The position numbers were made by a program, and so were the translations under genes. From Emiliania huxleyi CCMP1516 (lineage: Eukaryota), in the NCBI RefSeq assembly GCF_000372725.1, contig NW_005202427.1, positions 801,581 to 865,580 of the forward strand: a stretch of DNA of 64,000 nucleotides, written 5' to 3'. Positions within the stretch are counted from its first letter, which is position 1. Each line of letters starts with the position of its first letter. This document shows positions 1 through 64,000 of the stretch, in pieces. The notes below the pieces were generated by a model. That model searched no databases. It was not told where the DNA came from and saw only the letters and a program-made list of their open reading frames with translations.

Positions 1-190
1 ATTAGGGGGGTTTGGGGGGTCCACCCATTTGGCTTCCCCGGGGGTTCCCAAGGCAGGCTAGCTTGGGGGCGTTAAACCCTTTTTTTCCCCGGCAATGATT
101 TTAAGCGCTTTGGGGTGGGGGGGGGGGCGCTCCAAGAGGGGGGTTTTTGGGAAGGGGTCCCCCCCCCCCCCCCCTTTCCCCCCCCCCCCC
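1..190 (+). repeat. Degraded (low-quality read) copy of the dispersed repeat at 4153-4325
   Basis: Colinear similarity to 4153-4325 (ggcgctccaagag...ttgggaag.ggtcccccccc), with expanded homopolymers typical of read ends. Confidence 0.6.
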
Positions 191-1835
191 CCCGAGACAC
201 TCACACACACATGATGCCCAAATGGGCATGCTAAATTGGCAGACGCCGATACGCCGCGCGGGGCGCGCGCGCAGTCGGCGTGGGCTAGCCGGTCATAGCA
301 AAATCTCGCCAGCTTGCAGCTCGACGAGAGAGAGAGAGAGAGAGACTTAGCGCGTTGTTTTGTTTGTTTTTGCAGCTCGTGCGCGAAGATACAGGTAATG
401 TCTTGGAAAGTGAGTGGGTCCAAAAGGCCGCGGATCATACTCCCCACCCAGCAATCAACAAAGGTGTGCCATGGCGCTGCCAAGCTCTCGCCCTCTCTCG
501 CCGCTTGGCGGGGAGTTGGGGCTCTCTCACTCCCACCGGGCGAAGCGTGCCACTCGGCCGCGGGCCTCGCCCCACATATCTCGCCATCTCGCCTCGGCAC
601 AAGTCGCGCACGGCACTCGCTCACTCGGCGTCAGCATCACCTCTTGATGCTCCTGCTCCTGCCCGCCGCGAGCCACGCCCGCCACACACGACCGCGCCCG
701 ACTGTGGGGCCCGAGTGCCTCGCATTGCACATCTCGCCTTCCGCCCGATCTCTCGCCTCGCCCCTCGCCGCCGGACCCTCGTTCGCGGCTTTGACGCCTC
801 CACCACACTCTCCTGCAGGTACATCGACCGCAATGAGGGCGCATCGCACCTTCGTATAGATCTACCCAGTAGATCTGCCATGGACACCGCGACCCCCCCT
901 TCCCAGCCCTTCTCCCCACCTCATCTTCGGCTTCTCGTCACCTTCGACGCTATACTGGGCTTGGCGCGGCCCCCGCGCGCGCGGCGCACAACCAAACCTC
1001 GTGGTCGCCAAGAACCGGCGGCGCGCTCCAGAGCTGCTTGGCCCGCTCGACGATTCAGCAAGGAGTACGACGAAGGCCCGCCTCCCCTACCCCGCTCGAT
1101 CCTGCCCTTCCCCCTTCCGCCCTCTCCCGTCTCCCTCTTGCCCGCCGCGGCCGCCCCCCGTCCACAAGAACCAATTCCGCGCCGCCGCCCGTGAGCCGCG
1201 CCGCCCTCACATGCTGTGTGATATCCACCCCCCCGCGGCAGCGCCCTCCAGCCGCACACCGCCACCTCTCTGCCTCGAGACGGCGCCCATGACATGGATG
1301 ATTTGACAGTGCCCACACATCACCACCACCACCACCGCCACTATGGCCGCCGCCACCATCTTCCCTCACAGGTCGCGTGACTGGGCACGGGAGGCCGCCG
1401 CTGCCCTCGCTGGCACCGCCCCTTCGTCGCCGCCCAGGCCGCCGCCTCCGTCGCTGCCACCGCCGCCGCCGCCGCCGCGGCGGCGCCGCCGCCGCCGCCG
1501 CAATCCGCCGCCTCTGAGCCCCGTCTCCTGTGTAGCGCAGGACGCGTCGCGTCTGGACATTGCTCCCCCTCCCACACTCGCCCCTCCTCTCACATGATCA
1601 GACCCCCCTAGCCGTTTGCACGCACATCTGGCATCGTATGCAATGCAATCAGCCCGATTCGCCTGACGGCGCCCCACGCACCCAACGCGCTCAGGTCTAC
1701 AACCAACATGGCCATCAAGCAGGCATATACCCTCGCGCTCGGCCGCGCCCTCACCTCGCCCTCGCGCCATCTTCGCTTTCCCACGCGCTGGCCGCAATCA
1801 CGCGCCGGCGCCCCTTTGCCCGCTCACAGGTCCGC

Positions 1836-2719
1836 ATGCTCTTCCTCGTGGCGGCCGTGTCCGCCTTCGCGCCGATCGACCCGGGCGCCACGTGCGGCGT
1901 CGATGGCATCGACGAAACCGTCGAGAACGACGAGTATCACCACTCCTTCCACGCGGGCTACCGCACCTGCGCATCAGGCTTGCACGCTACCGCGTTCGGC
2001 GAATCTTCCGTAGCCTCGGGCGCAGACGCCACTGCGGCCGGAAAAGACACCGTTGCGTCGGGTAACCAATCGACAGCGACCGGCCACGGGACGGTGGCTT
2101 CGGGCACGGCCTCCACCGCGATGGGGAGGTCTACCGAAGCAAGCGGTAAGCACCGCCCACACCGAGGCCACTCCCAGACCCTCGCGCGACCGCGCTCCCA
2201 TCACCCCGTCCCCGCCCCCCCCCCGCCACCCTGCCCACACAGGCGGCTCCTCCCTGGCGACGGGCTACAACACCAAGGCGACGAACGACCGCTCCACCGC
2301 AATGGGGAGCGAAACCGAAGCAAGCGGTAAGCACCGCCCACACCGAGGCCACTTCCCGACCCTCGCGCGACCCCGCTCCCATCACCCCGCCCCCCCTTCC
2401 GCCCTGCCCATACAGGCTACATCTCGCTGGCGACGGGTAAGGAAACCAAGGCGACGGGCCAGTACTCCACCGCAATGGGGCTCGAAACCAAGGCGACGGG
2501 CGCATCCTCCACCGCAATGGGGCTCGACACCGAAGCAAGCGGTAAGCGCCGCCCACACCAAGGCCACACCCCGACCCTCGCGCGGCCGCGCTCCCATCAC
2601 CCCGGTCCCCGCCCCCCCCCACCCTGCTCACACAGGCTTAACCTCCCTGGCGACGGGCTACTACACCAAGGCGACGGGCACCCACTCCACCGCGATGGGG
2701 AAGTCTACCGAAGCAAGCG
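1836..2719 (+). CDS. Secreted YadA-like head (Hep_Hag) repeat protein, 3' incomplete; exons 1836-2145, 2243-2326, 2416-2541, 2636-2719
   Basis: Short hydrophobic N-terminus MLFLVAAVSAFAP, then 14-aa repeats ASGxxSTAMGxxTx. GTAAGC...ACAG introns; internal exons of 84/126/84 nt are multiples of 42 nt. Runs into an N gap. Confidence 0.8.
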
Positions 2720-3127
2720 GTAAGCACCGCCCACACCGAGGCGACACCCAGAGCCTCGTGGGGCTGCGCTCCTATCATCACGCCGCCCCCCCAAGGCAAT
2801 TTATGAAGGGTCTACTTTGAGCACGCGGGGGGGAGCCATAGTCCCCCGTGGACCACTCCGCCAGACGGCTTCTGGCTCGCGATCGGACAGCCCAGTTGTN
2901 NNNNNNNNNNNNNNNNNNNNNNNNNNNNNNNNNNNNNNNNNNNNNNNNNNNNNNNNNNNNNNNNNNNNNNNNNNNNNNNNNNNNNNNNNNNNNNNNNNNN
3001 NNNNNNNNNNNNNNNNNNNNNNNNNNNNNNNNNNNNNNNNNNNNNNNNNNNNNNNNNNNNNNNNNNNNNNNNNNNNNNNNNNNNNNNNNNNNNNNNNNNN
3101 NNNNNNNNNNNNNNNNNNNNNNNNNNN

Positions 3128-3590
3128 CGGCCGGGCGGCAGTACTCGTTCGAATTTTGCGAGCCGTGCGCGTGCCGAGGCGCCCGCGGCGCGCGCCCGCC
3201 CGGCTGCCAGTAGGAGGCGGCGCAATATGGCCTATAGTACAGCCCTTGAGGAGGAGGAAGAGGCTGGCTGGCAGTGCTGTATGCCGCCGAGGGGCAGTTT
3301 TGGGGTGCTGTCACGGGCCCAGGGGGCTGCAGAAGGCGTCCGCAACCGGGACAACCCGCCCCCCCAGCCGAGGCCGGTCGAAGCCCACTTGGACACAGCC
3401 ATGAGGAGTCCTCTTGGTGCTCCTGGCGGCCGTTTGAACCTCGGGCGCGCGCCGATGGGGGGGGGGGGGGTCTTGCTTGCTCCACACCGAGCGCCCACGG
3501 TCCGGACTGGCGTGTCCACCGAGGGTCGGCTTGCACAAGGTCTGAGCCGCGGGCGCTCGGCGCCAAGTGCAGTGTCACGCTCGTGCTCGC
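3128..3590 (+). repeat. Dispersed repeat, inverted copy of 26420-26882
   Basis: Near-identical reverse complement of 26420-26882. Confidence 0.85.
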
Positions 3591-3744
3591 GCGTGACAAA
3601 CCGGGGAACCCTCGTTTCCTAGTCACTCGGTCCCCCAACGGAAGAGGCCTCGCTCCTATTGGAACATTCCAACATCAGATTTGCCTCGTGCGTCCCTTTT
3701 TGAGCCGGAAAGCTATTTTCTTTTGGCTCCTGTGGGCACCCTAA

Positions 3745-4149
<405 letters not shown>

Positions 4150-4152
4150 ACT

Positions 4153-4325
4153 TAGCGGGTTCGAGCCGTCACACATTGGCTGCCCGGGGTGTGCCGAGGC
4201 TGGCTGGCTGTGTGGCGGTAAGCCGTCATTGCCCGGCACTGCTTGCAGCGCTCTGGGTGGTGGTGGCGGCGCTCCAAGAGTGGTGCTCTTGGGAAGAGGT
4301 CCCCCCCCCCCCCCCTTTGGCCAGG
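4153..4325 (+). repeat. Dispersed repeat (related to 1-190)
   Basis: Colinear similarity with the window start. Confidence 0.55.
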
Positions 4326-4930
4326 CGGGGGCGTGCATTCGCTCCCCACTAGTTGGCCGACGTGGCGGTGGCCGCGCGTGGCCGCGCGTACTCTCGCGCG
4401 TTACGGCTCCCCCTCACTCTCCCATGTGTGCGTCGTGGACTCTCGCTCGGCCTGTCTGGACTTCGGTCTTCGCTTTGGGCACTCTCGGACTGGGCTCTGT
4501 GTCTGTGTCTGGTCCTGCTCTGGCCTCTGCGGGTCGATGCCGCGGTCTGCGCGCACACACATGCATGTCACAGAGCGCGCGTGCTTGTGCCTTTTTGAAT
4601 TATTTAGCACAGCGCGTTACAAAAGGTGAGACAGCACGGCGCCGTAAAGTACGTGTACGCCTACGCGGTAGCCGGTACGGCCGTGCAGAGCCGTGTTAGG
4701 CCGACGCGGCGTCCGGGAGGTATAAGGTACCTTTGCTTCAAGTGTCGGACCTTCAAAAATGCGCACCACCATACCACCAAAATTTCGAACCCTTGCTGAG
4801 TTCACCCTTAGGGGGCCCCTCCTAGAGTACAGCTGGGACGGGAACTAGCCGGGGCAGTCGGAGAAGAAACCGTGCACTGACGGTCGGCCGTTCTCTCAGC
4901 ACGGTTTCTTCTGTGGGGCCCCACGGTTGC

Positions 4931-5600
4931 TCAGATCGTGTAGTTGGACTCCTGCCACTCTCCCACACACAGTTCGCGGCATGTGTGCGCCAGCTTGTGC
5001 GCATGGCAGCCACCTGTGCTGACTTGCTTGATGTGCTTGATGTTTCCCGAGGCCAAGGCCTTCCTGTAGGCCCTGTTCACCGAAGGCTGCCCCCCCCATC
5101 CGATGGCTTGACCAAACACATTGCAATTCTCAACCACAAGGCGCGCCCCTGTGTGCGACATGCGGCCAAACATCACAATGTCGTTCGAGGCGATGTTGAA
5201 CGCGTGCCCGCCGTCCACGAATACGAAGTCGCAGCGCAGCTCGCCTTTCTGTACCGCCAGGGGCAGCGTTTCAAGCGATGATCCGAGCACCAGCCGATGT
5301 CGCTTGGCGTACCCGTAGTCGTGCTCAAGGATGTCCTGGGCGACCGCGACGTAGTCGTGCTCGCCGAGGTCGAAGGAGTGTACGGTCACGTTCCTCGGTG
5401 TGCTGCAGAGGAACGCGAGCGCAGAAACTCCCGCGTTGAAGCCCGTCTGGCAGACGTGCGTAAGCGGTGGGTGTCCCTGGCCGCGGCGTCCCTGGCGCAG
5501 AGCATCATGGACGAGCGCAACCTCCTCCATAAACTCAAGCTCGTCAGTGCCGCCCTCTGGCAATGGTGAGCTGCTGCCGCTCGGGCCGTTCCTGCTTCCG
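4931..5600 (-). CDS. Class I SAM-dependent methyltransferase (Methyltransf_24-like), last exon
   Basis: Motifs VCQTGFNAGVSA, VHSFDLG, LVLGSS, CDFVFVDGGH. Pyrimidine-rich CAG acceptor at 5601-5603; 5' exon not resolved. Confidence 0.8.
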
Positions 5601-5981
5601 CTGTGAGGAGAGACACGAGAGAGAGGGCGTGAATCCACGGCTCTGTCAGTCTATTGGAGTATCACGCATTCGCTGTGGCGTGGGGCGCGTTTGCACTCGC
5701 GTGAGCGACGGATCTCGCGCGCGAGAGTCGCGCTTATAGCCTGCGGCGTGGTCTTGCAGTTGCAGCTTGCACCACCGATTGTGGGTTCGTCGTTCGCGAC
5801 GCGTCCCATATGAAAGCGGGAAATGTTTTCCGGGTTTTGCTCTCGTTTGGGGGCCACGAGGTGATGAGCGAGGCGGCGCCTCATCCCTCAAGCCCGCGCA
5901 AAATCGAAAATTAAGATCAGAAAAGAGACCGCGAGAGCACAACTGCACTAATCTAGGTGTGCGCCTCAGACAGAGTGTGTG

Positions 5982-8240
5982 TTAACGCGAGGACCACCTG
6001 GCCGATGCCAGCCAGAGGAGTGGGAGGGGCCCGTAGCTCTCCTCCCTGGTAAAGCCGTACGGCGTGCCATCACACGCGAGCCATGTCGAGGAGAGGCATC
6101 CCCTTCTCGAGCCGCGCGCGAACTGGACCGCCGCGCGGAGCACCGTCGCGTAGCGGCCGACGTACGAGCCGTCGTACATCACGGTGAACGGCCTCTCGCG
6201 CTTGTACCCGCTCGGCCAGTAGTCCTCAAACACGCCGCGGTAGCCGGTGCCGCTGTACCCGTCCATCGTGCGCCGCGGGTCGAGGTGCAGCTCGAGCCCG
6301 CCTGCAGGACGTGTCTCGGACATGTCATGGACGTGTCCTCGACATGTCGGGCAACAGTGCTCCTCGAGCCCGCCGACAGAGCCGATGAGCTGCGCAGCGG
6401 GAGGCACCACGCGCGTCCGCAGCCGCGACGGGCCCGCCGACCGCTCCCCTCCCGTCGAACCCCCGCCGCCCTCGGCGGCGTCGGAGGCGGCGGCGGCGGA
6501 AGGCGCGGCGGCCGACCCGCCGTCCACCGCCGCCGGCTCTGCCGCGGCGATGGGCGGCGGCCTCACTTGCTCGGGCGCCTTCCAAGCCTCGACCTCGCGC
6601 AAGCCGACGTACGCGCGCGGGTTGGCGGGCACGAAGAGCGCGCCCGTGCGGCCCTCGGAGTCCTCGAGGTACTTGAGGAGCAGCGGCGTCGTCTTTGACG
6701 CTCGCACCTAGTGGATTCGTTAATGAACTGCCTCAACACTTAACTAAACTCGAGGAGCAGCGGCGGCGTCTTTGAGGCTCGCACCTGCAGCAGGTGCGCC
6801 TTGAAGCGGCGCCGCATCCCCCCCGGCGCGAGCCCCGTCGCCTGTCAACCCATTCATTCGCAGTCACTGGATGAAGTCCTTCACGGACCCCCTCCCCCCC
6901 GGCGCGATCCCCATCGCCGACACAAACCCGCCCACCGCCACGCCGTGCGGCAGCAGAGGCAGACCGTCCTCGCCGAGCTCGACCTGTCCACACACGCCCG
7001 GCCGTGAAGAGGCCGCTGTTCGCAGCAGAGGGAGAGCCCCTGACCTATAGGGCGCGGCCGCACCTCCTCCTCCTCCTCCTCCCCCCGCCCGCCGGCCCCC
7101 TCCGCCGGCTCTGTCCGCGGTGGCCGCAGCGTGTGTGCGGCCGCGGCCGCGGCCGCGGCGGCCGCCGCCTCGGCCTCGTCGGCAGCCTTGAGCTCGGAGG
7201 CGGTGGGGAGGGTGGGCGGCGGCTCGCGTAGGGGCGAGACCTCGAGCCGCAGCAGCTCCGCCGGCCTCTTGGGTAATCTCGGGTACTCTCGGGTAACCTC
7301 GCCTGCCACGGCTCGCACTCTCGGGTACTCTCGGGTGATCTCGGGTAATCTCGGGTAACCTCGCCTGCCACGGCTCGCACTCTCGGCGGCGCGGCCCACG
7401 TCCGCTCGTTCGGCAAGTCGCGCGGCGGCGGCTGGGCAGCTCCGCCTTGGGCGGCTTCTTGCCCGCGCCGGCGCCGCCGCCGCCCTTGCCGCCGCCGCCC
7501 TTGCCTCCGCCCTTGCCGTCTCCCGTAGCACGGCGCGGTGCGACGCGGCAGGGCAGGTTGGCGCGCGAGGGCGGAAGCATCGCGCCTTGCGCGTCCCTGC
7601 ACCTGAGAACCAACCCCACCCCCTCGCCGCGTGATCACTCGAGATTACCCGAGATTACCCGAGATTACCCGAGATTACTCCTCGCCGCGTGGGTCAGACT
7701 GCTGGGCAGCGCGGCGCGGCGCTTGCCAGCTCCGCCTCCGAACTTCGGCATGTCGAGGAGTAATCTCGGGTGATCTCGGGGAATCTCGGGTGATCTCCGC
7801 CTCCGAACTTCGGCATGTCGAGGCAAGCAGAGCACTGGCCGCAGTCGGCGGCGCTGGCGCAGCTTGGGCAGAACCAGCTGCCCTCGGGCACCGCGGCCAG
7901 CGGCGGCGCGAGGCACTTGAGGTGGTACGCGCCTGTCCACAACAGCTAGCCGCGTGAAGACACCGCGTGGACGCGCCGTCCTCCACTCGGAGGCTGTGCG
8001 GCGGTCGGCGCCTGCGCAGCCCTCGCTGTCGCAGAGAAGCATCTCGTTGCCTACTTGCCCGTCCCGCGGACGAGTCACACGACCCAGAGCTCGTCGCCGC
8101 GGCCGCACAGACGCGTCTCGCTGCCGCTCTTCCAGCCGCCCGCGCCGCACTCTCCGCACACCGCGTATTGCCCCCACCTCTGGGGGGAGGCGGGGGCCCC
8201 CGGAGGCACCGTGCGCCGCGCAGCAGTGCGGAAACGGGGC
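5982..8240 (-). CDS. Multi-exon chromatin/DNA-binding protein: PHD finger + CXXC-type zinc finger + AP2-like domain
   Basis: CGECG...MLLCDSEGC|AGAYHLKCLAPPLAAVPEGSWFCPSC (PHD); CGQCSACLDMPKFGG (CXXC); GLELHL...TGYRGV...YVGRYATVLRAAVQFAR (AP2-like). Start not resolved. Confidence 0.75.
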
Positions 8241-8253
8241 CCCGGCTCTACTA

Positions 8254-8685
8254 TTGGGGCAAATGTAGATTTCCCGAAATATTTTGAGAAATATGACAGC
8301 CTTGTTCGGAAGGAGAAATTTCCGGAAATTTACCATACCTGTGTTGACGCGAATGACACTGACGCCTGAATGACACTGACGCCCGATGACCCGCTTGACC
8401 GGTGACCGATGACCGCTGACCGCTGACCGATGACCAGCGTCAGCCTCTCCGCGGAGGCGCACCATCACTGCCGCGCGGGCCTGCCGGCTCAAGCAAGGCA
8501 CGGCAGGCCCGCACGGTGCCTGGTCCAACATGGGGGACACCTTACACGGAAAGGGGCGAAACTTGAGCATGGAGTGACGGGGCGAAGAAATTTCTCGCAA
8601 ATTTGCCGTGGTGGGGCACGAAATAAAGACGAAAGAAATGAAAGAAATATCCTTACGCTGGGCAGGAAATCTACATTTGCCCCAA
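8254..8685. mobile_element. MITE, 21-bp TIR, 8-bp TSD (hAT-like)
   Basis: TTGGGGCAAATGTAGATTTCC ... GGAAATCTACATTTGCCCCAA flanked by CTCTACTA at 8246-8253 and 8686-8693. Confidence 0.9.
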
Positions 8686-9835
8686 CTCTACTAGTCTCTA
8701 CTAGCACCGACTTCCCGAATGGTTACGGTTGGTTAGAGGGCAGATTTGGAGAGATCTCGAGGAGTACATACAGATAGACCCTCCAACCATCAGAAAACTC
8801 CGACCTGATCGGTCGTACTGACCGCCGACAGATCACTCCAGACAGCAGACAGGCCCGACGTCTGCACGCGGCCGGCCGGGCGAGAGGCTTGACACGATCC
8901 GACCCTGCGACCTTGACGCTGCTGCTCTAGCTATCAGACATGCACTACTGACTGCTGCCACAATATGCGACCGGTGCTGGCCCACTTGGCGGCCTTCCCG
9001 GTCAGTGGTGAGGCGCAGTTCAGAGCTGTCGATGGCGCGATGCCGCACTGGTCCCACATTGGTGACACGAGACCACCACGTTTGCCGGAGGGTCCCAGAG
9101 AGAGGCACCGGCGCTGTCGTGAGAAGGTGCATGGTCCCTCTTGACTGCCCATGCGCGCGAGGCTGTGTAGGCATAGCCTCGAGAGTGCCAGCAGCCAATC
9201 CGAGGCAGTTTGTGACGCGCATTGCGTCAGAAGCGTGCACGCGCTGGAAGGACACCTTCCTACTGGCCGTACGATCAGGTCTTCACTGAATGGTGGATTT
9301 CAAGGCCGCGAGCTATGCAGGTGGTCAATTGTGCAGAAGGCCACGGTCAGCAGCGCCGACAGGCTGTCGCAAGGCGTGATAGCATGGTCGCAATATATAC
9401 GCGAAATTCTCGTGAAAACAAGTAGAATCTTTAAACAAGTAGAAAAGCGCGCAAAAAACAAAAAAAACTGTAAAAAATCGGCGCCTGCGGCGGGCCATGG
9501 GACCCCATCTCCCCCCCGCATGGGTACCCCTAGGGGCCCCGCCTCCCCCCAGAGCTCCCCACTGGCACTGCCTCCACACTACACCGTGAGTATTTTACTC
9601 GTATTAATATTTGAGACTTTCCGCACAACCCTTTGTCGTGAACACCATCCCACGTGTGAGGCTAATGCCTGCGCTCACACAGACAAGTCTGGCACTGAAA
9701 GGTCCCCAGGTGGACGAGAAGACCCGCGTCAGCAAAAAGAGAAAGATCGGCGGTACTACAGGAAGATGACGCGACGCGACCCAGGCTGCACCGACATCCA
9801 ACCGTGCTCCCGCGTCTCGGCGGTCCTCCGACGCG

Positions 9836-10582
9836 CTAGTTGGCTGCGTGCAGCACGGCGCCGCCAAAGCCGGACGCGATTATGCGCACCGGCGCGAGCA
9901 CCAGCCGCGGCCCTATCTCCGCGACGTCGAGCACGCCGCCGCCTCCGACGGCCTCCTGGATGCGGTAGACGCGCATCCACACGCGCCCGTCCAGCCAGGA
10001 GAAGGAGACGCTGTGCCTGGCTGCCGCGTGCTTGGCGCCGCTCGCGCCGGCGGACCCGGCAGCGTCGCCGCTCCCGCCGCCGCCGTCGCCGCTCCCGCCG
10101 CCGTCGCCTCGGTGCCGGCGCGGCACCGCAAAGGCTCGAGAGAGCAGCGCGCGCATGACGCGCCGGTCGGCAGTCTGGCCAAAGGAGGAGTCGAAGACGA
10201 CCACGTTGCGCGCGCCGAGCACGCGCCGCGCCTCCAGCTTGAGCTCCGCGACGGTGTGAATGTTCATCACGCGGAACATCGCCGTCGGCCCGTCAGGGCA
10301 GCCGCCGACCCACATGTAGAGGCGGCGCGGGTCGCGCGCGTCGAGCAGCAGCGAGGTCGAGCAGTCGTTCTCCTCGCAGAGCGCCGCCATCCCGCCGAGC
10401 CCCGCCTCGTCCGTGTCCACTTTCGAGTGCGGCAGGCCGTGCGGCAGCAGCCGAGTGAGGTCGCGCATCAGGTGGCGGTGGCGTGCGCGGATCCCTCGCG
10501 TGCTCGCCACAAGGCAGCCAGCGCCGTGCGCGACGGCGGCCTGCTCCGCCTTGCCGCTCTTCCGCTTTCTCTTCTCCACCAT
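9836..10582 (-). CDS. BRX1: Brix-domain ribosome biogenesis protein BRX1-like
   Basis: STRGI..RHRHLMRDL..LLPH, LYMWV...PDGPTAMF.V.NIHTVAELK, FSWLDGRVWMR.Y, EIGPRLVL.PVRI..SGFGGAVL; intronless. Confidence 0.9.
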   Translation of the reverse strand: MVEKRKRKSGKAEQAAVAHGAGCLVASTRGIRARHRHLMRDLTRLLPHGLPHSKVDTDEAGLGGMAALCEENDCSTSLLLDARDPRRLYMWVGGCPDGPTAMFRVMNIHTVAELKLEARRVLGARNVVVFDSSFGQTADRRVMRALLSRAFAVPRRHRGDGGGSGDGGGGSGDAAGSAGASGAKHAAARHSVSFSWLDGRVWMRVYRIQEAVGGGGVLDVAEIGPRLVLAPVRIIASGFGGAVLHAAN

Positions 10583-10879
10583 GACCAGCGTTGAGAGCGT
10601 GCCCCGGTCGTGCGTTTATGGATCGCCACGTCTTTCTTTATTGAGCTTAGCCTTCGGTGTTATGAAACTACGCAAGGCGGACATGGCATATCGCTCTCGG
10701 GCCCACAGACATCCCGCACACTCGCCGCACACCCGCCGCCCCCGCGCGCGCCCCACCCCGGCCGGGAGAAAGGGGAGTGACAGTTTGGGACGGCGACAGC
10801 CCGAGTATGTTGAGTCCTGGCTCAACAACGCAGATAACAAGAGGGGGTGGTCCGGCTCACAAGTCCGGCTCACGCGCCT

Positions 10880-10956
10880 CGAGCTGACCATCTACCGCAC
10901 TGAGCACTTCCGCCCCCTCGCTCCCAACCCATCCACCCCGCCCCGGGCCGCGCCGC
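10880..10956. repeat. ~77-bp element shared with 21343-21417
   Basis: cgagct.accatctacc..actga.cacttccgccccctcgctcccaacccatccacc.cgcc.cgggccgcgccgc at both loci. Confidence 0.85.
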
Positions 10957-11003
10957 TTCTTTATTTCAGCTTTGGAAAAGAGTATAAAACTCTTCAGAGA
11001 GGC

Positions 11004-12601
11004 TCATTGCTTTAGCCGAGTCACACGCTCTGATGCAAGAGTGCACTGAGTGGACCAATCTGTCCGGGCAAGGATGGACATGACCGCAGCGGTGTATAAT
11101 ACCCGTCCTGCGCAGAGGAAGCGGGAGAGAATCATTGTTCGCTCTTGCAACGACCCCCCCTCGCCCCTGTGTGTGTGCAAGCCCCGCCAGACCTGCAGCT
11201 TGCCCTGCCACAAATCCCTGCACGCCTAGCCCAAAGCTGAAGCCGAGGAGCAGCCCCAGAGGGAAGCCAATGCAAGTGAAGCAGAGCTGCGCCAGCTTGG
11301 CGGCAGTCTTTTGCCTGTGGGGCAAGGGGTTTCCGATGGCGCAACTTTCGTGCGTGTTGGCCCGGGGTGGAGGAAGGGCGATTTTGGCCTGGCACAGCCA
11401 GCCATCACGGCGTTGGCTATTGCCATTAGACCCCCAGCACAGGAGTTGACGACTAGCCACGGCACCAGTGCGTGGAGCTGCAAAATAACAGCCTCGTCTC
11501 GCGTGAAGATCCGAGCCCAGCCGCTAGTAAAGGCGCAGACCGCGAAGAGGGGCAATGGCAGCCAGCACCCGAGCAGAAGGCGGCCATTTCGTATCGCAAG
11601 AGAGGCGAGGCTGGGAAGCCCAGCCCCCAGAGCTCTTCCGACACAAACAGTGACCCCACTTCGAACCCCGTTCGGCACGTCGTAAATCATCTTCAACGTC
11701 GAGCTGAGGATACAAGGCGGGGATGTGTGTGAGGTTGCTGTAGTCTACATCGTGCAGGGGAAGGGATAGTGGCGCACGTATATACCGAGAGGGCGGAGAC
11801 GGCGACGGCCGGATTTGGCACCAGGCCGGTGCATACCATGATGGCCTCTCCCGTCCAGTAGTCACTCATGAGCACGCCCGGCAAGACGAGCCGCAAGAGC
11901 TCCCCTCGGCCGTCTCTCAGGCCGCGCCGAGTGAGGCCGCCGAACGGGCGGTCGAGGTCAGCGTGCGGGCTGATGCAGTGCATGTACAAGGTGGCAGCGC
12001 GTGCGATCCACATAGCTGAGTTTGCGCATCCCGCGCCGAGGAAGCCGAGGCGGGTATTGAACACGAGAGAGTAGCAGACTGCTGCATGGAATGGCGTCAG
12101 GGCGAGGTTGATGTAGAGCGGCGGCTTGGTAATCTTTTGGCATGCGAGCCAGGCTTGTAGCACCTCGCAAACGCCTCGTGCGGCGGTGACCGGCAGAATG
12201 GCAATAGCATATTCGCCCGCCAATGTCGCAAACTGCTCACCCATGCCAAGCAGGCGCACAAACAATGGCAGGATACAGAGCAGCGCCATGATCGGCAGGG
12301 CCATCGCGCAGGCAAGAGGAAGCGCACGCTCGAGAACCAAACCAAGTGCCTCGTGGTCAGACTTGCCAGCAGCCTGCGAGGAAGCAGTCGACACAGCCCG
12401 CCCCAAGGCAACGGCAACGCTGACGCCGACGAGTTGGTTTACTGATGATGCAAAGGCTGCCGCGCCAAGAACGGTAGCACTCCCCGCATGTCCAATGCAT
12501 ATCAAATTCACCCAGGCGTTGAGGTGCTCAAGGATGTTTTTGAGCGCTATGGGCGTGGAGAGTATCATTAACTCCCGCACGCTCCCTTGATCAGAGATCA
12601 T
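11004..12601 (-). CDS. MATE (DTX) efflux transporter, multi-exon
   Basis: IGHAG..VLGAAAFA, STASSQAAG, LGFLGAGCA, VGRALGAG, GCARQK, C-terminal RTDW; many TM segments. Confidence 0.9.
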
Positions 12602-12926
12602 CTCTTGTGCCTCGCACACCACACACAAGATGGCGAGAGCGGCGGGGGGCTCGCCACCAGACACAGTCTGAGGCACAGGGTCGCGTCGACGACTCCTATA
12701 GCCCTCAGGCGCGGGAAGCTGAAGCTCCTTCGGGCGCCACCGCAGGGGACGACGTAATCTACTCGAGTAGTCTGTACTCGAGTAATCTGAGAACGCATGT
12801 CCGCCGACCTTGAGCACTTGAGCACTTGATAGGGTCGATTCCGCATGGTACGGGACCCCTCGATCGTCTCGCCCTCCCTCACTGGTGTGTTCATTGGGTG
12901 GGGTCCTAACAAACAAAACAAACAAA

Positions 12927-12970
12927 CGTGTGAGTGTTAGAGTTGTTTGGTATTGCTAAAAATCTCTCTC
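12927..12970 (+). mobile_element. Micro-insertion of the CRE-like element 3' end with (TC)n tail
   Basis: cgtgtgagtgttagagttgtttggtattgctaaaaatctctctc matches 49419-49468; possible TSD AACAAAC. Confidence 0.7.
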
Positions 12971-13339
12971 AGAACAAACACGGTGCAGGATCGAGGTGCA
13001 CGCTGCCAAAGCAGTGTCGTCCCCCCTCTCTCTCCCCGACGGCGATGGCGGTGTGACCGATCGAGCTACAAGAGGAGCTTGTTCAGCAGGATCCGGGATA
13101 GTCATATGCACTACCTCACTGGGCCTGAGACCACCACACGACAGCATCCCGTCACCGTCTCGGATTTGTCTCCCCTGGCACTTTGCCGACCACGACGACT
13201 CGGTGGCGCGCTGCTCGCTCTGCGGGTGGGAGGTTGTCGCGTGCCAGTGCAAGGCCAAGGGCGCGACGCAGGCTTCCGCCTCGTCTGATGCCCCGGCCTC
13301 GTTCGTCCTCCTCGCCGGCACCGACCGAACGAGTCTCCC

Positions 13340-13480
13340 ACCGAGCCGGTGGCCGACATCTGCACTGCGCCGGGCTGTACGGAGAAGAAGAACCCGGCGG
13401 AGTAGGTCTGCTTCTACTGCAAGCAGGGGCGCACCGGCCACATCGACGAGGCCATGGCGGGGTCCAGCATCTCGCTGTGA
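13340..13480 (+). pseudogene. Degenerate zinc-finger-like coding fragment
   Basis: VADICTAPGCTEKKNPAE*VCFYCKQGRTGHID with an internal stop. Confidence 0.25.
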
Positions 13481-14822
13481 GCGTTTCCTCTTCAACGAAG
13501 GAAACTTCACGCTCCATCCATCCGCGGTGGACCCTTTGCGGAGACTCGGGGTCCGTATGTGTGACGCACCTTGGATCTTGAGCGTCCACGTTGCTTCAGG
13601 CGGCATGGCATCAGATGTTGGGATCCTACGATGTGCGCGCTTCCGACATTGTAGCCATTGTTAGCCAGCGATGATACTCCATGGCAATGTACAAGGCTGA
13701 AAGTACATCAAAGTACTCAGAGGTTTCACGAGACATTGTGCAAAACCCGCTCCCCACACGACGGCGCACACACACGCCAGGTGGGCCCAGCCAGGGCCAT
13801 CCAGGGCCACACGCCTCCGACCGACGCCATGCCCATGCGTCCGAGACGCGGACTCCGCGCCCAGCGTACACGTAGCCACGTCGGTGAGGGGGTGGAGGCT
13901 TCGCCTTCGGCGGATACTACTGGCCTGGGCTGCACACTGCCAGCGATAATAAGTTTCAAGTTCAAGGGACACACACAGTCTCAGTCACGCAGGGCGCGCG
14001 TGACGCGTCTGGCGTCTCGCCGTAGTCTCGCCGTCTGTCGCTCGCTCACGCACGCCGCGAGCGTTTCCGTTTGTTTGACTTTTCCACTCTACTGGTATCT
14101 CGTCTCATGAGATGACGTCATGCGTCCCATGAGTCATGTCTCGAGAGCGCTCGAGAGCGCGTCCGCCGTCAGAGCGAGAGCGAGACGTAAGTGAGACTAA
14201 GTGAGTGTGAGACGTACTCTGTACAAGCGTAGAGTACTAGTATAGAGTATAGTTTACGTTGTAGTGCTTGTACAGCTGGGTTACTTCCACCAGGATTGGT
14301 CTTCTCTGCCTGCGGGAACACCCTCCCGGGCGGCCGGGTGGGGCTGCGGCTGGAGCTAGCATGGCTCGATAGAGCCGAGACCCCGTGTTGAGGCGGCGCT
14401 CCTGTGGGCGGCTGTGGAATCGGTAGATTCGACCTCAGGTCTCCAGTTACCAGTACTCTCATCCCAGTGGATGGACGTCCGGACGTCCCTTTGTGTTCCT
14501 GTCCCCCCGTCCGCCAGCGAGACGCTCAGTCGCTGGCGGCCGCAGTTTTCTGTGATAATCGTGTACAGAGTTAAGTGGTCCAGCCGGCAGGTGGTCGGCC
14601 CGCCGCTGAGGGCTCGGCGGCGAAGCGAACCATCGGTTTTACGTCGGTCAGTCTACCCGGATCGTACGGCACGGCTATATATACAGTACTAGTATACAGT
14701 AGCGCGATTGCATGCGCGTTTGTCCGCCAGCACCGCAGGCGCAATACGGTGACCGCTTTGTTACGCATTTTGGCATTTCTACACTGGTTTCGACAACGAA
14801 TAGGACTACGCGTGCAATGCAT

Positions 14823-17306
14823 TCACGCAACAGCAGAAGACGTTAGTGGCACCCCGAGCACGGCTGCACCCATTGCAATCACCTCGGCGTTTGACGGGAG
14901 AGCTGCAAGCGTGGAGCCTTGATCGACACCAAGCTTCATCCATTCGGCAAACGGCAACTGCGAGCCGCAACCGCTCACGACGGCATCGGCGTTGGGAGCA
15001 AAGACCTTATTATCCTGCGCAATGACGTGCACAGTCGAGGAGTTACCGAATGTGCACGAATTGGGCATCGAAATGTAATTCTGGCCGGGCCCGTCCATAA
15101 TGCAGGTGTTGTTGAAGAAGCGCTCCCAGTGACCCTCGGTTGGGAACCAACCGGGCCAATTCCAGAAGCACGACTTGCCGTACACATTGGGAAACGCGAA
15201 GACGTTGCCGTGCGAGATCTTGCCGTGCCCGTCGAAGTTGGCCATCTTCGCACCGCCGTAGACTCCGAAGTTGGCGTACTCATCATAGAAGGAGCTGCCG
15301 TCGTCGTTGTCGACCATGCCACCGTCAGCATCGTAGTCGGCGACGATGAAGTTGTGATGGATGGCAGTCATGGCGGGCACAATTGAAGGCGTGCCATCGC
15401 GCACAGTCGTGATGAATGACTGGCGGTCCCACGTGTTGAGGGCGCCATGGTCGCCCGACTCGCCGCATGTCTGGAAGAGCAAGTTAAAGGAGATGTTATT
15501 GCCGCCTCCGAAGCCGTCGTTCAGGTTGAAGCCGGCGCGCGGCACGTCGAAGCAGATGTTGTTCGACACGAATGTCTGCGCCGACTTGGCCTGAAAGAGG
15601 CACGAGCTCTGCTTCTCGTGGATCCCGAGGTGCCGAATGAAGTTGCCGTGCACGGTCGTGTAGCGTGGGAAGTTACCTTCGGTTCCATCGGGGCCGGTGC
15701 CAACTGGCTGGAGTGGGTGTGTCCCGTTCGTGTAGCCCCACAGCGCGATGGCAGTCGCACCAGTGCTGAGGATGGTGTTGTGCGAAATGTTAGCATATCC
15801 GTTGAATCCGCTCAGCATGATCGCGTTGCCGTCAAGCCGGACGAGGTTGCAAGCTTCAACGGTCGTGTTCACCGTCCCTTCCAGGAAGAGCGCCGCTGAC
15901 CGCTGCAGTGCCCAATCGCCTCCCGATGGTACACCATGTGGGTCGAGGAACGTCATCGCCGCACCGGTGAACGTGAGCGCCGAGAGGGTGACGTGTGTCA
16001 CTGGCGCGGCCTGCGTGCCCTGTAGCCGGAAGAGCGTCTTGAGATGGGCAACCTCGAAGGCGGGCGGCTTGGAACCACCCACGGGAGGCACCTGTGTTCG
16101 CGTGGCGTTGCAGTTGGGATCGCCTTTGCAATCGAGCGTACCGGTGCCCGATACGAAGTAGAGCATGGCATTGTCCGCGTCGTACCAGTACTCGCTCGGA
16201 AAGTCGAGCTCCTCGTGCAGGTGAGAGATGAACCACTCGGCGCCGCGCGCGTTGTTCCCGCGACCCCCCTGGAAGCCGCCCTTTCCGAAGGTGAGCTCGG
16301 TGCCAGCTTTCTTTGCCTTGCTTCCATTGAGCTCGAACTGCCAGTTGGCCCAGTGCCCCGGCCGCCACGCCGTGATACGGCCGCCGGAGACGTTCTTGTA
16401 AGGTGCGGACGGCAGCTGAGATGGGGTGAAAGAGAGACCGGACGGCAGCTGGAACTCGGAGGCACCGCCACCTTCGGGCCTCTGGGCGCACCAGTACGAG
16501 AACGGAGGGTCGTATACTGAGCACTGCCCGCCGACGCCTCCGCGGTAGTCCTTGAAGAGCGAGCGGTACGACGGGCGGAAGGTGGCGGTGTCATTGTACT
16601 CGATGAAGCTCGGCATACCCAGCTCGGCTGGAGCACTCCACTTCGTCGATGACTGGATGTAGCCGATGGGGAAGCGATCGAGCTCTGGGTTGGCGTTCGG
16701 GTAACGGGCCGGGATCGCGCGCACGCCGTCAACGAGCAGAGTCTCTATCGCCGCAGGGCGCGTAGTTACTGGCACCTTCCAGATTGTGGTGGCCGCGACA
16801 TCCGACACCTTCTGCCACGCAGAGACGGCCAGTGGAGTCGTGCCTGAGACGACAGCGTCTTCGCCGGGATAGCCGGCGATGGTGAGGTTGGAATCGCTCG
16901 GACCAAGTAGGATAGGCTCCTTCAGGCGATGCACGCCTCCGCGCAGGAAGACGGCACACAAGTCAGAGGCAGCCCTGCACGCCTGGACACCCTTCAGAAT
17001 TGAGCAGAATGGCGCGGCCTCTGAGCCTGCGCTCGAGTCACTACAGCTCATCGGTGCTGGCGCGACATAGTAGACGCTGGACGCACGCCCAACCGAGGGA
17101 TGCGTTGAAGGGCCAGCCCAGCGCGCAAGCGGCGGTTTTGGATCAGTGGTAGCGAGGCCTTCCTGTAATTCCTTCTTGTTGGCCTCGCTCATGTCGGGCT
17201 GGATGTGCTGAGCAAACGTTACCGCAGCCCTTCGCCATGCTGCCTCGAAGCCGACGGGCGGCGCAGCGTGCGCAGCGTGCGCAGCGACCAGCAGCAAGCT
17301 CATCAT
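14823..17306 (-). CDS. Secreted right-handed beta-helix protein, GH141-like / pectin-lyase fold, intronless
   Basis: Signal peptide MMSLLLVAAHAAHA; LRGGVHRL..PILLGPSDS..TIAGYPGEDAVVSG, ARYPN, ELDFPSEYWYD, N-ladder repeats, ESGDHGALNTWDR. Confidence 0.85.
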   Translation of the reverse strand: MMSLLLVAAHAAHAAPPVGFEAAWRRAAVTFAQHIQPDMSEANKKELQEGLATTDPKPPLARWAGPSTHPSVGRASSVYYVAPAPMSCSDSSAGSEAAPFCSILKGVQACRAASDLCAVFLRGGVHRLKEPILLGPSDSNLTIAGYPGEDAVVSGTTPLAVSAWQKVSDVAATTIWKVPVTTRPAAIETLLVDGVRAIPARYPNANPELDRFPIGYIQSSTKWSAPAELGMPSFIEYNDTATFRPSYRSLFKDYRGGVGGQCSVYDPPFSYWCAQRPEGGGASEFQLPSGLSFTPSQLPSAPYKNVSGGRITAWRPGHWANWQFELNGSKAKKAGTELTFGKGGFQGGRGNNARGAEWFISHLHEELDFPSEYWYDADNAMLYFVSGTGTLDCKGDPNCNATRTQVPPVGGSKPPAFEVAHLKTLFRLQGTQAAPVTHVTLSALTFTGAAMTFLDPHGVPSGGDWALQRSAALFLEGTVNTTVEACNLVRLDGNAIMLSGFNGYANISHNTILSTGATAIALWGYTNGTHPLQPVGTGPDGTEGNFPRYTTVHGNFIRHLGIHEKQSSCLFQAKSAQTFVSNNICFDVPRAGFNLNDGFGGGNNISFNLLFQTCGESGDHGALNTWDRQSFITTVRDGTPSIVPAMTAIHHNFIVADYDADGGMVDNDDGSSFYDEYANFGVYGGAKMANFDGHGKISHGNVFAFPNVYGKSCFWNWPGWFPTEGHWERFFNNTCIMDGPGQNYISMPNSCTFGNSSTVHVIAQDNKVFAPNADAVVSGCGSQLPFAEWMKLGVDQGSTLAALPSNAEVIAMGAAVLGVPLTSSAVA

Positions 17307-18303
17307 TGTCCGCGATATGAGTACAAGTCCGTGCACTGGGTGAGAGAGCGCTGCATTGGCCCCATGAGCACCTCGCCGCGCTTTTGCCTTTTTTTTCTAC
17401 GGGCGGCAACGAGGGCGGGCAGCGCAGGCGGCGACGATGGGTGAGGGAGCGATGGGGGAGGGGGGTAGGGTTGGCTAAAGTAGAAGAAGGTATAGCACGC
17501 CTGAGGCGAGTCGCCGGTGAGGCTGAATCCGCACCGATCTTCGAGGGTGACATTCATCATTCTTGGGTGCAATGACCTGTCGGCGGCAGACAAATGCCGC
17601 TTCTGTGGGCTGGGTTATGTGTCTCCCACACCAGGCGGCATAACCTTGCTTCCGTCGCTGAGGTACATGGCTTGGTTCAAACGGCGGCGACGGCGGGTTA
17701 GCGGCGAGAGCGCCGGAATCGGCGCTCTGCGCGCGAGGGGGTGAGGACGTTATGGGCGCGCGGATGGGATGGGGGTTTCTGCGTAGGGTGTCTGGTCTCT
17801 CTTAGGCGGGTTCTCATCTTCCTCGGTCCATTGCTGCGCGGCGTTCCGCACGATCCCCTAAGTCGAAGGAGCATCATGGCATCATTGTCCCATCATCAGT
17901 CTCACCCACACTTCGTTCCGGTGTGCGGTGCCCACTGCACTCTGCAGTCTCTCCGCTACTTCCCGCTTGAGCCGCCGTCGCGGCCCTCGTTCGTCCCACT
18001 GGCTGTTGGCCCATCCCGTCGTTGCCTCTGTTTCTTTTCCCGTTGTGGGCGCATTTTTCTTTTCTGTTAAAATTCTTTTCTGGGGTGTACCTGCCTGTGT
18101 TATAGTGCCAGTGCGCGCCAGTCCCGTGCCTAAAAATAAACAAAACAGGGAACCCAAGGGAGGGAAATGGGAAATGGGGATGGGTTTGACGGCACCTGCA
18201 CCTTGGTAAAATTCTTTCCGAAAAGCCTGTCTGCTGTGAGACAGAGTTGTTTTGTTTAAATTCTTTCCGAAAACGAGACCAATTTCCCACTTTCGCGACA
18301 CAC

Positions 18304-18623
18304 ATGGCAGAGCCGAAGGAGACGGCGGAGGTTAGTGCTCCACCTGCTGCTGCTGCAGAGGAGCCTGCGGCGGCAAAGCAGCAATCCACCAGCTTCCCCG
18401 TGCGGTTTCTGCTGACGGCTGCAGTGCTGATCTTCGTCAGTGAGCGCCAGAGTAGTAGAGCAATGCACGGTCGACAAATGGGAGAGCGACTCCACTAGCA
18501 TCACTTGACTGCATCACAGGTACGGCGATGGCGCCGCTGAGGCAAGCATTTCTGCTGGCAATCGCGCGGCGTCTGGAAGATTCCGGGATAGGCGCTGAAC
18601 AACCCAGCAAAGACGAAATGTGA
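18304..18623 (+). CDS. Small 79-aa single-TM protein ending in KDEM; exons 18304-18439, 18520-18623
   Basis: GTGAG...CACAG intron restores the frame: MAEPKE...FLLTAAVLIFVSTAMAPLRQAFLLAIARRLEDSGIGAEQPSKDEM*. Confidence 0.55.
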
Positions 18624-18833
18624 TGCTGAGTTAATGTCACAGCGACTCGTGCTGTGCCCAACTGCCCATGGCGCCATCCGCCATCCCGATGCCGTCGACG
18701 GCGTGTGATAACCGTATTTTCTCTCTCACCCCTCCTCTCTCGGCTGGGCACGCCGCGTGGTTCATCGCCGGCCCGGCGCGGTCTCCTGGCGGGTCAGAGG
18801 CGAGAGACAGAGAGCACCGCCCTTAGGGGCCCC

Positions 18834-19346
18834 CTAGGCTTAAAAGGGTGGGCCCTGGGGCGCCTGCGGCTTAAACGGCTTAAAACGGGCCATGGCCCAT
18901 TTTAAGGCTGCCTGGGCCGCCGATTCCTTAAACGGTCTTAAACGCTTAGACGGTGCGGGAGAGCTCCCGAGGTCGATGGTCCGGGAGGCTCCCGGTAGAC
19001 CCGCCGGAGGCCGGGAAGCTGGCTACAGTCAGCTAGCACGCGCCCCCTATGCGAGTATGGCTCCTGCCAGTGCACCAGACTTACAGATGTGTCTTCAGAG
19101 GCGGGTTTGTGCCTGATAACGGCAGTATTGGAGAAAACGGCGCGGAACCCAGCGACGCATGCCGGCGAGGCCGATTTTCTTAAACGGTCTTAAAAGAGGG
19201 ATCCCCCGTGCCTGCAATCTCTTAAATGGCAAGTTAAGCCCCCAAACCTCCTCGTTTCTTAAAAGGTCTTAAAAAAATCCGAGCGGCGCGGCCGCGGGCA
19301 GCGCGCCGCAGTCTCTCGCGGCCTTACCATCCATTTTAAAGTGCTG
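18834..19346. mobile_element. Degenerate MITE-like element rich in CTTAAA motifs
   Basis: Dense cttaaa(cgg) motifs at both ends; imperfect terminal inversion ttaaaagggtgg / ccatccattttaa; no clear TSD. Confidence 0.45.
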
Positions 19347-19601
19347 AACCTGGGCCGCTTCGATCCAGCCCACGTACGTAATGCTCAACACAGGATGGGT
19401 GCGGGGTGCGCAGGGGGAGGTTGGCGATCGCGGCTGGGCTGCAGCGGAGGCGAGGTCGGAGGGGGGCGACTGCACACCCAACCCGAGGGATGGGGGTGAG
19501 TGCTGCCCGTCCCACTCCGCCGCTCGCGCGCCGACGCCGCCAGGCTGGGTCCGCCCCCCTCCCCCTTTCCCCCCGAGGGTGCATGCGGCCGGCGCGGCGG
19601 C

Positions 19602-21007
19602 TCAGTCTCCGCCCTCCCCTCCGCCGGCCTTCTTCTTCTTGTTGTTCTTCTTCTTCTTCTTCGCCACCTCCGTCGCGAGCAGCGCCACCAGCGCCTCGTC
19701 GGTCAGCGACTTCTCCGAGTTCGCCACCGGCGGCGGCGAGCTCGTCGTGCGCGCCACGTTGCCCGACGGCAGCAGCGCGACGGTGAACTTGACCTGCGCG
19801 ACAAACTCGTTGTCCTTCTCGTACAGCACGGGGTACTCGACGAAGAGGTTGTGCTTGACGCACTCGACCACGCCCATCCGCCACGCCCGCTCGTCGCCCG
19901 CGCGCAGCGTGAAGGGCAGCGTCGGGAAGCGCGCGTTCACCTGGCAGGGGCGCGCCGCGCCGCTCAGTGGGCCGCGGCGGCCAGCGGCGGCGGGCCAGGA
20001 GCGGGCCGGGGAGGGTGGGGCGGCGGGCCTCGGAGAAGAAGGCCCGCGAGGCCTTCATCTTGAGCGAGTACTTCTCCTCGAGGTCGCGCTTGAAGACGGT
20101 GCACCTCTTCTCCCCCACCTTTGGCTTGCCCTCCCCGGTGGACATTGCGATGTCCATTGAAAAGACGTCTCCCTTCTCAATCGTCACCTCCTTGGGCTTG
20201 TTCTCCTCGTTCACCTTGTTGACGATCATCTTATTTGCGTCGATGACGTGCTTCTTCATCTGGTGCGACAGGACCCCCTCCAGCGGCGTGCAGCCGTACG
20301 CCTCCGCCACCTGCGAGGCGCGGCCGCGCACGCGCTATCGCGAGGCTGCGAGAGGGCGGCGCGGGGAGGGGGGGGAGGGGGGCGGGGCGCGGGGGGGGGG
20401 AGGCGGCGCGCGCCTTGGCGATCATGTCGGTCACCTCGGTGTTCTTGCACCCCTCCTTGAACATCCTGTGCGCCAGCTCCGACGCCGTCCACGCCGCCAT
20501 CATCGCGTCTGCCTTTTTGCCCGTCACGGGCGGCGCTGCGGCGTCGGCGGTGCAGACGTGCGTGTGGGCGACGACGCCGATGTAGCCGTCGACATGCACA
20601 CCCAGGTCGATCTTGACCACGTCGCCCTCGACCAGCGTCACGTCGTCCTCCGAGGTGAGCGGCGAGTAGTGGCCGCAGCAGTGGTTGACGGAAATGCACG
20701 TGGGGAACGCAGAGCCCTTCTCAACCTTCTTGCCGCCCTTCTTCACGTTGTACACCTTGGAGGTGGCCTCCTCCACCAGATCGTCGCCCCGCTTGCACAG
20801 TTCCACCGCCTTCACCCCCGGCTTGATCGCCTCGATGATGGCTGTCAGCACGCTGTTCGCGATGTCGCCGGCACACCGGTACTTGGTCACGATGTCGGCG
20901 TTGCTGAGGTCATTCATGGCCTCCTCGTCCTCCTCCTTGGTCTCCTCGTCCTCGGACCCGTCGATGTCGACCGACGACACGTCGTCATCCTCCTCCTCCT
21001 TCGGCAT
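19602..21007 (-). CDS. PA2G4: Proliferation-associated protein 2G4 / EBP1 (M24 fold); exons 21007-20414, 20310-20029, 19940-19602
   Basis: VTKYR.AGDIAN, AFPTCISVN, DVVKIDLGVHVDGYI, EGVLSHQMKK, LKMKASR.FFSE, RFPTLPF.LRA, Lys-rich tail; two GC-AG introns. Confidence 0.95.
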
Positions 21008-21342
21008 CGTTAACGGTGCGGAGAGCTCGCCTCTGCCTCGCGTCCGCACGCGATTGTGCGCTGGGAACTCAGAATTCTTTTTTTGAGCTTGCCTTCGATG
21101 TAATGAACAAACGCACGGCGGACATTTGCATCATAGAAACTTTTGCGGTGCGTCGCGCTTCCAGGCCTCTCAGTTCACCCCAGAATCGTGAACCGTGTCC
21201 GTCCCCCCCCCCCGGGGGTGAACCGACTCCTCCCGCCCTCCCGCGCGCGACGTGTGCTCGGTCATTCGAGAACCTCGCACTCCATGTGCGAGAACGCAGG
21301 GTAAATGTAAGCCGGATGGCTCACAGGCCACCTCTTGCGTCC

Positions 21343-21417
21343 CGAGCTCACCATCTACCACTGAACACTTCCGCCCCCTCGCTCCCAACCCATCCACCTC
21401 GCCTCGGGCCGCGCCGC
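21343..21417. repeat. ~75-bp element shared with 10880-10956
   Basis: Direct sequence match to 10880-10956. Confidence 0.85.
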
Positions 21418-21863
21418 GCACTCTCGGTCGATCTCGCGCACTCTCGGCGATCTTCGACGCGAGAATTCTTTTTGCACGACACCGGCGGACGGCCTCTCTC
21501 GGGAGGCGGCTTGCGACGCCGCTCTTGCGGCTGTCGAGGCGCTCCTGCTTAAGCAGGAGCCATGGAGGCTCGAATTCCTCAAGGCGGAGGAAGGCGTGGG
21601 AGAGGCGGACGCGAACAACCGCCGCCGGCGGGCGGCGAAGGGGCGCGCCAAGGAGGAGCGCGAGGAGCGCGCGGAGCTCGCTCCCTTTGGGGAGGATTAC
21701 GGCTCGGGAGGGCTAAATCGTGCAGAGATCGACTTGTTCGATGACGATGGCCCCTGAGGGGGCCGTCTGCTGTGTCCTTTGTAGTGCCAGTCCCGTACCC
21801 GGTGTAAAAAAAGAAAGAAAACGGCCAAGACTGATAAAATTCTTTTTGGCGGCCCAGCGATCA

Positions 21864-23961
21864 ATGAATGGCGGCAGAAGGGTCATCTTCATCGTCTTAG
21901 CCACCTCTGCCTCCGCCCTGGATCGCCCAGCTCTGCGCGCAAGCACCGCACTCATGGCCAAGCCCCGCAGCTCCGCTCCGATCGCCACCTCCGCCACACT
22001 CGGCGCTGACGGCGGCCGCGACCGCACCACGCTCGCCGCGGTGGGCGCAGCGCTGGCCTCGCTGCTGCAGGGTTACCACACGGGCGTCATCGGCGGTGCT
22101 CTGCTCTACCTCGCGCCCGAGTTCGGCCTCGCAACCGATCCGAAGCTGACCGGTGCCATCGTGACTGCAACCACCGTCGGCTCTGTCGTCGGCACCGCGG
22201 CGGCGGCGCGGCTCTCTGACGGTATCGGCCGGCGCAGCACGCTCGCGATCGCGTCGTGGGCGTCGCTCGCCGGCTCGGCCCTCCTCTGCGTCTCGCGCAC
22301 CGCCGGCGGCCTCGTCGCCGCGCGCGGCCTCGTCGGCGTCGCCGTCGGCATGGCGGGCGCCGTCGTGCCAGTCTACATCGCCGAGACGGCGCAGGCGTCG
22401 CGGCGCGGCGCGCTGGCGGCGATCCCGCAGACGTTCGTCTCGCTCGGCATCTTCTCGGCGTACCTCGTCTCGCTCCTCATCGCCGCCGTCTTCCCCGCCG
22501 CCGGCTGGCGAGGGTTTGCCCTCGCCACCACTTCCACCTCCCTCCCTGCTCCGAGGCCGCCCCTCGGCCACCCCAACGCAGGAGGCCGATGATGGCGGCC
22601 TCTCTCGTTCCGGCGGCGGTGCACGCGGCGATGGTGCTATGGGTGCTGCCCGAGTCGCCCCGCTGGCTGCTGCAGCGCCGCAGGCCTGCCGACGCTCTCC
22701 GCGCCCTCTCGCGCCTGCGCGGTGCGGACACGGCGGCGGCGCTGGCGGCGGCCGAGGAGGAGCTGAGGGCGATGGGGCCGGTGGGGGCGGCGGAGAAGGC
22801 GAAGGGGGGGGAGGGGGGCGGCTTCGGGGCGCTGCTCGAGCCGCGGCTGCTGCGGCTGCTCTGTGTGGTTGTTGCGTTGCAGGCGTTGCAGCAGCTGTAT
22901 GGGAAGTGTCTAGGAAGTGTCCGGGAAGTGTCCCTGGGTTGCGCTGCAGGCGTTGCAGCAGCTGTCTGGCAGCAGCGCCGGCCGGCTCTCGGGGGCAGAG
23001 GGAGAGGTGACGCGGCTTTACGGGTCTGCGGCGGTGTGTGCGTAGGGATCAACGCGGTGGTGTACTACACCCCGACGGTGCGCCCCCAAAAGGGGGTGGC
23101 GGGGAGGGGCCCCAAAAAAAGGGCCGAGGGGAGCCGCCCCCCCCAACTAAGGTCAAGGTTGTGTTACACCCCCCTTCCCCCTCTTCCCCCTCTTCCCCTC
23201 CCCCCCCCCCCCCCCCCTCCTCCTCGCAGGTGCTCAAGGAGGCAGGCGTGCCACGACTCTTCGCCTCGGTCGGGCTCGATGAGAACGCGGCCTCGCTCGC
23301 CGCCACCGCGCTCGCGTACGCGCCGCGCCTCCCCGCCATGCTCGCCGCCATCTCGCTGATGGGAGACTTCCTAGACGCCTTCGCAGACACTTCCTAGATA
23401 CTTCCGTTAGGCTTGCCACCATCTCGCTGATGGACCGGCTCGGACGCCGCTCGCTCCTCCTCCGCTTCATCCCGCTCATGGCCCTCTCCCACCTCGCCCT
23501 CGCCGCCTCGCTGCTGCACATGGCCTCCGCCTCGTCCGCCCTGCCCGCGGCGGCGGCGGTGGTCGCGCTCTGCGGCTACGGCGTCGCCTTCTCCCTCTCG
23601 CTCGGCGCGGGACCCGCCTTGCCCCGCCCTCCGCCGCAGCCCGGGAGGAGGCGTCCTGCCCCCCCCACACTCTCCGCCGCTGCGAGCAGGCCCCATCCCA
23701 AACATCCTCACGTCGGAGCTCTTCCCGATGCGCGCGCGCGCCGCCGCCATGTCCGTCTCGCTCGCCGCCCAGTTCGTGTGCAACACCGCCGTCGGCGCCG
23801 GCTTCCCCGCACTGCGCGCCTCGCTCGGCAGCGGCGGCGTCTTTTTCGCGTTCGCCGCCGTGTGTGCGGCCGGCTGGCTCGTCACGGCCGTCGCGGTGCC
23901 GGAGACCAAAGGGAGGGCGCTCGAGGACGACGGAGGAGAGGGCAAGACCAAGGCCTCCTGA
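21864..23961 (+). CDS. MFS sugar porter family transporter, 7 exons, possible signal+transit N-terminus
   Basis: GYHTGVIGGA, SDGIGRR, PVYIAE...RRG, PESPRWL, QQLSGINAVVYY, DRLGRR, GPIP...SELFP, VPETKG. Confidence 0.93.
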
Positions 23962-24226
23962 CCCTCGGCGTGCCCGAGAGAGCGAGATTCGCTCGAGCTT
24001 TTTTAAACTCTCACGTCTCAGCTGTCATCGGTGCTGCGACCTGCGTGTGCTCCTCCGATGTGGCGTTTGCGTTGGATGTGACACGGTGCGATGTGTCGAG
24101 ATTCGCGAGTTTTCACAAAGTGTGTGCACACGTGTCTGCTCTGTCGGGGCCGAAGAGGCTGGAGAGTGTGGAGCGACGTCTGGAGAGCCGAGCCGCGAGC
24201 GTGGCCATCCGCAGCAGCACAGCACA

Positions 24227-24736
24227 ACCCCCCTGCTCTAGCGGAAATCTTCTGTATATCGTGAATGATCGCCGAATATCGCCTAATATTGCCTAATATC
24301 GCGCAATATCGCGCAGTCGCGCGTAATATCGCGCAATTATCGCGCAATATCGCGCACCCTCCGCCTCCCGGCACGCCGGCAGGCCCTCGCCCCGGGCCCA
24401 GCGCGGTCGGCGGCGGACCGCGCTTCGCGGCGCATTTCTTACTTTGTTTTCGGTGCGCTTTCGCACCGCGCTCCTACCGAGGTGTGTAGCCAGCCAGACC
24501 CAGCTGCGCAACGCGAGCGGAGCGAGCGAAGCGCCAGGGACGAAGCGGCGACGGCGCCCGTCCCCCTTTGTAACGCTTCACGCGCGTCGCATCGTCGCTG
24601 AGGCGTGGCCGTGGGCTGTGAAGGGCTCGCATGATCGCGAGCATCGCACAACATCGCCATTTATCGCATTTTATCGCCAAATATCGCGCGGTATCGCGGT
24701 TGCGATATTGTGAAAGATTTTCGCTAGAGCAGGGGT
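24227..24736. mobile_element. MITE, ~23-bp TIR, 6-bp TSD
   Basis: ACCCC(CC)TGCTCTAGCGGAAATCTT ... AAGATTTTCGCTAGAGCAGGGGT flanked by AGCACA; subterminal ATATCGCG repeats. Confidence 0.8.
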
Positions 24737-25173
24737 AGCACACCACCTCTCTCCGAAATGCGTGCTCCGCGCTCTTGTGCCGCGCAACAGCCGCCTCGCC
24801 CCTGAGGCTGAGCCGGGCCTGACATCTCCTGGCGCTGCGCTCAAAGTGGGTCACGCCCGTTGCTGCCTTTTGCACAAACACATGCGGCCCGTGTGTGCTG
24901 CGTGCGCCCGTGGCCTCGTTGCCCACGCGCACCACAGCTCGGCCCGCCAACATGCATTCGCCGGTGAGGCAGCCCCAGTCCCAGTCCGCGCGCGGATGGT
25001 TGCAGGTTACCTCTCGCATACCGTCGTGTCTCTCCAGCAGATGGTGGCCACTGCGCACATGAGCGCTGATCCATGGCCTCGTTTTTGATCGCAATTGACT
25101 GCGCCTCGGGGGTAGAACTCCTTTTTTGTGGCGGATGGCGCACGGCCGCACCCCCCTTGCTCTGCCGCAGGCT

Positions 25174-25611
25174 TCATGCGAGAGTGTAGCCCACGACGAG
25201 CCATCCCAGTGCGAAGCCCGCGCTGGACAGGGTCGCGGCGAGCCGCGGACCAAGGCCCTTGAGCGGCATGCGGACGATGGACTCCTTGCACGCGCGGAGC
25301 GCGGAGCACACCGCGACCGGCAGATCCGCCGGGTTTGCCGCCGCGATCGTCCCATTCGCGCTCAGCAGGGGAAGAGGCGACCCTTGGGCCTCCGAGATCG
25401 CCGCGGCCGCTTCGGCCACGTTGCACGCCACGTTGCGGGACAGGTCGGCGAGATCCCGCTCCCGGTCCCGCGCGACGCGCAGCAGTCGCTCCTGGTTCTC
25501 GGCGAGGGCGTGCTCCATCGCGGTGCACCTCTCGAGCATTTGCTCGAGGTCCTGCCGGAGCCGCTCCTCGCTCTCCTCGTCGAGCGAGTACGCCGCGTAA
25601 GTATTCGCCAT
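25174..25611 (-). CDS. Hypothetical protein, coiled-coil + C-terminal TM
   Basis: MANTYAAYSLDEESEERLRQDLEQMLER...AGFALGWLVVGYTLA*; coding-like composition. Confidence 0.5.
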   Translation of the reverse strand: MANTYAAYSLDEESEERLRQDLEQMLERCTAMEHALAENQERLLRVARDRERDLADLSRNVACNVAEAAAAISEAQGSPLPLLSANGTIAAANPADLPVAVCSALRACKESIVRMPLKGLGPRLAATLSSAGFALGWLVVGYTLA

Positions 25612-25734
25612 TTGTCCCTCCGAAAAACGCCGAGAAATAAGAAAACCGCGCCCAGCGAGTTTTGCTTCGCGGGATGCGCGCGCTGTGCCTCCGGTTCGTG
25701 CGTCGCCCATCTCTCCGGGAGATGTCAAAAACAG

Positions 25735-25776
25735 TGAGTTGTTTGGTATTCTCTATTCTTTGAGAATCTCTCTCAG
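25735..25776 (+). mobile_element. Diverged CRE-like 3'-end micro-insertion
   Basis: gagttgtttggtatt...aatctctctc resembles 12927-12970; possible TSD AGATGT. Confidence 0.45.
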
Positions 25777-25879
25777 ATGTGTCTGTTCCATTTTTTTATT
25801 ATGGGGGGGGGGGGGGGGGGGACTGCTTGTTGCGACCCCCGCTTTGATCGCGCCCTGGGAAGCCTGCCAAGATCCAAGG

Positions 25880-26910
25880 GTATGCACCGCATTGGGTCGC
25901 TCCCGCGGGAGGGGGACACTGCACTTGGGGCCGAGGGCCCCCGGCTCAAACCTTGTGCAAGCCGACCCTCGGGGAGGGCACCGGTCCGGACCGAAGGGGC
26001 TCGGGGTGGAGCAAGAAAAAACCCCCCCCCCCCCCCATTGGGGGGGGGCCGAATTTTTAAAGACCCCCCGGGGCCCCCAAAGGACCCCCCCTGGGTGCCC
26101 CCCAGGGGGGTTCCACCGGCCCTCGCTGGGGGGGGGGGTTGTCCCCGGTGGGGAAGCCTTTTGGAGCCCCCTGGGGGGGGGGGAACCCCCCCAAAATGCC
26201 CCTTGGGGGGATAAAGAAATGGGAGGCAGGCTTTTTCTCTTCTTTAAGGGGTGGACTTTAGGTCATATTGGGGCCCCCTCTTATGGGAACCCGGGGGGGN
26301 NNNNNNNNNNNNNNNNNNNNNNNNNNNNNNNNNNNNNNNNNNNNNNNNNNNNNNNNNNNNNNNNNNNNNNNNNNNNNNNNNNNNNNNNNNNNNNNNNNNG
26401 GTTCCCATTGTGAGCCGCTCCAGCGCAAGCGTGACACTGCACTTGGCGCCGAGCGCCCGCGGCTCAGACCTTGTGCAAGCCGACCCTCGGTGGGAGCACC
26501 GGTCCGGACCGATGGCGCTCGGTGTGGAGCAAGCAAGACCCCCCCCCCCCCCATCGGCGCGCGCCCGAGGTTCAAACGGCCGCGAGGAGCACCAAGAGGA
26601 CTCCTCATGGCTGCTCCCAAGTGGGCTTCGACCGGCCTCGGCTGGGGGGGCGGGTTGTCCCGGTTGCGGACGCGTTCTGCAGCCCCCTGGGCGTGACTCA
26701 GCACCCCAAAACTGCCCCTCGGCGGCATACAGCACTGCCAGCCAGCCTCTTCCTCCTCCTCAAGGGCTGTACTATAGGCCATATTGCGCCGCCTCCTACT
26801 GGCAGCCGGGCGGGCGCGCGCCGCGGGCGCCCCGGCGCGCGCACGGCTCGCAAAGTTCGAACGAGTACTGTGCCGCCCGGCCGCCTCAAGGCTGCCGGGC
26901 GACAGTACTC
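25880..26910 (-). repeat. Dispersed repeat (good copy 26400-26910; degraded copy 25880-26299 across the gap), same family as 3128-3590
   Basis: Reverse complement of 3128-3590. Confidence 0.85.
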
Positions 26911-27024
26911 CACTCGCAAGGCGCGCACCGGCTGCTCTGGCTGTGCTGCGCCGGCGGCCGCTGCGCTGGCCGCTGCTGCGCTGGCCGGCGAGCGGTACGA
27001 CCGCTGGAGTGGCCGCTGCACCCG

Positions 27025-28459
27025 GAGTGATTCTGAGATCAGGTTGGGCGACTGGCAGACATTTCAAAAATTTGGCGCCGCAGGCGCCCGCTGCGTGCCC
27101 ACCATGGTTGGGCGCGCAGCGAAGAAAATTTTGCGCTCTCGACAGCCTTTTCTAATAGGAAAATGGCCTCTACTCGGCGCCATACCGCTTGTCGGCGCAC
27201 AGCGGAGTTCGCAAGCCGGACCTGCTGCCTTCCCTTCTACGTACACTTTCAGAATGGAGGCTCAAACGCAGCGCAGGGCTCAGACCAAGTGCAAGTCGAT
27301 TTGTACCACAAAGTTGGTAGACAGTGCCAAAACCGCGGAACCGAAAATGGCGTTTAATTTCGCGCACCTGCTGTCCGCCGCCTGTGGCGGCGCTCCGCAC
27401 CGCTTGAGGCGCCTGCGGCGCCCCTGGCGGCGCGCTGTCCGCGCGCCCCTCTGTGGTTTTCGTGGGGGGCTCGGCTCTCGTAAGTCTCGATTTGTACCGG
27501 ATTTCGACGTTAGTGGCAAAACTGCGGAACCGAAAATGGCGTTTAATTTTGCGCACCTGCTGTCCGCCGCCTGCGGCGGCGCTCCGCGCCGCTTGGGGCG
27601 CCTGCGGCGCCCCCCTGGCAGGTGGCAGCAGTGTGTACGGCTGCGGCGTGCGGGTGCGCCCGGTACACAACCGGCGCTCTATGGCGTGCTCCGGGGGAGC
27701 ACGACTACGCAGTCGTGGCTTCCACACGCGAGAGAGTGGCTTCTATATTTACGAAAACATTGGGCGTCCCTAGTGCCGCATCCATAAGAAGTGACGTCAC
27801 GGTTCCAGGAGCGCCTGGCGGCACAGCTTAGAGTGGCAGCCGAGCGCCGGCCACGACTATCGAGTCGCCGTCGCGGAGCTGAGGGCTGGCCGACGGGTGG
27901 CGCGGTCTTCCTCCCAGCGCCACCCATCGGTCAGCCCTCAGATCGATCGATCGGCGCTCAAAGTCGCTTCAGATCCGAGAAAGCTGCTGGCGCCGCTGCC
28001 GATCCCAGCCGCGACGCCAGCAGCTTCCTCTGCTCTCCAATGCGCCGAGAAGCGACGCGGCGGTGCTCGGCTCGCCATGCACGATGACGGCTCCGCTGGG
28101 TGCTCGTCGGCCGGTCCGGTGGCACCCTATTCGCGCGTCACCTGCCGGCGTCCCGACGACAGCCTCGCGCCGCCGCTGATGGAGGGGCGGTCGGCGCCAC
28201 TGCCGCCGCGCCGCCGGTGGGAGAGGCACTGGTGGTGGCCTGGGCGGCCCTCCGCCGCCGCTCGGCGCGCCCGGGCAGCGGTGGCAGCCTGCGCCGCCCC
28301 CGCTTCGAGCGGGCGCCCCCGCTTCGAGCGGGCGCCCCCCGCTTCCAGCGGCGCCCGGGACGGGTTCCCCGCTTCGAGCGGGGAGATGCGGCCTGGGATT
28401 CGCTTTCTGAAATGTCTGCCTCCAAAGGGGAAACGCCCAACCTGATCTCAGAATCACTC
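27025..28459. mobile_element. Non-autonomous TIR transposon, GAG...CTC ends, 4-bp TSD (Sola2-like)
   Basis: 26-bp perfect TIR GAGTGATTCTGAGATCAGGTTGGGCG; CCCG on both flanks; internal ~90-bp direct repeat at ~27335 and ~27524. Confidence 0.85.
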
Positions 28460-28699
28460 CCCGCGCCTTCCCTCGCGGGCGCCGTCGCGCCGCGCGCGCC
28501 CAACTCTGCTGGCACACGGCACGCGTCGTCACAGCCGCGGAGAACAGGCGGTGCTGTGCGCGAAGCGCGCGCGATCTGTACTTTTAAGGCTGGATCCGGC
28601 CATTTTCCAAGGGTATACCTTTGAGAATCCCCAGCGTCCCACCCTCCTAGTCACACTCTCAATATCTCGACTCTCCAACACGAAGTGCTGCGATCGCGG

Positions 28700-29000
28700 G
28701 TGGCCCATTTCTTTTTTCCTTTCTTTTTTGGGTCCTGAAGGCACCCTAACAGCATTTTTCGCAGCCTCCCTGCGAAAAATGCTGCACCCCGACCACGCTT
28801 TTTTGTGTCCGCGCATCGCCGCGACCACGGCCTCCGCCCCGTTTTCGCAAATCACGTCCTCCGCGCCCTCCTTGGCACTTACCATCCAATTTAGAACGTA
28901 GGTCGTAGCAGCCGCGTCCTCGATCCTCGTCAGGCCGTCTCCGCGTCTGCAGCTATGAGCTAACAAACATATCTCCTCTAATCTCCTCCGAACGCGCGCG
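28700..29000 (-). pseudogene. Possible ARM-repeat-like coding fragment
   Basis: ICENGAEAVVAAMRGH resembles an ARM repeat; no clear gene structure. Confidence 0.25.
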
Positions 29001-29451
29001 CACAACGCAACGAGACAACGTGCGAGAGACTCGATCGGAAACTCTGCCCGCGTGCCGTGAGCGTGACCCGTGTGTGGGTGTGCCGCGACTGCACTCGCTC
29101 AGACCTCAGTCTCTGCACTCGGAGCACGGAGGCTCAGCCTCGCGTGTCGCGGGGGGACTCGCCAACATAAATTAAATTAAATATTAGCATACCCATATGC
29201 TCCCCAAGTGGGACCTGTTCCCTTTTACCCATCTCACAGTATAGTCTATAGAGGTGTCCGTTTTTATTTATTTGGGTCTGTGGTTGCTGCTTCTCGCGTG
29301 CGTCCTTGGCACTTGTGCCCGCCTCCTTCACCTACGAGCTCGTATATGCCACGTCGCCGCCCGTGTTTGGGTTTCTATGTTTGCGATTTGGGTTTTGGCT
29401 TATCTATGATTCTGTGTTTATTTATTTTATTTGTTTATGCTCCACCCAAGT

Positions 29452-29762
<311 letters not shown>

Positions 29763-30060
29763 CACCCAAGTGCGCGCGCGGAAGGTGCAACGGCTGCCGC
29801 AAGGAAAACGTATATACGCACAAGAGCTATCCGGCCTGACACTCCCTGCACGCTGCAGCGGTCGACTTCACTACACGAACGGCGCGTCACGATGTGTCCC
29901 TCGAAGTCCCACACAGTCATCCCCCCGCCACTGCATCCTGCTCGCACCACGCCTCTGCTCTCGGCGGCGGCGACCTCAACCCCCACCCCCAAATGCGCCC
30001 CCTCCCCTCGCACCGAAACCGCCTCGCCCTGCCGATGGGGCGACGCCCTACGCCGACGCC

Positions 30061-31112
30061 CTACGCCGCCTTGTCTGCCGGCGTGCGCGGCGGGACGCGG
30101 TGCAGGAGCGAGAGGACGGCCAGCGCGGCCGAGGTGGCGGCCGCCTTTGCCGAGGCGGGGTTGCGGCTCACGAGGATCGCGAGCAGCCCGACCACCACCG
30201 CCGCGCCCACCACCGCCGCGTTCCGCGGCAGGTCTCCGCCCGGCAGGCGCGGCATCGAGGGGCGCGGCATCGAGGGGCGCCGGCTGCGCGCGCGCGCCTT
30301 TGCGGCCGCCTTGTCGGCCGCGGCGGCCTCGGAGAGGACGCCGTCGATGGCGCGGCCGACGCAGGCGCGCACCTCCGCCTCGGCCGGGTCGGCGGGCGTC
30401 GCGGAGGCGGCGGCGAGCTTGCGCAGCTCGGCACGCAGGCCGTCGTTCTGCTTGCGCAGCTCCTCATTCTCAAAGACGAGGAGCTCGGAGCCGGAGACGG
30501 AGACGGCGGCGGGCGTGCCGGGCTCCGAGCCCGCGGCGGTGGTCCAGTCGTTGAAGTCGGACTGGGCGAGCGAGACCGCGGAGGCGGACGCGCTCAGGCA
30601 GCGCCGCTGCAGCGCGTTCTCCTTGGCGACTATGAGCCGCTGGAACTCGGGGTCCGCCGCGAGCTCGGCGGAGAGGGTCACAAACGACCTGGAGGGGTGG
30701 GGGGGGCGGGCTAAAGAATGGCGGTGCGGCGGCCGCGTTCGGGCACGCAGGAGGCGCACTCGAAGCTCTTGAAGGACGCGTGGGAGAGATCCACGCTTCC
30801 GACGCCGTTGGAGACGCCCAGCCACGCGTGCGAGCCGTCCCCGCTCAGCGTGACGCTCTCGAGGATGTCGGGCGAGTGGGACGCCTCCGTGATGAGCGCA
30901 GCCGCCTCCGCGATGTTGTCCTTGGAGAGCGACACCACCTGGCCCGCCTCCTCGCCCGCGCCCTTGACTGGCGCTTCGTGGAGCACGACCTGTGGGAAGA
31001 GGTCCGAGGAGCTGTACGCCTGGGACTCTGCCGCCTGGCCGCTGGCAAGGACGCCGCCGGAGAGCGCGACTCCCGCCTTGGCCGCCTTGGCAACCGCCTT
31101 CCGCGCTGACAT
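30061..31112 (-). CDS. Hypothetical protein with coiled-coil and C-terminal TM; exons 31112-30760, 30688-30061
   Basis: GT-AG intron joins two ORFs in frame; ENEELRKQNDGLRAELRKL and AAVVGAAVVVGLLAILVS. Confidence 0.7.
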
Positions 31113-31493
31113 CTCTCTGACAGCACAAGCGGCGGTCCAGTCGTCCACGCCGGTGGTCTTGGTTTATAAATGAACTCAACCCGCTCGCACTCTTCACACA
31201 GGGGCACTCACAGCACACTGTGAGAAGGTTCACGGGGCCGACACAGTCAGTACAGCGGGGAGGAGTGAAATGAACTGGACGCGGCACAAACGGGCAACAA
31301 AAACAAACTCTCTGTCCTGAAACGGGGCACAAACGCCAGGCTACAAAGACGGGGAGGCACGTAGTAGGTCTTTCTTACGTTTTTGATTCTTTTTCTTCCG
31401 TTTTTTGCCCATTTACGCCACCGCACCACATAGGGTTAGCACACCATATATGTGTAAAGTCCGCTTTTCTTTTTAGAAAAAATCAGCCCTCGC

Positions 31494-32809
31494 ATGGAGG
31501 ACGCTGGCGAGGACGCTGGCATTCGCTGGCACGGCGCGGTGGCGTCGCACTTCCCGCCCGCCTTCCGCGCCTTTCTCGAAGCGAACGGCGTGCACGCCGA
31601 CAACTACTCCGTGGAGGACGTTCCGCGCTACATCCGCGTCAACCCGCGCTCGGCGCTCACGCAGGAGGAGGTGGAGCGGCAGCTGCCGCGGAGCGAGCCG
31701 GTCGGCTGGCTGCCCGGCTACTACAGGCTACCGGCCGACGTCAAGATTGCCGCCTGCGACGCCTACCGGCGCGGCGACCTCTACGGGATCGACCTCGCCT
31801 CGGGCGCGGCGGTGGCGGCTCTGGGCGTGCTGCCGGGCGAGGCAGTGCTCGACATGTGCTGCGCGCCGGGCGCAAAGCTCTGTGCGCCAGCGCGTGCGCC
31901 GAACAGGTCACCTCCCAGCTCGGAGGTGACCATCGATTCCGGCGAGCTTTAGGCGCGCTGGCAGACGCGCTGCAGCTGAGCGGCTCGGTGACGGGAGTCG
32001 ACGTCAGCGAGGAGCGGCTGGCTAGAAGCTGGAATACGTCTTCATGTCTCCCAACCAGCACTCGAGAGGACACGGATTCAGCCGCATTCCGCTGTATTCC
32101 GCTGTGTTCCGCTGTATTCACTGTATTCTTCTCCGTTGTGTTCACGCGGTGCTCTGAAGGCGCAACACAGTTACCGTACTCACGCCCTCATGTCAGCGTA
32201 TTCACAGCGTAGGAGCGGCTTGCTGCGGCCAGGACGCTGTGCCGCAAGTACGGCATCACGAACGCGCGCCTCTACCTCGCAGACGCGACCGCCTTTGCGG
32301 AGCCGCCGCCACTCACCCTCCCCTCCTCCGACGAAGACACTCTCACGAGGGACGCCGCTCCGGCCGCCGCCTCCGCCTCCGCCTCCTCCGCCGTTGCTCC
32401 GGCCGCCGCCTCCGCCTCCGCCTCCTCCGCCGTTGCTCCGGCCGCCTCCTCCGCCTCCGCCTCCTCCGCCGTTGCTCCGGCCGCCGCCTCCGCCTCCGCC
32501 TCCTCCGCCGTTGCTCCGGCCGCCGCCTCCGCCTCCGCCTCCTCCGCCGTTGCTCCGGCCGCCGCCTCCGCCTCCGCCACCTCGACCGCCGCTCCGGCCG
32601 CCGCCTCCGCCTCCGCCTCCTCCGCCGTTGCTCCAGCCGTCTCCGCCGCCTCCGCCACCTCGACCGCCGCTCCGGCCGCCGCCTCCGCCTCCGCCGCCGC
32701 TCCAGCCGCCGCCGCTCCAGCCGCCGCCGTGGATCCGCCGGAGAGCGGCAACGCTGCCGACGGCGCCGCTGTCACCGCTGCGCCCGCCGCATCGCCGCCT
32801 CGAGTAGCT

Positions 32810-32844
<35 letters not shown>

Positions 32845-34173
32845 AGCAGCTAGAGGTGGAGGTGGTGGAGGTGGAGGTGGAGGTGGAGGAGGAGGTGGTG
32901 GTGGTGGTGGTGGTGGAGGAGGTGGTGGGCGGCGGCGCAAGCGCCGGCAGCGAGCTGAAGGCAGCCTCGCCCCTTCGGCGTGCCGCCGCGTCGCCGCTCC
33001 GCCCCGACCCTCTCTCCTCCCCAGCCGCAGGAGCGCCAGCCTTCCTGGGCAAGCGGCTCGCGCGGGCGGCGGCCCTGGCGGAGCGCGCCGCCGCGAGAGG
33101 AGGCTGCTTGGGCGACGCGGCGGCGTGCGGCCAGCTGGGCGGGCGGCAAGGAAGGCTGTACGACAAGGTCTTTGGTGCCCACACCGCTCACCCACGCGCG
33201 CTGGGCCTTGCACGTTGAATGCCGTGCGGCTCCTGTCGTCTAGACGTGGAGTCGCGAGAGGGTCGCCCACCCCTTGCCCCACCACCTCGTGTGTGTGGAG
33301 AAGTGCACCTTACCTTACCTTAGGTCTTGGTGGACGCCGAGTGCACGCACGACGGCTCCATCAAGCACCTCGCAAAGTTCGCACAGTGGGGCTGGGACAC
33401 TTTCGAGCGGCGAGCGCGCCGCCGCCGCCTCCGAATACCGGGGCCTCTCCCGCGCCGCCGCGAGGAGCCGCCTCCCCTCGCTGTGCGCAGGCGCTTCCTC
33501 GACCCGGAACGGCTGGCGAGCTTGCCGCTGCTGCAGGGCAGGCGAACTTCGGCCTCGGCGAATCTCGGCGAATCTCGGCGAATCTCGGCGAATCTCGGCG
33601 AATCTCAGGCGGCAGGCCGAGCGCCTCCCACCACTCGAGCATCGCGGGGCCCGCGGCCTCTGCCTGGCCGCCCGCCACCTCCGACCCTGCCGCCCGCAGG
33701 CTGCTCCGGGCCGGCTTTCGCCTGCTTCGCCCTGGCGGCGCGCCCTCTCCCCCCGGACGACCCTTCCCTCCCCGCCCCGCCTCTCTTTGCCCTGCCTCTC
33801 TTTGCCTTTGCCCCGCCTCTCTTTGCCTGGCGTCTCTCTTGCCCCGCCTCTCTTTGCCCCGCCTCTCTTTGCCTTTGCCCCGCCTCTCTTTGCCTGGCGT
33901 CTCTCTTGCCCCGCCTCTCCCTCGTCGCGACGCCCTCGCGCTCCGCCGGTGGCAGGTGCTCTCGTCTACTGCACCTGCAGCTTTGCGCGCGCGCAGAACG
34001 AGGACGTTGTCTCGGCCTTCCTCGGCGACGAGCCGGCGGCGAGGCTGGTCGAGGTGGAGTGCCTCGCCGACGCCCCCGCCACGCCGGGGAGCCTGCCCCT
34101 CACGCTGCGCTTCGATCCTCGCCGCTCGCGCACCTCGGCCCTTTTCGTCGCCAAGCTGGAGAGGGTCAGCTGA
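31494..34173 (+). CDS. RsmB/NOP2/NSUN-family RNA m5C methyltransferase, multi-exon
   Basis: RYIRVN, VLDMCCAPGAK, VTGVDVSEERL, LADAT, YDKVLVDAECTHDG, LLRPGG.LVYCTCS...QNEDVV, ALFVAKL. Confidence 0.92.
32012..32212. mobile_element. Introner-like intron (family A) in the NSUN gene, GA-AG
   Basis: Homologous to intron 46054-46208; flanked by direct repeat AGGAGCGGCT(G/T)GCT. Confidence 0.75.
32357..32720 (+). repeat. 39-bp coding minisatellite (APAAASASASSAV)n
   Basis: gctccggccgccgcctccgcctccgcctcctccgccgtt tandem units in the NSUN reading frame. Confidence 0.9.
33168..33323 (+). mobile_element. Intron formed by a LINE 3'-end insertion
   Basis: Interior matches the UTR+(CCTTA)n tail of 4010-4146 and 29624-29762; duplication AGGTCTT(T)GGTG; splicing restores YDK|VLVDAEC. 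Confidence 0.85.
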
Positions 34174-34642
34174 GGAGGAGACGGCCAGGCTGAAGGTGAC
34201 GGCAGGCGGTTGCCTCCCCCGTGCCGAGAATTGTTTTGAGCGTTGAGAACGGCCAGATATAAAACGTGACAACTCAAAAGCATGTACATGTATGCACGAC
34301 AGAGATCTCTCGCGCCTCTGTGGCGCGGAGAGTGGGGAGAGACGTACGGGGTGGACCGTGAGCAACGCACCTGGCCCATCCCTTGGGAGCTGGGGGGGAG
34401 TAATGGATGCGCTGCCCCGCTGTTGCCACTTGCCTGTTCCTCGTGCCCCGGTGCCTCTCTAGCTCTACGTATCGTATCATCCCGCGCTCCCGGGTCCCGA
34501 GCGGAGCGGATCTTGTCGACGTGGAAGTACACAGGCTCGTCTAAACCAGTAGTCGACTCGTACAGTTGCGGGGGTTTTACGGCTTTACGAAAAAGTGTCG
34601 TTCTCTACCGCCCATCTTGCATCTACATACTCTACATCTTAT

Positions 34643-36169
34643 TTACTCTTCACTGGCTCTTAATGCGCTCGAGGCGATCCTGGCGATCGGCCTCAGCCCC
34701 CGCGCCGTGTCACCCGCGGGGAAGGCGTCGATCCGCTCGTCCTCCAGGAACGCAAAAGCGCGCGCAAACTCGCTCGGCGAGGCGCGGATGGGCGCCTCGA
34801 AGTGAGCGGGCACAATCTGCTCGAACTGCCAGCGGCGCGCCACCGCGTCGACCCACCGGCGCACCGCGGCCGGGTCCTGCGCGTAGAGAAGCGTCCGCAC
34901 GACGGGCGGGACGAGCAGTCGCCCGGCGAGCGCGCGAAAGTTGTCGTGCCATCCCTCCGTCCACGTGACGACGCCGAGGCCGGCGGCGGGGTCGGCCTCC
35001 TCATGCTCGGGGAAGAAGAAGGAGACGAGCAGGGCCGTCTTCTCCCAGCCCGCCTAGTTCAAACCGATCGGGTGTTTGAGTGTGTGTGTGTGCGGCGGCC
35101 TGTGCTCTCTCCGTCTCCCAGCCCGCCTGCCGCGCCTCGGGCGTGTCCGCGGGCTGCGGGTCGGCGGTCGAGCGCTTCGAGACGAGCAGCAGCCGCGCCG
35201 GGTCGCTGAGCGGCGGCGCCTCGATCGGGACCCTGGCGAGGGCGTCGGTGACAATGAGGGAGCGGCTCGCGCGGTGGAAGAACGCCGTCTCGTAAAAGGT
35301 GGTGGGTGTGCCGCCGATGGAGAAGGTGCCCGCGGCGAGCGTCTGGTATGGAAGCTCCATCGCCCACGGGACGGCGGGCGCGCCCGCGTCCTCGTCGGAG
35401 AGCGAGAGGACGCCGCTCGGCCGCCTTCCCCACACAAACTCGTCCGAGACGGAGCGGCGCGGGAAGGAGAACTGGCCGGGCGACAGCCACAGCTGCGCGT
35501 CACTCCAGCGGAGGAGCGCGTCCTTGGCGAAGACCTTGTGCTCCAGCGCGTAGGTCGGGACGACGATGTGCCTCACGGCGGAGGAGGGAGAGGGACCAGG
35601 GCTGGGGGCACCGCACTCCTCCGCGCACGACTCAACGAGCTCGAAGAACTCCCGCGACGGCGCGAGCGGCGCGTGGACCCACAGAGAGCCATCCTGTAGC
35701 CGGACCACCACGCAGCGCAGAGGCGTCTCGAGCGGCCCGAGCTCGAGGTTCTGCTCGAGCGCCTAACAGGCGAAGACAGCAAGTGGCGGCCGCCATTCGG
35801 CCACCCCTTGCCGACCGATGTCTGCTGCTCGAGCGCCCAGATGCGGTCGCCGAGCTGCCGCTTGATGGTGCGCCGAGACGACTCGCCATAGAGCGGAGCG
35901 AACAGCGTCGGGAACCGAAGAAAGTACTTTTGCCTCTCCTCGTCGCCGTCTGCGTGTGCAGCGCTTGGCACGATCCCACTAGCAAGTGCTGTTGCCGTGT
36001 GGAGCACGCCTCGCCGGCTCACGTCGTGGGAGCAGGTGGTGGCGGCGGCGGCGGCAGAAGCGGCGAGGGTTGTAGAGCAGAGCTTGGTGTGTGAGGCGGA
36101 CGCATCGGCGCCACTCATGGCAAAAAGCACGACCACGGCTCGGCTTTTGGTTCTACGCAGGTCGCTCAT
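34643..36169 (-). CDS. DUF4336-domain protein; introns 35836-35763 and 35126-35054
   Basis: IWALEQ, RCVVVRLQDGSLWVHAPLAP, VRHIVVPT.ALEHKVF, ETAFFHRASRSLIVTD, IVPAHFEAPI; N-terminal SRRGVL...AAHA. Confidence 0.88.
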
Positions 36170-36254
36170 GGCGGAGCTCACGCCTGGGTGTAGGGTGGAC
36201 GGCTTCTTGTGGCTCTCGTCGAGAGCGTTTTGCGTCCCGGCGGCTGTGAGAATA

Positions 36255-36629
36255 CAGTTCCGGACGGGCATTAAGAACGCACAGGTTCTTCGCCCAGCCT
36301 CAGGTTCTTAGCTAAGTCGGCGGTCCGTCGGGGGCCGAGCCTCAGGTTCTTAACCGGGTGGATGGTTTTTAAAACCGTTTCGGCTTCGATTAAAAATCAA
36401 TAATGGGTCTTAAAACAGTTTGGAAGTTTGGAACAGTAAGTTCGCGCATGGCGTGACAAGAGAGTCATTCGCTGCCGTGAGCTGCCCCTGCGGCTGCGGC
36501 CGCGGGGGCAGGGGCGCCGGCTGCAGGCGTTGGCCCAGCCTCAGGTTCTTAGGGAGTTCTTAGGGATCCGGCCGAAATATGAGCCTCAGGTTCTTAACGT
36601 TAGAGGTTCTTAATGCCCGTCCGGAACTG
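36255..36629. mobile_element. Tc1/mariner-type MITE (TA TSD, 24-bp TIR)
   Basis: TA|CAGTTCCGGACGGGCATTAAGAAC ... GTTCTTAATGCCCGTCCGGAACTG|TA; internal GCCTCAGGTTCTT repeats. Confidence 0.92.
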
Positions 36630-37152
36630 TATGTGATAGGAACGAGTGTATCGCTTCGACGGATCGACCGTACTTGTTATCAAGGACCGATATGACGCAC
36701 ACAGTGACACAACAGACGACACATATTCTCCCATTCGCAATCGGATTTTGTGCGACCGCAGGTGCCAAAATTCTTTTTCGGAGCGGTTACCGGTTTCCTC
36801 CAAGTACCAAGAAAACCCAACCGTGGAAATTTATTTCTATTATGTTTTTTTCGCCGTTTTGAACGCACTGGGCCAGCGGGGAGAAAAGAATTTTACGACA
36901 AAGTGTTGTGCGAAAAAGAAAGAGGCGCCCGTTTGCTTAACGTTGCAAGCCGGGTTGAAGCTGGCTTCGCTGAGAAGAATTCACGCGATCGTAGCGGATT
37001 AATTACTCTGATGAGGAACTACCACTGGGAGCCCTGTGGTGTCTTGCTCTGCTAACAAGAAACCAGGGTAGTGACACGCGGCACTCTGTTTCGTCCTTGA
37101 CTTCCGGGCGCGTGCTTTGGATCGGACTCGTGTGGCGTGCGCAAGTGTAACA

Positions 37153-37550
37153 ATGCAGACGACGCGAGAGCGGCCTCGCGCATGGCTTCTCGTGCTCGTG
37201 ATCGCCCTGGTCGCCTTGGGCTGCTTCACGGTTGCCGGCCCCTCGGCTCAGACCAGCCCTTCCAGAAGCAGTCTTCTCATCCTCGGAAATGACGCCAAGG
37301 AGATGGAGGCGTCGGGAGAGGAGCAAGGACCAACTGCGAGGAGCGTGATCGGCTCGTGGCTCGGTAGCGCGCTGCGCGCTGCGGAGGGCCACGAGCCGTC
37401 ACCGCAGGACTTTTCGAAGACGACGAGGCCCGAGGACATGGGCTGCTACGTGGGACACAGGTGGGCGGAGCCCTGCCCGTTGGGCTCCAGGCCGGACTAC
37501 AAAAGCTGGGTGGCAAAGGTGCAGAAAGTCAAGCAGCAGCAGGCGCAGGT

Positions 37551-37591
<41 letters not shown>

Positions 37592-37767
37592 CGCAGGCGC
37601 AGGCGCAGCAACAGCAGCAACAGCAGCAGCAGCAGCAAGGGGTGACGGTGGCACAAAATAGCAGCAGCCCTTCTACAAAACCACAACGAGTAAGCATAAT
37701 GCGGCCGCAGTGGGCACTACCCGAGGATGGCCGAGGGGTGGGGGTGGGAGGTTGGGGCAGGAGCTGA
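37153..37767 (+). CDS. Hypothetical protein with N-terminal signal/TM and poly-Q tract
   Basis: AWLLVLVIALVALGCF, CAG-run poly-Q; 3' end may be spliced (GTAAG at 37690). Confidence 0.55.
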
Positions 37768-38192
37768 GCCAAGAACCGGGGTGTGATTAGGGTCTTTGTT
37801 TCCACCTTTCGGAAACCTGTGCGTGTGTCGGGTGCTGGGAGCGCTTGTGTCACGGTTGAGTGTTTGTCTTTTCACTTTCGTTTATGATTATGATATGTCT
37901 CGTCACATGGACTGACGTGTCGTTGGCTTGACGAGTGTGACTGAGTGAGTGAGGCTGAGGGCGCGACGGACAGACAGTACACAGCAGACAGTACAGACGG
38001 CTTTCTACACCGAGTACGTACTCCATTGCGGCTTTACACCGACCGACGAATACCACCCACGGCCCGCCACTAGACGCCACAGAGGGGCCCGGCAATGCGA
38101 AAGCGGCTAAACATGAATGAGTGTGCGGCGACGTGCCCACCGCGCTACAGCATGGGCAGTCGCGGCAGCGATCGATCTCTCATCGCTCGATG

Positions 38193-38832
38193 TCAACGTG
38201 CAGCTCTGGGGCGCCCGTGTATTCGCGCGCAATGTCTGACACCGAGTTCAGCTTGCCCTTCTTGGGCATGCAGCAGGGGCAAAACGCCGCGCAGTATAAG
38301 TACTTGAAGATGTGCGAGGGCGCCTCAACTATCCAGGCAGCAGTGAGGCCGTAGACCGCCTGGTAGCCTGCGTCGGCCGCGCGCGGCCTGGTTGCAGCCC
38401 AGTAGACGGTGCCGCCAGCGAAGAGGAGGGTGGCCAGCTGCGGTCGGGGCCGTGGTGCGGGTGGTTGGAAGTGGCACGGGCGGCGGGTGGCCGTGGCCGG
38501 GTGTGCACCTCATACAGGCACTTCATCCCAGAGAAGAAGCCTTGAAAGCACTTGAAGCAGAACGTGGCAGGCGTCACGACGAGGAGGGTCAAGGCGAGGC
38601 TGGCGGCCTGGCTCTTCCAGTCGTCAATGCCGACGTACTCGGCAGTCACCATGCCTGTCGCGACGGCCAGCGAAGTCACGAAGCCGAAGAGCGCGACCTG
38701 GTCGCGTACCTTGCCTTTCTGGAAGACCATGCCCAAGAGAGAGTGGTTAAGCGCGACATACTCGCAGATGTTGACCTTGTCGTCCTTGTTGCCGCCGCCG
38801 AAGAGCCCCGTTGTGTCCGCGTCTGTCTCCAT
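38193..38832 (-). CDS. Hypothetical multi-pass membrane protein (one GT-AG intron ~38507-38438)
   Basis: METDADTTG...QVALFGFVTSLAVATGMV...ASLALTLLVV...LATLLFAGGTVYW...YQAVYGLTAAWIV; C-terminal frame uncertain. Confidence 0.55.
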
Positions 38833-39792
38833 GGCTGCGGCTGCGGCTGCGGCTGCGGCTGCGGCTGCGGCTGCGGCTGCGGCTGAGGCTGCTCCTGAGG
38901 CTGCTCTCGGAGGCCCGACTCGGGGTTGCGCTAGCGGGCCAGGACCGAGCTCAAAAAGCGCGCAGGAGGCGCGTTTTTCTTTCTTCTTTCCTCGATTATC
39001 TCGAGGTTCTGAGGTGGATATCCTTTGGCCGCGTTGTGTAGCGAGGATTGGTGTGACGCGATCCACGCAGGCGTGTTTTCTGGCGGCCGACCGTCAGTGC
39101 ACGGAGTTGCCCCTTCTCCGACTGCCCCGGCTGGCTAGTTCCTTCCCGAGGTCGCGCGGGGCTGACCCCTGCGTCCCCCGAGACCTAGCGCGGGTGGGTT
39201 GGAGGGGGCTCGCCCCGCTCCTCCCCATCGGGCCGCGTGAGCGGCCACGCCTCGCAGATTCGTTTCTCGCGCCTGGGTCAGGCGCGCGGGGCATCCCCCG
39301 GGTCGCTCGACCAGCGATCCGAAGAGTGGCCGCTATGCGAAGGAAAGAGCGGAGCCCTCGGGGTACGCCTCGCCCCTCCGAGGGGGGAAGGGAATTGCGG
39401 GGTCCCCACGGGCGCCTCTCTTCGGCCCTCCCGAGGGGGGGAGGGGAGCAAGGGGGTGGGGGGGTCGGGGCGGTGGGGAGGGGTCTCGGTTTCGTGTGGC
39501 TAATACTTGCCTTTCGGGGAGGGGCCTCCGGCCGTGCGAGGCTAGCTCAGCTCGACATCTTCCCCTCCTCCCCTCGAGGCAGCGAGTAGGCAGCGAGAGG
39601 AGCACTCGAGCGCCTATGTGTCGATGCGCGAATGGCTGGGAAAGAGCGATAAGAAAGTAGAGGGAGGGAGGGCGGGGCGGGCGGTTGGGCGGACGGGCGG
39701 GGCGGGGCGGGGAGGGCGGGCGGGGTGGGAGAGAGGTCGTATATGGCAGCAGCAGCAGCAGCGGCGGCCGCAGCAACAGCAGCAGTGCAGCA

Positions 39793-40709
39793 ACTGGTTG
39801 GGTAGTAGTCTAAGTTCTGAGCCTCGAGGCTGGACGGGTCTAAGTGTGGCTAGCCACGCTGGAGTGCTTGCGCGGTCTAAGATCAGCGGGAGCCTCTTAC
39901 ATCGGCTAAGTCGGCCGTGGCACGGCCTGGGGCCAGGAGGCTCCCACCGTGATCAACGATACGGCGCAGCCCCCAAATTTTCTTCGCCTGCGGAGGGCAA
40001 TGGATCCTCTTCATGCTTAGCAATCGCCGCCTCAGCATCCTCCTCTTCCGATTTTCGTTGCTGCTCCTTCATTCTTGAGCGACGTCTAGCCAAACAGTTC
40101 TCACATGACACGAAGCTCCTCAAGCTTAATCAAACGCGTGACGGTGAAGCCTGTGTGTGCTGGTCCTCTTTGAACGATCCGCGCGTGAGGTAGCATAGGG
40201 CCTTGTTGGCAGCAGCCAGCTAGTTGCGCTGCTTCGTTGCGATGAGCTGATTGGGATCGCAGAAGTGCATGCCAAGCACCGCCACGATCTTGAAGCAGAA
40301 CACATCGCAACCGCATCGTTCGCACTGCCATCGGCATGCCGCGCCCGCCGCTTCGCCGCAGCCGCCTTAAGGCACGCATAGCGGCAGCACATGGTGGGGG
40401 GGGGTACTTGAGCAGGCGCTGCGCGCCGCAAGTAGCGCACTGGCCCTGGGAGAAGGCGATATATGGCGTCGTGCGCGGCATACGCGGCATACGTTGGTGG
40501 GACGCGTCCAGGTGTTTTCGGGTAAACCTGGAGGCTTTTCAGGTATACCCGGGTTTTGCCCGGAGTTGGCCTTATGTCGTCTAAGTTCATGGCCCCCGAC
40601 CATACAGCGTCTAAGTCCGAGCCCGGCTCCGTGTGGGGGCTAAGTTGAGCGCTCGCTCGCTGCAGAGGCTAAGTGTAGAGCGACCCTCTAGCCCTACTAC
40701 CCAACCATT
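39793..40709. mobile_element. Non-autonomous TIR element, 16-bp TIR, 8-bp TSD, in a (CAG)n tract
   Basis: ACTGGTTGGGTAGTAG ... CTACTACCCAACCATT flanked by GTGCAGCA; periodic CTAAG subterminal motifs. Confidence 0.8.
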
Positions 40710-42117
40710 GTGCAGCAGCAGCAGCAGCGGCAGCCTCGCTCCTGCGGTGTCTACCTCTTCCAGTCTATCTAGGCGGCCGCGAGGTTAATATACCGAATAA
40801 TGGTGTCAAAACACCGGGGGTTGGTTGGCGCGCAGGCACCTGAGGGGCCTTCGCCGAGTGCGCACACCACTCAGCTTGGCGTCGACTCCTCGACAACACA
40901 ATACACTCCTCACCGACTCACGCCCTCCACTACTGTTCACGCCCCCTCTCTCGCTCGCTCTCGACAACAGGACGCCACACCCTCTCTCTCCTCCATCACG
41001 CTCTCTCTCCCCTCTCTCTTCTCTCGGTCATGTCATCTCGTTGGTGGTGATTCATCTTGGCTTGCTTTCCCGCTCTCTTCCGACCTCTGTTCCTCTTCGC
41101 CGCTGGAGGGGCACTGCTGCTCGCCTCGTCGCCTTCCGCCATCACGGTCGGCGCCTCGTCGTCGAACGCCTCCCCTCGCACGCGCCGCCCAAGGACCGTC
41201 TCGCCTCCTGGGGCACTGCTGCTCGCCTCGCCGCCTGCCGCCATCGCGGCTGGCGCCTCGTCGTCGAGCGTCTCCCCTTGTGCCGCCGGGCGGATCGAGT
41301 TGGACCCCTCCACCTCGTCGACGGCGTCGCAAATTCTCATCTCGTCCTCGTCGTCGTTGACTGGGCCGCATAGCCGCCTGCCGCCAGCGGTTGAGAGATC
41401 CGCCTCCCCCTCGAGCTGCCTCTCCATTTCCACGTCGTCGCTGGTTGTGGCTCCGCTTCCTCCGCTCGCTGTGCCTCCTTTGTGGCGCTCCTCCGGTTGA
41501 ACCTCCGCCTCTGCCAGCGCCCTCCATTCTCTGGTCTGTCACTTGCCCCTCCTTCCTCCTCGCCCCCTTCCGCCCTCTCGCCGCTCCCGCTCCTCGCTGG
41601 CCTCCGCCTCCTCCTCTCCGCGCAGTCTCCTTTCTATCGTCTGGCCTGCCATTCCGAGCGCATTCTTCCTCGCTGCCTCCGCCTCTGCGGCGCGTGACCG
41701 TGAAGTACGTCTGTTGACTGTTCCGCGGTCTGATGTTGCAGATCGCTAGCATCCAAGATGCCGTATACATTGCGATGATAATCCCGACGATGAACGATTT
41801 TTCATTGGCTCCTACCCTCTCTAACAGTGTCAGCCCACTCACAGCATGCACGCTCCGCGCGCGCACACACCACGTTGGCAGAGGAGAGGCACACGAGGCG
41901 TCAGGCGTGCTAAGCCCGCCTCCAGCACACTCGTAGAACCGTAACGCACACTCGCACACACGTCAAGACACTCGCGACTCGCCCCTTACACGGGCACACA
42001 GCGGTGCTGCGATCGCGACGTAGCCCACCCCACATCCACACTCCACGCACCCATGGCGCTCTTCCATGCGCATGTCTCGACTAGCAGGCGTAGGTGGCGG
42101 GTTGGAGCCCCCCCAAC

Positions 42118-42711
42118 TCACACCTGCGCCCGCGCGGAACTTATCGCGTCGGCCTCGTCCGCAGCGGAGGAACAATACTCGTTTGCACTCACGAACGCGC
42201 TGCTGCCTCGAGCGGTGGACGACGAGGCGGCGGTGGACGACGAGCCGGCGCGAGCTGCTGCTGCTGCTGCTGCTGCTGAGGAGGAGGAGGAGGAGGCTCC
42301 CGCCGTGCCCGCGACGTCTGCCTTTTCGACGCGGCGCAAGCCGCCGTCGCTATCTGACGCACGCGCCGCCGGCGCCGGCGCCAGCGCTGCTCCCCCCTCC
42401 ACTCGCTTCCCCCCTCGACAGGTCGCGAACGCGATGTAGACCCACAGCAGCAGCATCGTGAGAGGTGCAAGAGCAAAGATGCCGGCGCAGGCCACAGGGG
42501 GCAGCGCGGTGGGCCCACCTGGCCATATTTGGGCTTTCGACTCGATGAGGATCGGCGGGTAGCCTGAGCCGGCGCCGTCGCCTGAGCCGTCCTCAGAGGA
42601 TCCGGCTTGGAAGGGCAGCCTCACCGACGGCAGCCAGTCGCCAAAATTCTCAAATGGGTTGAGGCGACGTGGCCTCGAATAAGAGGTGCCCGCGGGATGC
42701 GGCGGCGGCAT
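42118..42711 (-). CDS. Hypothetical single-pass membrane protein
   Basis: ORF MPPPHPAG... with TM ACAGIFALAPLTMLLLWVYIAFA. Confidence 0.55.
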   Translation of the reverse strand: MPPPHPAGTSYSRPRRLNPFENFGDWLPSVRLPFQAGSSEDGSGDGAGSGYPPILIESKAQIWPGGPTALPPVACAGIFALAPLTMLLLWVYIAFATCRGGKRVEGGAALAPAPAARASDSDGGLRRVEKADVAGTAGASSSSSSAAAAAAAARAGSSSTAASSSTARGSSAFVSANEYCSSAADEADAISSARAQV

Positions 42712-42810
42712 TACAGCAGCCGCGGGGCGAAGCGGCTGGTGGCGCCGTCGCGCGCGCAGTCGCGCCAGTGAGCAAGGACGTCCCGATCGTCGAAAAATAA
42801 CGTGGCGGCT

Positions 42811-44352
42811 CTCAGCGGAGCTGGGAATAGGACCGCCGCAAGCGGCGTGGCGTGGAGCGGTTGAGCATCCCTCCGGGGGCCCCTCTGCGCCGGGGAGGCG
42901 TTGTTGGAGGCTAGGACGCAAGCGTCCGTCGCCCTTTTCAAACTCGGGGCCCACTCCGCTACGCTCCGACCCGAATTTGGAGGGCCTGAAAGTTTCAGGT
43001 GTTGCTGCGCAAAAGGGGTCGGACACAGGGCGCAGCTCATGCTAAGAGCTAGAAGGGGAGATGGAGAGAACAACCACCCTGTCCCGTTATTGCGTACACC
43101 AACACCACAAAGCTCTCTCTCTCCTGCTCCTCACACTCAGGGGGCGGTCACGACTACCGAGTCCCTCGACTAGCTGCCACGTTCAAAACCAGGACGGCGA
43201 CAGTGATGGTGCTATCACGGGCATGGTCAGGGGAAAGTGGAGCGGGGGGGGTGAGCGTCAGCCAGCCAGGTACGGGATAGTAGAGCAGGCGCTTTGTGGG
43301 TGGCGGTGGGCGGCGGCGCTGGGTGGCCGGCCGAATCGTTAGCTGAGCTCCTCCCTCAAGCTCGATCACGCATGACGCACGTAACCTGACAACGTCGGCG
43401 AGCTTCTGGATCAGGTTAGGTTGCTGGAGCACCTCCAACTCCTCCTCTGAGTCAGACACGCCAAACGTCGACGACTGCGCCCTCCTCCTCCTCCGATTCG
43501 CCGACCACCCTCCTCCTCCATGGGCTCGATCCGATTCCGCAGCGTGTCGTCCTCAGCGGCGGTGCTGCGCGGGAGGCGGCCGCGGGCACGCTGGGCTCGA
43601 TCAGCGGCTTTCCCTCAGTTGCTCCGAAAGCACTGGGTAGCCCAGGCTTCATGCGCGCGGCGGCTGACGGCTGCTGTGGACCACCTGGACAGGCCAGGCC
43701 GAGCCCTGGGGGAGCTGGGGACGAGACTGCGTCACAAGTCGAAGAGCTAGGACTGCTGTCGCGACCCTCCCGTCGTGCCGCAGCCTCCGACGAGCTCTGC
43801 AACCGAGGAGAGTGAGGGTGCGCCTCCCCTCACTGCTGGCCTGGCTGCGCACCCCCACAAAGCACCCCCTCGAGCATCTCTACAAGTACAAGTACAAGGG
43901 GCGGCGGCTCCGGCAAGACTTTAGCCTTGGCCACCCTCCTTGCGGAGCAGGAGGAGATCCGCTCTCGGTCGGCAACGTGGCAGCTAGTCGAGGGACTCGG
44001 TAGTTTGAGTGACCGCCCCCCTGAGTGAGGACAGGAGAGAGAGAGCTTTTGTGGTGTTGGTGTACGCAATGACGGGACAGGGTAGTTAGTCGCTCTCTCT
44101 AGCTCCCCTTCTAGCTCTTAGCATGAGCTGCGCCCTGTGTCCGACCCCTTTTGCGCAGCAACACCTTAAACTTTTAGGCCCTCCAAATTCGGGTCGGAGC
44201 GTAGCGGAGTGGGCCCCGAGTTTGAAAACGGCGACGGACGCTTGCGTCCTAACCTCCAACAACGCCTCCCCGGCGCAGAGGGGCCCCCGGAGGGATGCTC
44301 AACCGCTCCACGCCACGCCGCTTGCGGCGGTCCTTTTCCCAGCTCCGCTGAG
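42811..44352. mobile_element. Foldback/Mutator-like element with ~375-bp inverted arms (42811-43183, 43974-44352)
   Basis: Arms are long, highly similar reverse complements; ~790-bp unique core; no TSD found. Confidence 0.8.
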
Positions 44353-44439
44353 CGAGCAGCGTAGCGCACCCGCGTGATTCTCGTTTTGAGAGCTTGGCGG
44401 CGCTGCGCGGCCAGGGTCCTGGGTCCGAGCTGCTGTGCG

Positions 44440-47256
44440 ATGGCCTCTTCATCCGGTGGCGCTGCCGCGACTGCCGCTGCGGCTGCCGCTAGGCCGGGCG
44501 CCCAGCTGGCCCAAACGCCCGACGGTCTCACACTTGGCGAGGATTTTCCGTACGTGTGCGAGGTTTTGCGTCCCGCCTCCACCGTCACTGCTCCGCCTCC
44601 TCGGCCGCCGTGTCCGCTGCTGCGCCTGCCACGGCCCGGCCACTGCCCGCGGCCGCGGCCGCGGCCGCGCCCGCCACTCGGGCGGCGGCCGTCCTCCGCT
44701 CACCGCCGCCTTTGCCGGACAGGTCTGCCTCGGTCCCAACCCGTACGTGCGGATGCTCAAGATGCCAAACTCGCGCGAGTGTAAGATCTCGGGCCGGCCG
44801 TACACCGCCTTCCGCTGGAAGCCCGGCTCCGAGGCGCGCTACAAGGAGACCATCGTCGCGGCCGAGGTTGCCATTGCGAAGAACGTCTGCCAGGCGCGGA
44901 CGCCGCCGGCCTCCCCTCCTCCCCTCCTATCCATCTACTTTGGGGTTTTTTGTTCGGCCCTCGTTCTTTTTCCTTTTTTTTTCTTTTGCCCCCCCCCTTT
45001 CCCGGTTTTCTCTTGTTTTTTCTTTCCTTTTTTTTTTCTTGTTCCCTTTCGCCTTTTCTTTTTTTATCCGCCCCTTCTTGTCGCTAATTTTCTCCCTTTT
45101 TTTTTCCCCCCTTATTTTTTCTTCCCCCTCCCCCCTCCTTNNNNNNNNNNNNNNNNNNNNNNNNNNNNNNNNNNNNNNNNNNNNNNNNNNNNNNNNNNNN
45201 NNNNNNNNNNNNNNNNNNNNNNNNNNNNNNNNNNNNNNNNTTGTCCAAGACGGCGAATCAAGCTCACCCCCCCCCCCCCCCCCGGGGGCAGGTCTGCCTC
45301 ATGGACATGGAGTACAACCTGCCTGTGGCGGTCCGCGACCAGCTGACCGGCGCAGGCAAGGGCGGCGAGCGGGGCGTGGGAGGCGAGTGGCTAGTCGCTG
45401 CAGCTAGTCGCTGCAGCTAGTCGCTGCAGCTGGTCGCTGCAGCTGGTCGCTGCAGCTGGTCGCTGCAGCTGGTCGCTGCAACAACCTGCTGTAGCTAGCT
45501 GCCCCCCCTCTGCTCCTCCAGCGAGATCGCGGCGAGATCGCGGCGAGATCGCGGCGAGATCGCGGCCCGCCACGGCGGAGGTGACGCGTGCGTGCGTGCG
45601 TCCCCCCGCCACAGGCGTCCAGATGCCCGGCTCCGACGTCAACAAGGAGTTTTACTGGGAGAACCAGCGCCAGTCTCTCGCGGCGGGCACGCTGCAGGGC
45701 TACCAGGAGCTCAACGCGGGCGGGGGAGCCGCGTCGGTGGGTGCCAACTTCGAGAAGCTGGCACCCTGCGCTCTTCGGGCGGCTGGTGCGTCGGTGGCGG
45801 GCGGCGGCGGGTGAGTCCGCCGGCTGACCGCCTCGTAGGCCGCTCTCTCGCGCAACAACTCGCACACGCCCTACTATGACCGCAACCTGCCGAAGCTCTG
45901 CTCCTTTTGGGCGCCCTCCCGGACCAGCGGGTCGCGTCGCGAGGGCCTACGGGCGCCTCCCTCTCGCTGGAGCGCGCGCCGCTTCTTGTCTGTAGGCGCG
46001 CCAGACTTGCAACCGCGTCGCGAACGGCTCGTGCCCGTACCGCCCCTGCTGCGGCGTGTTATCCTAGAAGCGGGATGCGTGTTCTCGTCTCCCAACCAGC
46101 GCTCGAGAGGACACGGACTCCGCCGTATTCCGCCGTATTCCGCTGTACTCACTGTACTCCTATCCGCTGTGTTCATGCGTTGCTCTGAAGACGCTGCATC
46201 ATACCTAGGCGTGTTTCGCTTCCCCGAGCTGGCGTCCACCCAGCCCGAGCTGCTCTCGACGCTGGTGCGGAAGCTGCATGCGGAGGGGGCGCTCGGCTGC
46301 ATGCGCGACACGTCGGACGAGATGGAGGAGATCCGCGAGGCGCGTCGTCACTCCGTCCAGGAGGATCTCTCTCTCTCTCTCGCTATGAATGATGACGAGG
46401 GAGCGGTGGCGACTCTTAGGCTCTGCGCGATTCGCAGCGCGGCTCGAGGAACGAGGCGATCCGCAACCGCTACCACGGCGCCGAGGGCCGGGCTAGCTCG
46501 CCGCAGAGCACGCGGACATTTGCCGCACGCACGTCCCGGCCCCTTTCCTAGGTACCGAGGGCGGCATGTCGCGGACATGTCGCGGACGTGTCGTGGACAT
46601 GCCGTGGACTGTTCCTAGGTACCGAGGGCGACAAGCTGGCGGCAAAGTACCTCGATAAGGCGCAGAGCATGGCGGCGCTCACTCCGCCCGAGGACCAGGG
46701 CGTCGTCGCGCTCTGGGTGGGCGGCCCCCACCGCCGACAGCACCCCCCCCCCCCCCCCTCTCCCACAGCGCGCGTGAGTGGGCATGTGGTTGCTCGTCTA
46801 GGTTGGCGGCCTCACCGCCGACATCACGCAGCAGGACCTGCGCGACGCCTTCTACGCATACGGCGAGATTGCGGCGGTGCGCAGAGACGAACCACACAGG
46901 CGGACACAGGCGGGTCGTGGCGGAGAGACGGGGGACCGGGCCCGTGCGGTCGTTAGGTGCGGATGAAGCCGGAGCGGCGCTGCGCGCTGATCGAGTACAC
47001 GCTGCGCAAGTCGGCAGAGGAGGCGGCGACGGCGCTGCACCGCCGGCTGGCGATCAAGGGGGCGAGGCTGAAGCTCTGGTGGGCAAAGTCGCAGCAGGCG
47101 GCCGACAACGCCGACGCGCGGAAGTACGTGAGCCAGGCCTACGGTGCGCCGGTGCCCCCGCCGGGCGAGGTTGCCGCCTTTGGAGCGGCCGGCGGCGCGT
47201 CGCTGTACCCGTCGATGAACCCGAGTGCGATGGGCGCGCGGCCCGACGCCAGGTGA
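44440..47256 (+). CDS. RBM22: Pre-mRNA splicing factor RBM22/Slt11-like, ~11 exons
   Basis: FPYVCEVCLGPNPYVRM, FRWKPG, KNVCQVCLMDMEYNLPVAVRD, PYYDRNLPKLCSFW, LTPPEDQ..ALWVGGL (RRM), LKLWWAK, YPSMNP..MGA. Confidence 0.9.
46054..46208. mobile_element. Introner-like intron (family A) in RBM22, GC-AG
   Basis: Homologous to 32012-32212; flanked by GGCGTGTT. Confidence 0.75.
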
Positions 47257-47639
47257 TGGCGATGTGGTGGCGGTGGCGAGGGTGATGCGCCGCCGCCGAG
47301 GGCGATGCGCGGCGCGGCCGAACACTCTGTGCGCCGCAGAGAGCGGAGAGCGCAGAGGAGGTTGAGAGGCGGGCGCCGCATACGCGAACACACAGTCGTG
47401 CGAGAGGAGACGTTTTGGGATCTTGGAGCACTTGACAGTAAAATAAAACACACAAAACAAAGTTCGCGCACCAGGAGCTCGTCAATCAAGGCGCGGGACG
47501 CGCACGTCATAGCCCGGTCGAACACTGCCCAAACAAATAAATTCCCCCTTTGAGCTGAGAGCTTTTGGGATTTCGCTCCGAGCGACGGTCCAACGAGAAT
47601 CGTCAAAATCAGGCAATCAAGAGACCGGTAGCCACCAGC

Positions 47640-49470
47640 ATGTCGGTGCGTCTTTCTCATGCTCCCGCGCCCCCCGCGCCCGAACTATGCACGGGCCCGG
47701 CTCGCCCGCTTGGGGATCCACCCGGCACATCCCCGCCTCCCACCTGCCGGCTTGCCTGCCGTCAGTTCGCGAAGGATCGCCCACAACTGTCAGCAACAGA
47801 AATCCAGCAGTTTTTGGGCTGCCTTCAGCCTCGCCTCACAGCCGACCTTCTGGTCGTACGCGGGTTCTTAAGGGTCGTACATGCCCGCCATGACGTCTTC
47901 CAACCGGCCGTTCGCAGGCGGTAGCTTCGCACGTCCCCGACAACTCCGAGAATGACCCGCACGAGAAGTGCGCGTCGGCGGCGCACTTTTCCTCCCAGGC
48001 TGTGGCTGCTGCCTTGGCCACCCTGGCCTCCCTCGAGGGGTCGCCAGGACCCGCCGCGGCCCTGGCGCGGCCCACGGGCGGCTTTATGCTCATCGACGCC
48101 TTCACCCTCGTCGGCCTGGCCGGAAAATACGCCAGCCGCTCGGGTGCCGCCCGCCTCCTAGAGGCCNNNNNNNNNNNNNNNNNNNNNNNNNNNNNNNNNN
48201 NNNNNNNNNNNNNNNNNNNNNNNNNNNNNNNNNNNNNNNNNNNNNNNNNNNNNNNNNNNNNNNNNNTTCTACCCCAAGAGAGTCCCGATACCCGAGCAAA
48301 AGTACCTTCAAACTACGGACGAGATTTCAAATGACACTTGCAAATCCACGTACCCGCGGCCAGGGGGCGCTCGCTGCCATCAAGAATCACAAGGACTGGT
48401 ACGCGCACCAGGAACTCGTCAAGGCGCGGGATGTGCACGTCAAGAACAACCCGTCCCTCGGAGACAACGCCGTCAACAACCGCGAAGCCGCGCGCTTCGT
48501 CTCCGCCTCAACGCCATTTGCCGGCAAGGCCCTCGATGTCCGTGTCGACGGCACGTACGCCACCGCCCTCTCCTCCGACACCCTCCAGGACGAGCTCCAG
48601 CGGAAGCTCGGCCTTTGGCTCTCCGTGGCCCACGTGGCGCTTCCCACCCTTCGGGTCGCGCTCGAGCGGGGCATGCCAGTCGATTTCTTCGGCGACTACC
48701 TTTACAACAAGGCCCACCACCGGCGGCCCCACGACGGCGTCCTCGCCGCCTGGGCGGACGCGATGCGCGCCCCGGCCAACGCGCCGGTCGTGCACGGTGA
48801 CAAGGAGAAACCAGAGAGCTCACCCGGCAGTACAACGAGGGGTACAAGGTCGACCTCGCGGAACCCCACGCTGGCCCGGGAGGATGCGATGAGGTGAATG
48901 AAGTCAAGCTCTGGACGCCCCTCCTCAAGACCTCCTCGGCGGGCGTTGGCAACGCCTCGAGTGGCGGCACGCCCGCCTCCGTTGGCCACTCCTACGCCTT
49001 CGGCAACACCGAAGAGAAGGCCCGCCGCCTGAACATGGGCTGCAAGGCGCGCGGGCAGCCCGGCCAACCCTTCTCCCACAAGACCGGCCACGGCTACGTC
49101 AAGGCGCATCGCGGTTTCTACCACGACGCGATCTTTGTCAAGCGCAACAACTTCAACCTGCTGCTCCACGAGACGTTCGGCGGCGGCTTCTCGCCCACCG
49201 CCGTTCTCAAGCTGCGCCGCCTCGCGCGCAAAGTCGCGCGCGGCAGCGTTGACCGCACAGCCTACTCGCCCAAGTACTCGCTCTCTTTTATGTCCCACCA
49301 TGCAGAGCGCATCTCTCTCTCTGTTGTGCGAGGCGTGAAACCGCGCCATTCGCGCTCACCTGGCAACCCTGTCTGCACGTCTCGCGCGCCCGTGAACAGG
49401 GCTCCAGGCCCCAAATGACGTGTGAGTGTTAGTATAGAGTGTGTTAGAGTTGTTTGGTATTGCTAAAAAA
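47640..49470 (+). mobile_element. CRE-like non-LTR retrotransposon 3' part (restriction-like endonuclease), frameshifted
   Basis: HRRPHDGV, VDL...NEVK, LLLHETFGGGFSPTAVLKLRRLA, HAERISLSVVRG resemble RLE C-terminal motifs; 3'UTR shared with micro-insertions. Confidence 0.7.
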
Positions 49471-49720
49471 AAACACACCACTCCAAGTGCTCCAGACGCA
49501 GAGACGAATCCACATCCAGGAATCTCCTCAGTATAGATCATTTGCCGCCCCACAAGCAAAAAAGAATACACAGCTTCAGATTGAAAACTCGATGACGTCA
49601 TCGGGCCGAGGCGCGAGGGCGGCGGGAGGAACCGGAGGATGAGACGTGGTCGTGCATCGGGCTACTTACTCTTTACACACGAACAGGTAGAAACTCACGT
49701 ACACGTTTCAGGGAAACGTG

Positions 49721-49792
49721 AGAGAGAGAGAGAGAGAGTTTTAGCAATACCAAACAACTCTAACACTCACACGTCATTTGGGGCCTGGTGTT
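49721..49792 (-). mobile_element. CRE-like 3'-end micro-insertion with (TC)n tail, 8-bp TSD
   Basis: Reverse complement of 49404-49468 plus (TC)n; GAAACGTG on both sides. Confidence 0.85.
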
Positions 49793-50079
49793 GAAACGTG
49801 TTGGGAGTTTGTCGTGTTGGTCCCATGACGAACACATTTATCTCCTGTTTTTTTCAAGCCTCCATTCTTCTTTCGCAGGAGTCGCTTAGGCGGCTCCCGT
49901 GGTGTACCCGTGTTAGTGCCAAGGCGCGCCAGTCCTGTGCCCTCAAGAAAGAAATAAAACACCTCTGCACGCCTAACAATGTCGGCGAATCCACATCTGG
50001 ATTGCGAAAGCGAGCACACCGCCAGCAAAACGCCGCGCAAGCCGCACCGCCAACACACCGCCGCGCAAGCCGAGACAGC

Positions 50080-50947
50080 ATGCCCTTTGTCCTCTTTCTT
50101 GCCCTGCTTGCGTCCGCCACGGCGGCGCCTACCACGAAAGGCCGGCGCGCGAACGAACAACCCAAAGTTCGTCTGGTTGTCACCGGCGAGACCAACGTGG
50201 CGAGGACCACGCGTGGCGCGCGAGCTTCAAACCGGGTGGCGCAGATGGCGGCTATGGGCGGAAACGTCACTATGACAATCCGAGCAGCCCACAACACCTT
50301 CACTGTGGTCGAAGTCGCGGACCCCAACGAGGCGCGATTGTTCAAGGAGCAGGCGGAGCGCTCGGGGCTAAGGGTCGAGGAGGATCAGCGGCGCTACCCA
50401 GGACCGATCATCTCCGCCACGCGGACGCAGCCGCTAGCCGAGGAAACGCCATGGGGGATCGAGCGTGTGTACAACGGAGCGGTGCCGAACGCCTCCTTCT
50501 TCCCGTCGGCGGTGACGCATCCGCTCTGCATCATCGACTCTGGCTACCTGCTCACACACCCTGACCTTCCCTCTGACGCCACCGCGGCGGACCCGCTCCA
50601 AGCTGACCCAGCCGGCACGATGTACTTCGGCGGCGACCTCTGCAACCACGGCACGCATGTCCTCATCCTCTCCGCCGCCCCTCTCCGCCGCCATCATTCT
50701 CTGCCCGCCGTCTCTCCGCCGCGGCCCCCTTTTCCCCACACTCCTCCTCCATCATCCCCCCCCCCCCCCCCCCGCACGCACGCGCGCGCGCACGCACGCA
50801 CGCGGAGGTCGGACCCGAGCCGCCGCGTCAGACACGCCTCGCGGCCACGCAGGTACCCGTCCTATACCAACGCCGAGGTCCGCACGGCGCTTGAGGGGGG
50901 CGCCGAGGATCTGGGCGAGCCAGGCCGCGACAACCAGTTCGGCCATG
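50080..50947 (+). CDS. Subtilisin (S8) protease, copy 1, incomplete/scrambled
   Basis: Signal MPFVLFLALLASATA, prodomain ...VEEDQRR, TPWGIERV, CIIDSG (Asp), NHGTH (His), AEDLGEPGRDNQFGH; middle exons absent. Confidence 0.85.
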
Positions 50948-51619
50948 NNNNNNNNNNNNNNNNNNNNNNNNNNNNNNNNNNNNNNNNNNNNNNNNNNNNN
51001 NNNNNNNNNNNNNNNNNNNNNNNNNNNNNNNNNNNNNNNNNNNNNNNGTCGAAGAGTGCATCCTCATCTGCAGCGAGATCGTGTAAGCAGCTGTCGCCGA
51101 CGACGTCGTCGAAGAACACTGCCGTGGCTAAAGCGGCCCTGACCACCGTCCTCCACCACCGCAGTGCCGCGGGTCGCTGCCGCCGTCGCCGCCGTTGCCG
51201 TCGCCCAGAGGGCGCAGCGGCGACGCAGCCACCGGCTTATGGCATCGTCTTGGGGTTGTGCTCGCGCCGGTCGACCTCGCCGAGACGCTAGCGCGCGCGA
51301 GGGAGGCATGTGCGTTGCGCCGCTCAGCGGCCGTGGAGGGCGAGCGCGGGGGATGCGCGCGCTCACTAATAAGTGCTACATTGTGCGTGCTGTATGTCGG
51401 TCTGCACACTGTACAGTGCCGCGGTGCCAGTGGGGTGTGAATGTGAACACTGACCCTCACACAGTAAGGGTTGGTCAACCATGTGGGTGTCTATGTGTTT
51501 CCCTCGGGCAGTAGATTCTTATTTCATCGTCAAAAAGCGCCCGTATTCACTTGCCAAAATCGCGACCCGGGGTGTTCGACCGGGCTATCGGACCGTCCGA
51601 CGTCACGTCAAGAGATACA

Positions 51620-52624
51620 TAAGAACAAAACCCGTCCCTCGCCACCCTCGGAGACAGCGCCGTCAACAACCGCGAAGCCGCGCGCTTCGTCTCCGCCTCA
51701 ACGCCATTTGCCGGCAAGGCCCTCGATGTCCGTGTCGACGGCACGTACGCCACCGCCCTCTCCTCCGACACCCTCCAGGACGAGCTCCAGCGGAAGCTCG
51801 GCCTTTGGCTCTCCGTGGCCCCCGTGGCGCTTCCCACCCTTCGGGTCGCGCTCGAGCGGGGCATGCCAGTCGATTTCTTCGGCGACTACCTTTACAACAA
51901 GGCCCACCACCGGCGGCCCCACGACGGCGTCCTCGCCGCCTGGGCGGACGCGATGCGCGCCCCGGCCAACGCGCCGGTCGTGCACGGTGACAAGGAGAAA
52001 CCAGAGAGCTCACCCGGCAGTACAACGAGGGGTACAAGGTCGACCTCGCGGAACCCCACGCTGGCCCGGGAGGATGCGATGAGGTGAATGAAGTCAAGCT
52101 CTGGACGCCCCTCCTCAAGACCTCCTCGGCGGGCGTTGGCAACGCCTCGAGTGGCGGCACGCCCGCCTCCGTTGGCCACTCCTACGCCTTCGGCAACACC
52201 GAAGAGAAGGCCCGCCGCCTGAACATGGGCTGCAAGGCGCGCGGGCAGCCCGGCCAACCCTTCTCCCACAAGACCGGCCACGGCTACGTCAAGGCGCATC
52301 GCGGTTTCTACCACGACGCGATCTTTGTCAAGCGCAACAACTTCAACCTGCTGCTCCACGAGACGTTCGGCGGCGGCTTCTCGCCCACCGCCGTTCTCAA
52401 GCTGCGCCGCCTCGCGCGCAAAGTCGCGCGCGGCAGCGTTGAGTCGCACAGCCTACTCGCCCAAGTACTCGCTCTCTTTTATGTCCCACCATGCAGAGCG
52501 CATCTCTCTCTCTGTTGTGCGAGGCGTGAAACCGCGCCATTCGCTCTCACCTGGCAACCCTGTCTGCACGTCTCGCGCGCGCGTGAACAGGGCTCCAGGC
52601 CCCAAATGACGTGTGAGTGTTAGT
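51620..52624 (+). mobile_element. CRE-like retrotransposon 3' part, copy 2
   Basis: Near-identical to 48440-49433. Confidence 0.8.
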
Positions 52625-52800
52625 NNNNNNNNNNNNNNNNNNNNNNNNNNNNNNNNNNNNNNNNNNNNNNNNNNNNNNNNNNNNNNNNNNNNNNNNNNNN
52701 NNNNNNNNNNNNNNNNNNNNNNNNCGCAAGTATAGTGCCCGACCCGCCTTCCGGGCCAAACGCCGCGCTCCGCTCGCCACCCGCCGCCGTCTGCTGACAG

Positions 52801-54535
52801 GTACACCTGGCTCGTCTCGCTCCAGTACGACAGCGGCTTCCACTTCTGCGGCGGCACGCTCATCGCGCCCGATTGGGTGCTCACCGCCGCGCACTGCACG
52901 CAAGACACCGTCGGCCGCGTGGCCGTCGGCATGCACGTCGTCGCCGACGTGAACACCGACCCGTGCGTCTCCTTGCACGAGGTGGCGGAGATCTTGAACC
53001 ACGAGGACTACGGCTCTCCCAATTCAGAAAGCAACGACGTCTCGCTGCTCAAGCTCGCCACGCCTGTGACCGGCTATGCGCCCATCGATTTGCTCGACGG
53101 CCCGGGCATGGACACGCCCTTCCAGGAGCACCTCGCCATGCTCACCGTCGCCGGCTGGGGCACCATGTCCTCCGGCGGCGTGTCCTCGCCGGAGGCCATG
53201 GAGGTCGACGTGCCGGTGGTCCAGAATGAGGACTGCAACGTTGACTACAGTGGCCAGATTGACGACACGATGATCTGCGCCGGCGACACCGTGAATGGCG
53301 GCGAGGACGCGTGCCAGGGCGACTCGGGTGGCCCCCTCTTCGGCATCGACGCCGACGGCAACTACGTGCTCACGGGCATCGTGAGTTGGGGCTCCGGCTG
53401 CGCCGACGCCAACTTCCCGGGCGTCTACGCGCGCGTCTCCCACTTTGATGAGTGGGTCTGCGCGAGGACGGACGGCGCGGTCTGTGGATTTTATCCTCGG
53501 TCGCCGCCGCCGCCACCGCCGCCGAGCGCATCACCGTCACCGCCGTCGCCACCATCGCCGCCGCCCTCGCCGCCGCCACCGCCCGCGCCTCCGTCGCCGC
53601 CACCAGCAGCGCAGCTGCTCGACCTTCGCACGGCCACCACGTACCAGGACTCGAGCTTGTTCGACAAGCAGGCGCCCGTGAGCGACCTGTCATACGCCGA
53701 CAGCACGACGGGACGGCCGTGGGCCGAGTGCGGCCACTACACAAGCCAATGGTGGGGCGTCGACCTCGGGAGCGAGGTGTATGTGCGCTACGTGCGGCTG
53801 CAGAACCGCAACGACTGCTGCCCGGAGCGGCTGACGGACGTCGACATCTATCTCGGCTCGACGGCGGAGACGTACACGGGCAACGCGCTGGTGAAGTCGG
53901 ACGTGAGCGTGTCGTCGAACGTGATGTTGGAGGTGGAGATCAACGCGCTGGGGCGCTACATCTACCTCAACCGGCCGTCTGCGGCGGGGCTGACGGTGTG
54001 CAAGTTCTACGTCTTCGCTTCGCCCGCGCCGCCGTCACAATCATCACCGCCTCCCCCGCCGCCGTCACCACCATCGCCACCGCCTCCCTCAGCATCGCCG
54101 TCGCCCCCGCCGCCGTCCGTCTCGCCGTCGCCGCCGCCGCCGTCCGCCTCACCATCGCCGCCGCCGCCCTCAGCATCGCCGTCGCCCCCGCCGCCCTCAG
54201 CATCACCGTCACCCCCGCCGCCATCCGTGTCGCCGTCGCCGCCGCCTCCCTCGGCATCGCCCTCGCCCCCGCCGCCGTCCGCCTCGCCCTCGCCGCCGCC
54301 TCCCTCCGCCTCACCATCTCCGCCGCCTCCCTCCGCCTCACCGTCACCACCGCCTCCCTCAGCATCGCCCTCGCCGCCGCCTCCCTCCACCTCGCCGTCG
54401 CCGCCGCCTCCGTCCGCCTCGCCCTCGCCGCCGCCTCCCTCCGCCTCGCCGTCGCCGCCGCCGCCGTCCACGTCGCCGTCGCCGCCGCCTCCCTCCGCCT
54501 CGCCGTCGCCGCCGCCTCCCTCCGCCTCGCCGTCT
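52801..54535 (+). CDS. Trypsin (S1) + F5/8-C/fucolectin-like + Pro/Ser linker module, gap-bounded partial copy
   Basis: CGGTLI, LTAAHC, NDVSLL, DACQGDSGGP; WWGVDLG...VRLQNRNDCCPERL; (ASPSPPPPS)n. Confidence 0.9.
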
Positions 54536-54635
54536 NNNNNNNNNNNNNNNNNNNNNNNNNNNNNNNNNNNNNNNNNNNNNNNNNNNNNNNNNNNNNNNNN
54601 NNNNNNNNNNNNNNNNNNNNNNNNNNNNNNNNNNN

Positions 54636-54712
54636 CCGGGCTATGATTCGTTTAGTGGGACCTCCATGGCCGCGCCGCACGTCTCTGGCCTGGCAATGGT
54701 GCTCTGGAACAA
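54636..54712 (+). CDS. Subtilisin catalytic-Ser exon fragment
   Basis: GYDSFSGTSMAAPHVSGLAMVLWN(K) followed by a GTGAG donor. Confidence 0.85.
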
Positions 54713-54741
54713 GTGAGCCCCCCCCCCCCCCCCTCTTGCAG

Positions 54742-57700
54742 GTGTGCTGGGTTGCGCAGCCGCCTTCGTCGCCGTCGCCGCCGATCGCTCCATCGGCCCC
54801 CCCAATCGAGTTCCAGGTCACCGTGGGTGGCGGCGGCTGGCAGTACGAGGTGTCGTGGACCCTGACGTGCAGCGGCGCGTTGATTGGCAGTGGAGGGGCC
54901 CCCTACTCCGGCACCCTGTCCGCGCCGCCCGGCGAGTGCACGCTCGACATGTACGACTCGTACGGCGACGGCTGGAACGGCAACTTGTGGGAGGGTGCGG
55001 GCTATACGTTCACCTTCGACTCCGGTTCCTATGGCAGCGCGACCTTCACCCTCACCGCCCTCCCTCCGTCCTCTCCGCCGTCACCGTCCCTGCCGCCGCT
55101 GCCGCCGCTGCCGGGCTACTGCTTCGCCACCTCGGCGGTCGCATCCAAGGCCGTCGTTGTCCCCAAGATTGTCGGCCCCAAGATTGTCGGCGGCGTGCCC
55201 GTCGACCCCGCGCGCAAGTATGTGCCCGACCCGCCTTCCCGCGCCAACGCCGCGCTCCGCTCGCCACCCGCCGCCGTCTGCTGACAGGTACACCTGGCTC
55301 GTCTCGCTCCAGTACGACAGCGGCTTCCACTTCTGCGGCGGCACGCTCATCGCGCCCGATTGGGTGCTCACCGCCGCGCACTGCACGCAAGACACCGTCG
55401 GCCGCGTGGCCGTCGGCATGCACGTCGTCGCCGACGTGAACACCGACCCGTGCGTCTCCTTGCACGAGGTGGCGGAGATCTTGAACCACGAGGACTACGG
55501 CTCTCCCAATTCAGAAAGCAACGACGTCTCGCTGCTCAAGCTCGCCACGCCTGTGACCGGCTATGCGCCCATCGACTTGCTCGACGGCCCGGGCATGGAC
55601 ACGCCCTTCCAGGAGCACCTCGCCATGCTCACCGTCGCCGGCTGGGGCACCATGTCCTCCGGCGGCGTGTCCTCGCCGGAGGCCATGGAGGTCGACGTGC
55701 CGGTGGTCCAGAATGAGGACTGCAACGTTGACTACAGTGGCCAGATTGACGACACGATGATCTGCGCCGGCGACACCGTGAATGGCGGCGAGGACGCGTG
55801 CCAGGGCGACTCGGGTGGCCCCCTCTTCGGCATCGACGCCGACGGCAACTACGTGCTCACGGGCATCGTGAGTTGGGGCTCCGGCTGCGCCGACGCCAAC
55901 TTCCCGGGCGTCTACGCGCGCGTCTCCCACTTTGATGAGTGGGTCTGCGCGAGGACGGACGGCGCGGTCTGTGGATTTTATCCTCGGTCGCCGCCGCCGC
56001 CACCGCCGCCGAGCGCATCACCGTCACCGCCGTCGCCACCATCGCCGCCGCCCTCGCCGCCGCCACCGCCCGCGCCTCCGTCGCCGCCACCAGCAGCGCA
56101 GCTGCTCGACCTTCGCACGGCCACCACGTACCAGGACTCGAGCTGGTTCGACAAGCAGGCGCCCGTGAGCGACCTGTCATATGCCGACAGCACGACGGGA
56201 CGGCCGTGGGCCGAGTGCGGCCACTACACAAGCCACACGTGGGGCGTCGACCTCGGGAGCGAGGTGTATGTGCGCTACGTGCGGCTGCAGAACCGCAACG
56301 ACTGCTGCCCGGAGCGGCTGACGGACGTCGACATCTATCTCGGCTCGACGGCGGAGACGTACACGGGCAACGCGCTGGTGAAGTCGGACGTGAGCGTGTC
56401 GTCGAACGTGATGTTGGAGGTGGAGATCAACGCGCTGGGGCGCTACATCTACCTCAACCGGCCGTCTGCGGCGGGGCTGACGGTGTGCAAGTTCTACGTC
56501 TTCGCTTCGCCCGCGACGCCGCCGTCCGTCTCGCCGTCGCCGCCGCCGCCGTCCGCCTCACCCTCGCCGCCGCCGCCCTCAGCATCGCCGTCGCCCCCGT
56601 CGCCCTCAGCATCGCCGTCACCCCCGCCGGCATCCGTGTCGCCGTCGCCGCCGCCTCCCTCGGCATCGCCCTCGCCCCCGCCGCCGTCCGCCTCGCCCTC
56701 GCCGCCGCCTCCCTCCGCCTCACCGTCACCACCGCCTCCCTCAGCATCGCCCTCGTCGCCGTCCGCCCGGCCCGTGCCTCCTCCTCCGTCGGCCTCGCCG
56801 TCGCCGTCCGCCCGGCCCGTGCCGCCTCCTCCGTCGGCCTCGCCGTCGCCGTCCGCCCGGCCCGTGCCGCCTCCTCCGTCGGCCTCGCCGTCGCCGCCGC
56901 TGCCACCTGCTTCACCGCCCACCCCTGTGTGCACACCGGTGCTTTACCAGACGTCGGCAGCGCTGCCGACCGACGCGCCGCTGGTAGCACGAGCTCCCGC
57001 CTTCATCGACCCGATTGCAAGCGCCCTCATCATCCAAGGGACCGGCGTGAGCGGGAGTGTGTCTGCCTCGGGCATCGCTGTCGGGCGCGACTACGCCGGT
57101 GACGACATCTTAGACACCCTTGCTGATGGGACGCCCGGCGCGATCCGCGCCCAGATCTTTACCAACTTCAGCCAGGAGCGCACCGTCAAGGTCACAGCCA
57201 CCATCTTTGAGAAGGATGACAGCTTCCCCCCGGGCTTCAATCCTGCGGCTCCGGCGTACCGGGGCGATATCGAGTTCGAGAGTGAGAGCTTCACCGGTCT
57301 CTTTCCATACGACGTCGAGGACCAGGCGGCCACTGACGTGATTGTCCCGATCGACCTGACCGGCGAGGCCATCAAGCGAGGCGCCACTTACATCGTCGGA
57401 ATTGTCGCTGAGGTGCCAGGCTTCAATTTGACGCAAGACTCGTCGTGGGGTCTCCTCTCCGTCAAACCAGTCACCGCCGGGGATCCAAGCCTGGCGATTA
57501 CCGTGCGCAACTTTGCGCCTGGCACGACTGTCACCTTCTTCGACGCATCCCTGTGTATCGCCGGGTGCCACGTGCCTGCTGCGGTGGCAGAGACTCCACC
57601 CACCAATCCAGGGGAGACCGGCAAGAGCTTTGCCAACAGCACGGTCTCCATCGAGCTGATCTCAAAGTGCCAGCCACCGTCAGCGCCTCCGCCGTCACCG

Positions 57701-60700
57701 CTGCCTCCATTCCCACCGCCGCCCAGCCCGCCACCGCCCTCGCCGCCGCCTCCGACCCCCTCTCCTTCGCCGACTCCTTCGCCCACCCTGCCCGGCACCT
57801 GCTTCCCGAGCCCGACATCGCTCTCGACCAAGATTGTCGGCGGCGAGGAGATCGACCCGCCGCGCCTCTACCAGTTCCTCGCCCACCTCGGCGGCTGCGG
57901 CGCCATCCTCATCCACGCGGAGTGGGCGCTGACGGCCGCACACTGCGCGCCCTACTTTGGCGCTGGCTCCGAGATTCTCCTTGGTCAGCACTCGCGCAAC
58001 GCTGCCGGATCCGGCGCTGATGAGTGCGTCGAGCGGCTCGAGGTGGTGACCATCGTCCCTCACGAAGACTACAACGGTGGCACTTTCGACAACGACATTG
58101 CGCTCATCAAGTTGTCCGCCCCGAGCGAGTACGCCGCGATCGATATGCTCGACCAGCCTGATGACGACACCTGGCACAGCGCGGGCACGCCGCTCGTCGT
58201 GGCGGGCTGGGGCACGCTCTCGTCGGGCGGCAACACGCCCGACAAGGCACAGCATGTGACCGTGCCGGCCGTGCCCGAGTGCGCCGAAACTGGCTACGGC
58301 AACCAGTACAACCCTGCAACGATGGTGTGCGCTGGCGAGACGGGGCTCGACAGTTGCCAGGGCGACTCGGGCGGGCCTCTTTTTGGCATTGACAGCTCGG
58401 GCAAGCGCACACTGGTCGGGATTGTCAGCTGGGGATATGGTTGTGCGGCCAACAACTACCCCGGTGTCTATGCGCGTGTGCAGGCCTACACCGACTGGAT
58501 CTGCGACTTGACCAGTGGCGACGTTTGCTCGACCGGCATGCCGCCCGCCTCCCCGTCGCCGCCAAAGCCACCTCCCGCATCGCCATCGCCGCCGCCGCCA
58601 CCGGCCACGCCGCCGCCGTCATGCCCGCTCGGCGACGTCTGCGTCACCGGCCCGTGCTTGATCACCGACGGCGGCTCGTGCGCCACCTCGCCCGACTTCC
58701 CGAACGACTACCCGAACCTCGAGGGCTGCACCCTCTACGGCATGCCGCCGGTCGGGCTGGACGTGATCGCCTTTGACGTGGAGGAGCACTCCAACTGCCG
58801 CTACGACTACCTCACCGTCAACGGCGTAAAGTACTGCGGCACCTCGGGCCCGGCCGGGGTCGTGCCGTCGGATGGGACCATGACGTGGGTCTCTGACGGT
58901 TCGGTCACCGAGTCAGGCTGGAAGGCGCGCGCTCCTTTCTCTTGCTCCCTGCTTCCCTCCTGAGCTCTCACGCTCACCCAGCCCCGGTGCCCAACCCCCT
59001 ATGTCCCCCCCCGCCCCCCCCCCCCTCTTGCAGGTGTGCTGGGTTGCGCAGCCGCCTTCGTCGCCGTCGCCGCCGATCGCTCCATCGGCCCCCCCAATCG
59101 AGTTCCAGGTCACCGTGGGTGGCGGCGGCTGGCAGTACGAGGTGTCGTGGACCCTGACGTGCAGCGGCGCGTTGATTGGCAGTGGAGGGGCCCCCTACTC
59201 CGGCACCCTGTCCGCGCCGCCCGGCGAGTGCACGCTCGACATGTACGACTCGTACGGCGACGGCTGGAACGGCAACTTGTGGGAGGGTGCGGGCTATACG
59301 TTCACGTTCGACTCCGGTTCCTATGGCAGCGCGACCTTCACCCTCACCGCCCTCCCTCCGTCCTCTCCGCCGTCACCGTCCCTGCCGCCGCTGCCGCCGC
59401 TGCCGGGCTACTGCTTCGCCACCTCGGCGGTCGCATCCAAGGCCGTCGTTGTCCCCAAGATTGTCGGCCCCAAGATTGTCGGCGGCGTGCCCGTCGACCC
59501 CGCGCGCAAGTATGTGCCCGACCCGCCTTCCCGCGCCAACGCCGCGCTCCGCTCGCCACCCGCCGCCGTCTGCTGACAGGTACACCTGGCTCGTCTCGCT
59601 CCAGTACGACAGCGGCTTCCACTTCTGCGGCGGCACGCTCATCGCGCCCGATTGGGTGCTCACCGCCGCGCACTGCACGCAAGACACCGTCGGCCGCGTG
59701 GCCGTCGGCATGCACGTCGTCGCCGACGTGAACACCGACCCGTGCGTCTCCTTGCACGAGGTGGCGGAGATCTTGAACCACGAGGACTACGGCTCTCCCA
59801 ATTCAGAAAGCAACGACGTCTCGCTGCTCAAGCTCGCCACGCCTGTGACCGGCTATGCGCCCATCGACTTGCTCGACGGCCCGGGCATGGACACGCCCTT
59901 CCAGGAGCACCTCGCCATGCTCACCGTCGCCGGCTGGGGCACCATGTCCTCCGGCGGCGTGTCCTCGCCGGAGGCCATGGAGGTCGACGTGCCGGTGGTC
60001 CAGAATGAGGACTGCAACGTTGACTACAATGGCCAGATTGACGACACGATGATCTGCGCCGGCGACACCGTGAATGGCGGCGAGGACGCGTGCCAGGGCG
60101 ACTCGGGTGGCCCCCTCTTCGGCATCGACGCCGACGGCAACTACGTGCTCACGGGCATCGTGAGTTGGGGCTCCGGCTGCGCCGACGCCAACTTCCCGGG
60201 CGTCTACGCGCGCGTCTCCCACTTTGATGAGTGGGTCTGCGCGAAGACGGACGGCGCGGTCTGTGGATTTTACCCTCGGTCGCCGCCGCCGCCACCGCCG
60301 CCGAGCGCATCACCGTCACCGCCGTCGCCACCATCGCCGCCGCCCTCGCCGCCGCCACCGCCCGCGCCTCCGTCGCCGCCACCAGCAGCGCAGCTGCTCG
60401 ACCTTCGCACGGCCACCACGTACCAGGACTCGAGCTTGTTCGACAAGCAGGCGCCCGTGAGCGACCTGTCATATGCCGACAGCACGACGGGACGGCCGTG
60501 GGCCGAGTGCGGCCACTACACAAGCCAATGGTGGGGCGTCGACCTCGGGAGCGAGGTGTATGTGCGCTACGTGCGGCTGCAGAACCGCAACGACTGCTGC
60601 CCGGAGCGGCTGACGGACGTCGACATCTATCTCGGCTCGACGGCGGAGACGTACACGGGCAACGCGCTGGTGAAGTCGGACGTGAGCGTGTCGTCGAACG

Positions 60701-61449
60701 TGATGTTGGAGGTGGAGATCAACGCGCTGGGGCGCTACATCTACCTCAACCGGCCGTCTGCGGCGGGGCTGACGGTGTGCAAGTTCTACGTCTTCGCTTC
60801 GCCCGCGCCGCCGTCACAATCATCACCGCCTCCCCCGCCGCCGCCTCCCTCCGCCTCGCCCTCGCCGCCGCCTCCCTCCGCCTCACCATCGCCGCCGCCG
60901 CCCTCAGCATCGCCGTCGCCCCCGCCGCCGTCCGTCTCGCCGTCGCCGCCGCCGCCGCCCGCCTCACCATCGCCGCCGCCGCCCTCAGCATCGCCGTCGC
61001 CCCCGCCGCCGTCCGTCTCGCCGTCGCCGCCGCCGCCGTCCGCCTCACCATCGCCGCCGCCGCCCTCAGCATCGCCGTCGCCCCCGCCGCCCTCAGCATC
61101 ACCGTCACCCCCGCCGCCATCCGTGTCGCCGTCGCCGCCGCCTCCCTCGGCATCGCCCTCGCCCCCACCGCCGTCCGCCTCGCCCTCGCCGCCGCCACCC
61201 TCACCGCCACAACCCTCCCCTCCTCCACCCACGCCGCCGTCGCCCTCTCCGCCGCCGGTCTCTCCGCCCCCATCCTCGCCGCCACCGCCATGCGATCAGA
61301 TGTGTCACTTTGCAGGAGCGGCCACGGCGTTGCCCTGCTCGATTTTTGCCGAGTTGCCGTGTCCGCTTCTCGCAGACCGCGGTTGTTCTCAATGTGCCGG
61401 GTGCTGTGGCCTGTCGCAGTGCATGTCGACAAACTCATCGGACTTTTGA
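54742..61449 (+). CDS. Multidomain polyprotease, 5' incomplete: DSYGDGW domain-trypsin-F5/8C-unknown domain-trypsin-CUB-DSYGDGW domain-trypsin-F5/8C-Cys tail; exons 54742-55217, 55288-58924, 59034-59509, 59580-61449
   Basis: Three K|IVGG trypsin domains with intact H/D/S; CUB (SPDFPNDY..C...CRYDYL...YCG...WVSDGSV..SGW); introns keep the frame. Confidence 0.88.
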
Positions 61450-62336
61450 GCTTCCCGCGCCGGTGCCAGCCGCCATTGGCTGGCGAACAAACAGCACATT
61501 CTCGCGTTCTCTTGCTCGTAGAACATACTGGTCGCGCGCGTGTGCTCGCACGTCTTTAGGCTAAGTCGCTCCTTGTGGAAGTCACTTTTGGAACAGTGAA
61601 CGTCGGTGCTCGAAAATGAGTATCTCTGGCGACCTGTCTGGCTCGCACCAGTCGTGCGAGGCAACAATGCGGCAGTCGAGAGATTCCGTGTCAATGACCA
61701 GCAGGGCGGGTCTGCCTCCTCGCAGGCCAGGCTTTCAGATTACGATGATGTAACATACTTGACATCCCCCCTTGGCGCCTTGACCCTTGTGATTTTCCTC
61801 CCAAACCAGCGCGATATCTCGGCCTCCGCTCGCGCGCCGGCCGCCCATGCGCTCGCGGGGCTGCCCGACGGGGCTGGCCTCGTGCTGATGGACCCAGCCG
61901 AGGTGCCCGACCAGTTGGAGCCGCGCCGACGCGCCGCGCGCGACCACCAGCCAGCTTTTCGGCGGGGTCGAGGACGGTGCGTCGAAAGAGTAGACACTCT
62001 CCGGTCCATCCGGAATTTTGTCGTTTTAGTTAGCACTAGACGGTTTTTGGCCGGCGCCATGTGGCGCCGGGCCCCGCCCTCCAGGGCTTGACGCGTCTGG
62101 TGCCAGCGACGCAAACGGCGAGTGTTTTGCGACGGGTACTTGTTCGGTACTTGTAGTGTTAGGAGCAACACGACGCCGATCGTTGAAAGTAGCAACCACT
62201 CACACACACACACACGCCTCTAACCAACTGGCTCAGTTGAAGAGGCCGCTCCCACAGCTCTCACACCTATCTCTCTGGTACACAATATTGGAAGCGTTGT
62301 GAATTGTAGACCATTGGCCTCCTAAAAATCTCTCTC

Positions 62337-62780
62337 TCAACTCTCTCTTGGTAAGACTTCGGAGAAGGCAAGCCGTGAAGTTGTCAACCGTCTCGGCGTC
62401 GACAACAACTCTCGAACCAGTCGTGCTGCGGGAACGGCCCCTCTGATTGCTCTGACAGGCACGCCTTGCACCTCGCCATGGATCCGCGGCAGAAGCCAAT
62501 GCCGCAACGCTTTCAGGAAAGAGAGGAGGAAGACGCATACCAAAACTGCTCCAATCAGTAGCTCCATACGTTGCCTTTCACTGTGTAGGAGTTGTTGCAG
62601 CTTCTCGATCTTTGAAGTCTTGTCCTGCAGCAATATTTTCTGCCTCCAAATGTAGTCTAATACGTCATCGCACCTCCGCCATGAGGACGGCCTTGTGCGA
62701 GCGCTGTCGTTGAGAACGAAGCGGCCCGAGTGTTCTGTTGCCTTCAAGGCATATTTCCTGAGCTGAGGTAGCTCGTTCCC
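62337..62780 (-). CDS. Hypothetical coiled-coil + TM protein fragment
   Basis: QKILLQDKTSKIEKLQQLL...LLIGAVLVCVFLLSFL; start unresolved. Confidence 0.3.
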   Translation of the reverse strand, partial: GNELPQLRKYALKATEHSGRFVLNDSARTRPSSWRRCDDVLDYIWRQKILLQDKTSKIEKLQQLLHSERQRMELLIGAVLVCVFLLSFLKALRHWLLPRIHGEVQGVPVRAIRGAVPAARLVRELLSTPRRLTTSRLAFSEVLPRES

Positions 62781-63345
62781 TTGGTGAGGGCGGTCGTGTT
62801 TGTCATGGCCGGGTCGTGCATGTACGTCTGGGCGACGTCCGTCGGACTACGGTCCGCCATCTTTAGCAGGTCTTTGATCGGCTTCAAATCGTCCTCCTTG
62901 ACGCCGCTGCCTCGCGACGAATTCTCCGGACCCCGACAAGCCGCCCGACGTTGGGCCTCTGCCCCGCACGCCCCCGCCCCTTCTTTCTGCCCCTCGCTCA
63001 CACCCCGGCCCGACACGCACATACAAGACAAACCCGGCGTCCTGCTCTCAAAAGAAAAAGAAAAATGGGTCGACCCGTCGAACTGGGATTCGAACTGGCG
63101 ACTCGCTCAGACCTCAAGAGGTTGCTCACGAAAATCGGCACAGCGATCCTGCAACTTGCGCTCGCGTGGGTGCCACCGGCGGCAGCGGCTTCGGCGTGCC
63201 CTCAAGAAAGAAAGAAAGCAGTGGACCATGACACGCCGACAATGTCGAGGGTGTCACTGACAAGAGATTGAGAAAGCGAGCACACCGCCAACACACCGCC
63301 GCCCAAGCCGCACCGCCAACACACCGCCGCGCAAGCCGAGACAGC

Positions 63346-64000
63346 ATGCCCTTTGTCCTCTTTCTTGCCCTGCTTGCGTCCGCCACGGCGGCGCCTACCA
63401 CGAAAGGCCGGCGCGCGAACGAACAACCCAAAGTTCGTCTGGTTGTCACCGGCGAGACCAACGTGGCGAGGACCACGCGTGGCGCGCGAGCTTCAAACCG
63501 GGTGGCGCAGATGGCGGCGTGGGGCGGAAACGTCACTATGACAATCCGAGCAGCCCACAACACCTTCACTGTGGTCGAAGTCGCGGACCCCAACGAGGCG
63601 CGATTGTTCAAGGAGCAGGCGGAGCGCTCGGGGCTAAGGGTCGAGGAGGATCAGCGGCGCTACCCAGGACCGAGCAGCACCGCCACGCGGACGCAGCCGC
63701 TAGCCGAGGAAACGCCATGGGGGATCGAGCGTGTGTACAACGGAGCGGTGCCGAACGCCTCCTTCTTCCCGTCGGCGGTGACGCATCCGCTCTGCATCAT
63801 CGACTCTGGCTACCTGCTCACACACCCTGACCTTCCCTCTGACGCCACCGCGGCGGACCCGCTCCAAGCTGACCCAGCCGGCACGATGTACTTCGGCGAC
63901 GACATCTGCAACCACGGCACGCATGTCCTCATCCTCTCCGCCGCCCCTCTCCGCCGCCATCATTCTCTGCCCGCCGTCTCTCCGCCGCCCCCTCGACCCC
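63346..64000 (+). CDS. Subtilisin (S8) protease, copy 2, runs off the window
   Basis: Near-identical to 50080-50730 with a few substitutions (MAAWGG, GPSSTAT, GDDICNHG). Confidence 0.85.
   Translation, partial: MPFVLFLALLASATAAPTTKGRRANEQPKVRLVVTGETNVARTTRGARASNRVAQMAAWGGNVTMTIRAAHNTFTVVEVADPNEARLFKEQAERSGLRVEEDQRRYPGPSSTATRTQPLAEETPWGIERVYNGAVPNASFFPSAVTHPLCIIDSGYLLTHPDLPSDATAADPLQADPAGTMYFGDDICNHGTHVLILSAAPLRRHHSLPAVSPPPPRP

Follow-up and report, generated by a model that had tools for sequence, protein, structure and literature searches.

Exon duplications at intron 5' ends in an Emiliania huxleyi genomic segment suggest intron gain by insertion from several sources

The origin of new spliceosomal introns has long been debated, and most intron gains remain without an assigned mechanism. 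Emiliania huxleyi, with its many cultured strains and abundant RNA data, is a good test case. A 2022 study of strain CCMP1516 describes 653 introner elements in five families (PMC9860276), and a 2025 study describes an E. huxleyi family, fam24, with "10bp terminal direct repeats", a co-opted 5' splice site and a carried 3' splice site (PMC12130899). Use of GC donors has also been published for this species, as have short introner families; as listed in these two sources, the families have mean lengths of 37 and 70 nt, and their entries for target-site duplications (TSDs) and terminal inverted repeats are mostly "?" (PMC9860276, PMC12130899). In Daphnia pulex, as described in PMC4202315, new introns carry a direct repeat of exon sequence at their far end, varied fillers and secondary insertions, as do those reported here; however, the Daphnia repeats measure 4-12 bp, whereas our introns have repeats of 10-37 bp and fillers that recur, vary little in total length and use GC or GA donors. 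Tandem duplication of an AGGT-containing exon segment, as outlined in PMC3443670, resembles our units at 22883, 35054 and 7730, where the duplication spans the junction together with AG|GY, but differs in that a foreign filler separates the copies here. Our search of the intron literature did not find long, variable duplications at a near-fixed total length.

The window analysed is a 64,000-nt stretch of the CCMP1516 assembly (contig NW_005202427.1). An earlier note on this sequence proposed that its introns begin with copies of the downstream exon start, and all ten units that it cited were located where it had placed them, with G[T/C/A]...AG ends (Table 1). Exon-duplicating introns are a feature of this DNA. 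In a set of 29 introns, made up of all introns of five fully modelled genes and two single RNA-defined introns, eight carry a downstream-exon copy at their 5' end (score of at least 8), compared with 0.32 expected from mismatched intron/exon pairs; none of 20,000 permutations of such pairs reached this count. The introns of the PHD gene were excluded from this test because they were found through their duplications. Within the RNA-supported subset, the copy is present in 4 of 14 introns versus 0.0 expected. The signature is therefore present, as the note held, but it marks ~28% of introns and not the majority implied by the term "window-wide". A scan for two-copy direct repeats that was blind to splice sites showed a period peak at 60-79, with 10 of 40 repeats at window positions 1-47,500 and 52 of 102 in 29 metagenome loci falling in this range (seven loci dropped, five redundant and two allelic to window sites). 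When repeats of period 60-90 are cut at their left edge, 5 of 11 in the window and 21 of 55 in the loci fit G[TCA]..YAG; the corresponding control rates are 0.03 and 0.05.

Table 1. Introns, candidate units and repeat copies in the window. Duplication lengths written as sums are exon-side + intron-side match unless stated.
Position	Strand	Feature	Description
3765..4147	+	Longer copy of family A	Apparently outside genes; no duplication found
6302..6373	-	72-nt candidate intron	12-bp duplication, GC donor, CAG end, GACATGTC-type 11-mer array filler
6708..6784	-	77-nt intron	37-bp duplication, GT donor, TAG end, AT-rich filler
6842..6917	-	76-nt intron, uncited earlier	25-bp duplication; required for open frame
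7730..7794	-	65-nt candidate unit	29-bp duplication, 10-mer array filler reversed
8051..8124	-	74-nt candidate intron, PHD/CXXC-domain gene	Decayed ~21-bp duplication, TAG end
22883..22949	+	67-nt intron, sugar-transporter gene	Duplication spans junction (12+20 bp; 20 exon-side, 12 intron-side), GGAAGTGTC-type 11-mer array
23340..23410	+	71-nt intron	23-bp duplication (23+0), GC donor preceded by T
29451..29763	+	Family-A copy outside genes	(CA)50, (ACCTT)3 tail, 8-bp flanking duplication
32012..32212	+	201-nt intron, NOP2/Sun-type methyltransferase gene	10-bp target duplication + full family-B element
33168..33323	+	156-nt intron	~12-bp duplication + 5'-truncated family-A repeat
35054..35126	-	73-nt intron, DUF4336 gene	Exact 15-bp duplication (13+2) including AG
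35763..35836	-	74-nt intron	13-bp duplication (12+1), GC donor, TAG end; frame requires removal
46054..46208	+	155-nt intron, RBM22/Slt11 gene	3'-shortened family-B element, eroded target duplication
46478..46618	+	141-nt double-unit intron	74 + 67 nt back-to-back units
46717..46801	+	85-nt intron	Decayed ~27-bp duplication with gap, GT donor, TAG end; skipped in 4/4 RNA runs
46877..46956	+	80-nt intron	6-bp match only; borderline, counted as non-duplicated

The splice signals agree with the earlier description. Donors are relaxed (20 GC, 8 GT and 1 GA among the 29 introns), TAG ends are commoner in duplicated introns than in the others (7/8 versus 7/21, Fisher p=0.014), and introns without a duplication have a GC content of 0.74, compared with 0.62, and end in CAG in 14 of 21 cases. 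The repeats behave like target-site duplications in which the first copy starts with GT, GC or GA and acts as the donor. Each unit has AG at its end, and splicing gives back the uninterrupted mRNA. This scar-free removal is exact in RNA contigs, and the spliced models match homologous proteins. Contigs, as distinct from raw reads, were drawn from four studies, cover 29,800-48,100 and have 15 of 45 joints listed; they skip the introns at 35054, 46054, 46478 and 46717 exactly. Three of these are cited units. Support for a fourth cited unit, 35763, is indirect: contig pieces end at 35750 in three of four runs and at 35763 in the remaining one, and its joint, like those of 32012 and 33168, lies outside the 15 listed. 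The intron at 35054 is skipped in 4/4 runs, with Pfam positions 7-200 and 202-321 on its two sides; that at 46054 is skipped in 4/4 runs, its spliced model being 100% identical to protein P0001 over 396 aa; and the double unit at 46478, both halves of which open with the same duplicated exon start and close with TAG, is skipped whole in 4/4 runs.

Among the other cited units, removal is needed by homology for four (32012, 33168, 22883 and 23340) and by reading frame for 6708-6784, and nine of the ten cited units introduce a frame shift or a stop. Retention of the 32012 intron gives an in-frame stop, that at 33168 breaks a conserved YDKVLVDAECT motif, and the spliced models at 22883 and 23340 are each gap-free in six of seven homologues, local identity being low at the latter. 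The last 283 codons of the gene at 6-8 kb are open only if both 6708-6784 and 6842-6917 are removed. Splicing of 6302-6373 is unproven, as this unit is in frame and stop-free and the gene is open with or without it; 7730-7794, on the gene strand, parses only with a GAG acceptor drawn from the duplication; and the exon downstream of 8051-8124 matches PHD and zf-CXXC domains.

We consider it likely that these introns are insertions into coding exons accompanied by target-site duplication, supplied by at least three putative sources, with the insert and one copy of the target spliced out exactly. An insertion of this kind would duplicate its target, and the first copy would become the donor. Only events that supply an AG and a donor beginning with G, and that total ~65-80 nt, would survive in exons, and the spliceosome's broad donor tolerance would make such survival common. 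On this reading, 8 of the 29 introns keep a birth mark, and a single genome hosts several routes at once. The commonest of these is too varied to be caught by introner searches that depend on near-identical introns and reliable gene annotation. The earlier note took the heterogeneous fillers as a sign of a general insertion-to-intron pathway and not of one introner family. No single filler shared across the cited introns was found, and 12 of 26 short fillers are unique; the claim fails, however, for 32012 and 46054, which belong to one dispersed family (B), for 33168, which copies a second repeat (A), and for the 14 short fillers with relatives on other contigs. The filler types comprise at least families A, B and C and four array types, plus unique fillers.

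Family B, the first putative source, is a ~185-bp element that would carry its acceptor and borrow its donor from a fixed 10-bp duplication, its putative inverted repeats ending in YAG. The two window copies are 80% alike and lie in unrelated genes, and 36 metagenome loci represent 31 distinct sites once five redundant loci are removed. Similarity starts 10 bp after the donor and stops at YAG, such that the element end supplies its own AG and the 10-bp duplication begins at the donor. At the 14 of 31 sites with both ends recognised, flank identity at 10 bp is 0.66, compared with a permutation mean of 0.36 and maximum of 0.52 (0/2000), while other lengths from 5 to 15 bp give chance-level identity; seven of the 14 match at 8 or more of 10 bases, and the 3' ends are TAG in ten and CAG in four. 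The 32012 copy uses the GA donor and has a duplication of 12+7 that is loose on the left, with 9/10 duplication bases matching in allele L021; the 46054 duplication is 7+1, and its element is present in alleles L020 and L031. The putative, imperfect terminal inverted repeats, with end motifs picked from the alignment, pair at 11 of 15 terminal bases. The element folds no more stably than shuffled versions (z=0.53), and its orientation relative to the coding frame is weakly biased (17/25, p=0.054).

Family B resembles introners in its similar introns at unrelated loci, its defined ends and the splicing of the 46054 copy in RNA, and its anatomy also corresponds, with a putative inverted-repeat end at the acceptor, a donor from the first TSD copy, relaxed donors and scar-free removal. 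It is set apart by its 10-bp TSD, its length of ~185 bp and its degenerate inverted repeats, and it accounts for only two of the eight duplicated introns. None of the published E. huxleyi families, compared by their listed descriptions and not by sequence, is near its 155-201 nt (PMC9860276, PMC12130899). No empty allele was seen, as three allelic loci (~99% identity) carry the same introns; distant homologues are uninterrupted at the family-B intron positions. Neither the family-A nor the family-B pattern had a match in viral contigs, the latter had none in prokaryote genomes, and alignment of RBM22 yielded no locus in those two collections. Eight family-B loci compared with Rfam showed no ribozyme or tRNA-like match (three weak hits fell far below threshold), leaving a ribozyme-bearing retroelement or tRNA-SINE unsupported, and a Helitron was dropped given the fixed 10-bp duplication. 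The sequence pattern points to a non-autonomous DNA-transposon-like element. A 10-bp target-site duplication would suit Mutator-like elements.

The second putative source, family A, would be a repeat that is truncated at its 5' end, has an (ACCTT)n tail and lies next to duplications of 8-12 bp. Its three window copies are 90-96% alike and differ in 5' extent, with four more in the metagenome loci; the copies show a fixed 3' end, a short-repeat tail and variable 5' truncation. Duplications judged by eye measure 8 bp at 29451, ~12 bp at 33168 (10+2 with one indel) and ~9 bp in locus L028, and none was found around the 3765 copy. The longest copy holds no convincing long ORF, the full-length element is not in the sample, and no transposase or reverse-transcriptase partner was found among the family-A ORFs. 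By its pattern, family A appears to be a non-LTR-retroelement-like repeat. Non-LTR-derived introners make up ~5% of classified families as given in PMC12130899; family A is like them in its ragged 5' ends, short-repeat 3' tail and apparently variable 8-12-bp duplication, but unlike them in that its tail ends at the acceptor (33168), only one window copy forms an intron, and no reverse-transcriptase gene is linked.

The commonest class consists of short units in which a 10-37-bp duplication and a 38-64-nt filler total 66-81 nt. Total length has an SD of 3.4, compared with ~7.3 for duplication and filler each, and the two parts are inversely related (rho -0.88), a relation partly produced by the 60-90 period cut. 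Removal keeps the frame in 18 of 21 metagenome units (p=1e-6), which are sequence-based, the RNA evidence coming from window genes. Fillers match another contig in 14 of 26 cases, against 0 of 130 shuffled, while 12 have no relative in ~128 kb, including the 6708-6784 filler, for which none was found in the window or the metagenome loci; in so small a sample, this leaves room for a template-free route. Arrays occur in both orientations, the 23340 filler being the 22883 11-mer array reversed, which poorly fits a process that copies only sense intron RNA. The family C core has YAG|G 16-24 nt downstream in 9/9 cases, with a variable 5' extent. Array-filled duplications also occur inside family-B elements, and nested insertions at the family-B 5' end have periods of 42-75 nt and need not be spliced on their own; the ~70-nt scale may therefore be partly mechanistic. 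The published 70-nt E. huxleyi families, as described, may overlap this class (PMC9860276, PMC12130899).

For this third source, we propose a staggered cut 10-37 bp wide that would be filled with 38-64 nt, more than half of the fillers being copied from a few recurrent templates, either 10-11-mer arrays or a shared 3' splice-site module. Retroelement-type nick-primed copying is our tentative first choice for the process, ahead of templated break repair, which we hold as a less favoured possibility. Ordinary staggered double-strand-break repair capturing arbitrary DNA, with the arrays merely abundant DNA, comes nearest to the general pathway of the earlier note but is rather unlikely: the 12 unique fillers, the variable duplication length and the two array orientations are as it predicts, and Daphnia likewise shows recurrent events at young introns or within them (PMC4202315), but it sits poorly with the 14 recurrent fillers, with the 3' acceptor anchoring of family C, and with Daphnia repeats of 4-12 bp as described there, and it gives no account of family B's fixed 10 bp. 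A more speculative extension, which we think improbable as it stands, is a self-feeding process in which staggered nicks of 10-37 bp would receive copies of 3' intron parts (branch region and acceptor, often with 10-11-mer arrays) until duplication plus filler reached ~70 nt, the duplicated target supplying the GT, GC or GA donor and the same junctions being hit repeatedly to give back-to-back units. If true, it would amount to a 3'-splice-site cassette spreading with neither a 5' splice site nor transposon ends. The 2013 genome paper reportedly noted 10-11-bp tandem repeats in E. huxleyi introns, and the short-class mechanism may explain them.

A quite different and doubtful explanation is that the introns are old and that the exon start was overwritten onto their 5' ends by abortive repair from spliced cDNA. 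Total length near that of non-duplicated introns (70-88 for most) and less variable than its parts would be expected, as would the lack of an empty allele among the three allelic loci. Back-to-back units at one junction, however, indicate that sequence was added and not replaced, fillers are common to unrelated genes, and array-filled duplications lie inside family B. Homologues from 6-14-kb contigs, which are presumably genomic, are also uninterrupted across the intron positions, although lineage loss could produce this.

Insertion next to RG in one orientation by an HUH (Replitron-like) copy-and-paste transposase could also yield variable duplications. Replitron-1, as described in PMC10288648, targets RG in a fixed orientation and has fuzzy ends with duplications of variable length, putative Replitrons are listed for two haptophytes, and G precedes the donor in 24 of 26 short units. 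The same G precedes the donor in 19 of 21 non-duplicated introns, however, and no terminal direct repeats were seen in the fillers; we regard this reading as less probable still. As this pre-donor G is so general, it cannot be credited to the duplication, and the earlier rule that the acceptor arises from "TA" and the second copy's G is not borne out in general. Assembly errors or reverse-transcriptase template switching, which direct repeats favour, are largely refuted despite the gapped draft (seven N runs) and RNA evidence from contigs, as the same units recur at ~99% identity in metagenome assemblies made independently, copies differ at 33/538 positions, nine of the ten cited units shift the frame or contain a stop, removal restores homologous proteins, and agreement of the ends with G[TCA]..AG greatly exceeds that of controls.

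The position of the junction within the duplication varies among units. In introns 22883 and 35054 the whole AG|GY lies within the duplication, in 17 of 26 short units one base at most left of the junction is shared, and at 23340 T, not G, precedes the donor. Gene finders are likely to misplace junctions that fall within such duplications.

All ten duplication-bearing units cited in the earlier note as introns whose 5′ end copies the start of the downstream exon were found in the window, a eukaryotic sequence of 65% GC with seven assembly gaps. Analysis covered every intron of five modelled genes (NOP2/Sun-type methyltransferase, RBM22, sugar transporter, PA2G4-like and DUF4336) and two single RNA-defined introns (n = 29), a set that avoids choice by eye. 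All five models have an open reading frame, the RBM22 model is 100% identical to the homologous protein P0001 across 396 aa, and the closest named homologue of one window gene comes from Isochrysis galbana. Duplications exceed chance: 8 of the 29 introns score at least 8 vs 0.32 expected from mismatched pairs, as do 4 of 14 RNA-supported introns, for which mismatched pairs predict none. The reported bias towards TAG ends was likewise recovered (7/8 duplicated vs 7/21 other introns, p = 0.014), and GC content is lower in duplicated than in other introns. The duplication signature is real and statistically strong. GC donors occur in 20 of the 29 introns, in agreement with the share of roughly 60% that PMC4028052 gives for E. 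huxleyi. Together with the I. galbana homologue, this indicates that the sequence comes from E. huxleyi or something closely related. Evidence for removal of individual units is tabulated; transcript evidence consists of contigs from four runs in four studies, RNA being on record for one run and guessed for three, and the exact skips are among the 15 joints listed out of 45.

Introns and repeats in the window, with evidence for splicing
Positions	Feature	Observation
3128-3593 / 26416-26883	Inverted dispersed repeat pair	About 470 bp, 94-95% alike
6302-6373	Candidate intron only	In frame, no stop
6708-6784	Duplicated intron	Open frame requires its removal
22883; 23340	Duplicated introns	Transporter model gap-free across both in 6/7 homologues
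30017-30018	34-39 additional letters in RNA contigs of three runs, absent from the window	Likely assembly deletion or different allele; possibly piece of intron or UTR
32012; 33168	Duplicated introns	In-frame stops inside; both break conserved motifs
32357-32695	39-bp repeat, 8.7 copies	Taken as coding sequence for a linker rich in Ala and Ser in methyltransferase model
33542-33699; 45383-45614	Introns without terminal duplication	10-13-mer arrays inside; array at 33542 appears to lie within short duplication of donor region
35054-35126	Duplicated intron	Exact skip
35763-35836	Duplicated intron	Indirect RNA-contig support for removal
42811-43183 / 43974-44352	Inverted dispersed repeat pair	About 380 bp, 94-95% alike; also in metagenome loci L006, L029
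46054-46208	Duplicated intron	Exact skip
46478-46551; 46552-46618	Back-to-back units at one junction	No exon between; 46478-46618 skipped exactly
46717-46801	Duplicated intron	Exact skip
48455; 51645	980-bp repeat
49937-64000	Recurring protease-like gene segments with spacers rich in Pro and Ser	93-95% alike, between assembly gaps; repetition may be partly an assembly effect

The interesting part of the finding is a short class of introns of about 70 nt. In a splice-site-blind scan, two-copy repeats peak at a period of 60-79, which accounts for 10 of the window's 40 repeats and for 52 of 102 in 64 kb of metagenome loci; these loci were selected as carriers of family B (an introner-like element) and are possibly atypical in short-unit density. 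Repeats of period 60-90 parse as introns at the left edge in 21/55 cases in the loci and 5/11 in the window vs 3-5% for displaced controls; the remaining 40 parse with a cut within the repeat (12), parse with a RAG acceptor only (15) or are unparsed (13), and several of them sit within introns. The 26 edge-parsed units combine a duplication of 10-37 bp with a filler of 38-64 nt to a total of 66-81 nt, and this total has an SD of 3.4 vs about 7.3 for duplication and filler each; the inverse relation of these two parts is partly a product of the 60-90 period cut. Removal leaves the coding frame intact in 18 of 21 locus units. Fillers match another contig in 14/26 cases vs 0/130 shuffles. The recurrent ones include 10-mer arrays with ATCTC at their end and 11-mer arrays of three kinds, and both orientations are seen for two of the array types. 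Family C makes up the rest, a core of variable 5′ extent with YAG|G 16-24 nt downstream in 9/9 cases.

Other fillers belong to longer elements. Those of introns 32012 and 46054 are 80% alike and define family B, for which a 21-nt pattern search returned 36 metagenome loci (31 distinct sites), mostly from two assemblies and hence non-independent samples. The element is ~185 bp long, with defined ends, internal 10-bp repeats and an unremarkable fold. Where both ends were recognised (14 sites), the flanks match at 10 bp (identity 0.66, against a mean of 0.36 and a maximum of 0.52 in permutations) and at none of the other lengths between 5 and 15, with agreement at ≥8/10 positions in 7 sites. Its end motifs pair at 11/15 bases, which argues that its own end provides the acceptor AG. 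Family B appears to share the anatomy of known TIR/TSD introners, no transposase was identified for it, and it is probably an undescribed MITE-like introner family. In L013, L015, L016, L027, L034 and L036 its 5′ end is repeatedly re-duplicated, with a ATCTCCCCAT-type array between copies.

Intron 33168 is filled by a 3′ portion of family A, a repeat with ragged 5′ ends and an (ACCTT)n tail that has two more copies in the window and four in the loci; duplications of ~8-12 bp flank three copies. Such ends, short-repeat tails and duplications are the pattern of non-LTR retroelements; a search of family A for an enzyme gene found none. Two inverted copies lie tail to tail at the L034 contig end.

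The earlier note derived acceptors from TA plus the G of the second copy. This does not hold for 23340 or family B, and elsewhere it is indistinguishable from an insert-borne AG, because G also precedes the donor in 19/21 non-duplicated introns. Among the 26 units, the stretch shared left of the junction is 0 bases long in 2, 1 base in 15, 2 bases in 8 and 3 bases in 1.

Duplicate copies mismatch at 33/538 positions, an underestimate with ends fixed by score, and 8/26 are perfect; wild alleles ~99% identical to the window carry the same introns. The events behind them are therefore mostly older than the present alleles, yet young enough to retain the duplication. Homologues are single ORFs on 6-14-kb contigs, uninterrupted across the intron positions, which suggests that the introns are absent from other haptophytes; intron loss in the homologues' lineages, instead of absence from the start, is possible. 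The homologous protein P0020 has a 37-residue insertion at a different position, with ends resembling a read-through GT..CAG intron, which hints at a genomic origin of the homologues' contigs.

Several known systems are related. For E. huxleyi, PMC9860276 lists 653 introner elements, grouped into five families with a length of 37 or 70 nt. Three families were reported in 2025 (PMC12130899, supplement file 8), and terminal direct repeats of 10 bp are noted for one of them; comparison of both sets with the window families used the listed descriptions. Staggered-break intron gain in Daphnia leaves 4-12-bp repeats (PMC4202315), direct repeats at intron borders are broadly reported (PMC11782384), and Replitron-1 makes variable duplications adjoining RG (PMC10288648). 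In the literature covered, with subscription papers mostly outside its scope, we found no description of family B, or of duplications that are long and variable while the total length stays nearly fixed. The window introns are a variant, itself new, of known intron-gain routes.

We consider it quite likely that these introns arose by insertions from several sources, each of which would duplicate its target site, with the spliceosome acting as a filter that would accept GT, GC or GA donors and prefer short introns. The ~70-nt length may be set by selection or by mechanism, since the periods of nested insertions at the family-B 5′ end range from 42 to 75 nt. Overwriting of old introns, with no new intron gained, is made less likely by the back-to-back units in the window and L026, which show added sequence. 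Such pairs may be spliced recursively, or existing 3′ splice sites may be hot spots for these units. Back-to-back duplication-bounded units also occur in L025, L007, L036 and L018.

What the first reader, a model, noticed from the sequence alone, without database searches (positions are those of the whole stretch)
33168..33323. A LINE 3' end captured as a spliceosomal intron; its (CCTTA)n tail looks pre-adapted as a 3' splice signal
Seen: the intron interior is the same 3'UTR and tail found intergenically at 3745-4149 and 29452-29762. The latter has a 9-bp TSD and 5' truncation, the hallmarks of target-primed reverse transcription. Here the duplication AGGTCTT(T)GGTG supplies the GT donor, the tail ends CCTTAG, and removal restores YDK|VLVDAEC exactly. 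Known: the branch-point consensus is yUnAy. Inference: CTTAC repeats give branch-like, pyrimidine-rich sequence plus the acceptor, so sense insertions before G are splice-neutral. This would be a retrotransposon-type introner.
Basis: partly seen in the sequence, partly recalled or inferred. Interest (0 to 1): 0.87.

Follow-up and report, generated by a model that had tools for sequence, protein, structure and literature searches.

The report
LINE tail ends becoming new introns
In a marine alga, the clipped end of a very common repeat, likely a LINE retrotransposon, sits inside a conserved gene and is likely cut out of the RNA as an ordinary intron, and other copies likely made introns in other genes the same way.

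Summary
Confirmed. 33168-33323 is a GT..AG segment made of a duplicated target site (AGGTCTT(T)GGTG) plus 144 nt about 90% identical to two other window copies. Removing it restores YDK|VLVDAEC, continuous in 6 of 7 aligned homologues. One of 4 RNA runs joins it exactly; 4 of 4 DNA runs carry the insert. A metagenome copy links the 3' end to an ORF of at least 1,289 aa; its relatives carry LINE endonuclease, RT and RNase H domains. Among 114 distinct copies, 14 end at AG|G, coding flanks are 9 sense to 1 antisense, and 8 other complete copies excise in frame (GT, GC or GA donors; 3 domain-checked, none RNA-checked). Corrections: the duplicated AG|G site gives both splice dinucleotides, so a following G is not enough, and the tail looks mainly like a pyrimidine tract. 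Intron copies are older (median 7 vs 2 differences). Non-LTR introners are already catalogued, one in a haptophyte, so this is a new variant with clear TPRT hallmarks. Main caveat: one relative may have an unrelated intron at or beside this site.

The parts
33168..33323 (+). 156-nt GT-AG phase-0 intron made of duplicated target plus LINE 3' end
   Evidence: RNA joint skips 156, GT..AG; present in 4 of 4 DNA runs
33166..33177 (+). Left target-site duplication AGGTCTT(T)GGTG; supplies AG|GT donor; has one extra T
33178..33303 (+). 5'-truncated 3' UTR of the element (older sequence variant)
33304..33322 (+). (CCTTA)n tail: likely polypyrimidine tract, candidate branch A at -17 (33307); last A shared with the right TSD
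   Evidence: function inferred
33322..33332 (+). Right target-site duplication AGGTCTTGGTG; supplies the acceptor AG and start of next exon
33031..33167 (+). Upstream exon of host gene (...RLYDK)
   Evidence: (RNA record 9 leaves the genome at 33029)
33324..33408 (+). Downstream exon (VLVDAECTHDGSIKHLAKFAQWGWDTFE), conserved motif
31494..34173 (+). Host gene, RsmB/NSUN-type RNA methyltransferase; homologues carry PF01189; boundaries partly inferred
29452..29762 (+). Young 5'-truncated copy (ORF end, (CA)n, 3' UTR, tail) with 9-bp TSD CACCCAAGT
3752..4149 (+). Young 5'-truncated copy, no TSD found
32012..32212 (+). Predicted host intron 2, made by a second dispersed repeat (element B); 10-bp direct repeat AGGAGCGGCT; GA donor; no RNA test

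Best explanation
The 156-nt GT-AG segment is the 5'-truncated 3' end of a very abundant repeat flanked by an 11-bp duplication of the exon; it was likely inserted by LINE target-primed reverse transcription and is likely spliced out exactly, so the gene survives. Steps: (1) Inferred from homology: the parent is a single-ORF LINE (endonuclease, RT, RNase H) ending in (CA)n, a 3' UTR and (CCTTA)n. (2) Shown pattern, inferred mechanism: it makes variably truncated copies with 8-14 bp TSDs. (3) Shown in sequence: when a sense copy lands at exonic AG|G[T/C/A], the left TSD starts with a donor and the right TSD ends the intron with AG, so excision restores the coding sequence base for base. (4) Inferred: the tail acts as the polypyrimidine tract, with its first A (-17 to -22) as likely branch point. 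(5) Inferred, from the literature on the likely host: tolerance of GT, GC and GA donors widens the set of safe sites. (6) Inferred: other exonic insertions are purged, while these persist, so they are older than most other copies.
For: Exact RNA joint 33165->33322, skip 156, GT..AG, in run X12 (depth 21.8, 137 nt on the short side). The same contig leaves the genome at the upstream acceptor, as a spliced RNA would. All 4 DNA runs bridge both junctions with the insert and none shows the joined form. YD[K/R]V[L/I]VDAEC-type motif continuous in 6 of 7 homologues. Of 58 rows with the 5' end inside the contig, 19 distinct copies have a perfect 8-14 bp repeat, after dropping one duplicate and two tail-repeat artefacts; truncation points vary. 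L039 links the 3' end to an ORF of at least 1,289 aa. Its 6 homologues (32-39% identical over the RNase H-like region) carry RVT_1 (3 of 6), Exo_endo_phos (2), RNase_H (2) and SET (1). 14 of 114 distinct junctions are AG|G at the tail end. After tail-A|G the next base is G in 11 of 17 without the window copy, expected 31%, p=0.006. Coding-scored flanks: 9 sense, 1 antisense of 112, p=0.021. Eight other complete copies excise in phase 0. Domain coordinates run on across the junction in L023 (Peptidase_M3 124|127), L071 (DAO_C 101|103) and L106 (6bi4, about 275|274). E. huxleyi donors are GC 56%, GT 40%, GA 4% in curated genes (PMC4028052).
Against: Only 1 of 4 RNA runs shows the joint, and its own DNA was not seen. 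Because of the TSD the spliced form equals an empty allele. X13 has an unspliced contig across the 5' junction. Genomic-looking homologue P0003 leaves the conserved frame right after ...MKYD(A), so an unrelated intron may lie at or within about 2 codons of this site in a relative (protein only, DNA not seen). The element's own RT and endonuclease were not recovered; P0001 itself has only weak Pfam hits (SET E 0.14) and no PDB hit for its RNase H region. Five of the 8 other complete copies have no domain check and none has RNA. The codon classifier is insensitive: the window copy itself scored below threshold.
Confidence: 0.8

Rival explanations
1. Replacement of an older intron. The LINE inserted at the acceptor of a pre-existing YDK|V intron, duplicating AG|GTCTTGGTG, and the old intron body was later lost precisely. 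The sequence is LINE-made but the position is not new.
For: P0003 (71% identical to exon 1) departs from the conserved frame after ...KYD(A) into low-complexity sequence. Several copies sit just upstream of apparent existing acceptors (L018, L038, L056, L073, L080, L112; by eye).
Against: It needs a second, precise deletion. P0003 has a non-basic residue where 6 of 6 others have K/R, so its break may be one codon upstream, and it reads straight through the window's intron 1 and 2 positions. P0005 (longest contig 11,965 bp) is one unbroken ORF through the site. The same TSD-at-donor layout recurs in unrelated genes.
Confidence: 0.12
2. Not spliced. The insert is a disruptive allele or retained intron, and the joined RNA came from a strain with an empty allele.
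For: The joined form equals the empty site. X13 shows an unspliced contig. Intron retention is pervasive in E. huxleyi (PMC4028052).
Against: 4 of 4 DNA runs from 3 studies carry the insert with near-identical flanking exons and no empty allele. The insert is about 10% diverged from young copies while the exons stay intact. Retention would stop translation before a conserved motif.
Confidence: 0.05
3. The intron-type copies are a distinct sublineage that spreads preferentially as introns, for example re-mobilised in trans from intron-containing RNA, rather than old survivors of ordinary insertions.
For: Shared diagnostic states in intron-type copies: GGCC end 9 of 13 vs 0 of 50, GAGTCGCG 6 of 13 vs 0 of 50. 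GGCC vs AG|G Fisher p=5e-8.
Against: They differ from each other as much as from young copies (median 7), vary in length from 70 to 351 nt, and their variants are mosaic. Decay or deletion of old non-intronic copies, plus my exact-match 31-mer filter, could give the same pattern.
Confidence: 0.2

Closest known systems
Non-LTR introners of Gozashti et al. 2025 (PMC12130899), esp. Pavlovales sp. CCMP2436 fam1
   Same: Non-LTR-derived introns are about 5% of confidently classified families. The Pavlovales family is a haptophyte one: 7 copies, GT-AG, 'co-opt 5' carry 3''.
   Different: All 14 non-LTR rows have superfamily 'unknown' and the Pavlovales call rests on weak hits. Here variable 5' truncation, 8-14 bp TSDs, a tandem tail and a linked ORF are all visible, and about 88% of sampled copies do not end at AG|G.
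E. huxleyi CCMP1516 introner families (fam4, fam11, fam24 in PMC12130899; five families in PMC9860276)
   Same: Likely the same or a sister host. fam24 is about 70 bp with '10bp terminal direct repeats' and co-opt 5'/carry 3', like the 70-71 nt copies L023 and L084.
   Different: They are classed Unknown or LTR, not non-LTR, and the 2022 families have 19-308 copies, 74-86% in genes, unlike this mostly non-intronic family. Their sequences were not in the supplements I could search, so identity with fam24 is not excluded.
DNA-transposon introners of Micromonas (IE1) and relatives
   Same: One or both splice sites come from the TSD and excision is exact (PMC11282704).
   Different: Those have TIRs or fixed ends and mostly DNA-based mobility. 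This one has a fixed 3' end only.
LINEs with captured chromatin domains (SymbioLINE-Dnmt, PMC5890265)
   Same: LINE with endonuclease and RT carrying an extra epigenetic domain.
   Different: Here the relatives are single ORFs of up to 4,119 aa with RNase H, chromo, SET and GNAT domains. The clade was not determined.

Membership tests
LINE (non-LTR retrotransposon) | Variable-length TSD | tested here: met
   8-14 bp in 19 distinct copies among 58 rows; 9 and 11 bp in the window
LINE (non-LTR retrotransposon) | Fixed 3' end with simple-repeat tail and variable 5' truncation | tested here: met
LINE (non-LTR retrotransposon) | ORF with endonuclease and reverse transcriptase | tested here: inconclusive
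   Only the C-terminal 1,289 aa were recovered; endonuclease and RT seen only in 32-39% identical homologues
Spliceosomal (U2-type) intron | GT..AG ends, removed exactly from RNA | tested here: met
   One RNA contig in 1 of 4 runs; insert in 4 of 4 DNA runs; no matched DNA and RNA from one strain
Spliceosomal (U2-type) intron | Branch adenosine and lariat | not testable with these tools
   Only conservation of the first tail A, 13 of 14 vs 23 of 43
Introner | Sequence-similar introns at unrelated exonic sites | tested here: met
   8 further complete copies in different genes, 3 with domain continuity; none RNA-checked
Introner | Position is new (absent in relatives) | tested here: inconclusive
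   P0005 is unbroken on a long contig, but P0003 breaks at or beside the site
Introner | Presence/absence polymorphism (recent activity) | tested here: not met
   No empty allele in 4 of 4 DNA runs; intron copies are the older ones. This locus only.
MITE/DNA-transposon introner | Terminal inverted repeats, fixed length and fixed TSD size | tested here: not met
   Lengths 70-351 nt, TSD size varies, tail at one end only; no dedicated TIR search was run

The most novel reading that the evidence does not exclude
An intron-adapted sublineage of a giant RNase H/SET-bearing LINE has been a standing intron factory in coccolithophores. Its tail doubles as the 3' splice signal, the host's GT/GC/GA-tolerant spliceosome makes most AG|G sites safe, intron copies are themselves re-mobilised, and hundreds of the genome's introns are decayed LINE 3' ends missed by introner screens because they vary in length.
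Probability: 0.25. Interest if true: 0.85.

Novelty: new variant of a known kind. Interest (0 to 1): 0.6.

Why it matters
Most described mass intron gains come from DNA transposons, and the listed non-LTR cases are classified by weak homology with no worked-out mechanism. Here the route is readable base by base: TPRT duplicates a protosplice site and the LINE's own tail likely supplies the 3' splice context. It suggests that any LINE with a pyrimidine-rich tail can make introns in hosts with relaxed donors. It also suggests that similarity screens for fixed-length introners undercount this source. If the host is Gephyrocapsa huxleyi, as inferred, cultured strains with long-read genomes and Iso-Seq exist, so the census and splicing tests are directly doable.

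Tried and rejected
No whole genome is held for this window, so no genome-wide count; the census is a metagenome sample of 120 loci found by one exact 31-mer, which favours young copies. Pfam found nothing on four single host exons. GC3 alone could not tell strands apart, so it was replaced by a codon model. The first divergence test was distorted by indels (13 vs 38, p=0.0015) and was redone. No host-gene relative in viral contigs. PDB searches did not confirm RNase H or SET in P0001. The element's own RT and the provenance of P0003 could not be obtained. Four look-ups in earlier scan findings returned nothing. The idea that antisense copies also make introns (the reverse tail reads GTAAGG) was considered: the one antisense coding case, L098, is equally read as the tail giving a stop codon, and its other end is missing, so it is unsupported. 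L069 (unclear flank), L057 (tandem array) and L096 (no acceptor at the tail) were not counted as introns.

Full report
Observation. The segment 33168-33323 is 156 nt, GT..CCTTAG. Its interior matches two other window copies at about 90%. It is bounded by AGGTCTTTGGTG and AGGTCTTGGTG; the 29452-29762 copy has a perfect 9-bp TSD. The third copy starts near 3752 and has no detectable TSD. Excision gives RLYDK|VLVDAECTHDGSIKH; retention gives a stop.

Host. Exon 1 finds 8 homologues with PF01189 (RsmB/NSUN-type methyltransferase); the only named one is from Isochrysis galbana at 69%. Six of the 7 aligned homologues read continuously through the YD[K/R]VLVDAEC-type motif. GC of 58-73% per 2 kb, this affinity and GC/GA donors point to Gephyrocapsa (Emiliania) huxleyi or a close relative. 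This is inferred: no genome is held, and the GGCGAATCTC intron repeat as a marker of that species is recalled, not tested.

Splicing. Of 20 runs listed I laid 4 RNA and 4 DNA-type runs. RNA run X12 has one contig (depth 21.8) joining 33165 to 33322, skip 156, GT..AG. The contig carries 108 further letters that leave the genome at 33029, the upstream acceptor, as spliced RNA would. X13 has an unspliced contig across the 5' junction with 12 differences; X11 and X14 show no joint. All 4 DNA runs, from 3 studies, have contigs running from each exon into the insert and no joined form. Because the TSD makes spliced RNA identical to an empty allele and X12's DNA was not seen, splicing is very likely but not formally shown. 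Summed contig depth over the element's 3' part is about 10,000 times the flank in all four runs. The tool warns this is no copy number, but it marks a very abundant family.

The element. One exact 31-mer gave 120 metagenome loci, about 210 estimated. Of 58 rows with the 5' end inside the contig, 19 distinct copies have a perfect 8-14 bp repeat (one duplicate and two tail artefacts dropped; 6-7 bp hits ignored as chance), with widely varying truncation. L039 holds 4 kb upstream: one ORF of at least 1,289 aa ending just before the (CA)n tract, whose last codons match those in both other window copies. P0001 has only weak Pfam hits and no useful PDB hit. Its six homologues at 32-39% include a 4,119-aa protein with RVT_1, SET and GNAT, and others with Exo_endo_phos, RVT_1, RNase_H or Chromo, always N-terminal to or overlapping the matched region. 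So the parent is a LINE by hallmarks and homology; its own RT was not recovered and the clade is undetermined.

Is it repeated? After dropping 3 duplicates and 6 short flanks, 114 of 123 junctions remain; 14 end at AG|G, including the window copy. After tail-A|G the next base is G in 11 of 17 without the window copy (expected 31%, p=0.006). A codon model trained on six window ORF stretches put 10 of 112 flanks above the 99% null: 9 sense, 1 antisense (p=0.021). Seven of the 9 have an AG|G acceptor at or within 7 nt of the tail end. The model is insensitive and missed the window copy. Eight other copies with both ends visible excise in phase 0: GT donors L068 (351 nt), L106 (147), L115 (220); GC donors L014 (169), L071 (153), L079 (164), L084 (71); GA donor L023 (70). 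Profile coordinates continue across the junction for L023, L071 and L106. The other five had no informative hit, and none has RNA support. These loci come from a few assemblies and may be one population.

Mechanism details. In 8 of the 9 complete cases the target already reads AG|G, so both dinucleotides come from the duplicated site. The tail's last A overlaps the TSD, consistent with microhomology-primed TPRT (established knowledge, recalled). Only in L068 (ATG|G) does the tail give the A. In 14 intron-type copies the first tail A is kept in 13, internal As in 23 of 43, against 292 of 314 in other copies (Fisher p=0.01 for first vs internal; units are not independent). This fits a pyrimidine tract with one branch candidate. 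Curated E. huxleyi junctions use GC 56%, GT 40% and GA 4% (PMC4028052, passages), matching the donor mix here. Intron-type copies differ from a young copy by a median of 7 vs 2 changes over about 52 nt (13 vs 49 copies, p=6e-8) and share states absent from the other 50. They are older survivors or a separate sublineage; these data cannot separate the two.

Against. Homologue P0003 (longest contig 5,900 bp) reads through the window's intron 1 and 2 positions but leaves the conserved frame after ...MKYD(A) into low-complexity sequence. I infer an unrelated intron at, or one to two codons from, this site. P0005 is unbroken on a 12-kb contig, the tree does not resolve P0003's place, and the left TSD sits directly on coding sequence, which is simplest if the target was intronless.

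Known work. Gozashti 2025 (PMC12130899; passages, section 6, supplement searches; file 13 not searched) reports non-LTR elements as about 5% of classified introners. Its 14 non-LTR rows include a haptophyte family with co-opted 5' and carried 3' sites; the three E. huxleyi families are classed Unknown or LTR. Gozashti 2022 (PMC9860276; abstract, passages, one supplement cut when stored) lists five E. huxleyi families, mostly genic. Family sequences were not in what I could search, so overlap with fam24 is not excluded. Nine searches (listings seen) found no description of this family or of a LINE tail used as a 3' splice signal; the library lacks most subscription papers and Repbase.

Verdict. 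Real, and a LINE-made intron with about 80% confidence. The family has likely done this repeatedly. The category is known but this TPRT-resolved, tail-as-pyrimidine-tract form in a donor-tolerant host is a new variant. Interest 0.6.

Noticed in passing
window 32012-32212 (+); also 46064-46194, L043, L021, L051, L068, L110, L115: A second dispersed repeat (element B) fills predicted intron 2 of the same gene with a 10-bp direct repeat and a GA donor. In L051, L068 and L110 it is fused directly upstream of the LINE 3' end, a possible SINE-like chimera.
   Followed up: partly
L039:1612-5481 (-), P0001; homologue P0002: The parent ORF carries a weak SET-like domain after the RNase H-like region. 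P0002 (4,119 aa) has RT, two SET stretches and GNAT by Pfam; by eye (recalled motifs, untested) also a cytosine-methyltransferase-like and an ASCH-like segment.
   Followed up: partly
window 33409-33489 (+): An in-frame 81-nt GC-AG segment is skipped in RNA run X13 but retained in X12.
   Followed up: partly
window 33304-33322 (-); L098: The reverse strand of the tail reads (TAAGG)n, containing GTAAG donor-like words and TAA stops. One antisense copy abuts the end of a WWE domain.
   Followed up: partly
L018, L038, L056, L073, L080, L112: Sense copies whose tail runs into what looks like an existing acceptor 10-35 nt downstream, seen by eye.
   Followed up: no
L057: The last about 35 nt of the element are tandemly repeated three times, each unit ending CCTTAG|G.
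   Followed up: no
window 1536-2820 (+): A gene with repeated Gly/Ala/Thr-rich ATG...ASG units, each interrupted by near-identical introns starting GTAAGCACCGCCCACACC, apparently from intragenic tandem duplication.
   Followed up: no
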